64,000 nucleotides of DNA from Acidobacteriota bacterium (lineage in GTDB: Bacteria; Acidobacteriota; Vicinamibacteria; Vicinamibacterales; 2-12-FULL-66-21): positions 29,474-93,473 of the forward strand of contig JBKPCD010000132.1 in NCBI GenBank assembly GCA_046727175.1. Direction: 5' to 3'. Shown here in pieces: positions 1 through 64,000 of this stretch. The translations under genes were made by a program, and so were the position numbers. Under the pieces are notes generated by a model. That model was not told the origin of the DNA, made no database searches, and was given only the letters and a program-made list of their open reading frames with translations. Positions within the stretch are counted from its first letter, which is position 1. Every line of letters begins with the position of its first letter.

Positions 1-287
1 TTGCGTCCGTGCTTTCGATCTTTATCTTTACCTCTGCCGCTCTCACGGGCGTGGTAGACTGAATATATCCACGGCACGCGCCAACGGCGACGCTTCAGCC
101 GCAACCCGCGCACGATGCCGTGGCCCTCGGAAGGCGTCCACTCCGGCAACTGCGAGCGGCCGCAGACTTTGGTCGGGGACGCTGCCGAAAGGCGATGCGG
201 TGACGATCGGCCAGATAATGCTCGCCGGTTGTCGCCACCCGCTCTCGAAACACACGAGTCGTTGACGGCTCGCGGATCCGACGCTTC

Positions 288-2036
288 ATGACGAACTGGG
301 AACAACGAGAGCAGGCGCGTCAGGTCCTTGCGCGTGAAGTGGGCTACGTACGAAAGCCGCACGGCGGCCGGCTGCGCGTTGCCCTGGCGTTCCCGAACAC
401 CTACTTCGTCGGGATGTCGAGCCTCGGGTTCCAGACGGTCTACCAGCTTTTCAACCAGATAGACAACGTGGTGTGCGAGCGGGTGTTTCTGCCGGGCCGG
501 CAGGAGCTGCAACGCCACCTGACCTCGGGTGCTCCGCTCCTGACGATCGAGTCGCAGACACCGGCCGCGAACTTCGACGTGCTCGCGTTTTCGGTTTCGT
601 TCGAATGGGACTACACGAACGTCGTGAGCATGCTGCGTCTCGCGGGCCTGAAACCGAGAGCCGATGCCCGCTCCGCGCGCGATCCGCTCGTCGTTATCGG
701 CGGCGCGGTGACGTTCGTCAATCCTGAGCCTCTGGCGCCGTTTACGGACGTGATCGCCGCCGGCGAGGGAGAAGTGCTCGTGCCGGAGCTCGTCTCGGCG
801 CTGCGTGAAGCAGCCGATCGGCAGGAAGTGCTTTCGCGGCTCGCCGCCGCTCGCGGATTCTACGTGCCGTCGTTCTACGACGTCCACTACGAGCCCGAGG
901 GCGCGATTGCGGCGTTCGAACCTCGAGGCGGGACCGGCGCGCCTTCCGTCGTGACAAAGGCGGCGGTCAAGAACGCGGAGCGACTCGATCCCCCTGCGAC
1001 CTCGATCTTCACGCCCGACACCGAGTTCGGGTCGCGCTTCCTCGTCGAAGTCGTGCGCGGCTGCGCCAACCTGTGCCGCTTCTGCTGGGCCGGCTACAAC
1101 TATCTGCCTGTCCGAGCATTTCCCGCCGACAAGATTCTCGAGCGCGCCGCGAACGCACGTCAGCACGCCTCGCGTGCCGGCCTCGTGTCGATCGCGCTCT
1201 GTGACCATCCCGAGATCGAGCGAATCCTCGGGGAGCTGCTCGACATGGGGTACTCGATCAGCCCGGCATCGCTCCGGGTCGACGATCTGACCGGACCCAT
1301 CGTCCGGCTGCTGCACCGCAGCGGAGAGCGTTCCATAACAATTGCTCCAGAGGCGGGGACCGATCGATTGCGTCGCGTGATCAACAAGACGGTGACGAAC
1401 GCCGAGATCCTCGAAGCGACGGAACTGATCTTCGCGAACGGAATCGAGAACCTGAAGCTGTACTACATGATTGGGCTTCCGACGGAAGCCGACGCGGACA
1501 TCGTTGGCATTCGCGATCTGACGGTCGCCATGCGCGACGTGATGATGAAGTACGCCCGTGACCGGGGGCGGCCAGGCCGCATTGTCGGGAGCGTGAATCC
1601 GCTGATCCCGAAGCCAGGCACGACCTATCAGTGGCTGCCGATGGAGGACCCGGCGGTCACGGATCGGAAAGCGAAGCGGCTCCGGCACGTGCTTGGCGGT
1701 ATCGACAACGTCTACTTCAACATCAAGTCCGAGCGACATTCGTACTACCAGGCGCTGCTCTCGCTGGGCGATCGCCGCGTCGCGGTCGCCATCGAGGCGG
1801 CAGAGCGGAATGGCGGCAACTGGCGCGCCGCGGTTGCCGAGACGGGACTCGATGCGGGCTTCTACATCTTTCGCGACCGCTCGAATGACGACGTCCTGCC
1901 ATGGGACATCATCGACGGCGGGATGAAGAAGACGTTCTTCCAGAGCGAACTGCACAAGTCGTTCAGCGAAGAATGGACGCTGCCTCCGAAACGACAGAAA
2001 GAGAATCTCAAGTTCCTGCCGGTGTTGTCCGGCTGA
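288..2036 (+). CDS. B12-binding-domain radical SAM protein
   Basis: 582-aa ORF with radical SAM cluster motif CANLCRFCWAG (CxxxCxxC) after an N-terminal B12-binding-like domain. Resembles the ~600-aa B12-binding radical SAM family (from memory, not searched). Confidence 0.75.
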   Translation: MTNWEQREQARQVLAREVGYVRKPHGGRLRVALAFPNTYFVGMSSLGFQTVYQLFNQIDNVVCERVFLPGRQELQRHLTSGAPLLTIESQTPAANFDVLAFSVSFEWDYTNVVSMLRLAGLKPRADARSARDPLVVIGGAVTFVNPEPLAPFTDVIAAGEGEVLVPELVSALREAADRQEVLSRLAAARGFYVPSFYDVHYEPEGAIAAFEPRGGTGAPSVVTKAAVKNAERLDPPATSIFTPDTEFGSRFLVEVVRGCANLCRFCWAGYNYLPVRAFPADKILERAANARQHASRAGLVSIALCDHPEIERILGELLDMGYSISPASLRVDDLTGPIVRLLHRSGERSITIAPEAGTDRLRRVINKTVTNAEILEATELIFANGIENLKLYYMIGLPTEADADIVGIRDLTVAMRDVMMKYARDRGRPGRIVGSVNPLIPKPGTTYQWLPMEDPAVTDRKAKRLRHVLGGIDNVYFNIKSERHSYYQALLSLGDRRVAVAIEAAERNGGNWRAAVAETGLDAGFYIFRDRSNDDVLPWDIIDGGMKKTFFQSELHKSFSEEWTLPPKRQKENLKFLPVLSG

Positions 2037-2049
2037 AGCCGGACAACAC
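2022..2049. terminator. Perfect 12-bp hairpin spanning a stop codon between convergent genes
   Basis: GTGTTGTCCGGC-TGAA-GCCGGACAACAC. The TGA in the loop is the stop of the 288..2036 CDS. There is no U tract, so terminator function is uncertain. Confidence 0.3.
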
Positions 2050-2071
2050 GAGTCCGGGTGAAGCTGGCCGT

Positions 2072-2377
2072 CTATACGTTTGCTTGTACCTGCAGGCTGC
2101 TCTCGTAGGCCTGCAGGATCAGATCGCGTACGCGATCCTGAGCGGTGGCGTCGGTCAACGGGCGAAGGAGCGCGAAACTCCGACGCTCGCCATTCACCGA
2201 GAACTGACGCGCCGGGAACGTGACATTCCTGCCGTCGCCGGTCTTGGTTTTCCGCTCCCAGATCGCGAAGCCAATCAACTTCAAACCCTCGAGCGGCCCC
2301 GAGGAGAAGTGCAATTCCGCGTCAGCGAGCTTTCCTGGTGGATTCCCCTTTTCGTACGGCACGATCTTGACGGTCAT
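2072..2377 (-). CDS. Small conserved-looking protein, weakly SpoVG-like
   Basis: 101 aa from the internal ATG at 2377 (MTVKIVPYEKG...), with AAGGGAG 6 nt upstream. The upstream part of the 222-aa track ORF is Arg/Ser-rich junk. The pattern ...VTFPARQF..NGERRSFALLRP....ILQAY loosely resembles SpoVG. Confidence 0.45.
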   Translation of the reverse strand: MTVKIVPYEKGNPPGKLADAELHFSSGPLEGLKLIGFAIWERKTKTGDGRNVTFPARQFSVNGERRSFALLRPLTDATAQDRVRDLILQAYESSLQVQANV

Positions 2378-2648
2378 TGTTCGCTCCCTTTTGCCTCTGA
2401 ACGGCGAGGGCGGCAAGCGCTGTTGCGATTGAGGACAGGCAAGGCGCGCGCCGCCCGCCGCGTCTCGATCGCTGCGGGCGGAAACATCTGAGGAGACGCG
2501 CCTTTTGCGCGACCCGAGCCGCGCCGCCGATGGCGTGCATTTGTCCACCCGCACAGCAAGCAAACTGGCGTTGCGCGGAACGGGCGAGAGGTCGTCCGGT
2601 GCCGCCCCAGGAACGAGCCAACGCGTGTTGCGGATGTGATTCCGGAGG

Positions 2649-3038
2649 TTACTCGCCGAAGAGCAGCACCTGTGCGATCGCCAGGGCTTCGGAATGCGTG
2701 ATCGTGACGAGCGAATTGCGGACCCGCAGCCGTAACGCATGGCGCGCGGCAGCGCCGTGGAGCTGCAGGCGCGGAGGACCGCCGTGGCGGACGACCTCGA
2801 CGTCCTTCCAGAGCACTCCGTGCGCGTGACCGGTCCCGAGCGCCTTCATGGCCGCTTCTTTCGCGGCGAAGCGGCCGGCGAGGTGCGGCACCGGATCCCG
2901 CCGACGCGTACAATAGGCAATCTCCTCGTCCGTGAACACACGACGCAGGAAGCGGTCGCCGTACCGTTTCAGCGCTTCAGCGACTCGCGGAATGTCCGTG
3001 GCGTCCAACCCGAGACCAACGATTGACATGCCCACCAC
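2649..3038 (-). CDS. acpS: Holo-[acyl-carrier-protein] synthase
   Basis: 129 aa. N-terminus SIVGLGLDATDIPRV, FTDEEIAYC and C-terminal ITHSEALAIAQVLL are typical of AcpS 4'-phosphopantetheinyl transferases. Confidence 0.85.
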   Translation of the reverse strand: MVGMSIVGLGLDATDIPRVAEALKRYGDRFLRRVFTDEEIAYCTRRRDPVPHLAGRFAAKEAAMKALGTGHAHGVLWKDVEVVRHGGPPRLQLHGAAARHALRLRVRNSLVTITHSEALAIAQVLLFGE

Positions 3039-3807
3039 GCCTCAGCCTAATCGTGCGTTCGCATGGACGCAAGCGCCCTGGGGACCGGTGCTGCAGTGCA
3101 GCCTGCTTGGCGAGGTCGCCGTTCATCTCTTCACCATCGGGAATCTCGATTTGCGCAACGAGCGGCGAGAGTGGAGCGACCTCGCGCACGCGATGGGCGT
3201 CGACGAAAGACGCCTTCGACTGATTCGACAGGTGCACGGGGCTGCCGTGGCGGTCGTCCGGCGAGGATCCGCTCACGCCTGGAATCCACCTGAAGCGGAC
3301 GTCATCGTCAGCGACGATCCGGCGGCTGCGATCGCGGTTCGCGTCGCCGACTGTGCCCCGATTCTCCTTGCCGATCGGCGCGTGGCGGTAGTTGGAGCGG
3401 TGCACGCCGGTTGGCGCGGCACGTTGAGACGCGCCGCCCAGGCCGGCGTCGCGGCGTTGCAGAAGGAGTTCGGTTCCGATCCGAAGCACCTTGTCGCGGC
3501 GATTGGCCCGTGCCTGGGCCCCTGTTGCGGCGAAGTTGGCGAAGAAGTGCTGACGGCCTTTCGTGACGCAGGTCACAGTCCGGACGATCTGAATCGATGG
3601 TTCCGGCCAGGTTCGTCAGGCCGTTCTTTTCTGGATCTGTGGACGGCAAACCGCGATCAGCTGCTGAATGCCGGTGTCCCGGGCGATCAGGTGTTCACGG
3701 CGGAGTTGTGCACACAGTCGCACACGCCGTTGCTGCATTCGTACAGGGTGGCAAGAGAAAAGGCCGGCAGGATGGTCGGGGTGATACGACCGCGCGTAGC
3801 CCGGTAA
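3028..3807 (+). CDS. pgeF: Peptidoglycan editing factor PgeF / YfiH laccase-domain protein
   Basis: Motifs QVHGAAVAVV, VRVADCAPILLAD, GAVHAGWRGT and a C-terminal CT....HSYR. Start moved to ATG 3028 because the longer ORF overlaps acpS. Confidence 0.8.
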   Translation: MPTTPQPNRAFAWTQAPWGPVLQCSLLGEVAVHLFTIGNLDLRNERREWSDLAHAMGVDERRLRLIRQVHGAAVAVVRRGSAHAWNPPEADVIVSDDPAAAIAVRVADCAPILLADRRVAVVGAVHAGWRGTLRRAAQAGVAALQKEFGSDPKHLVAAIGPCLGPCCGEVGEEVLTAFRDAGHSPDDLNRWFRPGSSGRSFLDLWTANRDQLLNAGVPGDQVFTAELCTQSHTPLLHSYRVAREKAGRMVGVIRPRVAR

Positions 3808-3866
3808 CCCGCGCAGCTTCTCCCGTCCTTGTCTCCTGTTGATTATCGCTGCCGGTCAGGTCCCTT

Positions 3867-4316
3867 TCAGGCGCTCGGTTTTGGGTTCTGCTCGCTGGTC
3901 TTTCCTGCCGCAATCATCGCCTCTGATTCATCCATTCCGAGGTTCGACAAACGGTCGGCTTCCTTGTTCATCTCACGCCGCACGTGCTCGAAGGTGACGT
4001 CGTCGAGCTCCATCACGAGAAGGCGGGCTCGGACGTACAACGGCCGCAGGCCTGGATGCTTGACCTTGTACTCGCCGCGCATCTGTCGGACGAGCAGCTC
4101 TGAATCGGCTCGAATCCGCACTTTCCGGTAACCGTGTTCGACCGCCCAGCGCAGCGCAGCGAGGAGGGCGTTGTACTCCGCGGCGTTGTTCGTCGCGATT
4201 CCAATCCCGCCATGCAGCTCCTCGAGCAGATTGCCGTTCTCATCCTCGATCCGGATGCCGTAGCCGGCCGGACCGGGATTACCGCGCGCGCCGCCGTCGA
4301 TGTACGCGGTGATCAT
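3867..4316 (-). CDS. Ribonuclease H family protein
   Basis: 149 aa. MITAYIDGGARGNPGPAGYG and NNAAEYNALLAAL match the RNase H type 1 fold signature. Confidence 0.8.
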   Translation of the reverse strand: MITAYIDGGARGNPGPAGYGIRIEDENGNLLEELHGGIGIATNNAAEYNALLAALRWAVEHGYRKVRIRADSELLVRQMRGEYKVKHPGLRPLYVRARLLVMELDDVTFEHVRREMNKEADRLSNLGMDESEAMIAAGKTSEQNPKPSA

Positions 4317-4414
4317 GGCGTGCCTGCATGCCCGGTGCTTCGTGCCAAGTGCCTGGTGCCTGTGCCTGGTGCAAAGGTGGTCTTCGCGGTGCCGCGTCGT
4401 TCTCAGCAGAGCGG

Positions 4415-5155
4415 TTATGAGGAGGGCGGCGATGTCGAGCCCTCAGCGGCGGCAGGAACGAAGTACAGGATCCGCGAGCAACTCTCACATTGTATGAGGC
4501 TGTCGTTTCGGCGAACCTCGTTGAAGACCTGGGGGCGCAGCCGCACGTGGCATTGCGTGCAGTGGCCCTCGCGCGCTTCGGAGAGGGCGAAACCCTTGCG
4601 ATGCCGGGCGACGTAATCGAAGAGTGCAATCGCCCGCGGCGAGAGCTTCGCGACGATCGCCGCGCGTGCGTCAGCGAGGCGCTCCGTTTCACTCTCCAGC
4701 TGCACGCGCTCGGCCTCGAGCTGCTGCTTCTCCCGCGCGACTTCGGCTTGTTCGGCCTTGAGCGCCGCCTCGGCCCCTTTCAGCTCGCCGGCCAGAATCT
4801 CGGCCTCCTCCATGCGATCGAGCAGCCGGTCTTCCTGACTGCGAACGCTCTGTTCGGCCGTGGCGATTTCATGCTGCATCGCCTGGTATTCCTTGTTCGT
4901 CTTCACCTCCATCAACTGATCTTTGAACTTGCTGAGGCGCCCCTGGACGAACGCCAGTTCCTTTTCGATTTCGCGCCTCGCCGCCTGGCTCGCGCTCATG
5001 CGTTCCTTGATCACCGACAACGCTGTAGTCCGGTCCGACAGCCGCTTCTCGAGCGCGTCCTGTGCGGCCGGTATGTCGGCGATCCGCCGGCGATTGCGGT
5101 CGACAGAGAGATCGAGGTCCTGGAGCTGGATCAGATGCTGGAGGTCAGAGTGCAT
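4415..5155 (-). CDS. Coiled-coil protein with C-terminal C4 zinc ribbon (COG1579-like)
   Basis: 246 aa of long heptad-rich coiled coil, then CTQCHVRL...CESCSRILY. Pairing of this family with RNase H is known from actinobacteria. Confidence 0.7.
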   Translation of the reverse strand: MHSDLQHLIQLQDLDLSVDRNRRRIADIPAAQDALEKRLSDRTTALSVIKERMSASQAARREIEKELAFVQGRLSKFKDQLMEVKTNKEYQAMQHEIATAEQSVRSQEDRLLDRMEEAEILAGELKGAEAALKAEQAEVAREKQQLEAERVQLESETERLADARAAIVAKLSPRAIALFDYVARHRKGFALSEAREGHCTQCHVRLRPQVFNEVRRNDSLIQCESCSRILYFVPAAAEGSTSPPSS

Positions 5156-5162
5156 CTACGCT

Positions 5163-5265
5163 GCAGATTGTAGATTGCTGGTTGCAGATTTCGGCATTGG
5201 TGGTGGATTGTGGATTCGTCTGCGAGTGCCGAGCAATGTGCAGTCTGCAATCTGCATTCGTCAAT
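5163..5265. repeat. Period-7 array pair, GATTGCA family (NNAGATT x8 then NNGCAAT x5)
   Basis: gcagatt gtagatt gctggtt gcagatt tcggcat tggtggt ggattgt ggattcg ... gagcaat gtgcagt ctgcaat ctgcatt cgtcaat. Lies between the Zn-ribbon gene start and the tRNA 3' end. Confidence 0.8.
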
Positions 5266-5269
5266 CGGG

Positions 5270-5345
5270 TGGTGGGCCCACCAGGATTCGAACCTGGGAC
5301 AGGCCGGTTATGAGCCGGCGGCTCTGACCGCTGAGCTATGGGCCC
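5270..5345 (-). tRNA. tRNA-Met (anticodon CAT), elongator type or Ile2-type
   Basis: 76 nt including CCA. Acceptor GGGCCCA/TGGGCCC, D arm GCTC-AGCGGTCA-GAGC, anticodon arm GCCGG-CTCATAA-CCGGC, T arm CCAGG-TTCGAAT-CCTGG. The paired 1-72 position and lack of three G-C pairs in the anticodon stem argue against an initiator. Confidence 0.9.
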
Positions 5346-5347
5346 CT

Positions 5348-5445
5348 AAAAAGGGACAAGGGAAAAGGGACAAAGGAAAACCGTTCGACTTCGCCCTTGG
5401 CCGTTTCAGCTTGCCTTTCCCTGCTCCCTTTTCCCTTTCCCTTTT
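5348..5445. repeat. Period-7 array pair, AAAAGGG / CCTTTTC family
   Basis: aaaaggg acaaggg aaaaggg acaaagg aaaaccg ... gcctttc cctgctc ccttttc cctttcc cttttct. Fills the tRNA-rpoD spacer up to the rpoD stop. Confidence 0.8.
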
Positions 5446-7161
<1,716 letters not shown>

Positions 7162-7177
7162 GCCCTCCTAAGACGCC

Positions 7178-7203
7178 GATTCGCACGGATTGGCGCGGAT
7201 CAG
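7178..7203. repeat. Copy 1 of a 23-26-nt dyad-like motif GATTCACGCGGATTTCGCGGATC
   Basis: GATTCGCACGGATTGGCGCGGATCAG, 17 nt upstream (opposite strand) of the rpoD ATG. 22 of 26 positions are identical to the copy at 21572..21597. Confidence 0.7.
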
Positions 7204-7377
7204 AGGAGATTCGACGATCGCCAACCCGCCTGACGCCCCGGCTTCCCCCCGCGCACAATACGCGTGGTAGGGCTCCGGTTCATCCCACGAATGAACGCGC
7301 AATGAATCCAAATCACCCAGCTTACGATCCGCACTCACCGATCCGCAACCCACCGCGCGACTATCCCTCATCCGCAA

Positions 7378-9150
7378 TCAGCAATTCAGAGATTCAATCT
7401 GCTGCAAGAGGGCCTTTTTCCGGTCCCAGAGCGCGATGATTTCGTGTTCGTGCCGATCCGCGCCCTGCTCCTGGAGCCGGTCGATTTCCCGTTGAACGGC
7501 GGCGCGCTCACGGTCGTACCGCAGACGTTTAAGCGTCCGAACGCAGTCGGCGGCAACCGAGGGGGGGTGGGTCTGCCGGCCGATCTCGTCGACCAGCGCA
7601 GCCTCTCCAGTACTTAGACGCTCGACGAGCGTCTGCGGTAAGGACGTTGCCGGCCATCCCTGCAGGGATCGCGCCTGCTCGATGATCGAACCAGTCGCCA
7701 GGCCCTCCGTGTCCCCGGCTTCGAGCTCGGCAAGCGCCGCCACACCCTCTTCCGGTGCCCGCATCAATGCCCAAATCAGTCCGCGCTCTGCCGGTTTCAC
7801 CTGACCGAGTCCAATGGCCCGTCGCTCGATGTCCGGCGTCGTAGTTTGACGCTGGACCGCGGCGCGCCTGATCTCCGCGCGTACTACCTCTTCTGTAATT
7901 CGTGCCTTGTGCGCCAGTCTGTCCGCAAATTGGTCACGTGCGGCCGCGTCCGGAATTCTTGCCGCGACCGTCAGCATCTGGCCCAGAAACTCTCGCCGGC
8001 CCTCGGGCAGACTCAAATCGTGCGCCGACGCCGTTCGATCGAGCAGGTATTCGAGCCACGGCTGCGATTCCCGGAGCCGCGCCTGATACTCGTTTCCCCC
8101 ACGTTTCCTGATGAAATTATCGGGATCGTCGCCCGGCGGCAGCATTGCCACGTTCACCTGAAAGCCTTCGGTCACCAGCAGCTCGGAAGATCGGGCCGCC
8201 GCTCCCTGCCCCGCCGCGTCGGGATCAAAACTGAGGACGACCTTCGTGGCAAAACGTTTCAGCAGGCGGACCTGGGCCGGCGTGAGGGCAGTTCCAGACG
8301 TGGCGACCACATTCGCAATCCCCGCCTGCCATGCCTGCGCGAAATCGAAGTAGCCTTCCACCATCACGGCATACTTCGCGCGGCCGATCGGCGTCTTGCT
8401 CAGGTGAAGCCCGTACAGGGTGCGACCCTTGACATAAATCGGTGTTTCGGGCGAATTCAGGTACTTCGGCTGCTGACTGGACTCCATGGCCCGGCCGCCA
8501 AATGCGACGATCGTGCCGTTGTCGCGGCAGATGGGGATCATCAGCCGCCCGCGGAAGCGATCGACGACGGTATCCTCATCGCGCTGTACCACGAGTCCGC
8601 TCCTGAGCAGGGTGTCAGGCGAGACCCCCTCGTTCGACAGCCTGGTCTTCAACCCTTCACGGATGGGTGGCGCATACCCGATTCCGAGGAGCTCGATCGT
8701 CGCCTTCGTCAGGCCGCGCTCCTCGAGCAGACGAACAGCCGGACCGCCCGCTCGGCTGTCCAGTTGTTCCCGAAACCACGCTGCCGCGACTTCGTGCACC
8801 TTCAGCAGCGTCTCACGTTCGTGTTGACTCTCCGCATCGTCACGCGAATTCCCTGTTTCGGGGACCGTCAGTCCTGCGCGCGCGGCGAGCAGCCTGACGG
8901 CTTCCGGGAACGATACCTTGTCGAACAACTCGACGAACTTGATCACGTCACCACCGACACCGCACCCGAAGCAATGAAAGAATCCCTTGTCTTCGTGGAC
9001 GATGAACGACGGCGTCTTCTCGCCGTGAAACGGGCAGAGCCCCTTCCACGCGGTTCCGCTCCGCCGCAGCGAGACACGCTCCTGAATGACCTGCACGATG
9101 CTCGCGTGCGACTTCAAGTCATCGATGAACGACGGAGGGAATAATGCCAT
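7378..9150 (-). CDS. dnaG: DNA primase
   Basis: Zinc finger CPFHGEKTPSFIVHEDKGFFHCFGCGVGGD and TOPRIM segment VMVEGYFD. Start set to ATG 9150 (MALFPPSFIDDLK); the 59 upstream codons are translation of a heptamer repeat. Confidence 0.93.
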   Translation of the reverse strand: MALFPPSFIDDLKSHASIVQVIQERVSLRRSGTAWKGLCPFHGEKTPSFIVHEDKGFFHCFGCGVGGDVIKFVELFDKVSFPEAVRLLAARAGLTVPETGNSRDDAESQHERETLLKVHEVAAAWFREQLDSRAGGPAVRLLEERGLTKATIELLGIGYAPPIREGLKTRLSNEGVSPDTLLRSGLVVQRDEDTVVDRFRGRLMIPICRDNGTIVAFGGRAMESSQQPKYLNSPETPIYVKGRTLYGLHLSKTPIGRAKYAVMVEGYFDFAQAWQAGIANVVATSGTALTPAQVRLLKRFATKVVLSFDPDAAGQGAAARSSELLVTEGFQVNVAMLPPGDDPDNFIRKRGGNEYQARLRESQPWLEYLLDRTASAHDLSLPEGRREFLGQMLTVAARIPDAAARDQFADRLAHKARITEEVVRAEIRRAAVQRQTTTPDIERRAIGLGQVKPAERGLIWALMRAPEEGVAALAELEAGDTEGLATGSIIEQARSLQGWPATSLPQTLVERLSTGEAALVDEIGRQTHPPSVAADCVRTLKRLRYDRERAAVQREIDRLQEQGADRHEHEIIALWDRKKALLQQIESLNC

Positions 9151-9156
9151 TACGTC

Positions 9157-9319
9157 GATTGACGATTGCAGATTGGAGATTGCGGATTGACGGATTGTTG
9201 ATTCTGATTGCAGATTGTCGATTGCGACTACTGACGTAGCGGCAGAATCAATATCCTCAATCTGCAATCCGTCAATCTGCAATCTGCAGTCCGTCAATCT
9301 GCAATCTGCAATCCGCAAT
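9157..9319. repeat. ~165-bp imperfect palindrome made of ~10 GATTGNN heptamers and ~10 NNCAATC heptamers
   Basis: gattgac gattgca gattgga gattgcg gattgac ggattgtt gattct gattgca gattgtc gattgcg - 16-nt centre - cagaatc ... ctcaatc tgcaatc cgtcaatc tgcaatc tgcagtc cgtcaatc tgcaatc tgcaatc cgcaat. Confidence 0.9.
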
Positions 9320-9323
9320 AAGT

Positions 9324-11864
9324 TCACTCTTTCAACTCGACCACCGTCACGCCACCGCCGCCTTGCTCGTCGGGGGCAGCCGAGAAATGCGCGACGAACG
9401 GGTGCGACTGGAGAAACGCGGTTATTCCCCGCCGAAGCTGACCTGTCCCGTAGCCGTGAATCAGTCTCACCGATCTGATTTCGGCGACGAGCGCATCGTC
9501 GAGGAACTTTTCCACGCGTCCGACCGCTTCGTCGACGCTGCAGCCTATGACATTCAATTCGGTGAGCGCTCCGTCGCGCGGCTGCAGCTCGACGTTGACC
9601 CGCACGCGCGCGGGCTGCGTGACGGCCGCTGCGGGAGTCACCACGCGAAGCTCGTCGACCCGCGCTCGCAATCGTTTTCCCCGGACGTCGACGTCCGCTT
9701 CGCGATCGTGGAGCGCCTGGATCGTGCCTTCGAGGCCGAATGTGCCGACGAACACGCGATCTCCGACGGCAGGTACGTGCCCGGCCTGGGCGGCCGCAGC
9801 CGGTTGTGGAGCTGCAGCCGTGTCGTCGGCTGCGCGCAGCCGCTCGCCGATGGCGTCGAGCGCCGCGCGGGCCTCGCTCCGCGCCGATCCGGTCTCGCCT
9901 GTCGGAATCAGGCGTGCCGCGCGACGCTCGGCATCGCTGGCCAGAGCCTGCGTCCGGGTCTTGAGCGCGTCTACAACCGCGTCGATCTCGCGTCGCGCGT
10001 CGCGGAGACGCTCTTCGATGCGCTCATCGAGCCTTCGACGGATCGTCTCTTCGCGGTTTCGGAGATCGTGCTCGCGCGCCTGCAGCTTGGCGGTCGCCTC
10101 TGCGAGCTCCTGGCGGTCGCGAGCCAGCAGTCGGCGCTCGTGATTGAGCGTGTGCATGTCGCGCTCGACCTTCGCGAGGTGCTCGGCAAGCTGTGACTCC
10201 CGCTCGCTGCGGTTCGCCCGCGCGCGTTCGATGATTGACGAGGGCAACCCGAGGCGGGTGGCGATCTCGAACGCAAGGCTGCTGCCCGGTGAGCCGTAGT
10301 TGAGGCGATACGTCGGCTCGAACGTCCGGGGATCGAAGCCGAATCCCGCGGACGTGACTCCTTCGCTGGTGGACGCATACGATTTCAGGGCGTCGTAATG
10401 TGTCGTCGCGACAACGAGCGCGCCACGCATCCGGAAGTGCTCGAGCAGCGACATGGCGAGCGCACCACCTTCGACCGGATCGGTGCCCGCACCTGCTTCA
10501 TCGAGGAGCACGAGCGCGGGGAGCGCAAGCGCGCGATCCATTGCGACGATGTTGGCGACGTGCGCCGAAAAGGTGCTGAGGCTCTCGGCGATCGACTGCT
10601 CGTCGCCGATGTCCGCAAACACAGAGCGGAAAACCGGGACCTGCGACCCTTCAGCCGCCGGGATGAAGAGCCCGGCCTGGGCCATGAGCGACAGCAGTCC
10701 TGCCGTCTTCAAGGCAACGGTTTTGCCGCCCGTGTTCGGCCCCGTGATCACGAGAACGCGGACCGGTGGGATCAAAAGAATGTCGACCGGTACGGGGCCG
10801 GTGTCCGGTAGGTCGGTGGTTCGGGGTTCGTTGTTGCCCGCTCGAGCCTCCGAGCTCGATGGTTCGCTCAGCCGCCGGCGCACCGCCGGAATGAGCAGCG
10901 GATGTCGCGCACCACGGAGCTCGAGGCGACCGTCCTTCGCGATTGCAGGCTTGACGCCGTCAATCAGCAACGAAAAATGCGCGCGGGCCTGCAGGACGTC
11001 GAGCTCGGTAGCGGCGTCCACGGTCCGCTGAAGGTCCAGCGCGCGACGACGGAACGCGTCGGAGAGCGCAAGCAGGATGCGGCGAACCTCTTCGGCTTCC
11101 TGTTCTTCCAAGGCCACGATGTCGTTGTTGATTTCGACGGTGCTGAGCGGCTCGAGGAACAGGCTTGCCCCACTGCCGGAGCTGCCATGGACGATACCCG
11201 GGATCGCGGCGCGATGCTCCGCACGGACAACGAGCACGTAGCGTCCGTTCCGGTCCGTGACGATCTGCTGCTGAAGGTACTTCGCCGTGTCTTTTCCGCG
11301 AAGGTACGATTCGAGCGTGCCTCGCAACCGCGCTCGCTGCTTACGAAGCCGCTCGCGGATCGATTTCAGCTCCGCGCTTGCATCGTCGACCACCTCGCCC
11401 GATTCGATCTTCCGGCGGACGTCGGCGATCTCTGCCTCGAACGACGCAGCCGAATCCGAGGTGACACGCAGCGTCGGAAACGCGCCGCGTGCGCGCCGAA
11501 TTGCCGCGCAAGTCGTGTCGATCGACGCGAGAAACGTCGCCAGCGCAGTGAGCTGTTGCGGATCGAGCGCCCGTCCTTCGACGGCGAGGGCGGTCAGAGT
11601 TGCTTCGAGATCGGAAGGTGCGTGAAGGCCGATTTCATTGTCGGCGAGGAATCGGACCATCTCGCCGGTGGTGTCGAGCGCGAGCGAAACGGCGCGCGCG
11701 TCCGTAAGCCAGGCGGTTCGCATGAGCCTCGACGCCCCAGGCGGCGTCTGCGCATATTGGCAGACGGCCTCGATGATCCGACTGAACTCGAGAGCCCTCA
11801 GGGCGCCGGATTGCATGGGACTGCTGACTGTGGTGAGCTTCTGGTCCGACAGGGCAATCGCCAA
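9324..11864 (-). CDS. mutS2: Endonuclease MutS2 (MutS domain V plus Smr)
   Basis: 846 aa. Walker A ITGPNTGGKTV, MutS ATPase core LLDEAGAGTDP and C-terminal Smr domain LIHGYGTGQLRRGI. The start could be the internal ATG (MQSGALRALEF). Confidence 0.9.
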   Translation of the reverse strand: MAIALSDQKLTTVSSPMQSGALRALEFSRIIEAVCQYAQTPPGASRLMRTAWLTDARAVSLALDTTGEMVRFLADNEIGLHAPSDLEATLTALAVEGRALDPQQLTALATFLASIDTTCAAIRRARGAFPTLRVTSDSAASFEAEIADVRRKIESGEVVDDASAELKSIRERLRKQRARLRGTLESYLRGKDTAKYLQQQIVTDRNGRYVLVVRAEHRAAIPGIVHGSSGSGASLFLEPLSTVEINNDIVALEEQEAEEVRRILLALSDAFRRRALDLQRTVDAATELDVLQARAHFSLLIDGVKPAIAKDGRLELRGARHPLLIPAVRRRLSEPSSSEARAGNNEPRTTDLPDTGPVPVDILLIPPVRVLVITGPNTGGKTVALKTAGLLSLMAQAGLFIPAAEGSQVPVFRSVFADIGDEQSIAESLSTFSAHVANIVAMDRALALPALVLLDEAGAGTDPVEGGALAMSLLEHFRMRGALVVATTHYDALKSYASTSEGVTSAGFGFDPRTFEPTYRLNYGSPGSSLAFEIATRLGLPSSIIERARANRSERESQLAEHLAKVERDMHTLNHERRLLARDRQELAEATAKLQAREHDLRNREETIRRRLDERIEERLRDARREIDAVVDALKTRTQALASDAERRAARLIPTGETGSARSEARAALDAIGERLRAADDTAAAPQPAAAAQAGHVPAVGDRVFVGTFGLEGTIQALHDREADVDVRGKRLRARVDELRVVTPAAAVTQPARVRVNVELQPRDGALTELNVIGCSVDEAVGRVEKFLDDALVAEIRSVRLIHGYGTGQLRRGITAFLQSHPFVAHFSAAPDEQGGGGVTVVELKE

Positions 11865-11949
11865 CTATAACGCAGCGCGGTAAGCGGCGACAACTAATCA
11901 AATATCGGAATCGACCGAGGATCTGTCAAGCGACCAGCTCCGGTGCGGC

Positions 11950-12711
11950 TCACTCCAAGTGATTGATCGAGCTGGCGATCGCGGCAGCACCAAATCCGTT
12001 ATCGATATTCACGACCGATACCCCGCTCGCACAGCTGTTCAGCATTCCGAGTAGGGCCGTCACACCACCAAAGCTGGCGCCGTACCCGACGCTGGTTGGC
12101 ACGGCAATCACGGGAGTATCCACCAATCCCCCTACCACGCTTGGAAGCGCGCCTTCCATCCCGGCCACGACGATGAGCACGCGGGCACCGAGAAGTCGCG
12201 CGTGCTCGGCAAGCAGACGGTGGAGTCCGGCGACCCCGACATCGTAGAGTCGGTCGACGCAGTTCCCCATGATTTCTGCAGAGACGGCAGCCTCTTCGGC
12301 GATTGGCAGATCGGCGGTGCCGGCCGCGACGACGAGCACCGTGCCGCGTCCCGGCGGCGACCCGCCGACACGGTGCGTAATGGTTCTGGCCAGTTCGTGG
12401 AATGTCGCGTCGGGTAATCGCTTCACGACGGCCGCGTGGGCGAGCGCGTCTGTCTTCGTGACGAGCAGGTTGTGCCCCGCGCCAACAATCCGCTCACCGA
12501 TGGCAGCTATTTGTTCTGGGGTTTTTCCAGGCCCGAAAACCACCTCGGGGAAGCCCTGTCGCAGACCGCGATGATGATCGACTCTCGCAAACCCGAGATC
12601 CTCGAACGGCGCCTGGCGTAAATATTGTAAAAGCCGGGAGTGTGCCGCCTCAGGCGTAATGACGCCGGTGTGGACATCTTGCAGGAGCTGACGCAGTTGC
12701 AGGCGGGTCAT
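11950..12711 (-). CDS. larB: Nickel-pincer cofactor biosynthesis protein LarB (AIR carboxylase-like)
   Basis: 253 aa. PurE-like C-terminal domain VLVVAAGTADLPIAEEA and VVAGMEGALPSVVGGLVDTPVIAVPTSVGYG, with the N-terminal extension typical of LarB. Confidence 0.75.
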   Translation of the reverse strand: MTRLQLRQLLQDVHTGVITPEAAHSRLLQYLRQAPFEDLGFARVDHHRGLRQGFPEVVFGPGKTPEQIAAIGERIVGAGHNLLVTKTDALAHAAVVKRLPDATFHELARTITHRVGGSPPGRGTVLVVAAGTADLPIAEEAAVSAEIMGNCVDRLYDVGVAGLHRLLAEHARLLGARVLIVVAGMEGALPSVVGGLVDTPVIAVPTSVGYGASFGGVTALLGMLNSCASGVSVVNIDNGFGAAAIASSINHLE

Positions 12712-12725
12712 CGGTTCAGACCGCC

Positions 12726-14291
12726 TTGGCGCATGTGGTCGAGCCGAGCAATAATGTCCCGATTGTGCAGCGCGATGGATTCATTTACTACCCTATGACC
12801 CCGTCAGAAACTCTGATTCTAGTCTGCTACTTCTTCGTCCTGAGCATTCTTGCAATCTACGGCTGGCACCGCTACTACCTGGTGTACCTCTACATCAAGA
12901 ATAAGGAGCAGGCGCCGCGTCGTCTGTCGCCGCCCGGGTTTCTCCCTCCGGTCACGATCCAGCTGCCGATCTTCAACGAGATGTACGTGGCCGATCGGCT
13001 CATCGACTCGGTCTGCGAGCTCGATTACCCGCGCGATTTGCTCGAAATCCAGGTTCTGGACGATTCCATTGACGAAACGATTGAAATAGCCGAGTTGGCT
13101 GTCCGGCGTCATGCCGCTCGCGGATTCAACATTTCTTATATGCATCGCGTCGACCGTCGCGGATTCAAGGCCGGCGCGCTCGAGGCCGGGCTGAAACAGG
13201 CATCGGGCAAGTTCATCGCGATTTTCGACGCGGACTTTATCCCGGCGCCCGATTTCCTGAGGCGCACGCTGCCGTATTTCGAAACCGATCCGAAGATCGG
13301 CATGGTGCAGGCACGATGGGGCCATATCAATCAGGACTACTCGCTGCTTACCAAGATTCAGTCGATCCTGCTCGACGCGCACTTCGTCCTCGAGCACGGC
13401 GCGCGTAACCGGGCGGGTTGCTTCTTCAACTTCAACGGAACGGCAGGGATCTGGCGGCGCGAGGCCATTGTCAGCGCAGGCGGGTGGCAGCACGACACAC
13501 TGACCGAGGATCTCGATCTGAGCTATCGCGCGCAGCTGGCCGGCTGGCGGTTCGTGTTCCTGCCCGATGTCGTGTCGCCGGCGGAAGTTCCGGTTGAAAT
13601 GAACTCGTTCAAGTCGCAGCAGCACCGCTGGGCGAAGGGATCCATTCAGACGTGTCTCAAGCTGCTGCCCGACATCCTGCGGTCGCCGCAACCGCTTGCC
13701 GTCAAGGCGGAAGCGTTTTTCCATCTGACCGCAAATTTCAACTACTTGCTGATGTCGGTCCTGTCGATTCTGATGTTTCCCGCGATGTGGGTTCGCTACA
13801 GCACTGGCTGGACTGAGATGCTGCTGATCGACGTCCCTCTGTTCTTTGCGGCGACGATGTCGGTGGGTAACTTCTACATAGTTTCGCAGCGAGAGCTGTA
13901 CGCGGATTGGCGTCAGCGACTCAAGTACCTGCCGCTCCTCATGTCGATCGGCATCGGGCTGTGCGTGAACAATTCCCGTGCGGTGCTTGAGGCGATGTTC
14001 GGAAAACCGAGCGACTTCAATCGCACGCCGAAGTACGGAATCGAGCGCGACAGCGACGAATGGGTCGGCAAGAAGTACCACCAGACCGTGGGCGTCCAGC
14101 CGATGATCGAGCTTGCGCTCGGACTCTACTTCACGTGGACGGTCTTCTACGCGCTGTCGAATCAGATCTACGGGACGTTGCCGTTCCTGATGCTGTTCCA
14201 GATCGGGTACCTCTACACAGGCCTTCTGTCGATCTTCCAGCAGTACACCGGCGAGAACGTGATGTTGAAGACGCCGGAAATTGCGAAATAG
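12726..14291 (+). CDS. Family-2 glycosyltransferase, processive (cellulose-synthase-like) membrane type
   Basis: 521 aa. Motifs VLDDS, FDADF, TEDLDLS and QQHRW (QxxRW), with N-terminal and multiple C-terminal TM segments. The start is uncertain (TTG 12726, GTG 12735 or ATG 12795). Confidence 0.8.
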
Positions 14292-14298
14292 AAAGTCA

Positions 14299-14461
14299 GG
14301 CTTTGGGCTCAGGGGCTTTAAGCCTTGGGGCCTGCGGAGTACATCGCCGCTCCTCTCCAGACATGCGCAGAAGGGTTCCGGCCCGAGGCCCCGGCCTCCG
14401 GTCCCCGGCCGCCAGGCCGTCGGCCCCTGGCCCGGGGCCCCCGGGCCCCAGCCCCCGGACC
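14299..14461. repeat. Period-7 arrays, NNNNGGG x~5 then CCGGCCC-type x12
   Basis: ccggccc gaggccc cggcctc cggtccc cggccgc caggccg tcggccc ctggccc ggggccc ccgggcc ccagccc ccggacc (14378-14461), preceded by G-rich complement units. Lies in the GT2-gltA spacer. Confidence 0.8.
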
Positions 14462-14479
14462 CCTTGATATGATCCCCTC

Positions 14480-15619
14480 ATGACCACCGAAGCGAAGCCC
14501 AAGGGCGGCCTCGAGGACGTTGTTGCTGCGTCCTCTGCCATCTGTTACCTCGATGGCGATCGTGGCGTGCTCGCGTACTACGGGTACGACATCCACGATC
14601 TGGCGCGCGGCGCGTCGTTCGAGGAGGTCTGTTATCTCTTGTGGCACGGCCGGTTGCCCAACCGGGCCGAGCTGGGCGATCTGCAGTCGCAGCTCGCGGC
14701 TGCGCGGCCGCTCCCCGACTCGGTTCTCCGACTGATGAAGCAGCTTCCGGCGGTCGATGGGATGGACGCGCTGCGTACGCTGACGTCGGCACTCGGTCAT
14801 TACGATCCCGATGCTGCCGACAACTCACAGCCGGCAAACTTTCGGAAGGCGATCAGGCTGACAGGACAGATTGCGAGCCTTGTCGCGACTTACGGACGTC
14901 TGCAGGCGGGAGCCGGACCGATTCAGCCGGATCCAGCGCTTGGCCACGCGGCAAACTTCCTCTACATGCTCACCGGCAACCGGCCGAACGCGCTCTCCAC
15001 GCGCGCGTTCGACGTCGCGCTCGTGCTCCACGCGGATCACGAGCTGAACGCGTCCACGTTCGCGGCTCGCGTGGCCGCCGCGACCCTGACCGATCTCCAT
15101 TCGTCGATTGTCGCTGCCATTGGAGCGTTGAAAGGCCCGCTACACGGCGGCGCGAACGCCGACGTGATGCGTCTGCTCATCGAAATCGGCCCAGACGCAG
15201 GGCCGGATCGCATTGACGAGGCAATTCGGAGCCGGCTCGCGAGGAAGGTCAAAATCCCCGGCTTCGGCCATCGCGTGTATCGCACGGAAGACCCGCGCGC
15301 GACGCATCTGCGCCGGATGTCGAAGGAGCTCGGGGAGCGCGCCGGCAACACGCGCTGGTTCGAGATGTCACAGCGGATCGAACAGATCGTCAAGAGCGAG
15401 AAGAAGCTGAACGCGAACGTGGACTTCTATTCGGCCTCGACGTACTACACGCTCGGCATCCCGATCGATCTCTTCACGCCTATCTTTGCCGTCAGCCGCA
15501 TTTCCGGATGGACCGCACACTGCCTCGAGCAGTACGCGAACAACCGGCTGATTCGTCCGCGCACCGACTACATCGGGCCGAAGTATCCGCAAACATTCTT
15601 GCTGCTCGATCAGCGCTAG
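14480..15619 (+). CDS. gltA: Citrate synthase (short ~380-aa type)
   Basis: Motifs HADHELNAST, GPLHGGAN, PGFGHRVYRTEDPR and NVDFYS. Confidence 0.9.
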   Translation: MTTEAKPKGGLEDVVAASSAICYLDGDRGVLAYYGYDIHDLARGASFEEVCYLLWHGRLPNRAELGDLQSQLAAARPLPDSVLRLMKQLPAVDGMDALRTLTSALGHYDPDAADNSQPANFRKAIRLTGQIASLVATYGRLQAGAGPIQPDPALGHAANFLYMLTGNRPNALSTRAFDVALVLHADHELNASTFAARVAAATLTDLHSSIVAAIGALKGPLHGGANADVMRLLIEIGPDAGPDRIDEAIRSRLARKVKIPGFGHRVYRTEDPRATHLRRMSKELGERAGNTRWFEMSQRIEQIVKSEKKLNANVDFYSASTYYTLGIPIDLFTPIFAVSRISGWTAHCLEQYANNRLIRPRTDYIGPKYPQTFLLLDQR

Positions 15620-15642
15620 TGCGCTGGCGCGCGCGGCGGGCG

Positions 15643-15890
15643 TTCGGGCTCGGGATTCGGGGCTCGCCGTTCCATGGGCTCGCAATGTGCAAGTCGGTGT
15701 TTCGTCGCGCCAGGCTGCCCGCCGCGCCAATTCACCGGCGGGCGGCAAGACCGAAGGCCGTCGCGCGAAGCGCGTAAAGCGCGTGGGGTGGGGCCCCACG
15801 CGCATCAAAAAGAAGATGGCTATCGGCAGATCAGTAGCCTGCTGCGAATGAGCAGCATCGCCCCCCGAATCCCGAACCCCGAAGCCCGGG
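15643..15890. repeat. Inverted period-7 arms (TCGGGNN x3 / AANCCCG x4) enclosing ~190 bp
   Basis: ttcgggc tcgggat tcggggc (15643-15663) versus ccccccg aatcccg aaccccg aagcccg (15861-15888). Confidence 0.7.
15779..15815. repeat. Copy 1 of a 37-nt element: perfect 10-bp-stem hairpin plus A run
   Basis: GCGCGTGGGG-tgggg-CCCCACGCGC-atcaaaaagaag. A near-identical copy is at 26883..26919. Confidence 0.85.
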
Positions 15891-15924
15891 AGCGCGGAAC
15901 GATATAATTTACAGATCGTCGCCA

Positions 15925-17727
<1,803 letters not shown>

Positions 17728-17795
17728 GGGAAGAAGGGGAAAAGGAAAGGGAAAAGGGAAAAGAGAAAAGGGACAAACCAAGGCCCAAAGCCCAA
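17728..17795. repeat. Single-arm purine-rich period-7 array (AAGGGAA family)
   Basis: gggaaga aggggaa aaggaaa gggaaaa gggaaaa gagaaaa gggacaa accaagg cccaaag cccaaag. Fills the lepA-lepB spacer. Confidence 0.7.
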
Positions 17796-17810
17796 AGTCT
17801 ACAGACGAGT

Positions 17811-18509
17811 ATGGCCACCAACATCTTTCAGAAGTCCACGATCCGCGAATACTTCGAGTCGATCGTCATCGCCGTGATCCTCGCGCTGTTCGTGCGGACG
17901 TGGGTCGTGCAGGCGTTCAAGATCCCGACGGGGTCGATGGAGAACAACCTGCTGATCGGCGATCACCTGCTCGTGAACAAATTCGTGTTCGCGCCGGCGG
18001 CGAGCCGCCTCGAACGAGGCGTGTTCCCGATGCGTGACATCCGCCGCGGCGACATCATCGTCTTCAAGTACCCCGACGAGCCGGAGCGGGATTTCATCAA
18101 GCGTGTGATCGGCCTTCCCGGCGACACGGTGGAGCTCCGCAACAAGAAAGTATTCATAAACGGCCGGGAGCTGAGTGAGCCATACGTTCATTTCCTCGAA
18201 CCGGTTTCGGAGGCTGGGGAGATCACCTCATTCGACGTCCGCGAGCGCTACGGGCCGGTGCACGTGCCCGACAATCAGTACTTCGTCATGGGCGATAACC
18301 GTGACAACTCCCAGGACAGCCGGTATTGGGGATTCCTGCCGCGAAGCTACATCAAGGGCAAGGCGCTGATGATCTATTGGTCCTACGAGTCCGGCCGCGA
18401 CGAGTACAGCGAGCCGGGTGTCGTAGGCTCGATCAAGCGGATTGGGTCAGTGGCCGTTCACTTCTTCACACGTACGCGCTGGGAGCGGTTGTTCCATCAA
18501 ATCCACTGA
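17811..18509 (+). CDS. lepB: Signal peptidase I
   Basis: Boxes IPTGSMENNL (Ser), IKRVIGLPGD (Lys) and GDNRDNSQDSRYWG. Start set to ATG 17811; upstream codons translate a purine-rich repeat and overlap lepA. Confidence 0.9.
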   Translation: MATNIFQKSTIREYFESIVIAVILALFVRTWVVQAFKIPTGSMENNLLIGDHLLVNKFVFAPAASRLERGVFPMRDIRRGDIIVFKYPDEPERDFIKRVIGLPGDTVELRNKKVFINGRELSEPYVHFLEPVSEAGEITSFDVRERYGPVHVPDNQYFVMGDNRDNSQDSRYWGFLPRSYIKGKALMIYWSYESGRDEYSEPGVVGSIKRIGSVAVHFFTRTRWERLFHQIH

Positions 18510-18528
18510 CGCCGTTCGAGATCTCAAA

Positions 18529-18737
18529 GGAGGCGGAGGTCACGGACAAATCGCTTACCGCGGCGCCGCGGAGTTCACGGAGATTTGTTTTGTTCTTGGA
18601 CGCAAGTCGAGCTTGGTTCAGAGCTTCCGTTCAACGAGCATCACATCAACTCTGATGCCACGATTCCGGGACATTACAAAGAATCTCCGTGGGTCCGGTG
18701 GCTCCGCGGTGAGGCTTTTTCCGTGATCTCCGTCTCC
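18529..18737. repeat. ~210-bp element with ~57-bp terminal inverted repeats (MITE-like or long convergent-terminator hairpin)
   Basis: Left arm ggaggcggaggtcacggacaaatcgcttaccgcggcgccgcggagttcacggagatt (18529-18585). The right arm (18682-18737) is its imperfect reverse complement. The ~96-bp core is AT-richer. Confidence 0.8.
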
Positions 18738-18746
18738 TCCGGCTAA

Positions 18747-19349
18747 TCAGGGCGCCGCAATCGAACTCGCCTGCGCGATCAGCCGTGCTGCCTCAGCCCG
18801 CACGCGATCCACGTATTCGGCATCCTTGATGCCTCTCAGGTTGATCTGCACGTTGTAACCAGCACCACGCAGGCCTGCGCGCAGCAGCTCGAGCGCGACC
18901 TGCACATCGCTGGAGGCGTTCGCGTTCCCGAGGGTTGCGACGATGGCCCCGTGGTCGATGGCTTCCACACACGCCCGCATGACGTCGAGTGGCGACTCCG
19001 TCGCAGCTCGGAGCGCACGCTGAATCATGGCTGCTCGGAACGCTTTGTTCTCTTCCGTCTCTTTCGGCAGTCGATACGCCGCCATCACTTCTTCGTACGC
19101 CTCGCTGTCGCGATCCACGAGTACGGTGAGGTCCTCGCTCAGCTCCGCGCATCGTGTGCCTACCGCGGCCAGGCGTTCAACATCGGCTTGCGTGGTCGCC
19201 CGTGGCTGGGGCAGCTGTGCAACCATCGTCAGCAACGAGGCTCCGAGCGCGCCCGCTAAAGCAGAGGCAGAACCGCCTCCCGGTGTCGGATCTGAAGATC
19301 GAAAGGCGGCAAGAGTGTCCTGCAGGCTTCGCTCAGTGAGTCTGGGCAT
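18747..19349 (-). CDS. Cyclodeaminase/cyclohydrolase family protein (FtcD C-terminal-domain-like)
   Basis: Signature DPTPGGGSASALAGALGASLLTMVA. Start set at ATG 19349 (MPRLTERSL); it overlaps the hutI stop by 17 nt. Confidence 0.75.
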   Translation of the reverse strand: MPRLTERSLQDTLAAFRSSDPTPGGGSASALAGALGASLLTMVAQLPQPRATTQADVERLAAVGTRCAELSEDLTVLVDRDSEAYEEVMAAYRLPKETEENKAFRAAMIQRALRAATESPLDVMRACVEAIDHGAIVATLGNANASSDVQVALELLRAGLRGAGYNVQINLRGIKDAEYVDRVRAEAARLIAQASSIAAP

Positions 19350-20634
19350 GTGTACTCGCAGGGAACGATCCATGAACGATGCGGCCGCGTTTGACGACGG
19401 CCACAATGGACGGTGCGCCAACGCGAATGAGGTTGATCGCGTCGCCGCTGACGACGACGAGGTCCGCAAGCTTGCCAGGCTCGAGGCTCCCGACGCTGTC
19501 GGCGCGATCGAGCGCCCACGCCGGGTTGAGCGTCGCGCCGACGAGCGCTTCCTCGAACGTCAGATCCATTCCGAAGCAGGCGAGCGTCATCGCAAACGGC
19601 ATCGACGGCGAGAAGCCGCCGCCTGGATTGACGTCGGTGGCGAGCGCGACCGGCACGCCTGCGGCGATCAGGTCGCGCGCAGGGGCGAATCGCCTCAGTT
19701 TGAGATAGAACGCCGCGATGGGAAGCAACGTTGCGGTCACGTTGCCCCTGGCGAGGTCGCGAATGCCGGATGGCGAGACGAAGACGAGATGGTCCGCCGA
19801 ACGCGCGCCGACGGCGGCCGCGACCTGCGCTCCTCCGCTCGCCGCGAGCTCGTCCGCGTGAATGCGAGGCGCCAGGCCGGCCTTCTTGCCTGCCTCGAGA
19901 ATCGCCACGGAATCGTCCGGTGTGAATACGCCCTCCTCGCAGAAGACGTCACACCATTTCGCGAGCCTCTCCCGGGCGACGGTGCGAATCATCTCGTCGA
20001 TCACGAGCTTCACGTAGTCGCCGCGGCGCGAGCGGTACTCGAGCGGGATTTCGTGGGCACCGAGGAACGTCGGCACCACGTCGATTGGCCCTTCGTCAGC
20101 CAGGCGGCGTATCGCACGGAGGATCTTGAGCTCCGAATCGACCTCCAAGCCGTAGCCGCTCTTGATTTCACACGTCGTCGTGCCGCTCGCAAGCATTTCA
20201 CGCAAGCGGAACCGCGATTGGTTGACGAGCTCGTCCTCAGACGCAGCGCGGGTGGCCCTCACCGTCGCGACGATGCCGCCTTCGCTTGCGGCGATGCTGG
20301 CGTAACTCTCGCCGGCGAGACGCCGGCGCAGCTCGTTGCGTCGATCGCCCGCAAACACGAGGTGCGTGTGTGGATCGACGAAGCCCGGCACGATCGAGCA
20401 GTCGAACGCGTCGATGATCTCAGCGTCGGGTGACATCGTGAGACGGGCGCGAACATCCCCGGTAGGGCCCACGTACACAATCCGTTCACCGGCCGCGGCA
20501 ACAGCGCCGTCAGCCAGGACGCGGATGTTGCCCTGATCGTGTCCGGATCGCGGGGCAGGTCCGGCGCAGGTGATGAGTTGACGGCAGTGCCTGATGAGAA
20601 GTGTGGCTGGCGCGCTGCGACCCGGCGACGTCAC
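19333..20634 (-). CDS. hutI: Imidazolonepropionase
   Basis: 433 aa amidohydrolase with GFVDPHTHLVFAGDR, FCEEGVF, RIHADELA and ATDVNPG. Confidence 0.9.
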   Translation of the reverse strand: MTSPGRSAPATLLIRHCRQLITCAGPAPRSGHDQGNIRVLADGAVAAAGERIVYVGPTGDVRARLTMSPDAEIIDAFDCSIVPGFVDPHTHLVFAGDRRNELRRRLAGESYASIAASEGGIVATVRATRAASEDELVNQSRFRLREMLASGTTTCEIKSGYGLEVDSELKILRAIRRLADEGPIDVVPTFLGAHEIPLEYRSRRGDYVKLVIDEMIRTVARERLAKWCDVFCEEGVFTPDDSVAILEAGKKAGLAPRIHADELAASGGAQVAAAVGARSADHLVFVSPSGIRDLARGNVTATLLPIAAFYLKLRRFAPARDLIAAGVPVALATDVNPGGGFSPSMPFAMTLACFGMDLTFEEALVGATLNPAWALDRADSVGSLEPGKLADLVVVSGDAINLIRVGAPSIVAVVKRGRIVHGSFPASTHAQTH

Positions 20635-20930
20635 TCGGGAAGTATAGCGGAGAGCTTTGCTGTCACTCGATCAACGGACAAATCGCTGACGACGATCCGT
20701 TTGTCGCGGGATTTCTGGCCACTCACGATCGCGACGTCGCGGCGTGGACAATCGAGCAGGGCGGCGAGGAACGCGATCAGCGCGTCGTTCGCAGCCCCAT
20801 CGACGGGCGCAGAAGCAATGCGAACGAGAAGCGCGTCACCGCGTACTCCCGCGATGCCGGTGTGGCCGGCACGCGGAATGACGCGAACAGCGAAGGAAAC
20901 TCCGGAACGTAAGAAGGAGAGCGGAATCAA
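20631..20930 (-). CDS. DUF167 (YggU) family protein
   Basis: 99 aa. FAVRVIPRAG...LLVRIASAPVDGAANDALIAFLAALL....V.IVSGQKSRDKRI matches the YggU pattern. Confidence 0.8.
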   Translation of the reverse strand: MIPLSFLRSGVSFAVRVIPRAGHTGIAGVRGDALLVRIASAPVDGAANDALIAFLAALLDCPRRDVAIVSGQKSRDKRIVVSDLSVDRVTAKLSAILPE

Positions 20931-21556
20931 CTCCGCTCGTCTGCCCGGCGCGGAACGGACGGGTCGCGCGCCACGTTCGCCGCGGGCTCGGCCGGACGCG
21001 GACGGTGCAGCAGCAGTTTCTCGTCGGATGTGTCCTGCTCGCGAATGAACTCGAGCGCGCGCCGGAGCGCTTGGATCGTGCTCTCGAGCGTGCCTTCGAC
21101 GTCGCGGCGACGCAGCCGCAGCTCGTTGATGTCGCGCTCGACCTCTTCGAGCCGGACCTGCGCTTTCTGCAGCAGGAGATCCGCGCGGCCTTGCGCTTCG
21201 CGCACGATCAGCTTCGCCTCGGTTTGGGCGCTTTCCTTGATCTCGTCGGCAAGCCGCTGCGCGGTCAGCAGGGTGTTTCGCAGGTTCGCCTCACGCTCGC
21301 GATGCTCGGTCAGCAAAGCTTCGGTTCGGACGAGATCCTGCCGAAGTCGGTCGAGCTCGCGAAGCGCCTGCTCGTAATCGGCGGCGGCTTCGGTCAGAAA
21401 TGCGACGACTTCGGTGCGATCGAATCCTCGCAACGCTGTCCGAAATCTCGGCTGACGCAGGTCGAGCGGCGCGATGCGCATCACGCGCTCGGGTGGTGGA
21501 GATCCTGCACCGGCTGCCGTGACGTTTGTCGAAACTGGCGGACGCTCGGCCATCAT
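20927..21556 (-). CDS. DivIVA domain protein
   Basis: MRIAPLDLRQPRFRTALRGFDRTEVVAFL followed by coiled coil. ATG 21556 has GGGGGA upstream; an alternative start is ATG 21481. Confidence 0.8.
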   Translation of the reverse strand: MMAERPPVSTNVTAAGAGSPPPERVMRIAPLDLRQPRFRTALRGFDRTEVVAFLTEAAADYEQALRELDRLRQDLVRTEALLTEHREREANLRNTLLTAQRLADEIKESAQTEAKLIVREAQGRADLLLQKAQVRLEEVERDINELRLRRRDVEGTLESTIQALRRALEFIREQDTSDEKLLLHRPRPAEPAANVARDPSVPRRADERS

Positions 21557-21571
21557 ATCCCCCGAGACCCT

Positions 21572-21597
21572 GATTCACGCGAATTTGCGCGGATCAG
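21572..21597. repeat. Copy 2 of the GATTCACGCGGATTTCGCGGATC motif
   Basis: GATTCACGCGAATTTGCGCGGATCAG, 16 nt upstream (opposite strand) of the divIVA ATG 21556. Confidence 0.7.
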
Positions 21598-21603
21598 AAA
21601 AAC

Positions 21604-22305
21604 TTAAGCCCGAAATCTCTTGCCGAAAATCGCGGTGCCGACACGCACGATCGTCGCCCCTTCTTCGATGGCTGCCTCGAAATCGTGGCTCATGCCCATC
21701 GACAGATGCTGGAGCGCGGTCGACGGCACGCCGGAGGACAGCAACCGATCGCGAAACTCACGAAGGCGCACGAACCAGGGTCGGGTCTGCTCCTGATCTT
21801 CGTTCCAGGGCGGCATCAGCATCAAGCCCCGGAGTCGGATGTCGTGCGTCTCCGCCGCCGCGCGGACGAGTCGCTCCGCCTCGTCCGGCGGCGCGCCGAA
21901 CTTCGTCGTCTCACCCGCGAAATCGACCTGAATCAGCACCTCCGGCGCGGTGTCCTTATCCGCGCCGGCGGCAGCATTCGCGACGTGCCGCATCAGCTCC
22001 ATCGAGTCAATCGAGTGAATGCACGCAAACGGTCCGACCGCCTTCTTCGCTTTGTTCGATTGCAGGTGGCCAACGAGGTGCCACCTGGCCGAGATGTCGG
22101 ACGTTGCCGCGATTTTCTGCAGGGCTTCCTGAACGCGGTTTTCACCGAAGTCGCGCTGGCCGGCCGCCCACGCCTCACGGACGGCGTTGGCGTCGAACGT
22201 TTTCGAGATCGCGACGAGCGTGACGTCGGCCGGTTCGCGGCCGGAGCGCCGGGCCGCAGCGTCGATCCGGCTGCGGACCCGGTCGAGGTTCTCGGCGATT
22301 GACAC
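21604..22305 (-). CDS. yggS: YggS-family pyridoxal-phosphate homeostasis protein
   Basis: 233 aa with VTLVAISKTF (PLP lysine), HLVGHLQSNK and LSMGMSHDFEAAI. Confidence 0.9.
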   Translation of the reverse strand: MSIAENLDRVRSRIDAAARRSGREPADVTLVAISKTFDANAVREAWAAGQRDFGENRVQEALQKIAATSDISARWHLVGHLQSNKAKKAVGPFACIHSIDSMELMRHVANAAAGADKDTAPEVLIQVDFAGETTKFGAPPDEAERLVRAAAETHDIRLRGLMLMPPWNEDQEQTRPWFVRLREFRDRLLSSGVPSTALQHLSMGMSHDFEAAIEEGATIVRVGTAIFGKRFRA

Positions 22306-23268
22306 CTACTTTTTGATTTGCGTCAAGACGCCCTTGGCCTGTTCGGCATACTGGCCGGTCGGTGCAATCTTGAGGTACTCCTCGAACTGCTGCGCCGCTT
22401 CGGGCATTTTGCCCTCGTTCAGGTTTGCCATGCCCAGCCAGTAGTGCGCGTCAGCCAGCTTCGGGTCGATCTTGATCGCTTCCTCGAACTGCTTCTTTGC
22501 TTCGGCGATCTTCCCGGCGTTCCACATGATCACGCCCTGGTTGAACACCGTCGACGCGCTGCCACCGCCTCCTGCTGCTGTTCCAGCGCCGGCCAGCTTC
22601 TGTGCCTGCGCGCTCGCCTCCGCCGCCTGATCGAACTTCTTCTGAGCGTTGTAGACAGTTGCGAGCCCGCTATACGCCTCGACGGAATTCGGATTGACTT
22701 CGATGGCTTTCTTGAACGCGGCTTCCGCGGCGTCGTAGTCCTTTTTGTTGATGTTGATCGCGCCGATGTTGGTGTAGCACTCCGTGCATTTCGGCGCGGC
22801 CGCGATGACCTCGTTGAACTTCGCGATCGCCTCGTCGTGCTTGCCCTGATTGCTCAACTCGACGCCTTGGGAGAATGCACCCTTCAGCGCATTCGCCTTG
22901 GCCTCCGCCTCCTTACGATCCTTTTCGGAGACATCGCCACCCGCGCCGGGCCTGAGGCCGAAGTTCACCTCGACCATGTCGAGGCCGATATGCTTGTTGA
23001 AGCTCTGGATCAGGCCGTCCTTCTCGGCGGTGATCTTGTAATCGCCTGTCTGGATACCAATCTGGATGTACTCGCCGCGCTTGTTCGTCTTCACCTCATA
23101 CTTGCGGTTTGAGTCGGTCGCCTGGATCGTGACCTTCGCTCCCTCGACCGGCTTGTTCTCGGCGTCAACGACTTTGCCCTTGATCTGACCACCCTGGGCG
23201 TAGGCGGGCGCTGCAGGTGCAGCAAGCCCGACGACAAGCGCGCAGATCGCAACGAATCGGCGTTTCAT
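22306..23268 (-). CDS. Secreted TPR-repeat protein with N-terminal carboxypeptidase-regulatory-like domain
   Basis: Signal peptide MKRRFVAICALVVGLAAPAAPAYA, then GKVVDAENKPVEGAKVTI and several TPR units. Start moved to ATG 23268 (GAGGGGAG upstream). Confidence 0.7.
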   Translation of the reverse strand: MKRRFVAICALVVGLAAPAAPAYAQGGQIKGKVVDAENKPVEGAKVTIQATDSNRKYEVKTNKRGEYIQIGIQTGDYKITAEKDGLIQSFNKHIGLDMVEVNFGLRPGAGGDVSEKDRKEAEAKANALKGAFSQGVELSNQGKHDEAIAKFNEVIAAAPKCTECYTNIGAININKKDYDAAEAAFKKAIEVNPNSVEAYSGLATVYNAQKKFDQAAEASAQAQKLAGAGTAAGGGGSASTVFNQGVIMWNAGKIAEAKKQFEEAIKIDPKLADAHYWLGMANLNEGKMPEAAQQFEEYLKIAPTGQYAEQAKGVLTQIKK

Positions 23269-23550
23269 GCGTGCTCCCCTCATACGGAACCTCCGTGTTG
23301 GTTGTGGCTTGAGCGCACGGAGTCCCCGCCGCGCGCCCGCTCGAACCGAATTGACTGAATATCGGCAGAAGTTTCGCTGTTCTTGTGGCCCACCGTACAC
23401 GAGATGCACGGCGGAGGCCGTATTAATTCGTGGCCCAGTTTACACGAATCGCTCACGGGCGAGCCCGCCGCACCCTGTGTACTGCCCTCCGTGGATCGCA
23501 GGATCGCAGCACGTGAATTGCTGAGCAAGGTAACGGATCGTGCCGGACCA

Positions 23551-25593
23551 CTAAGTTGGCAGACGGTCCTCGCGCTCACCGGCCACATCTGCGTCCTTGA
23601 AAAACCTCTGGATGTCGCCGAGCTGCTGCGTGACCGGTGCCGGCGGCAGCGACGCCAAAAACCGCCGCCCGTACCCCATCGTCTTCAGGCGCGGATCGAG
23701 GATCGCGAGCAGACCGCGATCCTGTCGATGACGAATCAGCCGTCCGAGTCCTTGCTTCAACGCGAGAATCGCGAGCGGGACCTGATAGTCCTCGAAGGCC
23801 GACTCGCCGCGAGCCGCGATGGCCTCGATTCGGGCTGCCGTGATTGGATCGCCTGGGGACGCGAACGGCAGCTTGTCGATGATGACGCAGCTCAACGCGT
23901 CGCCGACCACGTCGACGCCCTGCCAGAAGCTGGAAGTCGCGAGCAGCACGGAATTCGGCGTGGCCTTGAAGTCGCGCAGGAGCGTCGAGCGCGGCGCGCT
24001 GCCCTGGACGAGGATCGGATACTCCAACTCTGCGGAGGCGATTCGATGAACCTCGCGCAGGTTCGAGTAGCTCGTGAACAGGACGAACGCGCGACCGCGC
24101 GTGAGCCTCAGGATCTCGATCACTTCCCGGGCAACGGCGCCGGTGAACTGCGGCGACCGTGGCTCCGGCATCCGTTTCGGCAGATACAGAATCGACTGGC
24201 GTCGATAATCGAACTCCGACTCGAGGCGGATCTCCTCTGCCCGGCTGACACCGAGCCGATCCTTGACGTAGCGAAACGATCCGTCGACGGCCAACGTCGC
24301 AGAGGTCAGCACCGCTCCGCGCATGCGATCGAGCAGCATCTCGCGAATGACGGATGAGACGTCGATCGGCGCGGCACGAAGGAACACACCTCGCCCGCGG
24401 GTCTCTATGAAGTACACGAAGCCCGGATCGTCGGCGCGGAGCAGGAACCGCACATCGTTGCGGAGCTCGCCGGCGCGTCGGCCCAACGCGAGTACCTCTT
24501 CGGGGAGGTCAGCGGTCAGCGCGACGTCAGCTTCGAGCGCATCGAGCGCTCCGATGAGCGCACCCCCTTCGTTGCTGACGCGCTGCCCCTGGACGGGACG
24601 GATTCGCAACCGGCTCTCATTCGGATTTCCGCTCTGGAGTCGCTGCCGGAGCGACTCGATCGCGGAGAAGAACGCACGGCCCGCCTCGGTCAGGCGCCTT
24701 GCGTCGGAGGCGAGCTCCTCGGCGCGCTCGCGTTCGGCGATCAGGTTCGCTCCAACAGCGCGGAGCGCGTCGTGCGCGAGATCGTCTACCCGATACGTGC
24801 TCACCGCGATCCCGAAGTACTGGGTCGCCACGTCCTCGAGCTGGTGGGCTTCGTCGATGATCGCGTACCGGCAGTTCGGGATGACCTCGCCGAACTCGCT
24901 CTGGCGGACGGCGGCGTCGGCGCACAGCAGGTGGTGATTGACGATGACGACATCCGCTTCTGCGGCACGCTGACGCATGCGCACGACGAAGCAGTCGTCG
25001 TATCGTGGACATTCCTTGCCGATGCAGTTCTCCGTCGTCGCGGCGATCTCATTCCACATCGGGAGATCTTCGGGAAGATCCTCGATCTCTGCCCGATCGC
25101 CCGTTTCGGTGTGGCGCGACCAGTCGTCGATGATCCTGAGGTGCCTGAACTCGTCGAACGACTTCGCGAAGAGCGATCCTGTTCCGCCGCTCCCATCGCG
25201 CAGCGCGTCAAAACGGTGAAGGCAGAGATAGTTTCCGCGGCCTTTCATGAACGTCGCCTTGAACGCCACGTCGAGGCACTCGCGAAGCACGGGCAGGTCC
25301 TTGAAGAAAATCTGCTCCTGCAGGTTCTTCGTACCGGTCGAGACGAGCACTCGTTGACGGCTGAGAATTGCGGGGACGAGATACGCGAGCGTCTTCCCGG
25401 TGCCCGTGCCGGCTTCCGCGAGAAGGACGCCGCCTTCGGCGAACACCTTCGAGGCAGCGGCCGCCATTTCGACTTGGGCCGCACGCGGCTCGAAGTCGGG
25501 CAACGCGCTCGCGATCGGACCGCGAGACGCGAACGCCCCGGTGACCGCTGCGACTAGCTCCGGCGCTCGGGGTACAGCGGGAACTTCCGGCAC
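23551..25593 (-). CDS. dinG: ATP-dependent DNA helicase, DinG/XPD (Rad3) family
   Basis: 680 aa. Walker [10 protein letters not shown], Cys-rich insert [12 protein letters not shown] and DEAH box [10 protein letters not shown]. The ATG overlaps the glyA 3' end by 40 nt. Confidence 0.85.
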
Positions 25594-26828
25594 AACGCCT
25601 CGACTTCGGTCCGCACGCCTGAGAGCACACGCTCATCGTCCGGGGACTGAAGCACGCGCGCGATCAGTGCGGCGACCGCGTCCATCTCCAGCTCGCCCAT
25701 GCCACGGCTGGTGACTGCGGGCGTTCCGAGCCGGATACCGCTCGCGACCATTGGCGGATTCTGATCGAAAGGAATCACGTTCTTGTTGACGGTGATGCCG
25801 GCTTTCCCGAGCGCGGCCTCGGCGACCTTTCCCGTCAGACCGCGCGAGAACACGTCGACGAGCATCAGGTGATTGTCGGTGCCGCCGCTGACGAGACGGA
25901 AGCCGGCGTCGGACAGGTTCTTCGCAAGGCGCGCCGCGTTGGCCACGATCTGCTTCTGGTATTCCGCGAAGCCGGGCTCCATGGCTTCTTTCAGGCACAC
26001 GGCTTTCGCGGCGATGACGTGCATCAGCGGTCCGCCCTGTATGCCGGGGAAGAGCGATCGATCGAGATCTTTCGCATGATGCGCGCGGCACAAGACGAGG
26101 CCGCCTCGCGGCCCGCGCAGCGTCTTGTGCGTCGTCGTCGTCACGAAGTCCGAGTCCGGAACCGGGTTCGGGTGCACTTTGGCGGCAACCAGGCCGGCGA
26201 TGTGCGCCATGTCGGTCACAACCGGCGCGCCGACGTCTCGTCCGACGCGACCGATGCGCTCGAAGTCGAACACGCGCGGGTAAGCGCTCGCGCCGACCAT
26301 GATCATCTTCGGCTTGTGCTCGTGCGCGAGCCGCTCGAACTCGTCGTAATCGATTCGCTCGTCGTCCTTGCGCACGCCATATGGCACTATGGTGTAGAGC
26401 TTTCCCGAAAAATTCAGCGGATGACCGTGGGTGAGGTGGCCGCCGTGCGCCAGATTCATCCCGAGGACCGTGTCGCCCGGTTTCAGGAGCGTGAAGTACA
26501 CGGCCATGTTCGCCTGTGCCCCGGAATGCGGCTGAACGTTGGCGTGCTCTGCGCCGAAGAGCTCCTTCGCGCGCGCGATCGCCAGTGACTCCGCGACATC
26601 GACGAAGTCACAGCCGCCGTAGTAGCGCTTCCCCGGATAACCCTCTGCGTACTTGTTCGTCAGCACGGATCCGGTGGCTTCGAGCACCGCCTGGCTGACG
26701 AAGTTCTCGGAGGCGATCAGCTCGAGGCCGCTGTTCTGCCGATGCACTTCCTGATCGATCGCGCGCGCGATATCCGGGTCCGTATCAACGAGCGATCGCC
26801 AGCGCAGAGGCGTTTGGGTGATCGGCAT
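25554..26828 (-). CDS. glyA: Serine hydroxymethyltransferase
   Basis: 424 aa with [15 protein letters not shown] and [14 protein letters not shown] (PLP lysine). Confidence 0.97.
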
Positions 26829-26882
26829 CAGGGTTCATCGCCTGCGGCCTCGGCGAGCCGAGCGCCAGCGAGTCGATCCGCA

Positions 26883-26919
26883 GCGCGTGGGGTGGGCCCC
26901 CACGCGCATCGAAAAAAAG
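26883..26919. repeat. Copy 2 of the 37-nt hairpin element
   Basis: GCGCGTGGGG-tgggc-CCCCACGCGC-atcgaaaaaaag, in the rpiB-glyA spacer. Confidence 0.85.
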
Positions 26920-26945
26920 TCCAGATCTTCGCGGTCACGTCCAAC

Positions 26946-27407
26946 TCAGCGGGCGGTGTTGAGCGCTTCCCGTCGTTCTATCTCCGCGATTTGATCGATG
27001 CGGTGCTGATGCCGGCCGCCTTCGAACGGCGTGCTGAGCCACACCGCGACGATCTCTTCGGCGAGCGGAGCGGCGACGATACGGCCGCCGATCGCGAGGA
27101 CGTTAGCGTCATTGTGGGCACGCGACATGCGACCCGTGTACAAGTCGTTGCACAGTGCGGCACGAATGCCAGGGATCTTATTTGCCGTCATCTGTTCACC
27201 CTGGCCGCTGCCGCCGACGACGATCCCGCGGTCTGCAATGCCATCCGCAACCGCACGCGCGACCTCGGCGCAAATCGGCGGGTAATCGACTGCGTCGTCG
27301 TTGTGCGTGCCACGATCGTCGATATCGTGCCCGAGCCGCCGCAGTACGATGATCAGCCGCCGCTTCAGCTCGAAGCCGGCATGATCCGCGCCAATCGCGA
27401 TACGCAT
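26946..27407 (-). CDS. rpiB: Ribose-5-phosphate isomerase B
   Basis: 153 aa with MRIAIGADHAGFELK and GGSGQGEQMTANK. Confidence 0.92.
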   Translation of the reverse strand: MRIAIGADHAGFELKRRLIIVLRRLGHDIDDRGTHNDDAVDYPPICAEVARAVADGIADRGIVVGGSGQGEQMTANKIPGIRAALCNDLYTGRMSRAHNDANVLAIGGRIVAAPLAEEIVAVWLSTPFEGGRHQHRIDQIAEIERREALNTAR

Positions 27408-27430
27408 GGCACATGAGATTATACAGGGAA

Positions 27431-27596
27431 GATGCTGACAGTGCTGATGGTGCTGGAAGTGCTGATGGTGCTGGAGGTGCTGACGGTGTCGAAGGGATAG
27501 CGCCTAGAGCAGCGCCAGCAGCTGGAGCACCGTCAGCACCTTTAGCACCGCCAGCACCTTTGGCACCCTTAAGCACCTCCAGCATCATTAGCACCT
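27431..27596. repeat. Period-9 array pair, GGTGCTGAN x7 then NCAGCACCN x8
   Basis: gatgctgac agtgctgat ggtgctgga agtgctgat ggtgctgga ggtgctgac ggtgtcgaa ... gagcaccgt cagcacctt tagcaccgc cagcacctt tggcaccct taagcacct ccagcatca ttagcacct. The inner 14 nt are perfectly complementary. Confidence 0.9.
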
Positions 27597-27601
27597 TCTT
27601 C

Positions 27602-28762
27602 ATGACTCCCACCATTACCCTGACTCCCCGCGGCGAGGATCGCATCCGAAGCGGCCATCTCTGGGTGTACCGCAGCGACATCGCTGACGTTCATGCGACC
27701 GGGGGCGACATCGTCGGGCTCACCGGCGCCCGCGGACGACGAGTGGGGTACGCGCTTTACAGCGATCGATCCGAAATCGCGCTGCGGCTGTTCACGCACG
27801 GTCCGGACCCGCCGGATCTGCGCATATGGCGTTCGCGCCTCGAGTCGGCGATTGCCTACCGCGCATCGCTCCAGATCGATGCGACGGCGTATCGCCTCGT
27901 CCACGGGGAAGCGGATCAACTCCCGTCGTTGATCGTCGACCGTTACGGAGATCACCTCGTTGTCCAGGCCCTGTCGCAGACCGTCGACAGGCTGCTGCCG
28001 GATATCACGAAGCTGCTCGTCGAACTGCTGAATCCCGCAGGCATTCTGGCGCGCAACGATCCGCGCGTCCGGCTGCTCGAAGGGCTCGAACAGCGCGTCG
28101 ATGTGATCCACGGGACCGTGCCCGAGGAGATTGAGATCCGCGAAGGGCGCATCACCTACCTCGTCGATCCCTACCACGGACAGAAGACCGGTTTCTTCCT
28201 CGATCAGCGCGAAAACAGAGTGGCGGCAGCGCGATACGGGCGTGGTCGTCTGCTCGACGCGTTCAGCTACAACGGTGGATTTGCGCTGGCGCTCGCGGCT
28301 CGCTGCGATGAAGTGCTTGCGGTGGACATCTCGGAGAGCGCCGTATCGCGAATCGCGGCGAACTCCGAGCGGAACGGTCTCACGAACGTTCACGCGCGAG
28401 CGATGAACGTGTTCGACGAGCTGCGCGAGCTCGAACGCCGCAGTGAGCGGTTCGACACGATCGTGCTGGATCCGCCCGCGTTCGCCAAGAACCGATCCTC
28501 GGTGGGCAAAGCGTGGTCAGGCTACAAGGAAATCAACCTGCGGGCGTTGAAATTACTGACGAGCGGCGGATTCCTCATCACGTGCAGCTGCTCGTACAAT
28601 GTCAGTGAAGCAGATTTCGCGGATGTCATCGCCGCCGCCGCTGTTGACGCGCATGCGGACGTTGTCGTTGTCGAGAAGCGGATGCAGTCGCGCGACCATC
28701 CCGTTCTGATGACCGTGCCGGAGACGTACTATCTCAAATGTTTTATCTTGCGGAAGCTGTGA
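27602..28762 (+). CDS. rlmI: Class I SAM-dependent rRNA (cytosine-C5) methyltransferase, RlmI-like
   Basis: N-terminal PUA-like region (GHLWVYRSDI), QKTGFFLDQR, LDAFSYNGGFAL and VLDPPAFAK. Start set to ATG 27602; upstream codons translate a nonamer repeat. Confidence 0.85.
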   Translation: MTPTITLTPRGEDRIRSGHLWVYRSDIADVHATGGDIVGLTGARGRRVGYALYSDRSEIALRLFTHGPDPPDLRIWRSRLESAIAYRASLQIDATAYRLVHGEADQLPSLIVDRYGDHLVVQALSQTVDRLLPDITKLLVELLNPAGILARNDPRVRLLEGLEQRVDVIHGTVPEEIEIREGRITYLVDPYHGQKTGFFLDQRENRVAAARYGRGRLLDAFSYNGGFALALAARCDEVLAVDISESAVSRIAANSERNGLTNVHARAMNVFDELRELERRSERFDTIVLDPPAFAKNRSSVGKAWSGYKEINLRALKLLTSGGFLITCSCSYNVSEADFADVIAAAAVDAHADVVVVEKRMQSRDHPVLMTVPETYYLKCFILRKL

Positions 28763-28785
28763 GAAGAAAGAGCAGCACCTTCTTC

Positions 28786-31224
28786 TCACTCCTGCCGCAA
28801 GACAGCGACTGGCTCGACGCTGAGCGCCCGTCGCGCCGGGCCGAGCGCAGCGAGGACGGCAACCATCGCGAGCAATGCGGGAACCGTCGCATACGTCGCT
28901 GCATCCGACGAGCTGACGCCGTACAACATCGACGCGAGGCCGCGAGCCGCAAGAAAGGTCGCGCCAAGTCCGAGCACGATGCCGATGGCCGTCACACTCA
29001 GACCCTCCGTGAGCACCAATCGGATGATGTGCGGCGGACGCGCGCCGAGCGCCACACGCACGCCAATCTCGCGCGTTCGGCGGACCACCGAGTAGGCAAT
29101 GACGCCGTACACGCCAATCGTGGCGAGCAGCAGCGCCATTGCGCCGCAAACGCCAACGAGCGCCGCAGTCAGACGATCGGCTGCCATCACCTCGGCGAGA
29201 TGTGACGACATCGTCTGCACTCGATAGACAGGGGCGGCGCGTTCCACAGCGATCATTTGTTGACGAATCCCCTCGATCAGTGAAAGAGGGTCTACGCTCG
29301 TTCGCGCGATGAGCGTGACACGTGACGGGTCGCTCTGCGCCAGCGGGTAGTAGACGATTGGCAGCGGTCCTTCCTGCATGGAACGATGTCGGCTCGATCG
29401 CACCACGCCGACGATCTCGAGGGTCTCGCCGGCCGAGTCAATCAAGTGCTTGCCGATCGCGTGCCCGCCGAAGTATCGGTTCGCGAGCGCATCGTTGACG
29501 ACGACCGATGCGACGCCGCCAGGACGATCGCGACTGTCGAACTCGCGTCCCGCCACGATCGGAATCTGCATCGTTCGGAAGTATCGTTCGTCGACGACGT
29601 TGAAGTTGAGCTCAGTGTCTTCGCCGGGCCGTGCCGTGTAGCCCTCCATTCGAAAGCCGCGCCGCTCGCGCCCACTCAAAGGGAGACTCTTGGTGAAGCT
29701 GGCGTCAACCACCGAAGGCAAGTTGCGGATGCGATCGAGCACCGCTCGAAAGTACTGGTGTCGCTGCTCGGTTGTGAAGTCGGAGTACGGAAGCTCCACG
29801 TGCGCAAGCACCGCTTGCCGGGCGCCGAACCCGAGGTCCGCGTTGAGCTGATTCGAGAGGCTTCGCACGAGCAGCGCTGCCGACACGAGGAGCACCACCG
29901 CGACGGCGACCTGGCCGGTGACGAGCACCCGACGAAGATGTCGCGGCGCGCGCCCGTCCGACAACCGGACGCTTTCTCCACGAAGGCTCGTGGTCGAGAG
30001 TGGCTTGACTGCCTGCAGCGCTGGCGCAAGGCCGAAGAGGACGCTGCTCAACAGCGACACCGCACCAGCGAACAGGAACGTTGGCAGGTCGATCCCCGTT
30101 TCGAGCATTTGCGCCTGCTCCGCGGGGAAGAAGGACGGAAGGAGATCAGCCGTCCACAGCGACAGCAGCACGCCCAGGGCGCCGCTCGCGACACCGAGCA
30201 ACACACTTTCGGTAATGAGTTGTCGCACGACGCGGAGGCGGCTCGCACCCAGCGCCAGCCGGATCGTCATTTCACGACTTCGGGCCGTGGCTCGCGAGAG
30301 CAACAGACTTGCCACGTTCGCAGACGCGATTACCAGCACGAGCCCCACGGCCGCCAGAATGACGCCAGCGATCATCTCGACCTGGCCGCGAAACTCCGGA
30401 GGGAGTCGCGTGTGCGGAAGGGCGATCATGGGTCGCGGCTTTGTCGGAGCCTCGAGGGTCCCAAGGTTCGCTTTCGGAAAATCCCGCGCGAGCCGCGCGG
30501 CGATGGCGGAGAGCTGCGACTGTGCTTCTCGCAGGCTCGCGTTCTCGCGAAGCCTTCCAACAACGGAGAGTTCGCGATCCTGACGCGCCGAAGGCATGTC
30601 AGCTGGTGGCATGTACGGCACCCAGAGCTCGTGCCCCAGTCCGAGATCGAGGCCCCGGAACGGTTCGGACGCGATGCCGACGACGGTGCACGCTCGTCCA
30701 CTAATGGTTACCGTCGAACCGATCACTGCCGGATCGGATCCGAACGTCCGCCGCCAGAGGTTATAGCCAAGGACCACGACGGGCGGGGCCGTCGCGTTCG
30801 CGTCCACTTCGCTGATCAGGCGACCGAGCGTTGGCTTGACGCCGAGGACATCGAAGTACCGTCCGGTGACCGCCGATACCCGGACGCGCTCGACGGCCTC
30901 AGTCGTCCGCAGGACTGCCACCGCGCCCGTTTGTTCAGCAGCCAGATCGCGGAACGCGGTCGCGTCGTTGCGGATCGACAGGAAGTCGGGGTACGACGAG
31001 TCACCATACGGTCCGCTGCTGTAATCGCTCGTGAAGATTGAAATCAGGTTTCCCGGATCGGCGACGCCGGGGGCGGGCCTCAGGAGCAGCGCGCTCACGA
31101 AGCCAAAAACGGTGACGTTCGCCCCGGTGCCGAGGGCGAGCGTCACGAGCGCGATTGCCGTAAAGCTCGGCGTTCGGGCGAGCATACGGAACGCGTAGCG
31201 AAGGTCGTAGAGGAGAGAATCCAT
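28786..31224 (-). CDS. Duplicated MacB/FtsX-type ABC permease, ADOP (acidobacterial duplicated orphan permease) family
   Basis: 812 aa. N-terminus MDSLLYDLRYAFRMLARTPSFTAIALVTLALGTGANVTVF, with two MacB-periplasmic plus FtsX halves. No adjacent ATPase. Confidence 0.85.
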   Translation of the reverse strand: MDSLLYDLRYAFRMLARTPSFTAIALVTLALGTGANVTVFGFVSALLLRPAPGVADPGNLISIFTSDYSSGPYGDSSYPDFLSIRNDATAFRDLAAEQTGAVAVLRTTEAVERVRVSAVTGRYFDVLGVKPTLGRLISEVDANATAPPVVVLGYNLWRRTFGSDPAVIGSTVTISGRACTVVGIASEPFRGLDLGLGHELWVPYMPPADMPSARQDRELSVVGRLRENASLREAQSQLSAIAARLARDFPKANLGTLEAPTKPRPMIALPHTRLPPEFRGQVEMIAGVILAAVGLVLVIASANVASLLLSRATARSREMTIRLALGASRLRVVRQLITESVLLGVASGALGVLLSLWTADLLPSFFPAEQAQMLETGIDLPTFLFAGAVSLLSSVLFGLAPALQAVKPLSTTSLRGESVRLSDGRAPRHLRRVLVTGQVAVAVVLLVSAALLVRSLSNQLNADLGFGARQAVLAHVELPYSDFTTEQRHQYFRAVLDRIRNLPSVVDASFTKSLPLSGRERRGFRMEGYTARPGEDTELNFNVVDERYFRTMQIPIVAGREFDSRDRPGGVASVVVNDALANRYFGGHAIGKHLIDSAGETLEIVGVVRSSRHRSMQEGPLPIVYYPLAQSDPSRVTLIARTSVDPLSLIEGIRQQMIAVERAAPVYRVQTMSSHLAEVMAADRLTAALVGVCGAMALLLATIGVYGVIAYSVVRRTREIGVRVALGARPPHIIRLVLTEGLSVTAIGIVLGLGATFLAARGLASMLYGVSSSDAATYATVPALLAMVAVLAALGPARRALSVEPVAVLRQE

Positions 31225-31445
31225 ACCGCAACACTCAAGCGACGAGTGTGCCAGCCGTCACGGACCTGAATCGGCGACCGTTGGTGAACCGAGCCGCGTC
31301 CACCGTTCATTCCCGGTCAAATCGATTCCAAATCCGCACAAGGACGCCCTCCTTGAGGAGCCCCTCCTCGCCACACCGCACAGGGTGCCTGTCCCGGTAA
31401 GGCGCCTGTTCTTAACGCAACAGTCCCCTTACACGGACCGTCCCC

Positions 31446-32021
31446 TTACACCGAGAGTCGAATGGCGAGCGCATCGTGACCTCGTTCGCGGGCGAGAGAT
31501 GCGGCGGTCTTTCCGTCGTCGCTCACCAGCAACCGGTCGGCCCCATTGGCGAGGAGCTGATCGACGAAATCTTCACGTCCGGCGGACGCCGCGCCCATCA
31601 GCGGCGTGTAGCCGACCTGTTGCCGCGCGTTGACGTTAGCGCCGCGCTCGAGGAGCAGCTTCACTGCGTCGGCATTCCGGGACGCAATGGCGGCGTGCAA
31701 TGGCTGCACCTTCATCTCGTTCCGCGCGGCGGCTCCGACTTCGGCGCCGCGCTCGAGCAGTAGGCGCACCGTGCTTCCGCCGGCGAAGAAGGCGGCAAGG
31801 CCGAGTGGTGTGTGTCCGTCAGGCGCCCAGGCGTTCGCGAGCGATGCATCGGCGTCGAGCAGCCCGCGGATGGCATCGTCGCGCCCCAGCGCCGCGGCCT
31901 CGAAAATCGTGAGGGTGGCTCCTGTGGCGAGACGTTCTGCGTCGGCGCGGTTCCCCTGGTAAAGGGCCGCCAGGATTGGCGACGTGGGATCGAGCGGCAT
32001 GACATCCTCCTGTCCAGACAT
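31446..32021 (-). CDS. Ankyrin-repeat protein
   Basis: 191 aa with repeated G.TPL..AA..G....V..LLE.GA units (for example GHTPLGLAAFFAGGSTVRLLLERGA). The start may be ATG 32000. Confidence 0.8.
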   Translation of the reverse strand: MSGQEDVMPLDPTSPILAALYQGNRADAERLATGATLTIFEAAALGRDDAIRGLLDADASLANAWAPDGHTPLGLAAFFAGGSTVRLLLERGAEVGAAARNEMKVQPLHAAIASRNADAVKLLLERGANVNARQQVGYTPLMGAASAGREDFVDQLLANGADRLLVSDDGKTAASLARERGHDALAIRLSV

Positions 32022-32022
32022 T

Positions 32023-32043
32023 ACTTAGGTAGCCTAACTAAGT
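32023..32043. promoter_or_regulatory. 21-bp near-perfect palindrome, candidate MarR operator
   Basis: ACTTAGGTAGCCTAACTAAGT, with 18 of 20 symmetric positions. It is AT-rich in a GC-rich genome and lies in the 35-bp divergent spacer between the ankyrin gene and marR. Confidence 0.45.
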
Positions 32044-32056
32044 TTATACTACCGGC

Positions 32057-32515
32057 GTGCCTCGAGGATCAAGCCCCGACGAGAGGGTGACGAACCTCGC
32101 CGATCGTCTGCACTCAGCCGCAATCCATTTGCTCCGCCGCGTACGCCGCGAGGACGACGTGACCGGGTTGAGTGCCGCGCGACTGTCGGCGCTCTCGGTG
32201 ATCGTCTTCGGCGGACCGATTCGCATCTCGGCCCTCGCGCGCGCGGAGCACGTCCGCACGCCGACGATGACGCCCATCGTCGCGGCGCTCGAAGCAGAGG
32301 GGCTAATTACGAGAGAGGTCGACCGATCGGATGCGCGCGCGAGCCTGCTGCGTGCCACGCCACGGGGCATACGTGTCATGGCGGAGGCGCGTAGCCGCCG
32401 CGTCGCCCTCCTCGGGTCCGAGCTGCAGCGGCTGAGGTCAAAGGACCAGGCGGCGCTTCAACACGCTGTCGACATCCTCGAGCGCGTGGTGGGGGCGCCG
32501 TCGAAGCATTCCTGA
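32057..32515 (+). CDS. MarR-family transcriptional regulator
   Basis: 152 aa winged helix: LSAARLSALSVIVFGGPIRISALARAEHVRTPTMTPIVAALEAEGLI.R. GTG start. Confidence 0.85.
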   Translation: MPRGSSPDERVTNLADRLHSAAIHLLRRVRREDDVTGLSAARLSALSVIVFGGPIRISALARAEHVRTPTMTPIVAALEAEGLITREVDRSDARASLLRATPRGIRVMAEARSRRVALLGSELQRLRSKDQAALQHAVDILERVVGAPSKHS

Positions 32516-32551
32516 TGCTGGACTACGTCTCCCCCGAAGCGGTTGTCCTGA

Positions 32552-34348
<1,797 letters not shown>

Positions 34349-34366
34349 CGCTCGTCCGGCACGACG

Positions 34367-34933
34367 CTACTTGTCCGCCTGAGAGGGCCCTTCCGGCGAT
34401 GGCACGATCTGGATGATCGTCTTGAAGCGCGACGGCTGCGCGCCGCGCTTCGGGTTGATGTACCCCTGCGACCCGCCCCACGTGTAATCCTTGACTGTCA
34501 CGCCCGGCGGAAACGCCATCGTTTCCTCACGGAAGCGGCCGACGTCGAACATGTGAATGGGCGGCTCTTCGTAGACCAGCTCACCTCTCTGCTTCAGCAC
34601 CGACCGGTAGTAGCCGACAATCTCCGCAAACGGCGTGTTGGTGCCAAAGAGGTAATAGCGCTGGCCGCGCCCGGCATCGTACGACGCGATGAACTCCGCG
34701 CCCGGATAGATTGGCATGCCGAGCGTTTTCTCGTTCGGCTCGTCGGGCTTCTGTGGGGTCGCCGCAGGCGGTCGGGGAGCGGGCTGCGCGACCGGCGGCG
34801 GCTGCGTCCGCTTCTGCGCCGCCTGCCGCGGATCGCCGGGACGCGGAAACGGAACGGGCGTCTGCGCCGACGCCGTTCCAGAGATTGCGATCGCAGAGAG
34901 CACTACGCCGCGTAACAACATCGTGCGCAGCAT
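34367..34933 (-). CDS. Secreted hypothetical protein
   Basis: Start set at ATG 34933, giving signal peptide MLRTMLLRGVVLSAIAISGTASA. A Pro-rich linker is followed by a ~110-aa globular C-terminus. No family recognised. Confidence 0.55.
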   Translation of the reverse strand: MLRTMLLRGVVLSAIAISGTASAQTPVPFPRPGDPRQAAQKRTQPPPVAQPAPRPPAATPQKPDEPNEKTLGMPIYPGAEFIASYDAGRGQRYYLFGTNTPFAEIVGYYRSVLKQRGELVYEEPPIHMFDVGRFREETMAFPPGVTVKDYTWGGSQGYINPKRGAQPSRFKTIIQIVPSPEGPSQADK

Positions 34934-34944
34934 CTGGGTATTAT

Positions 34945-35035
34945 GGGGACACTCAATCGGGACAGTCAAAGGGGGACATTCAATGTGGACAGTCAATCGG
35001 GACAGCCAAACGAAAAGTCGATCGTGAGTGTCCCC
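34945..35035. repeat. Five ~13-15-nt GGGACA-NTCAA units plus a 10-nt complement at the downstream start codon
   Basis: ggggacactcaatc gggacagtcaaag ggggacattcaatgt ggacagtcaatc gggacagccaaac. gagtgtcccc (35026-35035) is the exact reverse complement of 34945-34954. Confidence 0.75.
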
Positions 35036-36202
35036 GTTGACGGTCGCCGGCTTTTGACATGGTGTCGACAGGAAGAGCGATGGCTTCGCGAGCTGATCGA
35101 ATCGCTCGTCCGGCTCGAGTCGCCGAGCACCGATACGCAAGCGGTTGAACGCTGCGGGGCGGAGCTGGCGCGGCGGCTCGACGCGATTGGCGCGCGTGTT
35201 GACCGACTGCCCGGCCGCGGCCGCGCGGATCTGGTCCGTGGGACGTTCGCTGACGCGTCGCAGCGATCCGAAGACGATCGGCCCCTGTTGATTCTTGGTC
35301 ACTTCGACACCGTCTGGCCGGTCGGGCAGCTCGATCGCATGCCGCTGCGCGAAGAGGGAGGACGCCTCTTTGGCCCCGGTGTCTTCGACATGAAGTCGGG
35401 GATTGCGGTCTCGATGCTCGCCATTCGGGCGTTGCAGGCTGTCCCCGCGGCCGTGCCGACCGTCGTCATGCTGTGGACCACTGACGAAGAGATCGGCAGC
35501 GGCGCGTCACGGGCGGCAATCGAGCACGAGGCACGGCGGAGCAAAGCGGTCCTCGTCATGGAGCCGGCGCTTCCGGGCGGCGCGGCAAAAACGAGCCGGA
35601 AGGGATGTGGCGAGTTCGAGCTCGTCGTCCACGGCATTCCCGCGCACGCCGGGATCGACCCCGCGAAAGGCGCGAGCGCGATTCTGGAGCTCGCGCATCA
35701 AATCGTGAACATCGCGGAGTTGCAGGATCTCGATTGCGGGATCAGCGTGAACGTCGGTGTCGTCTCTGGTGGATCGCGAACGAACGTGGTCGCAGCCGAG
35801 GCACGCGCGTCGATCGATGTGCGGGTCCCCACGCTTGCCGACGGAGAACGAATCGCCGCGACGCTCCGGAGCCTGCAGCCTCGAATCCGCGGGGCGACGC
35901 TCGACGTGCGCGGCGGAATCGATCGGCCCCCGCTCGAGCGCACCGAGAAGGGGTTACGCCTGTACCGCCTGGCGCGCGACGTCGCTCGCGAGCTCGGGGG
36001 CGAGCTTGGCGAGGGAGCCACCGGCGGCGGATCCGACGGGAATTTCACGGCCGCCCTCGGTGTTCCTACACTAGACGGTCTCGGCCCGCAGGGGGACGGC
36101 GCACATGCTCTGCACGAGCACGTCATCATGGAGGACTTACCCTGGCGCGCCGCTCTCGTGGCGGGCCTCATCAACCACCTGAGCGCAGTCGCGGTAGAAT
36201 AG
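35024..36202 (+). CDS. M20-family metallopeptidase (carboxypeptidase G2-like)
   Basis: Motifs [27 protein letters not shown] and GGGSDGN. Start tentatively GTG 35024, because upstream codons translate a repeat array. Confidence 0.8.
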
Positions 36203-36206
36203 GGAT

Positions 36207-37043
36207 ATGGCAAACGGAATCAAGACGGCACTGCTGCTCGGGCTATTGAGCGGGTTGCTGTTGGTCATCGGCGATATCGCCGGTGGCACGAACGGCATCA
36301 TGATCGCGTTCGTGTTCGCGGCGGTCATGAACCTGGGAGCGTACTGGTTCTCGGACAAGGTCGTCTTGAGAATGTACAACGCCCAGGAAGTCGGACCGTC
36401 ACATCCACTCTACCGGATCACGGAACGCCTGACCCGACAGGCGGGCCTGCCGATGCCGAAGGTATACGTCATTCCAGACCCATCACCGAACGCGTTTGCG
36501 ACCGGCCGGAATCCGGAACACGCGGCTGTTGCGGCAACGGAGGGGATCCTGCGTACCCTCAGCGAGCACGAGCTCGAGGGCGTCATCGCGCACGAGTTGG
36601 CGCACGTCAAACATCGCGACATCTTGATCAGTTCGGTCGCGGCGACCATTGCCGCGGCGATCATGATGGTCGGCCGGATGGCGATGTACGCCGGCCTGTT
36701 TGGGGGACGCGACGACCGCGACAGGGGCTCGAATCCGATCGCCTTGCTCGCCATGATTATTCTCGCGCCGCTCGCCGCGATGCTCATCCAGGCGGCCATT
36801 TCGCGTTCGCGCGAATTCGCCGCCGACGCCGGAGGGGCGCGAATTGCTGGAACTCCATACGGGCTCGCGGACGCGCTTCGAAAAATCGACGCGGTTTCCA
36901 AGCGTGTGCCGCTTGATGCCAACCCAGCCACGGCACATATGTTCATCGTGAAGCCCTTTGCGGGCGAGGGGTTGCTGTCCCTTTTCAGCACCCATCCGCC
37001 GACGGAAGCTCGGATTCGCGCCCTGCTCGAGGGTCCTCGCTAG
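36207..37043 (+). CDS. htpX: Zinc metalloprotease HtpX
   Basis: 278 aa with four TM segments, [10 protein letters not shown] (HExxH) and [10 protein letters not shown]. Confidence 0.92.
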
Positions 37044-37234
37044 GAAATCTCCTCCATCGCTGATGCGTTTCGTGCACTCGCTGCGCCGCCGACGCGGCGC
37101 GGCGAGGTGCGCACCAACTGCTCATCCCCGCTTTTCTGCCCATTTCCTTGGACTGGTGGTCCACCGCTCTTGGCCCGCAGGACTGGATCGGGTCTTGCTG
37201 TCACCGGCATCGGGACTTCGCGTGGAGGGCGGCT

Positions 37235-39523
37235 GTGGAGGACTTCGATATCCCGCAAACCAAACTAGCTGAGTCGGCTGAACGCGTAGTCGACCGCGCG
37301 CTCGAGGACGCCCGCCGCCGCGAACACGCGATGTTGACGAACGAACATCTCTGTCTCGCGTTCGCGCAGATCGAATGGGACATGTTCGGCGAGGTGATGC
37401 ACGACCTCAGCCTGAATCCGCACGAGATCCTGCAGGCGCTGGAGGACCACCTCCGTGTGCTGCCGGCCGCTCCCGGCCGCGAGCTTCGCATTGCACCGTC
37501 GACGAAGCTGCTCTTCAAGCTGGCGCTGCTGCATGCGAGCCGATGCGGACGGCACACGATCGAGTCGGCGGATCTCTTTTCGGCAATTTTCGAGGAGACG
37601 CAGGGCGTACCCGTGTCCATCATCCGTAGGCACGGCATCGAGCCGGAGGCCCTGGTCTCGAGAGTCGCGACGCGGATGCGCGATCACGAGCTCCGTGAAG
37701 AGCGGCTGAAGAAACGGTTCGAGCTTCCCCCCTTTCTGAAACACTTCGCGACGAATCTGAATCAGCTCGCCCGGCAGGACAAGATACCGCCGGTGTTCGG
37801 TCGCGATTTCGAGATGGATCAGGTTCTCGAGATTCTCTGCCACCGCGAGCGCGCGAATTCAGTGTTGCTGCTCGGTGAGCCCGGCGTGGGGAAGACGGCG
37901 ATCGCCGACGGCCTCGCACGACGAATCGAATTCGAGCCCGAAAGGGTGCCCGTTCGCCTGCGCGACTGCCAGATCGTGAACCTGCAGATGAACACGATGG
38001 TCGCCGGAACGATGTTGCGCGGCATGTTCGAGGACCGGATTCAGAACGTCATCCGCGAGATCAAGGAGCGGCCGAACCTCATCCTGTTCATCGACGAAGT
38101 CCACACGATGATCGGCGCCGGCTCCGCGCTCGGGGCGCCGTCGGACGCCGCCAACGTCTTCAAGTCCGTCCTCGCGCGCGGCGAAGTCCGCATCATCGGC
38201 GCGACGACGCTGAGCGAGTACAAGGAGTTCATCCAGGAGGACGAGGCGCTCGCGCGGCGATTCCGTCCGGTCCACGTCGGCGAGCCGACGATCGACCAGA
38301 CACGCCACATCCTCTACAACCTCCGCCCCCGGCTCGAACGGAACTACTCGGTCCGGATCCAGGATGATGCGATCGAGACCGCCCTGGAAATGTCCCCCCG
38401 CTACATGAGGCATCTGCAGCTGCCCGACAAGGTGATCGGCTGGCTCGATACGGCCGCCGTGAAAGCGGAGATCGGCCGCCGCTGGGAGGTCACTGGCGCC
38501 GATGTCGTGAACGTCATTTCCACAATCGCGCAGATCCCCGCGGATATGGTGTTCCGCGAGGTCACCGATCGCTTCCGCGACGTCGAAAAACGGCTCGCAG
38601 CGCGCGTCATCGGGCAGCGGCCCGCGATCGATGCCGTGGCACGGCGCCTGATTCTCAACAAGGGTCCGCTGAAAGACGGGTTCGATCGGCCCGACGGCGT
38701 GCTGCTGTTCCTGGGACCGACCGGCGTCGGCAAGACGGAACTCGCCAAGTCTGTCGCGGAGTTCCTGTTCGGTGACGAAAAGAAAATGATTCGCGTCGAC
38801 ATGTCGGAGTACCAGGACGGTGTCGTGGCCGTCGACAAACTGATTGGCATGCCGCGAGGGATTGTCGGATCCGAGCGCGGCGGCGTCCTGACGAATCAAC
38901 TCAAAGACCGCCCGTACTCCGTCGTGCTGCTGGACGAAGTCGAGAAGGCCAGCCCCAGCATGCTGAATCTGTTCCTGCAGGCGTTCGACGAGGGATGGCT
39001 GACCGACGGCCGCGGCAAGCGTGTCTATTTGAGCGACGCGATCATCATCATGACGTCGAACATCGGGTCGGAATGCTTCCGGAAGCTCACCAACCCGCTT
39101 GGATTCCTCGCGCGACAGGTCGCGGTGGAACAGATTCACGGCGAGATCATGCGCGAGCTGGAACGGCGGTTCACACCGGAGTTCCGCAACCGGATCGATG
39201 AAGTCGTGATCTTCCAGCCGCTCACGAAGGACGAAGTCCGTGAGATCGCGCTTCAACAGCTCGTGAAGATCGAATCAGCCCTGGTGCGCAGCGGGCGGAC
39301 GTTGACAGTCAGCCCCGAAGCGCTGGAGCAGTTGGTGCACGATGGCTACAGCCTGGCGTTCGGCGCGCGCTTCCTCAAGCGGACGATCGAGGATCGAATC
39401 AAGCTCCCGATTAGTCAGCGGTGGCTCGAAGGCATTCACTTCACGGCCGTCGTGAGGAACGGCGCGATTGAAATCGACGTGAGTGGAGGCCGCGGGAATC
39501 TGGAGTTGGCCGCGACCGCCTGA
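37235..39523 (+). CDS. AAA+ Clp-family ATPase with two nucleotide-binding domains (ClpA-like, no M-domain seen)
   Basis: Clp-N repeat at the N-terminus, Walker A LLGEPGVGKTA and FLGPTGVGKTE, sensor motifs. The start is uncertain (TTG 37148 in the track; GTG 37235 chosen). Confidence 0.85.
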   Translation: MEDFDIPQTKLAESAERVVDRALEDARRREHAMLTNEHLCLAFAQIEWDMFGEVMHDLSLNPHEILQALEDHLRVLPAAPGRELRIAPSTKLLFKLALLHASRCGRHTIESADLFSAIFEETQGVPVSIIRRHGIEPEALVSRVATRMRDHELREERLKKRFELPPFLKHFATNLNQLARQDKIPPVFGRDFEMDQVLEILCHRERANSVLLLGEPGVGKTAIADGLARRIEFEPERVPVRLRDCQIVNLQMNTMVAGTMLRGMFEDRIQNVIREIKERPNLILFIDEVHTMIGAGSALGAPSDAANVFKSVLARGEVRIIGATTLSEYKEFIQEDEALARRFRPVHVGEPTIDQTRHILYNLRPRLERNYSVRIQDDAIETALEMSPRYMRHLQLPDKVIGWLDTAAVKAEIGRRWEVTGADVVNVISTIAQIPADMVFREVTDRFRDVEKRLAARVIGQRPAIDAVARRLILNKGPLKDGFDRPDGVLLFLGPTGVGKTELAKSVAEFLFGDEKKMIRVDMSEYQDGVVAVDKLIGMPRGIVGSERGGVLTNQLKDRPYSVVLLDEVEKASPSMLNLFLQAFDEGWLTDGRGKRVYLSDAIIIMTSNIGSECFRKLTNPLGFLARQVAVEQIHGEIMRELERRFTPEFRNRIDEVVIFQPLTKDEVREIALQQLVKIESALVRSGRTLTVSPEALEQLVHDGYSLAFGARFLKRTIEDRIKLPISQRWLEGIHFTAVVRNGAIEIDVSGGRGNLELAATA

Positions 39524-39532
39524 TCCCGGGGT

Positions 39533-39658
39533 GGACGGAGAACACGGAACAAGCGTTCACAGCAGAGTCACGAAGCACACGAAGGAAACCAAGTATTTCT
39601 CCGTGAATCTCGCGGCTCCGCGGTAAGAGCTTTTTCCATGCCCTCCGTCACTTCCGTC
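39533..39658. repeat. Second, shorter member of the 18529..18737 inverted-repeat family
   Basis: 39595-39658 (atttctccgtgaatctcgcggctccgcggtaagagctttttccatgccctccgtcacttccgtc) aligns at roughly 75-80 percent by eye with 18682-18737. The left arm ggacggagaacacggaacaagcg matches 18529-18553. Confidence 0.75.
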
Positions 39659-39664
39659 TGCCGC

Positions 39665-40693
39665 TCACCAATCGAAGCTTCCCTGCTCAGCATCGTTGGA
39701 CAACTCGTTCTCTTCTTCCATCGGCTCCGTCACCTTCATCGCGCGCTTCGCGACGTCGTATCGCGTCTGCAGCGACTGAATCATCGCGCGCACGGTCGTG
39801 ACGTACTCGCGCGGCGCGTACGCGCCGGCGTAGAGGCGCCCGTATCCTTCGACCAATTGTGGGTACTCGCGCCCGAGGAATTTCATGAAGTGATCGCGAG
39901 TGCCGCCTTTCAAATAGAGCACGTTCGCGCCCATAAACGCGGCGCCGTGGTCGGCGATGGCTTTCACCGTCGCCTCCAGGCGCGCAGGCTGCGTCGTAAA
40001 ACCAGGCACGACCGGCGCCATCAACACGCCGGCGTTCACCCCTGCGTCGCGAAGCTGACGGACGGCGCGCAGCCGCTGGAGAGGATGGGCGGTGCCTGGT
40101 TCGAGGGCTTCCCACGCCGCCTCGTTCACCGTGGGCACGCTCATGCAGACCGTACACGCCGCGCGACGACCGAGTTCAGCGAGCAGCGCCGCGTCACGGA
40201 CGACCATCGGTCCCTTCGTGACCAGACCGATCGGCGTGCGTCCGGCGATCAGCGCCTCGAGCGACTTGCGGGTCAGCTTGTAGTGACCTTCGATCGGCTG
40301 GTACGGGTCGGTGGCGGTGCCGAATGCGACGAGCTCGCGCGTCCACGACGGACGATCCAGCTCTTTCCGAAGGACATCCCCGAAGTTGATCTTGACGAAA
40401 ATCAGCGAGGAGAACTCGTCGTCGGGCCCCAGCTCGAACTGTGTCTGGTACCGCCGCGCGAAGCAGTAATGGCATCCGTGCGTGCAGCCGCGGTACGGGT
40501 TGAGCGTCCAGTTGAACGGCATGCCCTTGACCGGGTTCAACGCCGAGCGGCAGGTCACTTCCTGATAGCGCGCGTTGTCGGCGCGGCGGCGTGCGTGATC
40601 GAGTGCGTCCACACCGCCCCGACGGACGGTCAACGCAATCGCGCGAGTGGTGGGCGGGGGAGCCGGAGTGGCGAAAAGCCGCGGAGCATCCAT
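39665..40693 (-). CDS. Radical SAM protein, SplB/COG1533-like
   Basis: 342 aa. LNPYRGCTHGCHYCFAR (CxxxCxxC) near the N-terminus of a TIM-barrel-length protein. Confidence 0.75.
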   Translation of the reverse strand: MDAPRLFATPAPPPTTRAIALTVRRGGVDALDHARRRADNARYQEVTCRSALNPVKGMPFNWTLNPYRGCTHGCHYCFARRYQTQFELGPDDEFSSLIFVKINFGDVLRKELDRPSWTRELVAFGTATDPYQPIEGHYKLTRKSLEALIAGRTPIGLVTKGPMVVRDAALLAELGRRAACTVCMSVPTVNEAAWEALEPGTAHPLQRLRAVRQLRDAGVNAGVLMAPVVPGFTTQPARLEATVKAIADHGAAFMGANVLYLKGGTRDHFMKFLGREYPQLVEGYGRLYAGAYAPREYVTTVRAMIQSLQTRYDVAKRAMKVTEPMEEENELSNDAEQGSFDW

Positions 40694-40861
40694 GACATTC
40701 GTCTTTTCTTCGCCTCATGATGCTCCACGGCGTGGAGAAAAGTCAAACTCCGCCGGTAGCAGCGACTCGTTTCGAGGAGAGCTGGCCTCCCATCCTCCAT
40801 TTCCCGGTCAGGACGCGTTTTTCAGCATCCTGTTGGCGCCCGAAGCCACTCAGCACAATCA

Positions 40862-41935
40862 TCAGAACAGGTACGCGACCGCGAACCCGATCTGGGCGAC
40901 GAACATCATTCGATACATGTGCGCCCACGACACGTGGTTTTCGTCGACGGCCAGCTCTTCCGGTCGGCGCAGCATCAGATAGCAAACATAAGCTCCGTAC
41001 ATCGTCATGCCGACTGCAAGCAACTGCAGCAGAAGATGGTTTCCTGTAAGGACGCCTGTGAAGGCGCCAATCGAGATCACCACGAACGGCAGGACGAACG
41101 ACGGCGAGATCATCCACGCGGCCGTGCGCACGCCGTAGACGATCGGCAGCGTGCGGCAACCTCCACGTCGATCGCCTTCCATATCGGCGAAATCCTTGGT
41201 GGTGGAGGCGCCGAGCAGAAAGAGCCCGAAGATCGTGCCGATGTACCACGGTTCGAATCCCAAGACCGTCTTCACGCACGACCAGCCCGCCACCTTCAGC
41301 AGCACGCCACGTGGAATGGCGATGGTAATGTTCGCCCAGATGCCCCGTTGCTTCGTGCGCAGCGGCGGGCACGAATAGACGAACGTTGCAATCACTGCGG
41401 CAATCACGATCCAGAAGCACTCGTGTCGCCCGCCGGGCGCAACGACCCAGGCGAGCACGAGCGCGACGATATAGGTGACGAGGGTGAAGATCCAGGCGTC
41501 GCGCACGCCCAGACGCCCGCTCGGCAACGGCCGCTTCGGCTTGTTGATCCGATCGATCTCGAGGTCGTAAATCTGGTTCAGCGCGTTGTTCCCCGCGTTG
41601 AGCGTCGCAGCCATGAGCGAGCCCAACACGGGATACACGATCAATTCGAGGCTCCATGCCTCGCGTGGCGCGGCCCCGACAGCCGTGATCGCGCCCGACA
41701 CGACGCCCAATGCGGGCGCGACGAGCGTGAACGGACGCGAGAGCTCGATCCAGAGAGCCGCGCGAGCCTGGCGCCCGGGGCCTGCCGCCGGCAACGTGGG
41801 ATCCCGGGGGACGGAGGGCGGGCCAGCCGCGGAATCTACACCCGACCTGGCCGGCGACTCAGGTCCTGAGCGTTTTCCCGGTTCCCGGTCCCCGGCCGCC
41901 GGTCCCTGGGCCCCTCGCTCTCTCATTGCAGACAC
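40862..41935 (-). CDS. UbiA-family aromatic/lipid prenyltransferase
   Basis: First Asp-rich motif NALNQIYDLEIDRINKPKRPLPSG, second KDFADMEGDRRGGCRTLPIVYG, about 8-9 TM segments. The first ~45 codons are Pro/Gly/Arg-rich and partly translate a heptamer array, so the real start may be TTG 41794. Confidence 0.8.
   Translation of the reverse strand: MSAMRERGAQGPAAGDREPGKRSGPESPARSGVDSAAGPPSVPRDPTLPAAGPGRQARAALWIELSRPFTLVAPALGVVSGAITAVGAAPREAWSLELIVYPVLGSLMAATLNAGNNALNQIYDLEIDRINKPKRPLPSGRLGVRDAWIFTLVTYIVALVLAWVVAPGGRHECFWIVIAAVIATFVYSCPPLRTKQRGIWANITIAIPRGVLLKVAGWSCVKTVLGFEPWYIGTIFGLFLLGASTTKDFADMEGDRRGGCRTLPIVYGVRTAAWMISPSFVLPFVVISIGAFTGVLTGNHLLLQLLAVGMTMYGAYVCYLMLRRPEELAVDENHVSWAHMYRMMFVAQIGFAVAYLF
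41873..41914. repeat. Six GGNNCCC heptamers sharing a 16-mer with 14398..14413
   Basis: ttttccc ggttccc ggtcccc ggccgcc ggtccct gggcccc. ccggtccccggccgcc (41885-41900) is identical to 14398-14413. Confidence 0.75.
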
Positions 41936-43272
41936 GAAGCGAGCAGCACCGCGACCGAGGCGGCGATTGCGGTATTGAGGAAATTCAGTACGTCATTGTT
42001 CAAGACGCCCGGAGCCTCGAGCGTCGCGCCGAGAGCGCTCTCGACGAGCGATCCTGTCGTCGCGCCAACGACGACCGGCACCAGCGCTTCACGAGTCACG
42101 AGGCCAAGGCTCACGGCAGCAAGGCCGAGGGCAATCGCGCCTGCGAAGCCGGCCGATGTCCCTTCGAGCGAAATGGCGCCTGACGTGCCAGGCGGCACGC
42201 GCTGGCTCGTTGTCACGAGGTACGTGTGACGTCCAAACGCTTTGCCCACTTCACTGGCAATCGTGTCGCTTCCGCCTGCAGCCAGCGCGGCGGCGAAGGC
42301 GATCATCGCGGTCTCTTCGGCGTGCGAGGTCACCGCGAGCAGCGCGGCGAGCGAGGCGAAACCCGTGTTCGCGAATGCGTTCCCCCCGCCTCGACGTCCC
42401 CCGCTCTCCTCCGCGATCCCCAGCAGCGTCTTGCGACGGAGGCCAATCCGAGACGAAGCTGCTGCGGCAATGAACGTCAGGAACAGCAGCGTCCACCCTT
42501 GCCATCCCGTGGCGATTGCGATCACGCTCCCGATGATCGCGCCGCACGCGGCCCCGGCACGCGAGACAGTCCGGAGGCGGTACCCAATCCATGCAACGAG
42601 CACATTCAGAACCAACGCCATCGGTGCGGCGGACGCCGCGTGCGTTGCGGCCATGCGAAGCCGGTCGTCGGTCATCAGCGACATCGCCCACAGCGCCGCC
42701 GCAGCAGTCGCAGGAACCGACAGATTGTCGTCAAGCCTGATCGGGATCGTCTCGACCGCGGCTGCTGCCGCCGCCGCAACGAATGGTGCGACGATCGGGA
42801 ACCACGACGACAGGGACACATCCGGGGGCCGACACCACCAGGCGAGAAACGCGCCCGCAAGCCCGCCGAAGAGCCAGAAGCTGACGCTGCCGGCGATCGT
42901 CTTGTCGCGATTCCAGCGCACTCGAGGGCCGTCGACGGTCGTGCCGACCACGGTTGCCATGCCGTCACCGAAGGCGAGCACACCCCATGTCGCCGCGGCG
43001 ATGTCGAGCCGCTCCCGGAACACGAGAATCAGCAACAACACCGACGTCGGGTAGAGCAGGATTCCAACCGGAAAGCGGCGCGCGAGATCCGCAGGGCGAT
43101 AGAGCCGCAGTCCACCGACGCGTGGCAGCACCAGTCCATTGAAGACGATCGCGCCGGCGGCGAGCACTGCAGCCTGCCACCACGAGAGGTACCTCAGAAG
43201 AAGAGCGAACCCTCCCATTGCGATGTGGATCGCCTGCCGCCCATGCTCCGAAAACGCTTCGGATCGCTTCAT
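41923..43272 (-). CDS. Fusion protein: polyprenol (phytol/dolichol-type, CTP-dependent) kinase domain + DUF92 (VTE6-type polyprenyl-phosphate kinase) domain
   Basis: 449 aa, polytopic. N-terminal half has GRQAIHIAMGG, AFGDGMATVVGTTVDGPRVRWNRDKTIAGSVSF and VETIPIRLDDNLSVP (CTP-transferase-1/VTE5-like). C-terminal half has RRGGGNAFANTG, GGSDTIASEVGKAFG, PPGTSGAISLEGT and NNDVLNFLNT (DUF92-like). Confidence 0.7.
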   Translation of the reverse strand: MKRSEAFSEHGRQAIHIAMGGFALLLRYLSWWQAAVLAAGAIVFNGLVLPRVGGLRLYRPADLARRFPVGILLYPTSVLLLILVFRERLDIAAATWGVLAFGDGMATVVGTTVDGPRVRWNRDKTIAGSVSFWLFGGLAGAFLAWWCRPPDVSLSSWFPIVAPFVAAAAAAAVETIPIRLDDNLSVPATAAAALWAMSLMTDDRLRMAATHAASAAPMALVLNVLVAWIGYRLRTVSRAGAACGAIIGSVIAIATGWQGWTLLFLTFIAAAASSRIGLRRKTLLGIAEESGGRRGGGNAFANTGFASLAALLAVTSHAEETAMIAFAAALAAGGSDTIASEVGKAFGRHTYLVTTSQRVPPGTSGAISLEGTSAGFAGAIALGLAAVSLGLVTREALVPVVVGATTGSLVESALGATLEAPGVLNNDVLNFLNTAIAASVAVLLASCLQ

Positions 43273-44216
43273 GCGTCCGCGGCGTTCGTGCGACCGCGCC
43301 AGTACTGCAGCAGATCCGAAAGCGTCTGCTCGATCGGAATCTCAGGGCGCCACCCGACTTCTCGAGCGATGCGCGTCGGATCGCCGAGCACGACGGGATT
43401 GTCCGACGGTCTGACGCGGGCAGGATCGGGTTCGACCCTCACCGACAGGTTCGACAGCCCCAGCAGGATGTCCAGCACATCGCCGATCCGATACGCAACT
43501 CCGCGACAGACGTTGTAGGGCCGCTGAGGCTGGCCGTGTTCCATTACGAGCCGATAGGCGCGCACGGTGTCACGCACGTCGGTGATGTCCCGGCGAGGGT
43601 CGAGGTTGCCGACACGGAGCACCGGATCGCTCTTTCCCGCTTCGATCTCGGCGATCTGACGCGCGAAACTCGACGTGACATACGCGGTCGACTGGCGCGG
43701 CCCGGCATGATTGAACGGTCGGACCAGAATCACCGGAAACGAACCTTCCCGGAGAGCGACCATCTCCTGCGCGAGCTTGCTTACTCCGTACGGAGTCCCC
43801 GGTTTGATCGGCGCATTTTCGTCGAGCGGGACGTCGGCCCGCCGGTAGACGAGCGCGGATCCGGTGACGAGCACGCGGCACCTCAGGCCAGCGCGGCGAA
43901 CGCCTTCGAGCACGTGATGAGTGCCCATCACATTCACTCGAAGCGCCTGCTCGCGGCGGGACCACGAGCCTCCGACGTCAGCGACGCCTCCGCAATGGTA
44001 GATGGCCGAGGGCTGGAGCTCCGCGAGTGCCGCGGCGACGGCCTCCCGATCCAGCAGGTCGATGGCGCGCCAGTCGACATCGGCATGGATGTCGGCAGGC
44101 TGCTGTCCACCCGGATTGGACCAACCGGCTACGGTTCGCCCCAGGCCGATCAGATGCTCGAGGAGATGACCACCCGCGAAACCTGTGGCGCCCGTAACCA
44201 GAATTGGACCAGGCAC
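43269..44216 (-). CDS. NAD-dependent epimerase/dehydratase (extended SDR)
   Basis: ILVTGATGFAGGHL and catalytic YGVSK. Start moved to GTG 44216, 8 nt after the rfbB stop (the track ORF overlaps rfbB by 150 nt). The stop overlaps the next gene's ATG (ATGA). Confidence 0.8.
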   Translation of the reverse strand: MPGPILVTGATGFAGGHLLEHLIGLGRTVAGWSNPGGQQPADIHADVDWRAIDLLDREAVAAALAELQPSAIYHCGGVADVGGSWSRREQALRVNVMGTHHVLEGVRRAGLRCRVLVTGSALVYRRADVPLDENAPIKPGTPYGVSKLAQEMVALREGSFPVILVRPFNHAGPRQSTAYVTSSFARQIAEIEAGKSDPVLRVGNLDPRRDITDVRDTVRAYRLVMEHGQPQRPYNVCRGVAYRIGDVLDILLGLSNLSVRVEPDPARVRPSDNPVVLGDPTRIAREVGWRPEIPIEQTLSDLLQYWRGRTNAADA

Positions 44217-44223
44217 CGGAGAT

Positions 44224-45240
44224 TCAGCGCCAGCGGCTGCCGTACTGCGCCTGGTAATAACTCTTGAAATCGGCGTCTTGATGTTTGATGGGGCGCCACC
44301 ACCACTCGTTGTCACGGTACCAATGCACTGTTTCGTCGAGGCCTTGGTCGAACGGCTTCGCAGGTGTCCAGCCAAGTGCCTGCAGCTTCGAGGTGTCCAG
44401 CGAGTAGCGTCGATCGTGTCCTGGCCGGTCCTGCACGTGGCGGATCAGCGACTCGGATTTGCCGAGAAGCGTCAGGATTCGGCGGGTGAGATCGCGGTTG
44501 GCGATCGAGTTCCCTCCACCGATGTTGTAGACCTCCCCGGGAAGTCCGGAATCGATGACGCGGTGGAGCGCGGCGCAGTGATCCGACACGTGCAGCCAAT
44601 CGCGCTCGTTCAAGCCGTCTCCGTACAGCGGCACCGGCGTGTCGTCGAGGGCATTGGTGATGAAGAGAGGGATCACCTTCTCCGGAAACTGGTGGGGTCC
44701 GTAATTGTTCGAGGCGCGCGTGACGATCGTCGGCACGCCGTACGTCGCCCAGTAACTATAGGCGAGGCGGTCCGCGCCCGCTTTGCTGGCAGAGTACGGA
44801 TTGCGCGGCCGGATCTCGTCCGTCTCCTTGCTCGATCCCTCGGGGACGCTGCCGTACACCTCGTCGGTCGAGATCTGAATGAACCGATGCAGCCGCGGCG
44901 CCTGACGCGCAGCTTCGAGCAGCGTGAACGTGCCGAAGATGTCGGTGGTGATGAAGTCGCCCGCGCTCAGGATCGATCGATCGACGTGGGTTTCGGCGGC
45001 GAAGTGCACGACGATTTCCGCATCGGCGACGAGTGGGCGGACGATTGTCGCATCGGCGACGTCGCCTTTGACGAACTCGTGTCGCGGATGATCCATCACG
45101 CCCTGCAGGTTCTCGAGGCGCCCGGCGTACGTCAGTTTGTCGAGTGTGGTGACGTGCCAGTCTTTGTGTGTCTCGAGCGCGTAGCACACGAAGTTCGATC
45201 CGATGAAGCCCGCGCCGCCCGTCACGAGGACCTTAGTCAT
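44224..45240 (-). CDS. rfbB: dTDP-glucose 4,6-dehydratase
   Basis: MTKVLVTGGAGFIGSNFV, STDEVYG, YSASKAGAD and the C-terminal pattern of RfbB/RmlB. Start at ATG 45240. Confidence 0.92.
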   Translation of the reverse strand: MTKVLVTGGAGFIGSNFVCYALETHKDWHVTTLDKLTYAGRLENLQGVMDHPRHEFVKGDVADATIVRPLVADAEIVVHFAAETHVDRSILSAGDFITTDIFGTFTLLEAARQAPRLHRFIQISTDEVYGSVPEGSSKETDEIRPRNPYSASKAGADRLAYSYWATYGVPTIVTRASNNYGPHQFPEKVIPLFITNALDDTPVPLYGDGLNERDWLHVSDHCAALHRVIDSGLPGEVYNIGGGNSIANRDLTRRILTLLGKSESLIRHVQDRPGHDRRYSLDTSKLQALGWTPAKPFDQGLDETVHWYRDNEWWWRPIKHQDADFKSYYQAQYGSRWR

Positions 45241-45357
45241 GTCGTCTGGACCATCCTGCAAAAGAGTACGGTCAGAGTCGAGTACACATGTTCCGCGCAC
45301 GTGACGTCGTCCACTGTTCGCGGTAATTCGCGACCGCCCAACGCCCAGGGCCCGATC

Positions 45358-47820
45358 TCAGCGATTCTGCCCCCCAAACGCTCCGAAGAAGTTCGAGAAG
45401 GTACCGATTCCCGCGAGCGTGAACGACACATTGAAGCGTCGGTCCTGTGGGATCACGAAGCTCGACGATCCGCCGAGATTGTACATCTGATACTCGATCG
45501 CAATGCCGCAGCACTGCGCATTGTAGAACCCCAGATAGCGCTGCTGGCGGAAGCGATCGTTCCGGAGATCGTAGGCGAACGAGTAGGTCACTCCGAGATG
45601 GCTTCCTGGGTTGCGGAACGTCGCCGAGCCGGTGAGATCGTTGCTTGCCATCGCCGGATTGTCGAAGCCGGGCAGACCTTCGATCAGGCGCCGCTCCGTC
45701 CAGCCCGCAGAGGCCTGCAGCCGATTCCTGTTGAACGTTCCCGACAGCGAGAACGTCGTCAGCTCGTGCGCAATGGGGCTCCACTCTGTAGAAAAGTCGC
45801 TCTGAAACCAGGTCGTGGGCATGACGCGCGCGCCAATCTGAACGGGTGAGAAGTTCGTCGCTTTCGTGCTGTTGAAGCTGCTCTGGTAGCTCGGGTCGTA
45901 CAGCGCGGCGCGATCGTCCGTGTAATAGGTCTGCCGAATCGTGACGCCGATGATCTCTCTCGCGATACCCTTTTTCGCATAGAGACGGTTGTTCACGCCG
46001 TAGACGAACTGCGTGGTGCCGCGAATCGTATCCGTTCCATCGATTTGGACGATGCGATCGAAAATGTCGATGGCGGTGCGGTGCTGAATGGTGAGCGTCG
46101 GTTCGATCACGTGCTTGAACTTCTCGGCGTACCCGCTGTTCGGTGTGTTCCAGATCTTGTTGAGCACCGGGCCGGTGATCCTGGTCTGCATGTCGAAATA
46201 GCGTCGCCCGATGCTCTCCGGCACCTGCACGCCTGCGGAATTCAGGCTCTCGGTCCAGTAGGTGCCCCGCCACGAAATGCTGGAGATCAAGGTCAGGAAC
46301 GGCCATCCGGTGAACGGAATCCGCAGCTCCGGGTTCACGTCCATTCGCGTCAGGCCCTTGTCGAACACCTCCACGCCCTGATTCTCGTTGCTGTAGATGT
46401 GCGTTACGTACTCGGTGTTGACGCCGAAGTACACCTTCGACCTGCCGATCGGCCGCTCGCCGCGCGTGAAAGTGATGCGCGGCAGCGTGCCGTTCGTGTT
46501 CAGGCTGGTCTCGTCGTAGAACACGTCGTTGCGCTGCATCGTGACGCCGAGGACGTACTCCCGCCAATTTCCGGTAAGGTTTCCGCCGATGACGCGCGTG
46601 CGGCTCGTCGCCATCCCGAAGTTCTGTTGATAACGCTGCTGCACGTCGATGTCGGAGTAGTAATCGACGTTGGCCCGCGCGTGCAGTCCGGCGCCGAGTG
46701 ATTGCGTCAGGCCGCCCCGGATCATGTAGCTTCGCTTCGCCGGGGTCGTTTTCACCGAGGCGTCGGATTGCGTGTACGACGCGTCGTGCTCGTCCAGCAG
46801 GTAGAACGTGCTGTTGCCCTGGTTGCCCGGCCCGAGCACGTATCTGTATTCGCTGCCGACGCCCTGACCCGTCTTCGAGAACCAGTCGTAGTAGAAGGTC
46901 GCATCCTGACTCCGATCGATCGCCCAGAAGAATGCGTTACGAATGGTGTGCCCCTTGACCGTCGACGAGCCGTAGTTGGGCAACAGAAAGCCCGTCGCGC
47001 GATCGTCCTCCTGAATCGGGTAGTAGAAGATGGGGAGGTACATCAAAGGTACGTCCTTGACCTTCAACACCGTGTTCTTCAGAAGCGCGTAATCGTTGAG
47101 CGTCAGCGTCGCGCTTCCGCTGACCATCTTCCATCTGGGCGTCGGCTGCACGCACGTGGTGAAGCTGCCGTGAACGACTTTGTACTTGTTAGGGCCGAGC
47201 TTGTGGATCTCTTCCCCTTGAAAGTACATGTCCGGCTCCTGCGTCCCGAACAGGCTCCGCTCGGCGCGATCACCGAGTGACGCCTGACCGGCAGCCTTGT
47301 AGAAGACGCCCGTCCGTGTCTGGGTATCGAATTCGAGGCGCTCGGCGGCAATGCGATTGTTGTCGGAGATGAAGAGCACGTTGCCGGTTGCGACGACGCG
47401 ATGCTGATCGAAAACCTCCACCTGCTCGGCGAACAGCTGCATCTCGTCGCAGTCGATCTGCACGGGAGCGCTCGGGGTGCCCGCAGCAAGCATCCGCATC
47501 TCCACGACGCCGGTCTCATGAGGCACGGGAACGCGGTCGGCGGACACATACTGGATGCGACTGGCCTTGCAGCCACCGAGCTCGGCCTGCTGGCCCTGCG
47601 CGCGGGCAACGGCGGGGATGGCGAGCCACGAAGCCCAAGCGACAACGGCCAGAACTGGTTTCAGGGTTTTTGTGGGCGCCGGCTGTAGCCGGCGCAAAGT
47701 CCGTCTGAAGACGGACCCGAGCTGTTTTGAAACCGGCTGCAGGCTGCCGTGGAGCATGAACTCGAGGACGTACATTCTGACGACGAAGCGCCGACTGGGG
47801 TCTGACTGCCGAGCAGTCAT
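45358..47820 (-). CDS. lptD: LPS-assembly outer-membrane protein LptD (OstA family)
   Basis: ~800 aa. OstA-like N-terminal domain (IDCDEMQLF...ATGNVLF...AERLEFD) followed by a long beta-barrel with aromatic-rich alternating pattern ending in ...F. ATG 47820 overlaps the folC stop (ATGA), but the signal peptide starts about 50 aa in, so the start is uncertain. Confidence 0.8.
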   Translation of the reverse strand: MTARQSDPSRRFVVRMYVLEFMLHGSLQPVSKQLGSVFRRTLRRLQPAPTKTLKPVLAVVAWASWLAIPAVARAQGQQAELGGCKASRIQYVSADRVPVPHETGVVEMRMLAAGTPSAPVQIDCDEMQLFAEQVEVFDQHRVVATGNVLFISDNNRIAAERLEFDTQTRTGVFYKAAGQASLGDRAERSLFGTQEPDMYFQGEEIHKLGPNKYKVVHGSFTTCVQPTPRWKMVSGSATLTLNDYALLKNTVLKVKDVPLMYLPIFYYPIQEDDRATGFLLPNYGSSTVKGHTIRNAFFWAIDRSQDATFYYDWFSKTGQGVGSEYRYVLGPGNQGNSTFYLLDEHDASYTQSDASVKTTPAKRSYMIRGGLTQSLGAGLHARANVDYYSDIDVQQRYQQNFGMATSRTRVIGGNLTGNWREYVLGVTMQRNDVFYDETSLNTNGTLPRITFTRGERPIGRSKVYFGVNTEYVTHIYSNENQGVEVFDKGLTRMDVNPELRIPFTGWPFLTLISSISWRGTYWTESLNSAGVQVPESIGRRYFDMQTRITGPVLNKIWNTPNSGYAEKFKHVIEPTLTIQHRTAIDIFDRIVQIDGTDTIRGTTQFVYGVNNRLYAKKGIAREIIGVTIRQTYYTDDRAALYDPSYQSSFNSTKATNFSPVQIGARVMPTTWFQSDFSTEWSPIAHELTTFSLSGTFNRNRLQASAGWTERRLIEGLPGFDNPAMASNDLTGSATFRNPGSHLGVTYSFAYDLRNDRFRQQRYLGFYNAQCCGIAIEYQMYNLGGSSSFVIPQDRRFNVSFTLAGIGTFSNFFGAFGGQNR

Positions 47821-49115
47821 CGGAGAATACCACGCACCGGACCGACCAGAAAGATGGATCCGGCGACGACCACGCGTGAGCCCGGCTGAGATGCACGTCC
47901 GACCGCCGCTTCGGGATCATGCACTTCGCTGATCTCGACCGCGTTCGCGCCTGGAAGCGCCCGCGCCGTCGCTATCAGCGCCTCCGCAGCGAGCGCCCTC
48001 GGCGTCGCAGGCGTGGTGCAGACGATCGAGGAGCAACGCGGAAAGAGGGGCGCGAGCATCCCGGCGACATCCTTATCCCGCATGACGCCGAAGACGAGCG
48101 TCACATGCGACCAACCGATCTCCCGTAGATATTCGGCGAGAGCGCGCGCGCCGGCCGGATTGTGTGCCGCATCAATCAGAACTTCCGCGCCGTGCCAGCG
48201 GCGATGCTCGAGCCGGGCAGGCCAGTTGGGCTCGGCGAGGGCGACATGCATCGCCGACTCGCTGATGTTCAGCCCGCGCTTCGTCAACTCTTCCAGGAGA
48301 CACAGCGCGACGGCCGCATTCTGAATCTGATGGCGTCCGGCGAGCGCCAGCTGGATCTTCGCGATCTCGTGGGTCGGCGTTCGAAAGGTTGCTGTCGTGC
48401 CGCGTTCGTCGATCGTTGCGTTGGAGTGAATACGATCCAGCGCGCGAATGAGGGTTGCCCCGCGCTCGGCGCAGACGTCCGCAATCACGCGCTCGGCATC
48501 CTTGGGCAGAGGGCCGCATACGACCGGAATGCCTGGTTTGATGATGCCGGCTTTTTCGCGCGCGATCGACTCGATCGTATTTCCAAGCTGCGCTTGATGA
48601 TCGAAATCGATCGAGGTGATTGCTGCTGCAACCGGCGTGACGACGTTCGTCGCGTCCAGGCGCCCACCGAGACCGACCTCCAGCACCGCAATGCTGACTC
48701 CCTGCCGCCGAAACAGCTCGAACGCGATCGCCGTTGCGCATTCGAAGAATGTGGGCGGAGCGGCGAGCGTGCCTGCTTTCAGCAATCGATCGACCGTCGC
48801 CTGAACGGCGCCGGCGGCAATTTCGAGATCGGCAGTCGAGACTTCCTCGTTTCCGATCACGAATCGTTCTTCGATGCGTTGCAGATGCGGCGACGTGTAG
48901 CGTGCGGACCGGTGTCCCGCCGCGTGCAGGGCCGCGGAGAGCATCGCCGTCACCGAACCCTTTCCGTTCGTGCCGGCGACGACGACCGAGTGAAACGTGC
49001 GTTCGGGGTTCCCGAGCGCCGCGCACAACGTCCTCATGTTCTCGAGACCGAACTTCATCCCGAGACGCTCGAGGGTGAAAAGAAATGCGATTGGATCCAC
49101 TCGTGGTGCAGCCAA
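47817..49115 (-). CDS. folC: Folylpolyglutamate synthase / dihydrofolate synthase
   Basis: 432 aa with VVAGTNGKGSV P-loop and Mur-ligase fold motifs. TTG start in the track. Confidence 0.9.
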   Translation of the reverse strand: MAAPRVDPIAFLFTLERLGMKFGLENMRTLCAALGNPERTFHSVVVAGTNGKGSVTAMLSAALHAAGHRSARYTSPHLQRIEERFVIGNEEVSTADLEIAAGAVQATVDRLLKAGTLAAPPTFFECATAIAFELFRRQGVSIAVLEVGLGGRLDATNVVTPVAAAITSIDFDHQAQLGNTIESIAREKAGIIKPGIPVVCGPLPKDAERVIADVCAERGATLIRALDRIHSNATIDERGTTATFRTPTHEIAKIQLALAGRHQIQNAAVALCLLEELTKRGLNISESAMHVALAEPNWPARLEHRRWHGAEVLIDAAHNPAGARALAEYLREIGWSHVTLVFGVMRDKDVAGMLAPLFPRCSSIVCTTPATPRALAAEALIATARALPGANAVEISEVHDPEAAVGRASQPGSRVVVAGSIFLVGPVRGILR

Positions 49116-49116
49116 A

Positions 49117-49221
49117 TTGCTGACTGAGGATTGCTGATCGTGGATTGATGCCGTGGGTCAACGTACTCGCGGGTTCAACCAACGCGAAATCTCGAATCAG
49201 CAATTGAGAATCGACAATTCA
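49117..49221. repeat. Period-7 array pair, ATTGNTG x~6 / NNNNAAT x~5 (GATTG family)
   Basis: attgctg actgagg attgctg atcgtgg attgatg ccgtggg ... gcgaaat ctcgaat cagcaat tgagaat cgacaat. Lies in the divergent folC-accD spacer. Confidence 0.75.
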
Positions 49222-49265
49222 CGGTCCGCGGGTCGTTCGCGCGGACCTCATTGTAGAATTCGTCG

Positions 49266-50162
49266 ATGGCCTGGTTCAAGAAACCACGCAAGCCCATCGA
49301 GCCGCCCGACAAGCAAAGCCGCGTGCCCGAAGGCCTGTGGGTGAAATGCCCGTCCTGCGCGCAGATCATCTACAACAAGGATCTCGCCGCGAACCTGAGT
49401 GTCTGTTCCAAGTGCAGTCATCATTTCCGGATGGGCGCCGTCGATCGGCTGCGGTCGCTCTTCGACGGAACGTGGGAGGAACACGATCGAGGGCTGGCGT
49501 CAACGGATCCGTTGACATTCACCGACACCAAGCCATACCGCACGAGGCTCGACGACGGCACGACCGCAACCGGGCTCAAGGACGCGGTAGTCACGGCGAC
49601 CGGTGGCGTCGACGGCATCGAGACGGTCGTTGCTGCGATGGAGTACGGCTTCATCGGCGGAAGCATGGGGGTGGTCGTCGGCGAGAAGATCACACGTGCC
49701 ATCGAACGCGCGATTGCCGGGCGGCAGCCGCTGGTGGTCGTGTCATGCTCCGGTGGCGCGCGCATGATGGAGGGAGCACTCTCGCTGATGCAGATGGCCA
49801 AAATCAGCGGCGCGCTCGCGCGATTGGATCGCGCGCGGTTGCCATACGTGTCGGTCCTCACGGATCCGACGACCGGCGGCGTCACGGCAAGCTTCGCGAT
49901 GCTGGGCGACGTCAACATCGCCGAGCCGAAGGCGCTCATCGGCTTCGCCGGCCCGCGCGTGATCGAGCAGACGATCCGTCAGAAGCTGCCCGAAGGCTTT
50001 CAGCGGAGCGAGTTCCTGCTGGAGCGCGGGATGCTCGACATGGTCGTCGATCGCCGCGAGCTGAAGAACGTGATTTCGCGCGTGCTGAAATTCACTATCA
50101 CCCCACGTCCGATCGCGGTGCCCGTTGTTGCCGCACCGATGCCTGAGATCGCGGGAAGCTGA
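49266..50162 (+). CDS. accD: Acetyl-CoA carboxylase carboxyltransferase beta subunit
   Basis: N-terminal zinc ribbon CPSCAQIIY...CSKCSHH, then GGSMGVVVGEKI and SGGARMMEG. Confidence 0.95.
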   Translation: MAWFKKPRKPIEPPDKQSRVPEGLWVKCPSCAQIIYNKDLAANLSVCSKCSHHFRMGAVDRLRSLFDGTWEEHDRGLASTDPLTFTDTKPYRTRLDDGTTATGLKDAVVTATGGVDGIETVVAAMEYGFIGGSMGVVVGEKITRAIERAIAGRQPLVVVSCSGGARMMEGALSLMQMAKISGALARLDRARLPYVSVLTDPTTGGVTASFAMLGDVNIAEPKALIGFAGPRVIEQTIRQKLPEGFQRSEFLLERGMLDMVVDRRELKNVISRVLKFTITPRPIAVPVVAAPMPEIAGS

Positions 50163-50174
50163 CCGTGCGCTCGC

Positions 50175-50347
50175 ATCCCTAATCCCTGATCACTGATCGC
50201 GAATCGCTCATCCTCGGATCCTTGACTCCTGAATCCTCGGATTCTTGAATCGTACCGAGCCCCGAGCCCCGAGCCCCGAGCCCCGAGCCCCGAGCCCCGA
50301 GCCCCGAGCCCCGGCCCCGGTCTCCGGCCCCGGCCCCGGTCTCCGGC
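50175..50347. repeat. Three consecutive period-7 arrays including a perfect (GAGCCCC)x8 microsatellite
   Basis: ATCNNNN x11 (50175-50251), GAGCCCC x8 perfect (50257-50312), then GGCCCCGGTCTCC-type units to 50347. Fills the convergent accD/kinase spacer. Confidence 0.9.
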
Positions 50348-50355
50348 CCCGGCCG

Positions 50356-50991
50356 TCAGGTTCGCGGCACGTAGTATCTCGTGCCCTTGTTCATCGTCCG
50401 CAGCTGACGCTCGAGATCCGCAAGCGCCGCCTCTCCCCACGACAGATCGAACTGTGACGTTTCGACGACGAGGAGGGGCGTTGCGCAGTAGTGAAAGAAG
50501 AAGTGGTTGTAGGCCTCGTTCAGTTCGCGGACGTAGCTGTCATCCGGCACGTCCATCTCCGGGTCCGCGCGCGCGCGCTCGCGCAGGCGGCGGCGCAGGA
50601 CGTCCGTCGGTGCCTGTAAATAGATGACGAGGTCCGGCGATGGCAGGTCGGGCGCCAGCAGCTCGTACAACCGCTGATAGATGAACAGCTCGTTGTCGTC
50701 GAGGTTCAAATACGCGTAGATCTTGTCGCGCTCGAACAGGTAGTCGCAAATCGTCAGCTGACTGAAGAGATCCGACTGGCGCAGCTGCATCTGCTGGCGG
50801 TGTCTGGCAAGCGTGAAGAACAACTGTGCCTGAAACGCCGCCCCGGCGCGGCCCGCATGGAAGTCCGCGAGGAAGGGATTGTCGCTGTCGTCGAGGACAA
50901 CCGTCGCGTCGAGCCGGGCGCCAAGACGATCCGTCAGCAACGACTTGCCGACGCCGACCGGTCCCTCGACGGCGATATATCGGAAGTTCAA
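50356..50991 (-). CDS. Deoxynucleoside kinase family protein
   Basis: 211 aa with P-loop IAVEGPVGVGKS, the DRY/ERD-like segment FERDKIYA and an Arg-rich lid RRRLRERAR. Confidence 0.8.
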   Translation of the reverse strand: MNFRYIAVEGPVGVGKSLLTDRLGARLDATVVLDDSDNPFLADFHAGRAGAAFQAQLFFTLARHRQQMQLRQSDLFSQLTICDYLFERDKIYAYLNLDDNELFIYQRLYELLAPDLPSPDLVIYLQAPTDVLRRRLRERARADPEMDVPDDSYVRELNEAYNHFFFHYCATPLLVVETSQFDLSWGEAALADLERQLRTMNKGTRYYVPRT

Positions 50992-51168
50992 GACTCGTTG
51001 AAGTATACATTCTAAGAACCGTACTTAGTGTTCGCGGGGCCCCGCTCGCGGCGGCTCGACTCGCTCCGCTTCCGCCTTCGCGCGAGCGCTACGGCGAAAC
51101 CTCGACGAAGCTCAAAGAGCGAAGTCGGGCACTCGCCGCAGCCGCAGGCGCTGCGATAGCATTGTGCG

Positions 51169-52278
51169 GTGCGGATCGAACGTCTCGAGCTGCGGCAGCT
51201 CAAGCTGCCGCTTGTCCGATTCTTCGAAACGAGCTTTGGCCGGATCCACGATCGCGAGTTCCTGCTGGTTACCGTAGACGACAACGGCGCGAGCGGTGTC
51301 GGTGAGTGCGTCGCTGACGCGAATCCGTACTACAGCGCCGAAACGACCGAGACGGCGTGGCACATCATTTCGGAGTTCATTGCCCCCCTCGTGCTAGGGC
51401 GCGTCTTCGATCAACCGCGCGACCTCTTCTCGGCGCTTGCGCTCGTTCGCGGGCACAACATGGCGAAGGCAGCCGTCGAGATGGCCGTGTGGGATCTCTT
51501 TGCCCGCCAGCAAGGGCGGCCCTTGCGCGAGGTGCTCGGAGGCCTGCGCACCTCGATCGAATCCGGTGTCTCGATTGGCATACAGGATTCGCTGGAGGAG
51601 CTCGTCGAGCGGGTCGAGATCGAGCGCGCCGCCGGCTACCGGCGGATTAAAATCAAGATCAAACCCGGCTGGGACGTGTCGGCGGTGGAAATCATCCGCG
51701 AGCGGTGCGGGAACATTCCGCTGATGGTCGATGCGAACGCTGCCTACGATGCACGTGATGCGGCGCATCTCGCGGAGCTCGATCGATTCGACCTGATGAT
51801 GATCGAGCAGCCGCTCGACTACGACGACGTTCGCGACCATGCACGCCTGCAACGGCAGATCAAGACTCCAGTCTGCCTCGACGAATCGATTCACACCGTG
51901 AAGGTGGCCGAGGAGGCGATCAAGCTTGGCGCGTGCCGCATCATCAACATCAAGCCGGGCAGGGTCGGCGGACACTGGCAATCGGTGCTGCTGCACGACC
52001 TGGCCGCGCGCCACGGGATTCCGGTCTGGCACGGCGGCATGCTCGAGAGCGGTATCGGTCGCGCGCACAATCTTCACCTGTCGACGCTGCCGAACTTCTC
52101 GCTGCCCGGTGATGTCGCCGCGAGCCGCCGGTACTACGCGCCCGATCTGATCGAACCGGGTATCGACGTGCGCCCCGATGGGACGATCGAGGTGCCTTCG
52201 GGACCCGGAATTGGCGTGCACGTCGACAACCATCGGGTCGACGCCGCAACTCAGCGGCGGCTGGAGATGAGAGCGTAA
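51169..52278 (+). CDS. menC: Enolase-superfamily o-succinylbenzoate synthase / N-acylamino-acid racemase
   Basis: 369 aa. KIKIKPGWD, metal ligands in VDANAAY, MMIEQPL and CLDES, then IKPGRVGG. GTG start. Confidence 0.75.
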   Translation: MRIERLELRQLKLPLVRFFETSFGRIHDREFLLVTVDDNGASGVGECVADANPYYSAETTETAWHIISEFIAPLVLGRVFDQPRDLFSALALVRGHNMAKAAVEMAVWDLFARQQGRPLREVLGGLRTSIESGVSIGIQDSLEELVERVEIERAAGYRRIKIKIKPGWDVSAVEIIRERCGNIPLMVDANAAYDARDAAHLAELDRFDLMMIEQPLDYDDVRDHARLQRQIKTPVCLDESIHTVKVAEEAIKLGACRIINIKPGRVGGHWQSVLLHDLAARHGIPVWHGGMLESGIGRAHNLHLSTLPNFSLPGDVAASRRYYAPDLIEPGIDVRPDGTIEVPSGPGIGVHVDNHRVDAATQRRLEMRA

Positions 52279-54428
52279 TGCGCGGAAGTCGTTCGGGGTT
52301 CATTGGTATAGTGCTGGGCGGGACGTTGGCCGCGGCGTGCGCGAGCGCGCCGCCGGCAGCACCGCCGCCGGGCGCGACCGTACCGCTCCAGAAGAAGATG
52401 GCGTGGATGCTGCAACTCGAGGATCAACGCGTCCTCCGTCTTCCGCCACCTCCCCCTCCGGTCGAACCACCCGTCGCCCGGGGACGGCCCCGCGTTGCAC
52501 CGGCGCCGATACCACCTTCGTCGTCGGCCGATCTCACGGTGCTCGTCAAGGATGCCGATTCACGCGTGCGGCGACGCGCCGCGCTCGCGATCGGTCGCGT
52601 GGGCCTTTCCGAAGGCGTGCCGCCCCTCGTTGCAACGCTTGCCGATTCGGACCCCGACGTTCGGGGGATGGCGGCGTTTGGGCTCGGCCTGATTGGCGAT
52701 TCGTCTGCAGAACCGTCGCTCGTTCCGTTGCTCGCGGATCCAGCGCCACTCGTGCGCGGACGCGCCGCCGAGGCGCTCGGGCTCATCGGTGGGAGAGGCG
52801 CCGCCGCCGCAATAGGCCGCCTGGCTGGTGAATACGTGCGCAGCGCGCCCGTGACCGCGATGGAGCCGGATGATATGTCGTGGCCGGCTGCGCCAGAGGC
52901 GGAGGCATTCAAGCTTGCGGTATTCGCGCTCGTGCGGTTGAGTGCCTACGATCCGCTCGCGAGCGCCGTGCTCGACGGCACACGACCGCTCTCGATGTGG
53001 TGGCCGGTCGCGTATGCGCTGCAGCGCGTCGAGGACGCGCGCGCAGCACCCGCGCTGCTGGAGCTCCTGCAGGCGCCCGGAACGTACACGCGCGCGTTCG
53101 CGGCGCGCGGGCTCGGCGCATTGAAGCATGGTCCGGCGGCGAAGCCCCTCGCCGCGCTGCTCGATCCGAAGGCGAAGACGCCGCTCGAGGTGATGGTGGC
53201 AGCCATTCGCGCCGTCGCGCAGTTAGGAGACGGTTCAGCCAACGAGTCTCTTGCGACGTTGGCAGGCGATTCACGAGTTCAACCCAATGTCCGGCTCGAG
53301 GCGGTCAACGCCCTTGCCGTCCTGCACGCGACCGAGGGGCTGCCGATCGTGCAGGACTTGATGACCGACGACTGGCCGACCATGCGCGGGGCGGCGCTGC
53401 GAGCGGTCGCTGCGATCGATCGCGATGACTTCATTACCGTCCTGTCCGGACTCGAACCAGATCGCGACTGGCGTGTCCGTGCGGCGCTGGCCGACGTTCT
53501 TGCGACGCTGCCACCCGACATCGCGCTCGAGCGCGAGCGATCGATGCTCCAGGACGATGACAAGCGGGTGATCGTTGCGGTCCTCGGCGGGCTTGCGAAG
53601 CTCCACGCTCCCGATCTTGCAGCGATTCTGCTGGGACGTCTGAAGGATTCCGACTTCGCAGTCCGTGCGGCTGCGGCGCACCATCTCGGCCAGCTTAAGC
53701 CGGCAAATGCCGCGGAAGCGCTCCGAGAGGCGTATAGGGCAGGGCTGCCGGACGCGGCTTACTCGGCGCGCGCCGCGGCGATCGAGGCGCTCGCGGAGTA
53801 CGGCGCCGCCGAAGCGCGCGAGACGTTGAAGGCCGCGCTCGGCGACAAGGACTGGGCGATTCGGGTCCGTGCCGCTGAGCTCCTCACGAAGCTCGATCCG
53901 TCGACTGACGCCCGCACGATCATCCGGCCGGCGCCGGGTGATCCGCCCGCGCCGTACGATGATTCGCAACTCGCCGCGCCGGAGTTCTCGCCGCACGTGT
54001 TCATCGAGACGGCGAAGGGCACCATTGAAATCGAGCTTGCGGTCCTCGACGCCCCGCAGACCACACTCAATTTCATGACGCTCGTGCGGAAGGGCTTCTT
54101 CAATGGGCTGCAGGTCCCGCGCGTCGTGGTCAATTTCGTCGTCCAGGACGGCGATCCGCGCGGCGACGGTGACGGAGGGCCAGGCTACTCGATCCGCGAT
54201 GAGCTGAATCAGCGGCCGTATCTTCGCGGGACCGTCGGGATGGCGCTCGAGTCGTGGAGGGACACGGGCGGCAGTCAGTTCTTCATCACGCATTCACCAC
54301 AGCCGCATCTCGATGGGCGCTACACGGTTTTCGGCCACGTCATCAACGGCATGGAGGTGGTCGATCGGATTCAGCAGGGCGATGTGATCCAGCGTATCCG
54401 CGTGTGGGATGGAAAGTCGTGGCAGTAA
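52278..54428 (+). CDS. HEAT-repeat protein fused to a C-terminal cyclophilin-type peptidyl-prolyl isomerase
   Basis: 716 aa. Signal/lipoprotein-like N-terminus (GTLAAAC), many D..VR..AA.ALG HEAT-like units, and a C-terminal cyclophilin core FHRV-type region ...FVVQDGDPRGDGDGGPGY...GTVGMA...GSQFFIT....LDGRYTVFGHV. The start overlaps the menC stop (TAATG). Confidence 0.8.
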   Translation: MRGSRSGFIGIVLGGTLAAACASAPPAAPPPGATVPLQKKMAWMLQLEDQRVLRLPPPPPPVEPPVARGRPRVAPAPIPPSSSADLTVLVKDADSRVRRRAALAIGRVGLSEGVPPLVATLADSDPDVRGMAAFGLGLIGDSSAEPSLVPLLADPAPLVRGRAAEALGLIGGRGAAAAIGRLAGEYVRSAPVTAMEPDDMSWPAAPEAEAFKLAVFALVRLSAYDPLASAVLDGTRPLSMWWPVAYALQRVEDARAAPALLELLQAPGTYTRAFAARGLGALKHGPAAKPLAALLDPKAKTPLEVMVAAIRAVAQLGDGSANESLATLAGDSRVQPNVRLEAVNALAVLHATEGLPIVQDLMTDDWPTMRGAALRAVAAIDRDDFITVLSGLEPDRDWRVRAALADVLATLPPDIALERERSMLQDDDKRVIVAVLGGLAKLHAPDLAAILLGRLKDSDFAVRAAAAHHLGQLKPANAAEALREAYRAGLPDAAYSARAAAIEALAEYGAAEARETLKAALGDKDWAIRVRAAELLTKLDPSTDARTIIRPAPGDPPAPYDDSQLAAPEFSPHVFIETAKGTIEIELAVLDAPQTTLNFMTLVRKGFFNGLQVPRVVVNFVVQDGDPRGDGDGGPGYSIRDELNQRPYLRGTVGMALESWRDTGGSQFFITHSPQPHLDGRYTVFGHVINGMEVVDRIQQGDVIQRIRVWDGKSWQ

Positions 54429-54433
54429 AACAC

Positions 54434-54520
54434 AGAAGCTAGAATTCAGAGTGAGCACTCCCGCCGATCGGGATCATTTGGGAGGCTCACGGTCACTCTA
54501 GCTTCTAACTTCTCGCTTCT
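54434..54520. repeat. AGAAGNN-type imperfect palindrome plus three NNCTTCT heptamers
   Basis: agaagctaga (54434-54443) pairs perfectly with tctagcttct (54497-54506), and the inner gagtgagc/gctcac also pairs. Followed by aacttct cgcttct. Confidence 0.7.
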
Positions 54521-54540
54521 GGCAAGCGTCGGGACAAACA

Positions 54541-54568
54541 AAAAGGGGGCGACGGCCGCCCCCTTTTT
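54541..54568. terminator. Bidirectional intrinsic terminator
   Basis: AAAA-GGGGGCG-acggc-CGCCCCC-TTTTT: a 7-bp GC stem flanked by an A run and a T run. It sits between the convergent PPIase gene and micro-ORF 54585..54635. Confidence 0.8.
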
Positions 54569-54584
54569 CAGCGGGTGAAATGGC

Positions 54585-54635
54585 TCAGCGCTTCTTGCCG
54601 CCCTTCTTCTTCCCGCCCTTGGCCTTCTTCGCCAT
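54585..54635 (-). CDS. Micro-ORF encoding 16-aa polycationic peptide MAKKAKGGKKKGGKKR
   Basis: ATG preceded by AAGGGGGGG plus a 9-nt spacer. The TGA is followed 16 nt later by the 54541..54568 terminator. Its paralogue at 54894..54947 differs only by synonymous changes and one codon. Confidence 0.6.
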   Translation of the reverse strand: MAKKAKGGKKKGGKKR

Positions 54636-54843
54636 TACGATTATCCCCCCCTTCACGCGTGGGCTTCGTGCGAGGAGCTCTCACCGCTTTGCGGCGCCGC
54701 TGCCTTCTGGCACGCCGGCCCGCCTTCGTCGGCGCTCTTCGCTTCCTTGCTTACGTCCGCGATCGCGATCGCATCGCGTCCGATCGCGGATTCACTCTCG
54801 CGATCCATCAGAGGGCATCGGGCACGCGAGAGAGTCAGCATCC

Positions 54844-54876
54844 AAAAAAAAGGGGGTGTCAGCTCGCGACACCCCC
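54844..54876 (-). terminator. Intrinsic terminator after micro-ORF 54894..54947
   Basis: On the minus strand: GGGGGTGTC-gcgagct-GACACCCCC followed by TTTTTTTT. Confidence 0.8.
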
Positions 54877-54893
54877 GGACCGGCAGGCGGCTC

Positions 54894-54947
54894 TTAGCGT
54901 TTCTTCCCGCCCTTTTTCTTGCCGCCTTTCGCAGTCTTCTTCGCCAT
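54894..54947 (-). CDS. Micro-ORF encoding 17-aa polycationic peptide MAKKTAKGGKKKGGKKR
   Basis: Canonical AAGGAGG 4 nt before the ATG. It has its own sigma-70-like promoter and its own terminator, and is a paralogue of 54585..54635. Confidence 0.65.
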   Translation of the reverse strand: MAKKTAKGGKKKGGKKR

Positions 54948-55041
54948 TATTCCTCCTTGGAATGTGGCAGCTCAGCTTTGTTACCGGTTACCGAGGGTCA
55001 CCACAGGTGGGCTGAGCGGTCCACCCTCATACAAGATATAG

Positions 55042-55069
55042 ATTATGGATGAGAAAAATCGAGTGTCAA
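55042..55069 (-). promoter_or_regulatory. Sigma-70-type promoter for the micro-ORF unit
   Basis: Minus strand TTGACA (55069-55064), 16-nt spacer, CATAAT (55047-55042). It is located just downstream of the T-rich end of the ddl/TPR operon and predicts a ~90-nt leader. Confidence 0.5.
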
Positions 55070-55202
55070 GCACAAAGTGCGCAAAATGTCAAAAAAAAGA
55101 ACGGCGATCACCGATCCTTTGCATCGCTGAATGCGCGAGTGTGGAGATCCCACGAAGAACCCGACGTGTGAACGATGAACTTTGGACCCTGAACCTCGAA
55201 CC

Positions 55203-56882
55203 CTACTTCGACAGTCGCGCGAGCGCGCGTGAGGCGGCATTGCGCGTCTCTTCGGCGGCGCCGAAGAGCGTCGACGCGACGCGATACCACGCGATCGCCT
55301 GATCGCGTTCCCCGGCGCGCTCGCGCAGCCGTGCGGCTTCGAGATAGGCGGTCGCGAGAATCGGCGGCGGACATTCGCGCGCGCCCTGAATCGACAGCTC
55401 GAACTGTGTCAGCGCTCCTGCATCGTCACGTCGCGCCTGGAGGACCCGTCCGAGACGATAGTGCGCAACCGGATCCTGCGGGTTGAGCGCCACCGAGCGC
55501 TCGAGCGCGGCGCTCGCGGCTGGCAGGTCGTCCTTCTCGAGCCGGCGCCAGCCTTCGAGCGAGAGTCGATACGCGTCCGCCTTGCGCACGTCCGGCCGAT
55601 GGCGGATCCGTTCCGCCGCCTGACCGCGGATGTCGAAGGGATCGTCCGGTGGCGCGCTCGTCGTCGCGCTCCGGTAGGCCGCTGTTGCTGCCGGCCGAGC
55701 ACCCAGGCGGTCGTATGCCTCCCCAAGGCGCAGATACGCCAGACCCAGCGACGAATACGGCGCAGCCGGCCTCGCCGCCGTGATTCCCTGCAGCTGTTCG
55801 ATTGCGTGATCCGTTTGGTGCAGCGCTTCGAGCTGGCGAGCCGATCCGAGACGCGCCTGCACTTCGGCAATGCCGGAGGCGTTCACCCGCTGTTCGCGCG
55901 CCATCGACAGCAGCGCGCGCCACGTATCGAGGCTCCGCATCACATCGTGTTCGTAGGCGTCCTGGATTTCGGCAATCTGCATCAGAAAGAGCGGATTGCC
56001 CGGATAGCGCCGCTGGAGACCGCGCAGCAGCTCGAGCGCGCGATCCGTCTGGCGCTCGTACCAGAGATACACGAGGTGCAGCTGGTAGTCCGCTTCTCCT
56101 TGCAGCAGGCGCCCCTCGTTGCGGGCGCGCAGCATCTGCTCGAGGCCTTCATCGCGATCGCCGCCTGGCAGCAAGAGGAGAAACCGCAGAATCCGCGCGC
56201 CGGCAGGTGCGACGTCGGCATAGTACTTATAGAGGCCGATGCCGAAATAGGCGTCGTCGAGTCCAGGCGCGAGTTCGACGGCTCGTTCGAGAGCGTGCTT
56301 GATCCGCTTGCCGTCGCGGGCTGCGGCGAGCTTGTCATCCCGAAGGACCCGAAACTGCACGCGCGTCGCATACGCGCCTCCGAGATAGAACCAGGCTTCG
56401 GCGTCGTCCGGGTTTCGGCGCGTCCATTCCTCGGTCGAGCGGATTGCGCGTTCGACCGAGGCGAGGAACTCCTCATCGAGCGTTCGGCTGAACGGGTCGA
56501 GCAGGATGCGCCACCACAAGGCGGTCGCGTCGAGCACGTCACACGCCTCGCGCGGCGCCGGACCGCAGGCGCGGCGCAACTCCGCGTCCACTTGATCGAA
56601 TCGGGCGTCGAGGATGAATTCGTAGACGCGCGCAAGCGCGTCTTCGCCGCGCAGATCCGGCGGGTTTTCGACTGGAGAGGCCGCGTGCTCCCTGCCGACA
56701 GGCGGTCTTGTGCGCTGAGCGGCGGAGGCTTCGCGCGCCTCCGATGGATGGACGTGAATCAAGGTGACCGTAATCGCGACGAGCGCCGCCACCAGCTCTC
56801 GACAGCGCCTCGCGGTGGCGCTCCACGCCCCACTGCGCACAGAACGCGCGGCGGGGATCCCCCTACGCCGTTCCACGGTCAT
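55203..56882 (-). CDS. TPR-repeat protein with N-terminal membrane anchor/signal
   Basis: 559 aa. Hydrophobic segment LVAALVAITVTLI, then multiple TPR-like A..Y..A helix pairs. The ATG overlaps the ddl stop (ATGA). Confidence 0.65.
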   Translation of the reverse strand: MTVERRRGIPAARSVRSGAWSATARRCRELVAALVAITVTLIHVHPSEAREASAAQRTRPPVGREHAASPVENPPDLRGEDALARVYEFILDARFDQVDAELRRACGPAPREACDVLDATALWWRILLDPFSRTLDEEFLASVERAIRSTEEWTRRNPDDAEAWFYLGGAYATRVQFRVLRDDKLAAARDGKRIKHALERAVELAPGLDDAYFGIGLYKYYADVAPAGARILRFLLLLPGGDRDEGLEQMLRARNEGRLLQGEADYQLHLVYLWYERQTDRALELLRGLQRRYPGNPLFLMQIAEIQDAYEHDVMRSLDTWRALLSMAREQRVNASGIAEVQARLGSARQLEALHQTDHAIEQLQGITAARPAAPYSSLGLAYLRLGEAYDRLGARPAATAAYRSATTSAPPDDPFDIRGQAAERIRHRPDVRKADAYRLSLEGWRRLEKDDLPAASAALERSVALNPQDPVAHYRLGRVLQARRDDAGALTQFELSIQGARECPPPILATAYLEAARLRERAGERDQAIAWYRVASTLFGAAEETRNAASRALARLSK

Positions 56883-58039
56883 GTCACGCTGGTGCGCAAC
56901 TGCTGCTTTTCGGCATGCCGCTCGATCGCGAGCGCGATGAGCCGGTCAAGCAGCGTCGGATAGTCGACGCCCGAAGCGGCCCACATCTTCGAGTACATGC
57001 TGATCGTCGTGAAGCCGGGGATCGTGTTCACTTCGTTGACGTAGATGGCTCCGGTGCCGCGCGCGATGAGGAAGTCCACGCGCGCCATGCCGGCGCAATC
57101 GATCGCCTGGAACGCCTCGATTGACAACCGGCGGATCTCGTCAGCGCTACCAGGCGCGAGATCCGCGGGAATGATCACCTTCGAATCCGCGTCGATGTAC
57201 TTTGCTTCGTAATCGTAGAACTCGCGAGAGGGGACGACCTCTCCAGGAACGGACGCTGCCGGTTCGTCGTTGCCGAGGACCGCGCATTCGATCTCTCGCG
57301 CATCCGGCACAGCCGCTTCGACGACGATCTTGCGATCGAATGCGCCGGCGAGATCCATTGCCATCGAAAGCGACGCCTCGTCCTTCGCTTTAGAAATGCC
57401 GACGCTCGATCCGAGATTCGCCGGCTTGACGAACATCGGAAAGCCGAGCGCGCCCGCGAGATCGGCGAGAACAGCCGGACGCCGCCGCTCCCATTGATGG
57501 CGAAGCACCACACGATACGGACAGACCGGCAGGCCCTGCTGGGCAAAGACGACCTTCATCAATGCCTTGTCCATCCCGACCGCAGATGCGAGCACGCCGG
57601 CGCCGACGTACGGCACGTTGGCGAGCTCGAGCAGTCCCTGGATCGTGCCGTCCTCGCCGTAAGGACCGTGCAGCACGGGAAAGATCACGTCGACGTTAAG
57701 GCCCGTAACGATCGCCTGGCCGGTGTCCTTGCTGGTCCCGATGTGTCGATCGATCGCGAGGATGGTCTCCTGGCTTGGCCGCGCGACGAGGTGAACTTCA
57801 CGTCCCTCACGCGTCGGTCGTGCCGCGTCCAACCGTGCTTGATCGATCACCTCCGCCGCTGACACTGCGGTCGGCGGCTTATCGGCGATCGCCCACCGCC
57901 CCTCCTTGTCGATCCGGATCGGGATCGGCTCGTATCGCCCGCGATTCAGGTTCGCGAATACCGCGGCAGCCGAGGCGAGCGACACTTCGTGCTCACCCGA
58001 ACGGCCGCCGTACAGCACACCGACTCGAAGGCGCTTCAC
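56879..58039 (-). CDS. ddl: D-alanine--D-alanine ligase
   Basis: Start set to GTG 58039 (VKRLRVGVLYGGRSGEHEVSL). ATP-grasp motifs FPVLHGPYGEDGT, FVKPANLGSSVGI and EVNTIPGFT. The upstream 145 codons of the track ORF have no Ddl similarity. Confidence 0.9.
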   Translation of the reverse strand: MKRLRVGVLYGGRSGEHEVSLASAAAVFANLNRGRYEPIPIRIDKEGRWAIADKPPTAVSAAEVIDQARLDAARPTREGREVHLVARPSQETILAIDRHIGTSKDTGQAIVTGLNVDVIFPVLHGPYGEDGTIQGLLELANVPYVGAGVLASAVGMDKALMKVVFAQQGLPVCPYRVVLRHQWERRRPAVLADLAGALGFPMFVKPANLGSSVGISKAKDEASLSMAMDLAGAFDRKIVVEAAVPDAREIECAVLGNDEPAASVPGEVVPSREFYDYEAKYIDADSKVIIPADLAPGSADEIRRLSIEAFQAIDCAGMARVDFLIARGTGAIYVNEVNTIPGFTTISMYSKMWAASGVDYPTLLDRLIALAIERHAEKQQLRTSVT

Positions 58040-58075
58040 GAAAGAAGGATACAGGAGTCGGGAGGGAGGAGGTAG

Positions 58076-59266
<1,191 letters not shown>

Positions 59267-59605
59267 ATGCCGGTTCTATCCAGTAGTCTATTCTTTGCCA
59301 TGGGCGCACCTGGCCAGCCAGCGCCCTGGGTGACGTTCATCCCGTATATTTTGATCCTGGGGATCTTCTATTTCCTGATCCTCATGCCCATGCGCCGGCG
59401 GCAGAAGAAGGTTCAGGAGTTTCAAGACTCCTTAAAGGTCGGCGACAAGGTGGTCACCACCAGCGGCATCTACGGAAAGATCACCAAGGTGAACGACCAT
59501 TCCGTGCAGGTGCAGGTGGCCGACAAGGTGCAAATCGAGGTCGCCCGTAAGGCGATTGGCGGCTACCAGGGGCAGGAACCGGTAGTGACCGACTCGAGCC
59601 TATGA
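59267..59605 (+). CDS. yajC: Preprotein translocase subunit YajC
   Basis: Single TM, then MPMRRRQKK......L..GD.VVT.SGI.GKI. The ATG abuts the tgt stop (TGAATG). Confidence 0.85.
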   Translation: MPVLSSSLFFAMGAPGQPAPWVTFIPYILILGIFYFLILMPMRRRQKKVQEFQDSLKVGDKVVTTSGIYGKITKVNDHSVQVQVADKVQIEVARKAIGGYQGQEPVVTDSSL

Positions 59606-59619
59606 ACCGCGTATTCGCG

Positions 59620-59642
59620 GATTCACGCAGATTTCGTGGATC
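59620..59642. repeat. Copy 3 of the GATTCACGCGGATTTCGCGGATC motif
   Basis: GATTCACGCAGATTTCGTGGATC, 15 nt after the yajC stop and 22 nt before the secD ATG. Confidence 0.7.
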
Positions 59643-59663
59643 CCGAAAACACGTGACCTCTGG

Positions 59664-61274
59664 ATGAAAGCGATGACCAAGAATCTCCGCTGGAAAGTGC
59701 TGACGATCGTCGTCGTCGGCATCGTCTTTTTCGCCGTCGGCATCTATCCCATTCTGGTGAATCGGTCTCACTTGCCGGCACCCGGCTGGCTGATGCAGAA
59801 GCAGCTCAAGCTGGGACTCGATCTCAAAGGCGGCGTCCACCTCGTGATGCGCGTGCAGACCGACGAAGCACTGAAGATTGCGACGACGACGACGAGCGAG
59901 CAGCTGAGAGAGGCGCTGCGGACGGCGGGTGTCACGGTGGGTGCGATTGCCGTGACGTCGCCGACCTCGTTCAAGGTGGAAGGCGTTCCGCCTGATCGTG
60001 ATAACGAGTTCCGTAAGGCGTCGGACGACGTCGCGAGCGCCAACTACAATCGCAGTCCGGGCGTCAGCGGGTCGTACGAGTTCACGATGAAGCCGAACGT
60101 TGCGAACGACATGCGCGAGCAGACAGTCGTGCAGGCGCTCGAAACGATCGATCGGCGCGTCAATGAACTCGGGGTGGCCGAACCCAACATCTCGCGATAC
60201 GGTCAGTCGAACGATCAGATTCTCGTCCAGCTGCCCGGGGTCACTGACGTGGCGCACGCGAAGGAGATCATGGGCAGGACCGCTCTCCTCGAGCTCAAGA
60301 TCGTCGAGAGCGGACCCGCCCCGACGAAAGAAGCCCTGCTCCAGTCGCACGGAGGACAGGTGCCTCCGGACATGGAAGTGATCACCGGCGCCGCCGGATC
60401 GCGTGCGGGCACCGAGTACTACCTCGTTCGCAAGGTGGCAGCCGTGACCGGACGCGATCTGCGTGATGCACGACCGGGGCTCGACGAGAACAACCGGCCC
60501 GCCGTCCGCTTCTCGCTCACGCCGGATGGGTCCCGCAAATTCGGCAAGGTGACCGGCGAGAACATCGGCCGGTCGCTCGCGATCATCCTCGACGGCTCCG
60601 TGCGTTCCGCGCCGCGGATTGACGGAAAGATTACCGACGAGGGGCGGATTTACGGCAGCTTCACGAGTGAAGAGGTCGCGGATCTGTCGCTGACGCTGCG
60701 GTCCGGCGCGCTGCCCGCCTCCCTCAGCAACCTCGAAGAACGAGTCATCGGTCCGACGCTTGGCGCTGACTCGATCCGGTCTGGCGTCATGGCTTCCGTC
60801 GTCGGTCTCGCGCTCGTCGTTGCCTTCATGCTCTTTTATTACAAGCTGTCGGGTGTCAACGCGATCATCGCGCTCATGATGAATCTCATCATCCTGCTCG
60901 GGCTGATGGCTTACATCGGCGCGACGATGACGCTGCCGGGCATCGCGGGGTTCGTGCTCACGATGGGCATCGGCGTCGATTCGAACGTGCTGATCTTCGA
61001 GCGCATCAAGGAGGAACTCGCCGGCCAGCGCGGAGTTCGTGCCGCGATCAACACCGGATTCTCGCGTGTGTTCTGGACGCTGCTCGATACGCACGTCGCC
61101 TCGCTGATTTCGGCCGCGTTCCTGTTCCAGTTCGGGACCGGGCCGATCCGCGGGTTCGCCATGACGCTGACGATCGGGCTGCTGACGAACCTGTTCACCT
61201 CGATTTTCGTGTCCAAGACGCTGTTCGAGCTGGAGCTTGCACAGCGGAAGACGGCGACGGCGCTCAGCATCTAA
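59664..61274 (+). CDS. secD: Protein translocase subunit SecD
   Basis: 536 aa with LKLGLDLKGG, periplasmic domain, and C-terminal six-TM region with GIGVDSNVLIFERIKEE. Confidence 0.95.
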   Translation: MKAMTKNLRWKVLTIVVVGIVFFAVGIYPILVNRSHLPAPGWLMQKQLKLGLDLKGGVHLVMRVQTDEALKIATTTTSEQLREALRTAGVTVGAIAVTSPTSFKVEGVPPDRDNEFRKASDDVASANYNRSPGVSGSYEFTMKPNVANDMREQTVVQALETIDRRVNELGVAEPNISRYGQSNDQILVQLPGVTDVAHAKEIMGRTALLELKIVESGPAPTKEALLQSHGGQVPPDMEVITGAAGSRAGTEYYLVRKVAAVTGRDLRDARPGLDENNRPAVRFSLTPDGSRKFGKVTGENIGRSLAIILDGSVRSAPRIDGKITDEGRIYGSFTSEEVADLSLTLRSGALPASLSNLEERVIGPTLGADSIRSGVMASVVGLALVVAFMLFYYKLSGVNAIIALMMNLIILLGLMAYIGATMTLPGIAGFVLTMGIGVDSNVLIFERIKEELAGQRGVRAAINTGFSRVFWTLLDTHVASLISAAFLFQFGTGPIRGFAMTLTIGLLTNLFTSIFVSKTLFELELAQRKTATALSI

Positions 61275-61286
61275 CGCAGGGACATC

Positions 61287-62279
61287 ATGCAGATCTTCCA
61301 CAACCCCAACTACGATTTCGTCCGGTGGCGCTGGCACGCCATCGCGCTGTCCTGGATCATCGTGCTCGCCGGGCTCGTCACGATCTGGCGAATGGGGATG
61401 CCGCTCGGCGTCGAGTTCTCGGGCGGCACGATCGTCATCGTGCGATTCGATCAGGTCGCGGACAACCAGCAGGTGCGCGCCGCCCTCGACAAGGGAATGC
61501 CGGGTGTCGGTCAGAACGCGGTCATCAACCGCTACGGTGATCCATCCGCTCGGCAGGTCATGATCCGTGTGCCGATGGTCGGCGCCGAAGCCGGTACGAG
61601 TCTCAGTCAGACGGCGGATGCCGTCATGTCGTCACTCAAGGCCGCCGGGTTGAAAGTGGAGGACAAACCGGTTGGAACCGAAATCGTGGGTCCGAGCGTT
61701 GGCGAGCAGCTCACGCGGCAGGGCACGCTCGCGACGGTGCTTGCGCTTGCGGGCATCCTCGTGTACATCGGCCTAAGGTTCCAGTTCAGCTTCGCGATCG
61801 GCGCCGTGGTCGCCACGATTCACGACCTGCTGGTCACGCTCGCGTTTCTGGCGTTCTTCCGCTACGACCTTTCGCTGAACGTCATCGCCGCGATTCTGAC
61901 CATCACCGGATACTCGACGAACGACACGATCGTCATCTTCGACCGCGTGCGCGAGAACATGAAGGGCATGCGGCGCGACAACATCTCGCACATCATCAAC
62001 GTCGCGGTCAACCAGACGTTGAGTCGAACCGTGATCACCGCGGGCACCGCGCTCCTGAGCTCGTTGGCGTTGTTCTTCTTCGGCGGCGAAGTCCTGCACG
62101 GATTTGCCTTCACCATGATCGTCGGGATCATCACAGGCACCTACTCCAGCGTGTTCATTGCCGCAGCGATCGTGGTGATCTGGCAGAGTCGCAAAGGCCC
62201 TGCGGGCGCCAGACGTCAGCCTGTCACCGAGGCGCCGCCGACAGCTGTGCGCAAGCCCGCTCGCCGGCGGGTGTCATAA
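61287..62279 (+). CDS. secF: Protein translocase subunit SecF
   Basis: 330 aa with GVEFSGGT, TGYSTNDTIVIFDRVREN and the six-TM topology. Confidence 0.95.
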   Translation: MQIFHNPNYDFVRWRWHAIALSWIIVLAGLVTIWRMGMPLGVEFSGGTIVIVRFDQVADNQQVRAALDKGMPGVGQNAVINRYGDPSARQVMIRVPMVGAEAGTSLSQTADAVMSSLKAAGLKVEDKPVGTEIVGPSVGEQLTRQGTLATVLALAGILVYIGLRFQFSFAIGAVVATIHDLLVTLAFLAFFRYDLSLNVIAAILTITGYSTNDTIVIFDRVRENMKGMRRDNISHIINVAVNQTLSRTVITAGTALLSSLALFFFGGEVLHGFAFTMIVGIITGTYSSVFIAAAIVVIWQSRKGPAGARRQPVTEAPPTAVRKPARRRVS

Positions 62280-62407
62280 ACGGTGCTAACGGTGTTGACG
62301 GTGCTGACGGTGCGTGAGATGTCGAGAGGGATACGAGTATTCGCTGCGGGCACGATCAGCCCTGTGAGCCGCTTCAGCACCTTCAGCACCACCAGCACCG
62401 TCAGCAC
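62280..62407. repeat. Second locus of the period-9 GGTGCTGAN family
   Basis: acggtgcta acggtgttg acggtgctg acggtgcgt ... cttcagcac cttcagcac caccagcac cgtcagcac. Starts 1 nt after the secF stop and ends 9 nt before the uppP ATG. Confidence 0.85.
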
Positions 62408-62416
62408 CTTCTCCTG

Positions 62417-63214
62417 ATGCTGTCGGCGGCGCTGCTTGGCGTCATCCAGGGACTGACCGAGTTCCTGCCGGTCTCTTCAACCGCGCACCTTTTGATTGGA
62501 GCCCGTCTGATCGGGTTCGACGATCCGGGCGGCGTATTCACGGTCCTCATCCAGCTCGGCTCGATCCTGGCGGTGATGTGGCTGTATCGCGCCAAAATCG
62601 TCCACGTCATCAGGGGATTGCCGTCCGATCGTGACGCGCGACATTTCGTCCTGATGATCCTGATCGCGTTCCTGCCGGCGGCGTTCGCGGGCGCGCTGCT
62701 CTCGGGATTCGTGAAGCGGGTGCTCTACACGACACCGGCGGTAATCTCGGCGACGTTCATTCTCGGCGGTATCGTCATGCTCGTGGTCGAGCGGTACCGG
62801 CCGGCGCCCTCGGTGCTGAACGCCGACCATACGTCCCTCTCGCGCGCGCTCGGGATCGGTCTGTGTCAGGTGCTGGCGCTGGTTCCCGGCGTGTCGCGGT
62901 CCGGCGCGACGATCGTCGGGGCAATGCTGCTCGGGCTGGATCGGCCGGCCGCTGCGGAGTTCTCGTTCTTTCTCGCCATGCCAACGATGGGAGCGGCGTT
63001 CGCGCACGATCTCTTCGCGGTGCGGCACAGCCTCGGTGCGGGGCTCGCGACCGAGATTGTGATTGGCTTCGTGATGGCCTTCGTTGCGTCGGCCCTGGTG
63101 GTCAGACCGTTCCTCGCGGTTGTCCGACGCGCCGGTTTCGTTCCGTTCGCGTGGTACCGAATCCTCGCGGGACTCGTGCTGTTCGCAATGCTCGCCATCG
63201 GATGGATGTTGTAG
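62417..63214 (+). CDS. uppP: Undecaprenyl-diphosphate phosphatase
   Basis: 265 aa. GVIQGLTEFLPVSSTAHL and PGVSRSGATI are BacA/UppP signatures. Confidence 0.93.
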   Translation: MLSAALLGVIQGLTEFLPVSSTAHLLIGARLIGFDDPGGVFTVLIQLGSILAVMWLYRAKIVHVIRGLPSDRDARHFVLMILIAFLPAAFAGALLSGFVKRVLYTTPAVISATFILGGIVMLVVERYRPAPSVLNADHTSLSRALGIGLCQVLALVPGVSRSGATIVGAMLLGLDRPAAAEFSFFLAMPTMGAAFAHDLFAVRHSLGAGLATEIVIGFVMAFVASALVVRPFLAVVRRAGFVPFAWYRILAGLVLFAMLAIGWML

Positions 63215-63862
63215 TTGGCTCTCCTGCAGTGGCTGCGACGCAGCTTCATCGCCGGATTCTTCGTCACCGTGCCGCTCGTCATCAGCGTGGCGGCGCTCGT
63301 CTGGATCTTCCGGCTGATCGACGGCTTCGTCGGGCCGTTTTACACGGCGTGGCTCAAGACGTGGCTGGGGGTAGACGCGCCACCTCCGGGGCTCGGGATT
63401 CTGACGACCGCGCTCGTCGTGATCCTTGTTGGCGTGGTCGCGACCAACGTGATCGGCAAGCGGTTGCTGCAGCGAACCGAGTACTACCTGTTGAAGGTCC
63501 CGGTGTTTCGAACGATCTACGCACCGGTGAAGCAGCTCGTGGTTGCGTTCTCGCCAGACAACGAGTACGGGTTCAAGCGGGTGGTGCTCGTGGAGGATCG
63601 CGCGCGCGGCTTCGTGCTGGGATTCCTGACGCGCGAGTTCACCGTCGATCGCGGGCAGGGTCCCGAGTCGCTGATTGCGGTCTACGTGCCGACGAATCAC
63701 CTGTATCTCGGCGATGTCATCATCTGCCCGCGAGATCAAGTGTCGTTCCCCGACATCACCGTCGAGCAGGGCATCCGCATTTTTCTCACCGGCGGCATGG
63801 CACTGACGAGCCGGATCCGCGCCCGGCGGGGCGACGATCGGGTCGGCGATTTCCGTCTGTAG
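63215..63862 (+). CDS. DUF502 domain membrane protein
   Basis: 215 aa. Two N-terminal TM segments, then VPVFRTIY..VKQ and GF.LGFLT...........V.VP. TTG start directly after the uppP stop. Confidence 0.75.
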   Translation: MALLQWLRRSFIAGFFVTVPLVISVAALVWIFRLIDGFVGPFYTAWLKTWLGVDAPPPGLGILTTALVVILVGVVATNVIGKRLLQRTEYYLLKVPVFRTIYAPVKQLVVAFSPDNEYGFKRVVLVEDRARGFVLGFLTREFTVDRGQGPESLIAVYVPTNHLYLGDVIICPRDQVSFPDITVEQGIRIFLTGGMALTSRIRARRGDDRVGDFRL

Positions 63863-63879
63863 AAGAGCGGACTGACGCC

Positions 63880-63902
63880 GATTCACGCGGATTTCGCGGA
63901 AC
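63880..63902. repeat. Copy 4 of the GATTCACGCGGATTTCGCGGATC motif
   Basis: GATTCACGCGGATTTCGCGGAAC, 18 nt after the DUF502 stop. Confidence 0.7.
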
Positions 63903-64000
63903 CAACGACGATAAACGATGGCTGCACCGCGTTGCGCGCCTTGTGTGGTACGATGCCGAGCTTTTTGTCCGGCGATTGAACAGACCAGGGAGTTCGAGGG

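Follow-up and report, generated by a model that had tools for sequence, protein, structure and literature searches.

Xanthomonas, cyanobacteria and Geobacter have previously been found to carry repeats of the kind described here. In Xanthomonas, degenerate (GGGANTN)n heptamer arrays occur at 186 loci, 70-75 of which are convergent inverted pairs (Rehm et al. 2015, PMC4692102), so that a preliminary description of our sequence, which knew of no account of such a succession of array and anti-array in a GC-rich, apparently acidobacterial genome, had been anticipated by that publication. Palindromic sites that consist of five heptanucleotide repeats are reported for Geobacter metallireducens (PMC2700814). 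More generally, the excess of heptanucleotide simple-sequence repeats (SSRs) in prokaryotes has been known since 2007 (Mrazek et al. 2007, as related in PMC4679880 and PMC4692102). Heptanucleotides are the commonest class of long SSR, for which polymerase slippage has been proposed (PMC4679880, PMC4692102), and mismatch repair acts poorly on loops larger than 3 nt (PMC4060949).

We analysed a stretch of 64,000 nucleotides, hereafter the window, which belongs to the metagenome-assembled genome of a soil acidobacterium of the order Vicinamibacterales. Its acidobacterial origin, surmised earlier, is borne out by LepA, whose nearest named relatives are Vicinamibacterales. Arrays were called with TRF and by direct reading of the sequence, and every array located in the preliminary description was recovered (Table 1). 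Lag-7 identity in intergenic DNA was 0.318, as compared with 0.269 in dinucleotide shuffles (z=10), and lags 14 (z=5.7) and 21 (z=3.6) were also in excess; coding DNA gave signals at multiples of 3 only. The excess of period 7 is restricted to spacers. In an ungapped scan of periods 4 to 12 at one threshold, period 7 accounted for 403 nt, 368 of them intergenic, period 9 for 142 nt and period 6 for 87 nt, and all other periods in this range for 0 nt. Most loci have a unit of 7 nt, a few one of 8-10 or 13 nt. The period had been called fixed; 7 is rather the mode, since TRF and the relatives also gave 8, 9, 10 and 13. At 49117, where a heptamer had been read, an array is indeed present (from 49116), but its true period is 14.

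Of the 40 spacers that reach 30 nt, 16 (about 40%) hold arrays, as do 14 of the 32 that reach 80 nt; the arrays make up 1375 of 5717 nt of spacer DNA (24%). The statement that most spacers carry them was thus too strong. No arm is longer than 102 nt. Flanking genes have every kind of relative orientation, and the gap between array and start or stop codon was 0-7 nt at nine of ten junctions examined, the tenth having 16 nt, in keeping with the earlier remark that arrays abut these codons. The array at 59606 has relatives at 7174 and 63867 (TRF), the latter of period about 10 and newly detected. Tandem GGGAATC does not occur in the window, nor do tandems of CCCCAGT, TTGGTCA or CAACAGT, which we take to be the STRR units of cyanobacteria.

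Table 1. Tandem arrays of the window. Positions are those of the window; "new" marks loci absent from the preliminary description.
Position	Array or pair of arrays	Context	Detection, fold or pairing
4320-4372	unpaired (GTGCCTG)x7	between RNase H-like gene 3867-4316 (-) and gene 4415-5155 (-)	TRF, sequence; new
5163-5267	GATTGNN 5163-5215; anti-array CAATCNN 5233-5267	adjoins tRNA-Met 5270-5345, minus strand	fold z=-3.3
5348-5446	(AAAGGGN)x4.5 5348-5380; (TTTCCCT)x4.6 5414-5446	tRNA-Met to rpoD stop codon	fold z=-8.3
7170-7377	weak, degenerate GGATTNG / GATCCGCA; second array at 7330	rpoD-dnaG spacer	TRF; pairing not significant; conserved in L082; new
9157-9319	(GATTGNN)x10 9157-9226; (CAATCNN)x9 9253-9319	fills mutS2-dnaG spacer	fold z=-8.4
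14297-14463	G-rich GGGSCNN 14297-14337; long CCGGCCC-type 14378-14463	upstream of citrate synthase	pairing marginal
15637-15888	(TCGGGNN)x3.7 15637-15662; (CCCGAAN)x3.7 15863-15888; arms 200 nt apart, enclosing other hairpins	citrate synthase-lepA spacer	fold z=-5.6
17728-17797	unpaired (GGGAAAA)x7, then (CCCAAAG)x3	immediately 3' of lepA stop codon	TRF
27428-27600	period 9, (GGTGCTGAN)x7; anti-array (AGCACCNNN)x11 from 27499	between divergent rpiB and SAM-methyltransferase genes	fold z=-12.1
34945-35009	unpaired 13-nt array, GGGACAGTCAATC x4.8	+ strand; 5' end of M20 peptidase gene	new
41797-41913	weak CGGGNNN 41797-41830; (CCCGGNN)x5.5 41874-41913		TRF, scan; pairing not significant
49116-49222	ATTGCTGA-type, period 14, 49116-49147; TCAGCAAT-type partner 49190-49222	divergent Mur ligase / accD spacer	pairing marginal
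50175-50354	adjacent unpaired (ATCNNNN)x11 and, from 50255, (CGAGCCC)x8 + (CGGCCC...)	fill convergent spacer	fold z=+0.6
54434-54520	short AGAAGCT-type; anti-array TCTNNCT at 54497	3' region of gene 52311-54428	pairing marginal
59606-59650	period 9-10, GCGGATTC-type	between yajC and secD	direct reading; new
62280-62411	period 9, (ACGGTGCTG)x3.9; anti-array (CAGCACCNN)x4.4 at 62372	fills secF-bacA spacer	fold z=-5.5

That an array is followed by its complement, as first described, holds at ten or eleven loci (about two thirds) and robustly at six of them, but not for seven arrays without a partner. When compared with 200 shuffles, pairing exceeded all of them at 5163, 5348, 9157, 15637, 27428 and 62280, was marginal at 14378, 49116 and 54497, and was not significant at 41874 and 7170. 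The arms, 4-200 nt apart, are only 72-85% complementary, and several pairing registers are possible. Folding of the best pairs gives hairpins that are long but imperfect (z -5 to -12), and no folding of the unpaired arrays was detected in the fold test. Copy number and higher-order periods (18 and 22 nt) are particular to each arm. The G-richer array comes first in all 20 pairs of the window and its relatives. Such a strict polarity suggests that the mechanism is directional or that selection acts.

Copy number was compared among metagenome assemblies of close strains, the differences being those of assemblies and not of reads. Strain L100 differs from the window by 8 substitutions in 16,513 nt (99.95% identity), and its sole indel is a gain of 7 nt at 9294, in the right arm of the 9157 locus, where L082 has gained 7 nt in each arm. 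Relative to the window, L088 has lost 7 nt at 17746 and 18 nt at 27440; the other indels recorded were +21 in L089, +9 in L082 (besides its two of +7), and -14 in L084. All unit-step indels lie inside locally perfect sub-runs of the arrays. Each arm changes copy number separately from its partner, and the left arm of the 27428 locus has 5 units in L088, 7 in the window and 8 in L082. The spacer 3' of lepA, which holds the 17728 array, measures 76/77, 83/84 or 104 nt in near-identical strains (and 97 nt in one contig, from gene coordinates without DNA), the 77-nt and 84-nt lepA-lepB alleles each being present in several samples. Strains 0.2% apart can differ in having or lacking an entire hairpin: over 10.3 kb, L090 and L091 show 99.78% identity and a single indel, a 146-nt array and anti-array, the short allele of L091 being a 19-nt quasi-palindrome of one unit and one anti-unit. 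Gain and loss of whole units is the signature of slipped-strand mispairing; slippage, one of the generating mechanisms suggested at the outset, is thus supported by these steps.

Among lineages, the unit itself is replaced. The citrate synthase-lepA spacer contains an array pair in five lineages, each with a different unit: TCGGGNN in the window, ACCGAGCC in L082, TTCGGGA/ACCGAGC in L097, AAGGTGCC in L090 and TAGGCTC/GAGCCCA in L099. No array was found in this spacer in L002 and L003. Units are swapped between lineages merely 1-6% apart in LepA protein sequence. The constant architecture with variable unit noted earlier among loci is therefore also a property of the relatives' orthologous spacers. 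At the 14297 locus, L082 has TCGGGGT/CCCCGAA arrays instead, which enclose a nested CAGGAGA/TCTCCTG pair. Between mutS2 and dnaG, where the window has a 173-nt hairpin, relatives at 94-96% have an uninterrupted operon junction with a spacer of 0-10 nt, so that this hairpin did not grow from an older spacer. Spacers of distant relatives are short and free of arrays. Per 10 kb, the coverage by period-7 arrays was 47.5 nt for close relatives, as against 9.1 nt for other Acidobacteriota and 1.9 nt for 59 further genomes, as sampled around the same gene. The lineage carries other small dispersed elements as well.

Because the arrays change by unit steps, come and go as whole hairpins and turn over in unit between strains and lineages, we regard them as hypermutable microsatellites remodelled by slippage, that is, probably as long simple-sequence repeats, with a 7-nt unit at most loci, in the non-coding spacers of Vicinamibacterales. 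The most fitting view is that they are structural filler which evolves fast and is tolerated between genes, and not conserved regulatory sequence. Unit-sized loops would escape mismatch repair, 7 nt being presumably a slippage-prone length, as has been published for heptanucleotide SSRs in general. The arrays may originate from small intergenic hairpins, of which the quasi-palindrome of L091 would be an example, and (AAAAGGG)n...(CCCTTTT)n could be viewed as an amplified terminator of the form A-tract/G-stem...C-stem/T-tract. Slippage alone makes no complementary arm and leaves the one-step 146-nt difference unexplained; the second arm may come from fold-back template switching, or from parallel growth of both halves of a stem. 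With the G-richer array followed by its complement, either DNA strand, or RNA from either, would fold, into a predicted stem of 5-6-bp helices broken by small internal loops. If they have a role, for example in preventing read-through or shielding the ends of transcripts, it would belong to hairpins in general and not to a particular unit.

It is rather unlikely, in our view, that slippage supplies variation only and that the hairpins are selected RNA or DNA structures (bidirectional terminators without a U-tract, insulators or stabilisers of 3' ends). Under such selection the polarity could mean, for instance, that a C-rich, Rho-loading arm is never single-stranded in RNA before its partner is made. 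The folds of the best pairs are very stable (z -5.5 to -12), both arms are similar in length, the G-first order is missing from non-array spacers and shared by the two canonical terminators of the window, one spacer has an array pair in five lineages, and the Xanthomonas repeats are mostly transcribed and have the same positional preference (PMC4692102). However, neither the sequence nor even the presence of arrays is conserved among strains and close relatives, seven arrays are unpaired and unstructured, and one hairpin interrupts the mutS2-dnaG junction. Moreover, no strand bias in G.U pairing toward the transcribed strand was detected, neither strand being favoured, and arrays in the window do not coincide with consensus terminators: the canonical one at 54541-54570 is separate from, and downstream of, the 54434 hairpin. 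G-quadruplex or i-motif regulation, as proposed for Xanthomonas GGGAATC and Nostoc GGGGAYT, seems to us improbable. Such repeats form quadruplexes in vitro (PMC4692102), and G3-4 tracts recur every 7 nt on one strand in GGGAAAA (5348, 17728) and TCGGGNN (15637), and on the minus strand in GGGGCTC (50255) and GGGGCCN (14378); but about half of the arrays (GATTGNN, GGTGCTGAN, ATTGCTGA, AGAAGCT, ATCNNNN, GTGCCTG) have no G-tract, and four units are not favoured among the copy numbers.

Links between loci suggest copying, and raise the question of small non-autonomous mobile or dispersed elements (REPIN- or MITE-like) that would move between spacers and then drift by slippage. Cross-scores showed unit families recurring within the window (GATTG at 3 loci, CCCCGR at 4-5, GGGAAAA at 2, GGTGCTGA at 2, GGATTC at 4), and some arms had a better match in a partner from another locus than in their own partner. 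The 27428 and 62280 arrays belong to one unit family and have in common, next to the left arm and outside the array, a 12-13-nt motif, GTCGA(G)AGGGATA, for which 0 matches are expected by chance; the GATTG loci share the rare CAGTC unit and 8-nt units. The 146-nt presence/absence difference, the hairpin at a junction spacerless in relatives and the lineage's other dispersed elements fit this reading too. We nevertheless think it unlikely, as there are no common termini or target-site duplications, the L091 allele retains one unit and one anti-unit instead of a clean empty site, the GATTG and AAAGGG loci have unrelated loops, and units differ wholly in relatives 1-6% apart in LepA. The window contains no transposase or RAYT gene, 49 of 49 genes of the working gene model being housekeeping or without Pfam match, and no evidence was found for the repeat-writing enzyme once suggested. 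A coding origin of the 9-nt arrays, as Gly/Ala/Asp-rich N-terminal extensions of downstream proteins, is very improbable even though ORF 27413-28762 covers both arms in frame with the methyltransferase and changes of 9 and 18 nt preserve the frame: a codon-usage model places the gene start after the arrays, gene calls in relatives begin at an ATG after the array, the right arm in L088 has a 1-nt deletion, the sister locus 62280 is situated between one gene's stop codon and the start of the next, and a coding repeat that includes its own anti-array in the same frame would be strange. Finally, all data are metagenome assemblies, in which tandem repeats are error-prone, but we hardly believe in assembly or polishing artefacts, either for the arrays or for their copy-number differences, because identical arrays were recovered from NCBI, JGI and ENA across independent samples and assemblers (that of 62280 in an independent JGI contig), each arm is at most 102 nt, and variants such as the two lepA-lepB alleles are common to several contigs.

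Compared with known systems, REP, BIME and REPIN sequences are likewise intergenic, hairpin-forming and dispersed in families, a REPIN being two inverted copies in a hairpin, and REP itself a conserved palindromic unit of 20-40 nt mobilised by RAYT (PMC3116915, PMC2817692). In the window, by contrast, the arms are 7-nt tandem arrays, the loops are mostly unrelated and RAYT is missing. The TAACTGA direct repeats of Beggiatoaceae are intergenic heptamers that come to within a few nucleotides of start codons, but they have a single unit, are oriented by the downstream gene and form inverted pairs in 1 of 170 sets (PMC4679880). In Geobacter metallireducens, four or five tandem heptanucleotides occur at dozens of loci and one class is drawn as a strand-switching palindrome; unlike ours, these classes have a fixed consensus (GGACCGG, MTYCTGA) and copy number, and they are read as regulator binding sites or RNA elements, with no report of strain polymorphism (PMC2700814). 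As summarised in PMC4692102, the STRR of Calothrix and Nostoc resemble our arrays in being tandem, intergenic and of several heptamer families per genome, and differ in phylum, in base composition and in the few inverted pairs reported in Nostoc.

Long prokaryotic SSRs, as summarised from the surveys, share the unit range (5-11 nt, mode 7) and intergenic enrichment (PMC4679880, PMC4692102, PMC4060949) and the proposed origin by polymerase slippage, with loops that escape mismatch repair (Huang & Mrazek 2014, PMC4060949); in those surveys, pairing of array and anti-array, polarity and strain-level turnover are not described, and Vicinamibacteria are unsampled. Closest are the GGGAATC repeats of Xanthomonas, also degenerate heptamers of a GC-rich genome with a conserved core and one or two variable positions, intergenic and no more than 50 bp away from a start or stop codon, with 2-26 units and extensive variation in length and sequence between close species (PMC4692102). 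Their convergent inverted pairs (70-75 loci per genome) lie on opposite strands and, to judge from the wording of the paper, are also G-first (PMC4692102). Xanthomonas has one dominant G-tract unit with a four-unit preference consistent with G-quadruplexes (PMC4692102), whereas in the window there are six or more unit families, of which half lack G-tracts, and also units of 8-10 nt. Finally, the Xanthomonas loci for the most part keep their position from species to species, whereas here arrays appear, vanish or are replaced between strains.

TRF recovered the arrays of the preliminary description where it had placed them, together with a few unlisted ones, with periods of 7, 9, 10 and 13 nt and 2.7 to 14 copies, so that head-to-tail units of 5-11 nt in at least three copies are indeed present. 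Intergenic identity at lag 7 was 0.318 versus 0.269 in dinucleotide-preserving shuffles (z=10), and the signal was repeated more weakly at lag 14 (z=5.7) and at lag 21 (z=3.6). Coding DNA was periodic at multiples of three only and gave no lag-7 signal. An ungapped scan of periods 4 to 12 at a single threshold yielded 403 nt for period 7, of which 368 were intergenic, 142 nt for period 9, 87 nt for period 6, and nothing for the other periods. By lag-7 identity and by this intergenic share alike, long SSRs are enriched above chance in non-coding DNA. With coding stretches taken out, the window has 40 spacers that reach 30 nt, with 5717 nt in total. Arrays were found in 16 of them (14 of the 32 that reach 80 nt) and covered 24% of spacer DNA; the initial count of at least 14 spacers is therefore correct, and the wording "most spacers" is not. 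Nor is the period fixed: 7 nt is the mode, and periods of 8, 9, 10 and 13 nt occur in the window and its relatives. All gene orientations host arrays, which do lie as close to start and stop codons as first described, at 0-7 nt in nine of ten junctions checked and at 16 nt in the tenth. They are not assembly artefacts, as identical sequences recur across independent samples and assemblers.

The window has a G+C content of 63.6%, and its LepA is exactly encoded also on contig JBKPUF010000416.1 of the NCBI MAG GCA_046735855.1. Because the nearest named LepA relatives are Vicinamibacterales (86% identity in a species-representative genome collection, 93% to a named protein), the source had rightly been called acidobacterial. 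The gene map, built with a codon-usage gene model and cross-checked with Pfam, is that of a core housekeeping neighbourhood: rpoD, dnaG, mutS2, purE, citrate synthase, lepA, lepB and SHMT are among the genes, as are rpiB, thiC, a clpB-like gene, accD, tgt-yajC-secDF and bacA. Beyond one RNase H-like gene, no transposase or reverse transcriptase appeared in the window gene model, and Pfam, run on 30 window genes and complemented by the annotations of relatives, returned housekeeping genes only and no mobile-element gene. The tRNA-Met gene has an array/anti-array hairpin on either side. At many genes a TATAAT-like box precedes the start, without a Shine-Dalgarno sequence (see table), which suggests that their mRNAs may be leaderless or have very short leaders. 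Several anti-arrays end immediately upstream of such boxes.

The reverse complement of each array was compared with the remainder of its own spacer, against 200 shuffles. Pairing exceeded all 200 at six loci (5163, 5348, 9157, 15637, 27428 and 62280), was marginal at three (14378, 49116 and 54497) and was not significant at two (41874 and 7170); for seven further arrays no partner was found in the spacer. A complementary partner, which had been described for most loci, is robust at six of them. Arm complementarity is 72-85%, in several about equally good registers, and the variable positions of the two arms barely co-vary. For these reasons we reject the view of the arms as exact mirror copies; what is complementary is the unit of each array. 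Folding of the best pairs is far more stable than that of shuffles (z=-12.1, -8.4, -8.3, -5.6 and -5.5), which is not the case for unpaired arrays or ordinary spacers.

All pairs are oriented in the same way. In 11 of 11 window pairs and in 9 of 9 further pairs from relatives, the C-rich arm follows an arm of positive G-C skew, and the C-first topology was never seen among these 20. The rule holds on both strands because the arrangement is its own reverse complement. No such skew is found in non-array spacers (9 positive, 15 negative). The unpaired 17728 locus is likewise ordered, (GGGAAAA)n and then (CCCAAAG)n, and both canonical terminators found in the window have the same polarity. Several units recur in the window, namely GATTG at 3 loci, CCCCGR at 4-5, GGGAAAA at 2, GGTGCTGA at 2 and GGATTC at 4, and some arms match partners from other loci as well as or better than their own. 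The two 9-nt loci (27428 and 62280) have GTCGA(G)AGGGATA in common beside the left arm, with no match expected by chance; this 12-13 nt motif is the sole one, no significant loop homology being seen at the GATTG or AAAGGG loci. Taken together, these resemblances hint at some copying between loci.

Relatives, collected as a graded series from a LepA search, were compared with the window contig by contig. L100, from another assembly of the same population, has 8 substitutions relative to it over 16,513 nt and a single indel, an additional 7 nt in the CAATCTG anti-array at position 9294. Among near-identical strains the lepA-lepB spacer measures 76/77, 83/84 or 104 nt, purely by the number of GGGAAAA units, and gene coordinates give 97 nt in one further contig. 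In L082, a contig 97.9% identical to the window, each arm of the 9157 hairpin has gained one unit, at non-mirror positions, and the period-9 array has gained 9 nt; the latter array is 18 nt shorter in L088, and a CCCCGAR array is 14 nt shorter in L084. Whole-unit copy-number changes (+7, -7, +21, -14, +9 and -18 nt) thus separate assemblies that are 97.9-99.95% identical. Every one of these events sits in a locally perfect sub-run, as slipped-strand mispairing predicts, and slippage, one of the generators proposed initially, is supported by such steps.

Larger changes were also observed. Over 10.3 kb, the contigs L090 and L091 reach 99.78% identity. One indel separates them: L091 lacks the 146-nt hairpin (AAGGTGCC)n...(GGCACCTT)n that L090 has in the spacer between citrate synthase and lepA, and its short allele, CAAAGTGCCAGGCCCTTTG, is quasi-palindromic, with one unit and one anti-unit. 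In this spacer the unit differs in each of five lineages (see table). Where a 173-nt hairpin fills the mutS2-dnaG spacer of the window, L090, L098 and L099 have only 0-10 nt between the two genes. Like the window, L082 and L099 are rich in arrays, and L098 and L002 are poor in them. Two L082 spacers are non-homologous to those of the window despite 98% overall identity, one of them containing a nested pair within an outer pair. The comparison of orthologous spacers hence revealed both unit turnover and copy-number variation.

Features of the window and of related contigs (LepA identities are to the window)
Feature	Contig	Position (strand)	Unit or remark
Citrate synthase-lepA spacer	window		TCGGGNN / CCCGAAN
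Citrate synthase-lepA spacer	L082		ACCGAGCC; LepA identity 99%
Citrate synthase-lepA spacer	L097		TTCGGGA / ACCGAGC; LepA identity 97%
Citrate synthase-lepA spacer	L090		AAGGTGCC / GGCACCTT; LepA identity 96%
Citrate synthase-lepA spacer	L099		TAGGCTC / GAGCCCA; LepA identity 94%
Citrate synthase-lepA spacer	L002, L003		short spacers without array; LepA identity 86%, 81%
LepA gene	window	15925-17727	
tRNA-Met (CAT)	window	5270-5345 (-)	
Hairpins beside tRNA-Met	window	5163-5267; 5348-5446	
Genes with TATAAT-like box	window	starts 14480, 15925, 27407 (-), 32615, 49266, 51169	box 6-20 nt upstream of start
Trivial terminator hit	window	17781-17793	5 bp, in array
Canonical terminators	window	54541-54570; 54850-54878	A-run/G-stem + C-stem/T-run
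Tiny paralogous ORFs	window	54585-54635 (-); 54894-54947 (-)	MAKKAKGGKKKGGKKR; MAKKTAKGGKKKGGKKR
TRF period-15 "array"	window	54591-54627	coding repeat
Dispersed hairpin	window	15779-15803; 26883-26907	GCGCGTGGGGTGGGGCCCCACGCGC, CGCGAAGCGCGTAAAGCGC ahead
~65-nt element	window	18682-18746; 39596-39664	…CTCCGTG…CTCCGCGGTRAGRGCTTTTTCCRTG…CTCCGTC…
~65-nt element	window	18554-18713	within 32-nt inverted repeat
59-nt insertion	L082, L084	window position 26858	reverse complement of ~51040-51130 (spacer 50992-51168)
Spurious public ORFs	L082	21567-21689	over period-9 array
Spurious public ORFs	L088	12361-12885; 12955-13053	over period-9 array
Long ORFs through arrays	window	7378-9327 (-); 27413-28762 (+)	
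27-nt coding repeats	L009	2269-2570	CTTCTTTGCTGCCTTCTT…
27-nt coding repeats	L010	3410-3503	CTTCTTTGCTGCCTTCTT…

Other small elements lie nearby. Two paralogous tiny ORFs encode Lys/Gly-rich peptides, each with a canonical terminator-type hairpin downstream on its strand, and a period-15 TRF call is the coding repeat of one of them. The dispersed hairpin GCGCGTGGGGTGGGGCCCCACGCGC occurs twice in the window (0 expected by chance) and, in relatives, in a different spacer and in inverted orientation (the lepA-lepB spacers of L090 and L098); in appearance it is REP-like, and separate from the arrays. An element of about 65 nt is common to two convergent spacers and is kept in L082 and L088. The 59-nt insertion found in the SHMT-rpiB spacer of L082 and L084, both 99% relatives, is the reverse complement of sequence in another window spacer, and a small dispersed or mobile element seems to be active in the lineage. 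Near lepA, the Terriglobia relatives L009 and L010 carry 27-nt coding repeats that are Lys/Ala-rich on the opposite strand; these look like a histone-like or basic repeat protein and not like a non-coding array. Public ORFs of 32-174 aa are called over period-9 arrays in relatives, and long ORFs run through arrays in the window; we rejected a coding reading of the 9-nt arrays.

The comparisons show that arrays gain and lose whole units, that the two arms change independently, that a whole hairpin can be present or absent, and that units are rapidly replaced. The probable mechanism is slippage during replication, on units whose length lets them escape mismatch repair (PMC4060949); 7 nt would be the length most favoured, as Mrazek et al. 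proposed (cited in PMC4679880 and PMC4692102). Seeding would occur from small intergenic hairpins, as inferred from the short L091 allele and from the (AAAAGGG)n...(CCCTTTT)n pair at 5348-5446, which resembles a terminator, and the second arm would arise by fold-back copying or parallel growth. The hints of copying between loci do not make a case for a mobile element: neither termini nor target duplications nor a transposase gene was found at the loci or in the window. For the polarity, two candidates may be put forward: template switching by fold-back, with a preference for a G-rich nascent strand, or selection against a C-rich, Rho-loading RNA arm exposed before its partner is transcribed.

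Against a sequence-specific function stand the lack of conservation among close relatives, the occurrence in every gene orientation and the absence of structure in unpaired arrays. As a test for RNA-level selection, folding energy and G.U counts of the two strands were compared, and neither was consistently biased toward the transcribed strand. Arrays as intrinsic terminators, that is, short GC-rich stem-loops with a U-tract, are rejected: consensus promoter and terminator scans of the window gave counts not above shuffles and no coincidence with arrays except for one trivial 5-bp terminator hit, and the canonical examples lie elsewhere. In Rfam only tRNA-Met passed the gathering score; at E<0.5 the arrays gave sub-threshold matches to generic miRNA-precursor hairpin models, which are noise, and no family. 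The literature on intrastrand triplexes (PMC4666352) proved not relevant. A generic hairpin role may still exist, its best arguments being the polarity and the balanced arms. Instead of passive microsatellites, the arrays might be the product of a directional, lineage-specific process that builds G-first palindromic repeat hairpins at gene junctions, by fold-back template switching of a G-rich nascent strand or through a small mobile element, and that inserts or replaces them whole between strains less than 1% apart; the hairpins would then act as insulators irrespective of orientation, in a genome with many leaderless genes. We regard this scenario as improbable.

Around lepA, the close clade has 47.5 nt of period-7 arrays per 10 kb, 18 loci from other Acidobacteriota have 9.1, and 59 further genomes have 1.9. 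Clear array pairs were likewise found in Terracidiphilus, Sulfotelmatobacter, a Nitrospira and one gammaproteobacterium of high GC content. A metagenome scan for (GATTGNN)4 returned 20 high-GC contigs with real arrays, six of them with strict partners, all GATTG-first. Most matches (among L101-L220) were low-GC rumen-type contigs, with (GGGGATT)n ends or with (GGGGATT)n head to head with (AATCCCC)n; these resemble telomeres of eukaryotes (ciliate-like) and assembly joins between two telomeres, and are unrelated to the arrays.

Heptanucleotide repeats are the commonest long microsatellites of bacteria. In this uncultured soil lineage, many metagenome assemblies at graded divergence make repeat dynamics unusually clear: single-unit steps are the sole indels of near-identical genomes, a hairpin is present or absent, the unit is replaced in five lineages, and G-first order is strict. 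The lineage is therefore a useful natural system for slippage and template-switch models. On the practical side, array spacers will break assemblies, attract spurious ORFs (calls of 40 and 174 aa in relatives) and, given the sub-threshold miRNA-precursor matches, will be mistaken for structured RNAs.

Compared with known systems, the arrays are not cyanobacterial STRRs. Those belong to heterocystous cyanobacteria, with the consensus heptamers CCCCAGT, TTGGTCA and CAACAGT, none of which is found in tandem in this Vicinamibacterales window. Unlike REP/REPIN, whose conserved palindromic unit is common to many loci, units differ here and similarity is at the family level only; no RAYT (Y1 transposase) gene is among the genes of these 64 kb. 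Nor are they MITEs, with terminal inverted repeats, a target-site duplication and a clean empty site: in the sole presence/absence case (L090 versus L091), one unit and one anti-unit are left and there is no duplication. Further kin are the heptanucleotide SSR excess in prokaryotes, cyanobacterial STRRs, heptanucleotide palindromic sites of Geobacter (PMC2700814) and TAACTGA repeats of Beggiatoaceae (PMC4679880); no published unit occurs in tandem in the window, and the papers searched contained no report of such repeats for Acidobacteria or Vicinamibacteria.

The closest published case is the GGGAATC class of Xanthomonas, degenerate heptamers of 2-26 units with strong length variation, which form 70-75 convergent inverted pairs per genome near start and stop codons (PMC4692102). 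The architecture, presented at first as undescribed for a GC-rich, apparently acidobacterial genome, had already been described in another GC-rich genus. Inverted pairs near starts and stops are likewise seen here, at 10-11 paired loci, all G-first. In Xanthomonas the pairs are "convergent" (Rehm et al., PMC4692102), and G-rich arrays are on the sense strand where they follow a stop codon and on the antisense strand where they precede a start; this rule appears to be the same as the polarity observed here. In contrast, the GGGNATC/GGGANTN unit with a G-tract in each copy is not found (no GGGAATC tandem in the window, and tracts of three or more G in only about half of the arrays), nor is the four-unit preference, copies ranging from 3 to 14 without a mode at 4. 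The arrays further differ from known systems by several unit families per genome, half of them without G-tracts, by 8-10-nt units of like build, and by a very fast strain-level turnover, as documented by metagenomes. The window arrays belong to a known repeat class, here in a little-studied phylum.

Follow-up and report, generated by a model that had tools for sequence, protein, structure and literature searches.

Two conserved tandem micro-genes encoding near-identical lysine/glycine polycations in Vicinamibacterales

The window, the whole 64 kb stretch of DNA that was analysed, carries two micro-genes on its minus strand. Micro-gene a (ORF-a, 54947..54894) encodes the 17-amino-acid peptide MAKKTAKGGKKKGGKKR and ends in a TAA stop codon. 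Micro-gene b (ORF-b, 54635..54585) encodes the 16-amino-acid peptide MAKKAKGGKKKGGKKR and ends in a TGA stop codon. On re-derivation, the sequences and coordinates given for both ORFs in the initial annotation proved exact, and no other Lys-rich micro-ORF is present in the whole 64 kb. Each peptide has a net charge of +9 (eight Lys and one Arg), slightly less than the roughly +10 first claimed, and is built almost solely from Lys, Gly and Ala; its single Arg is terminal, and its four Gly residues are arranged in GG pairs. The micro-genes are accompanied by genes for Ddl, a TPR protein, a HEAT-cyclophilin fusion (HEAT-PPIase), which ends at 54428 in the window, and an enolase-superfamily enzyme. 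None of these neighbours hints at a translation or nucleoid function, and no gene for lysine or glycine biosynthesis or for a tRNA synthetase lies adjacent.

A codon-by-codon alignment bears out the earlier description of the two copies: six synonymous sense-codon differences, no non-synonymous difference, a single additional Thr codon, and stop codons that are not the same. Because only ~20% of the single-base changes in these codons are synonymous (29/144), six synonymous differences out of six have a chance probability of ~6 × 10^-5. The 60 nt on either side of ORF-a and ORF-b are 30-37% identical between the copies and are therefore unrelated, as had also been stated, and the direct repeat uniting the copies is restricted to the coding part.

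Copy a is equipped with a complete set of expression signals on the minus strand. Its promoter (55042..55069) consists of TTGACA (55069..55064), a 16-nt spacer and CATAAT (55047..55042), as proposed initially; it matches at 11 of 12 positions and is the sole promoter-like site in the region, where 0.2 would be expected. Both the -35 and the -10 hexamer are conserved across 50 non-redundant loci, and a T-rich conserved stretch lies just upstream, reaching to about 55100. The Shine-Dalgarno (SD) sequence AAGGAGGAA (54950..54958) is located 2 nt before the ATG, with its AAGGAGG core ending 4 nt before it; it is found in every copy-a orthologue listed and is invariant in the 50-sequence alignment. 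The predicted GC-stem/U8 terminator was likewise located (54844..54876), with a 10-bp GC-rich stem (54876..54852) that starts 17 nt after the ORF-a stop, a 5-nt loop and U8. Terminators of this kind occur in nearly all copy-a loci, with dG of about -20 to -25 and T5-T9, and the stem shows compensatory changes in the RNAalifold alignment (pairs 193-199 with 217-223). The copy-a transcript would measure ~195 nt.

The 5' leader of copy a (54948..55035, minus strand) spans ~88 nt, with transcription presumed to start ~7 nt after the -10 box. Two nearly invariant elements, box 1 (55044..55001) and box 2 (AAGCUGAGCUGCCA, 54977..54966), both on the minus strand, are joined by a variable, unstructured linker and followed by an SD-containing mini-hairpin, UUCC-AAGGA-GGAA. 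Between the transcription start and box 1, and once more in box 2, the leader hardly varies in genomes whose neighbouring proteins are 50-70% identical, and all 57 occurrences of box 1 have the ORF after them. With conservation values of 0.84 and 0.85, leader and coding region of copy a are about equally conserved, and part of the conservation of copy a could therefore lie at the RNA level. The initial annotation had proposed selection on the peptide and not on the RNA. Selection on the peptide is supported below, but the strong conservation of the copy-a promoter and leader had been overlooked; an RNA- or DNA-level element therefore exists beside the peptide.

Support for a structured leader is weak. 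Folding gives the leader a z-score of -1.5 and the whole copy-a transcript one of -2.3; the linker, the variable centre of the leader, is no more structured than shuffled sequences (mean z -0.19) and is not a hairpin. RNAalifold on the leader supports a 6-bp hairpin and the terminator only, with covariation almost absent; the leader hairpin GGGUGG/CCACCY shows one double compensatory change. A GCUCAGC/GCUGAGC pairing, long-range or as a pseudoknot, has invariant arms and is thus uninformative for covariation. A search of Rfam returned no match at the gathering score at the locus, the only passing match in the window being a tRNA elsewhere; the best local match, BjrC68, which overlaps the terminator, scores 21 bits where the gathering score is 39. 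The leader further contains a candidate upstream ORF, MRVDRSAHLW* (54998..55030, minus strand), of 10 codons and without an SD. Its start and approximate stop are conserved and its residues are not: 28 distinct DNA variants were seen, most with 9-10 codons and four longer, with frequent changes (D/G/V/A/E, R/G/C, A/D, L/P). As its residues vary freely and it lacks an SD, we rejected it as a coding gene.

Copy b is preceded by the SD-like sequence AAGGGGGGG (54645..54653, minus strand), 9 nt before the ATG. All 72 b-type orthologues listed have a G-run SD, as GGGGGG or GGGAGGG, with GAAGGGGGGGAU as the commonest form. Downstream, copy b and the convergent HEAT-cyclophilin gene have a terminator in common (54537..54568), located ~16 nt past the ORF-b stop. 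Its perfect 12-nt arms (54540-54551 and 54557-54568), separated by a 5-nt loop, are flanked by A5 and T5, which makes it bidirectional, as first suggested; dG is -16.1 with T5. A promoter scan found no sigma-70-like site upstream of copy b, and inspection of b leaders at other loci gave none either. The proposal that the two ORFs are independently signalled thus holds for SD and terminator, which each copy has for itself, but not for the promoter, which was found for ORF-a only. The GC-rich copy-b leader contains a candidate hairpin, UGCC-AGAA-GGCA (54701..54712, minus strand), with equivalents in other loci whose outer pair is U-A, C-G or G-C, a loose-regex match that is weak evidence. The conserved GC-rich block ahead of copy b was also considered as a sigma-54-like site, which manual inspection rejected on its spacing; the block faintly resembles a small hairpin.

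We scanned the species-representative genomes of a 596-Gb collection with the core pattern KGGKKKGGKK only. At 2^-46 per position and 1.2 × 10^12 positions on both strands, ~0.01 chance matches are expected; more than 119 stretches were found. With the loci retrieved through the neighbouring gene (below), the collection comprises at least 130 micro-ORFs in at least 88 Vicinamibacterales loci, 57 of a-type and 72 of b-type among the matches listed. Every Vicinamibacterales match begins with ATG-GCN-AAR-AAR and ends with Arg and a stop codon, features that lie outside the search pattern, and an SD in register is found just upstream. Among the at least 130 ORFs there are 17 peptide variants in eight length classes (14-22 aa), all in frame, with the K/G/A modules drifting in length and order between loci (MAKKTAKKAAKKGGAKKGGKKR). 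The minor-allele fraction is 0.22 at the third codon position, compared with 0.03 at the first and 0.01 at the second, and Ala2, Ala6 and Arg17, which the pattern did not cover, each use three or four synonymous codons. Terminators follow 93 of 118 copies of both types among the matches listed, at ~20-45 nt past the stop in the other loci.

The genomic position is equally constant. At all loci listed, the micro-ORFs lie between ddl/TPR and the convergent HEAT-cyclophilin gene, with neighbouring proteins that are 45-80% identical between loci. Retrieval by the neighbouring HEAT-PPIase gene alone gave nine orthologous loci. All nine carry the ORFs, some of them as variants beyond the reach of the pattern, and in each copy b lies 64-160 nt beyond the HEAT-PPIase stop. 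For copy b, coding identity is 0.83, compared with 0.68 in the upstream and 0.67 in the downstream flank. The sole frameshift seen is a 1-nt insertion in both copies of one MAG (L089); non-synonymous drift was absent, and conservation respects the reading frame. ORF-a and ORF-b are real genes, kept intact across Vicinamibacterales in fixed synteny. Judging from the third-position variation and from the retention of frame, start, stop, SD and terminator in at least 88 loci, their product is under purifying selection, in agreement with the initial annotation.

The 17 variants contain no hydrophobic segment. Apart from Ala and the initiator Met, the sole hydrophobic residue among them is one internal Met, found in just one variant (MAKKMAKGG...). 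A type I toxin or membrane peptide, already considered unlikely, thus finds no support. With neither a hydrophobic nor a signal segment, the peptides, hereafter K/G peptides, are expected to be cytoplasmic, flexible polycations.

The two copies differ from each other more than either differs from its orthologues. They have distinct SDs in every genome examined and distinct synonymous signatures: a and b are separated by 5.8 synonymous differences within a genome and 5.9 between genomes, while orthologues differ by only 2.3 (copy a) or 3.2 (copy b). Lys11 is AAA in 23 of 23 copy-a sequences. Of 45 distinct pairs, 29 encode identical a and b peptides, where shuffling predicts 8.6. The synonymous sites do not support recent gene conversion as an explanation for this identity; short-patch conversion around codons 5-6 is possible. 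As part of the explanation that we favour, the divergence pattern suggests that a and b probably stem from an old duplication, one that would predate the divergence of the sampled two-copy Vicinamibacterales lineages. Lineages with copy b only also exist and lack the conserved a-type leader. As copy b encodes the same peptide within unrelated and poorly conserved flanks, selection on the peptide is independent of the copy-a RNA.

The K/G peptides fit no recognised family, as had been noted. Queries with a 23-aa extended ORF-b and a concatenated form gave no match in Pfam or NCBIfam (both at E<=10) or in PHROG, searches of low sensitivity for so short and biased a sequence. A sequence search of the PDB, again of low sensitivity at this length, returned no chain at E<=10, solved bS22 chains included. 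In the literature on Acidobacteria ribosome cryo-EM, Vicinamibacter small proteins and Lys-rich small ORFs, we found no description of such peptides.

A likeness to Thx, bS22 and bL37 had been proposed. Thx of Thermus is a free-standing basic peptide and a lineage-restricted ribosome component; bS22, bL37, eL41 and Thx are Arg-rich, with Lys too, and have fixed sequences. bS22 (~30 aa, 61% K/R) and eL41 (24 aa) both routinely escape annotation, and it has repeatedly taken cryo-EM to reveal very basic ribosomal proteins of ~24-33 aa that annotation had left out (PMC10618245). bS22, bL37 and eL41 are described as helical, bS22 as a bent helix; the bS22/eL41/mS38 pocket is formed by 16S h2/h27/h44/h45 and 23S H68, and the bL37 of mycobacteria and Cutibacterium is a lineage-restricted ribosome component with a helix near the peptidyl-transferase centre (PMC10618245). 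The bS22 transcript was reported to be highly abundant in Borrelia (PMC10618245). As an analogy in size and charge, the proposed likeness stands: like bS22/eL41/mS38, the K/G peptides are tiny, very basic and missed by annotation, and like bL37 and Thx (~24-27 aa) they are free-standing, basic and limited to a lineage. It does not extend to sequence. The K/G peptides are shorter (14-22 aa) and variable in length, being built of Lys and Gly with a single Arg; in place of the helix of bS22, a continuous helix is unlikely given their GG pairs. Their sequence has no likeness to bL37 and Thx beyond charge, and their own association with the ribosome is only putative.

Related tracts occur as parts of larger proteins. 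Positively charged C-terminal tails of YidC are discussed in the literature (e.g. PMC5186731) as ribosome-binding elements, and clostridial YidC of the YidC/Oxa1 group ends in ...KKGGKKKGGKKKK, the same tract as in the K/G peptides. There, however, the tract is tethered to a membrane protein, whereas here it is a free peptide, and the likeness may be convergent low complexity. HupB (at its C-terminus), Hc1 and AlgP represent the Lys/Ala-rich, H1-like tails of bacterial nucleoid proteins, in which, as in the K/G peptides, Lys predominates, Arg is scarce, Ala and Gly serve as spacers, and repeat-like modules grow and shrink. In Gemmatimonadota, AKKA-repeat proteins of H1-like appearance (Lys/Ala repeats) end in the KGGKKKGGKK tract. 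The H1-like tails are domains of ~100-200-aa proteins; in the K/G micro-genes, by contrast, the tract is the entire product, and DNA binding is putative.

Similar stand-alone K/G micro-ORFs were also found in Terriglobales, in one Paceibacterota genome and in phage head-packaging modules. The contexts of Terriglobales and the other out-groups hold no functional clue. The tailed-phage micro-ORFs encode 13-58 aa, end in KGGKKKGGKK(K)(GY), have no PHROG match and adjoin terminase, portal or capsid genes, a position that suggests a role in DNA packaging. Their N-termini (MPGYGHKGG..., MALNRASFGKL...) differ from those of the bacterial peptides, and homology between the two is at most putative. An assignment of the viral matches as homologues of Microviridae protein J was wrong, since the contigs are fragments of tailed phages. 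The locus in the window does not qualify as encoding a phage or mobile packaging peptide, as it sits between housekeeping genes in conserved chromosomal synteny.

On balance, we consider it probable that the locus comprises two translated micro-genes that arose by the old duplication and whose Lys/Gly/Ala polycation binds nucleic acid electrostatically. We infer translation of the ORFs, abundance of the peptide, its binding partner and a regulatory function of the leader. Both copies would yield essentially the same peptide of 14-22 residues (16-17 here) with a charge of about +9. Copy a appears to be built for high, regulated expression: its promoter is close to consensus, its SD perfect and its terminator strong, and its invariant ~90-nt leader is the evident candidate for control by feedback or by growth conditions. 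Copy b would add the same product under a control region that differs and is not conserved. We postulate that the peptide serves as a gene-encoded analogue of a polyamine or of a histone-H1-type tail. As rRNA is the most abundant cellular polyanion, the ribosome or RNA would be the likeliest main partner, with the nucleoid second. By analogy, binding to polyanions is supported by the YidC tails, the H1-like Gemmatimonadota proteins, the phage head ORFs and the unannotated basic micro-proteins of the ribosome. The drift of the K/G/A modules in length and order fits non-specific charge better than a defined rRNA pocket, but the usual identity of the a and b products argues the opposite way, namely that details of the sequence matter.

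This identity of the paralogue products and the conservation of the family at one locus throughout the lineage speak for a site-specific ribosomal micro-protein, a stoichiometric component seated in a defined rRNA pocket like bS22/eL41, bL37 or Thx, with the leader acting as an autoregulatory mimic of the binding site. Copy a has strong expression signals and a conserved leader, and leaders of this kind occur in autoregulated ribosomal-protein operons. Further points in its favour are that tiny basic ribosomal proteins tend to surface only by cryo-EM (PMC10618245) and that differently regulated paralogue pairs are reported for small ribosomal proteins (PMC6094098). However, no ribosomal-protein model or solved ribosome chain matches, at a sensitivity that is low for 17 aa, and a peptide with one Arg, four Gly in GG pairs and no helix-favouring pattern departs from the helical bS22, bL37 and eL41. 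A length that varies from 14 to 22 aa with shuffled modules would be unusual for a buried ribosomal protein, no translation gene lies near the locus, and the structure of the leader is weakly supported. We therefore regard such a fixed ribosomal site as unlikely, though a serious candidate.

Less probable still is that the functional unit is mainly RNA, with the ~195-nt copy-a transcript acting as a regulatory or dual-function sRNA, its 5' boxes pairing with targets or binding protein, and the ORF being secondary or translated only within the regulation. The near-invariance of the leader beside more divergent neighbouring proteins points in this direction, as do the strong promoter and the Rho-independent terminator with its U-tract, the fold z-score of the whole transcript, and synonymous sites that are tighter in copy a than in copy b, with Lys11 fixed as AAA. 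The layout of a dual-function sRNA, in which a conserved non-coding segment has its own promoter and Rho-independent terminator, fits copy a only, as copy b has no conserved leader. Copy b encodes the same peptide nonetheless, and lineages with copy b only manage without the a-type leader. The three-base periodicity of the coding variation and indels that are all multiples of three also run counter to an RNA unit, as do the lack of an Rfam match, the near absence of covariation (one double change) and the unstructured linker. A function of the RNA would be compatible with the explanation that we favour, as an additional layer.

We judge it very improbable that the ORFs encode transcription-attenuation leader peptides, in which ribosomes stalled at the eight Lys (or four Gly) codons would gauge the charging of tRNA and so determine whether the terminator is read through. 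The hisL, pheL and thrL leader peptides are encoded by very short ORFs with a run of one amino acid. The resemblance lies in this run, in the size of the ORFs (14-17 codons, against ~14-21 in the attenuators), in the terminator just downstream of each stop, and in a pairing drawn by RNAalifold between the coding GGCGG and a CCGCC just before the copy-a terminator. In contrast to attenuators, the K/G genes have no downstream operon: copy a is followed only by copy b, and the next gene after copy b is convergent in every locus listed. As this gene order leaves nothing to regulate downstream, the reading is largely refuted. The adjacent genes, moreover, include none for lysine or glycine biosynthesis or for a tRNA synthetase; the GGCGG/CCGCC pairing shows one-sided (wobble) changes only, and no antiterminator was identified. 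Conserved peptide termini and identical paralogue products would be unexpected for a pure stalling sensor. Finally, the reading that these are no genes but short ORFs paired by chance in a purine-rich repeat of low complexity, or else a repeat element, would suit the composition, a size far below gene-caller thresholds and the lack of entries in the databases searched, but it is already refuted by all comparative conservation data, including the excess of matches over chance, and its likelihood is negligible.

Returning to the electrostatic polycation as the favoured reading, we tentatively extend it to a more speculative one, which we put forward as possible rather than probable. The K/G peptides may belong to a hidden, widespread class of gene-encoded, stand-alone oligolysine 'macro-polyamines' of 13-22 aa, conserved in Vicinamibacterales and Terriglobales and present in the head modules of tailed phages and probably in bacteria of the candidate phyla radiation (CPR). 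Their task would be to offset the charge of nucleic acids in ribosomes, nucleoids or capsids. They would then be among the smallest conserved free-standing bacterial proteins, and in Vicinamibacterales their dosage might be set by the invariant leader, sensing either the peptide or the balance of polyanions and polycations.

Gene callers do not see genes of 14-22 codons, yet such genes can be core across a major soil lineage. The K/G family has kept its single location and its two copies under different control, while the neighbouring proteins have diverged to ~50% identity. If the peptide were a component of the ribosome or the nucleoid, it would represent a new kind of constituent, made of Lys and Gly only, apparently unstructured and shorter than Thx, bL37 and bS22, and it would be a lineage-specific trait of Vicinamibacteria, which are abundant but barely studied soil bacteria. 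The conserved copy-a leader is a defined candidate regulatory element open to dissection. Furthermore, the K/G micro-ORFs in phage packaging modules suggest that neutralising charge with micro-peptides may be a general solution that has been overlooked.

The two minus-strand Lys/Gly micro-ORFs were confirmed, at the coordinates and with the peptides originally claimed, by reading and translating the minus strand from 54300 to 55300. ORF-a (copy a; 54947..54894, minus strand) encodes MAKKTAKGGKKKGGKKR and ends in TAA, and ORF-b (copy b; 54635..54585, minus strand) encodes MAKKAKGGKKKGGKKR and ends in TGA. Codon alignment of the two copies reveals six sense-codon differences, all of them synonymous, plus an extra Thr codon and a different stop codon. 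By our own count, a single-base change in these codons has only about a 20% chance of being synonymous, so that six of six would arise by chance with a probability of ~6e-5. The 60-nt flanks on each side are 30-37% identical and therefore unrelated, and a repeat finder likewise restricts the similarity to the coding part, so that the proposed synonymous-only divergence within unrelated surroundings holds. Both micro-peptides carry a net charge of +9, a correction to the value of about +10 given initially, and no further Lys-rich micro-ORF was found in the whole 64-kb window.

For conservation, only the core KGGKKKGGKK was back-translated and searched at the DNA level in one genome per prokaryotic species, yielding at least 119 matching stretches. 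The Vicinamibacterales ('gp6') MAG matches listed always show an ATG, an Ala-Lys-Lys start, a terminal Arg and an immediate stop, none of which had been specified, together with an in-frame 'GG' footprint of a Shine-Dalgarno (SD) sequence just upstream. A looser finder returned at least 125 micro-ORFs and the pair in at least 46 loci. Scoring synonymous against non-synonymous change beyond the window, as the initial annotation had proposed, gave minor-allele fractions of 0.03, 0.01 and 0.22 at codon positions 1, 2 and 3 (59 distinct 17-aa-class DNA sequences, among the matches listed), that is, third-position variation with the reading frame kept. Among the same matches, the 17-aa class uses three or four synonymous codons at each of the codons outside the search pattern (Ala2, Ala6, Arg17), and its only variable residue is residue 5 (T/A/S/M). 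The loci are syntenic: on one side of the micro-ORFs is ddl, in most cases with a TPR gene after it, and on the other a convergent HEAT-repeat/cyclophilin gene. These neighbours are just 45-80% identical between loci at the protein level. In the window, the ddl ORF as listed (56879-58474, minus strand, 531 aa) has its D-Ala-D-Ala ligase domains from residue 150; translation probably begins downstream of the listed start, unless the protein carries an unusual N-terminal extension.

An ascertainment-free test was provided by metagenome contigs fetched with the HEAT-cyclophilin protein alone. This retrieved nine true orthologous loci (53-99% identity), every one of which has the micro-ORF(s) on the strand opposite to that gene, with unchanged SD types, 64-160 nt past the HEAT-cyclophilin stop codon for the b type and 300-470 nt for the a type. 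Variants beyond the reach of the search pattern were recovered in this way (MAKKTAKKGGAKKGGKKR, MAKKTAKKAAKKGGAKKGGKKR, MAKKTAKSGAKKTAKGGKKR, MAKKTASKGGAKKKGAKKR and MAKKAKGGKKKAGKKR). In total, at least 130 ORFs encode at least 17 peptides in at least 8 length classes from 14 to 22 aa, all in frame, and copy b is more similar in its coding part (0.83) than in its flanks (0.68 and 0.67). Frameshifts, which the initial annotation had named as counter-evidence, occur in one MAG (L089:4120-4580), the sole exception to an intact frame among the loci found: both copies have a 1-nt insertion near codon 5-6, and downstream of it the old frame still reads KGGKKKGGKKR. As the name of this MAG presumably points to a long-read assembly, the insertions may reflect either sequencing error or inactivation in the very recent past. 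Conservation extends to the ORF itself, its MAKK start and G/A-KKR end, the charge and a composition of Lys/Gly/Ala, and not to the exact module order. The evidence that the genes are real and that selection acts on the peptide is very strong.

The claim that the two copies are independently signalled stands for both SD sequences (AAGGAGG at copy a, AAGGGGGGG at copy b), both terminators and the copy-a promoter; a promoter for ORF-b was looked for and none was found. The copy-a promoter TTGACA-N16-CATAAT (55069..55042, minus strand) matches at 11/12 positions and is the sole promoter-like match in the scanned region, where 0.2 would be expected. Copy a ends in a terminator with a 10-bp stem and T8 (54876..54844, minus strand), and the repeat finder places a perfect 12-bp bidirectional hairpin 3' of ORF-b. 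Just past the HEAT-cyclophilin stop codon, ahead of the terminator that this gene shares with copy b, lies an AT-rich 21-nt inverted repeat (54434-54513; 81% complementary, arms 38 nt apart). The copy-b leader is GC-rich and poorly conserved except for a small hairpin, (U/G)GCC-N4-GGC(A/C) (54701-54712, minus strand), located ~65-90 nt upstream of copy b. Equivalents exist in other copy-b leaders, with a weak signal of U-A/C-G/G-C exchange at the outer pair across loci.

The initial account of copy a was correct in its promoter, SD and terminator and missed a conserved 5' leader. In an alignment of 50 non-redundant Vicinamibacterales loci, the promoter and this ~90-nt leader are almost invariant (54948-55100, minus strand). 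Box 1 of the leader starts at the inferred transcription start, extends through ...UAUGAGGGUGGnnnGCUCAGCCCACCUGU and is separated by ~25 variable nt from box 2 (AGCUGAGCUGCCA). All 57 of the 57 box 1 occurrences are followed by the micro-ORF. Covariation is very little across the 50 loci; RNAalifold backs the copy-a terminator and, in the leader, a GGGUGG/CCACCY hairpin in which G-U pairs are replaced by G-C and one double change is compensatory. The minimum-free-energy fold favours pairing of the invariant GCUCAGC with GCUGAGC (fold z -1.5 and -2.3), a predicted pairing outside the reach of covariation because it never varies, and the variable centre holds no extra structure relative to shuffled sequence (mean z -0.19). 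Box 1 also contains a possible upstream ORF of 9-10 codons, MRVDRSAHLW* (54998-55030, minus strand), without an SD; its start and approximate stop are kept in most of 28 variants while its residues change freely, and in one locus (L030) it continues in frame into the micro-ORF. Copy a therefore constitutes a compact unit of promoter, leader, micro-ORF and terminator (~195 nt), in which the leader is a candidate for a regulatory role and RNA and peptide may both be functional.

The two paralogues retain distinct identities. In copy a, ...UUCCAAGGAGGAAnn-AUG and a strong terminator are constant features. Copy b invariably has a G-run SD, in its commonest form GAAGGGGGGGAU, with a few variable bases between it and the AUG. 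A copy-specific synonymous signature is kept across genomes: for copies a and b respectively, Ala6 is GCG/GCA and GCC/GCT, Gly9 GGC/GGA and GGG, Lys11 AAA and mostly AAG, Gly14 GGA/GGG and GGC, and Arg17 CGC and CGG. Copies a and b differ by ~5.8 synonymous-site changes, in same-genome and different-genome pairs alike, compared with just 2.3-3.2 between orthologues; this dates the duplication far back and gives no sign of recent gene conversion. Both copies encode an identical peptide in 29/45 distinct pairs (shuffle mean 8.6, maximum 17), a figure that overstates independence because the shuffle ignores phylogeny. The identical pairs include parallel three-codon deletions in a 14-aa clade, and several such parallel changes call for an explanation, either selection that keeps the two products identical or short-patch conversion. 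A b-type copy alone, with no TPR gene, is present in about 20 loci. In a distant single-copy lineage (L125, also L124 and L126), an a-type promoter and leader box 1 are joined to a b-type SD, which points to an ancestral, not yet duplicated gene with both features.

Beyond Vicinamibacterales, the KGGKKKGGKK core in other phyla lies mostly inside large proteins, among the matches listed. It forms the C-terminal tail of 72-aa DUF6496 proteins (L005, L068; Pyrinomonadaceae and an unclassified MAG), and Poseidoniales/Thermoplasmatota archaea (L002, L044, L064, L111, L117) have a conserved internal ...HGVKGGKKKGGKKMKEE... in open frames of ~750-825 codons. Stand-alone micro-ORFs of the same architecture occur, in other genomic contexts, in Terriglobales/Candidatus Angelobacter (L004, L047, L065, L018, L100, L108; MATKKKGGKKKGGKKK, MATKKGGKKKGGKKKH), with synonymous variation only, and in a Paceibacterota genome (L043; MASKKKGGKKKGGKK), each preceded by its own SD and followed by a strong intrinsic terminator; others are found in Vulcanimicrobiota (L099) and Bacteroidota (L075). 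They may represent a wider superfamily or convergence. In viral contigs (L149-L243, IMG/VR), the core is C-terminal in unannotated ORFs of 13-58 aa in 94/96 matches (for example MPGYGHKGGMKKGGKKKGGKKK and MALNRASFGKLMKPRNKKEIKVKKGGKKKGGKKKGY), no PHROGs family covers these ORFs, and 68/95 loci have terminase, portal or other head-module genes within 2 kb on the same strand. This location suggests a role in DNA packaging for the viral ORFs, which may be DNA-packaging polycations.

With a charge of +9, no hydrophobic residues except Ala and no export signal, little seems possible for the micro-peptides except polyanion binding, which we infer as their function. The C-terminal end of clostridial YidC insertases is the same ...KKGGKKKGGKKKK tract; in three Clostridia MAGs (L055, L066, L082) the YidC-family tail ...KKGGKKKGGKKK(K) is identical to the micro-peptide core, Pfam 60KD_IMP being confirmed for L055 and the other two being close homologues by sequence. 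Positively charged YidC tails are treated in the literature as ribosome-binding elements. Gemmatimonadota Lys/Ala-repeat (H1-like) proteins end in the same tract. Because these tails and the viral ORFs offer analogies, we favour a gene-encoded polycation acting as a nucleic-acid counter-ion.

The main rival is a site-specific ribosomal protein, for which strict conservation in most genomes and the identical paralogue products speak, and against which stand the composition, the length drift and the lack of a match to any known one. The initial annotation had likened the peptides to Thx, bS22 and bL37, which are rich in Arg as well; small size and basicity are shared, sequence match and composition are not. 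Those proteins are ~24-33 aa long, helical and lodged in fixed rRNA pockets (PMC10618245), whereas the Vicinamibacterales peptides are Lys/Gly-only, with GG pairs and variable length, and no profile or solved-structure search supported membership. As initially stated, they fit no recognised family: no curated family, structure or paper describing them was found. An attenuator would fit the layout of ORF and terminator, but the same strand is empty downstream in all loci. A known RNA family was rejected, with no Rfam match for the copy-a leader, as was a type I toxin or membrane peptide, already considered unlikely, no hydrophobic segment being found.

As a gene-encoded polycation, a peptide of 14-22 residues and charge +9 would neutralise nucleic acid as a counter-ion. 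By mass action, RNA and ribosomes would be its main binding partners, the nucleoid being the second candidate. Copy a would provide high, leader-controlled expression and copy b a supply under different control. Tiny basic nucleic-acid-binding micro-proteins overlooked by annotation are an already known kind; what is new here is the shorter, Lys/Gly-only and duplicated form, with lineage-wide conservation and a dedicated invariant leader.
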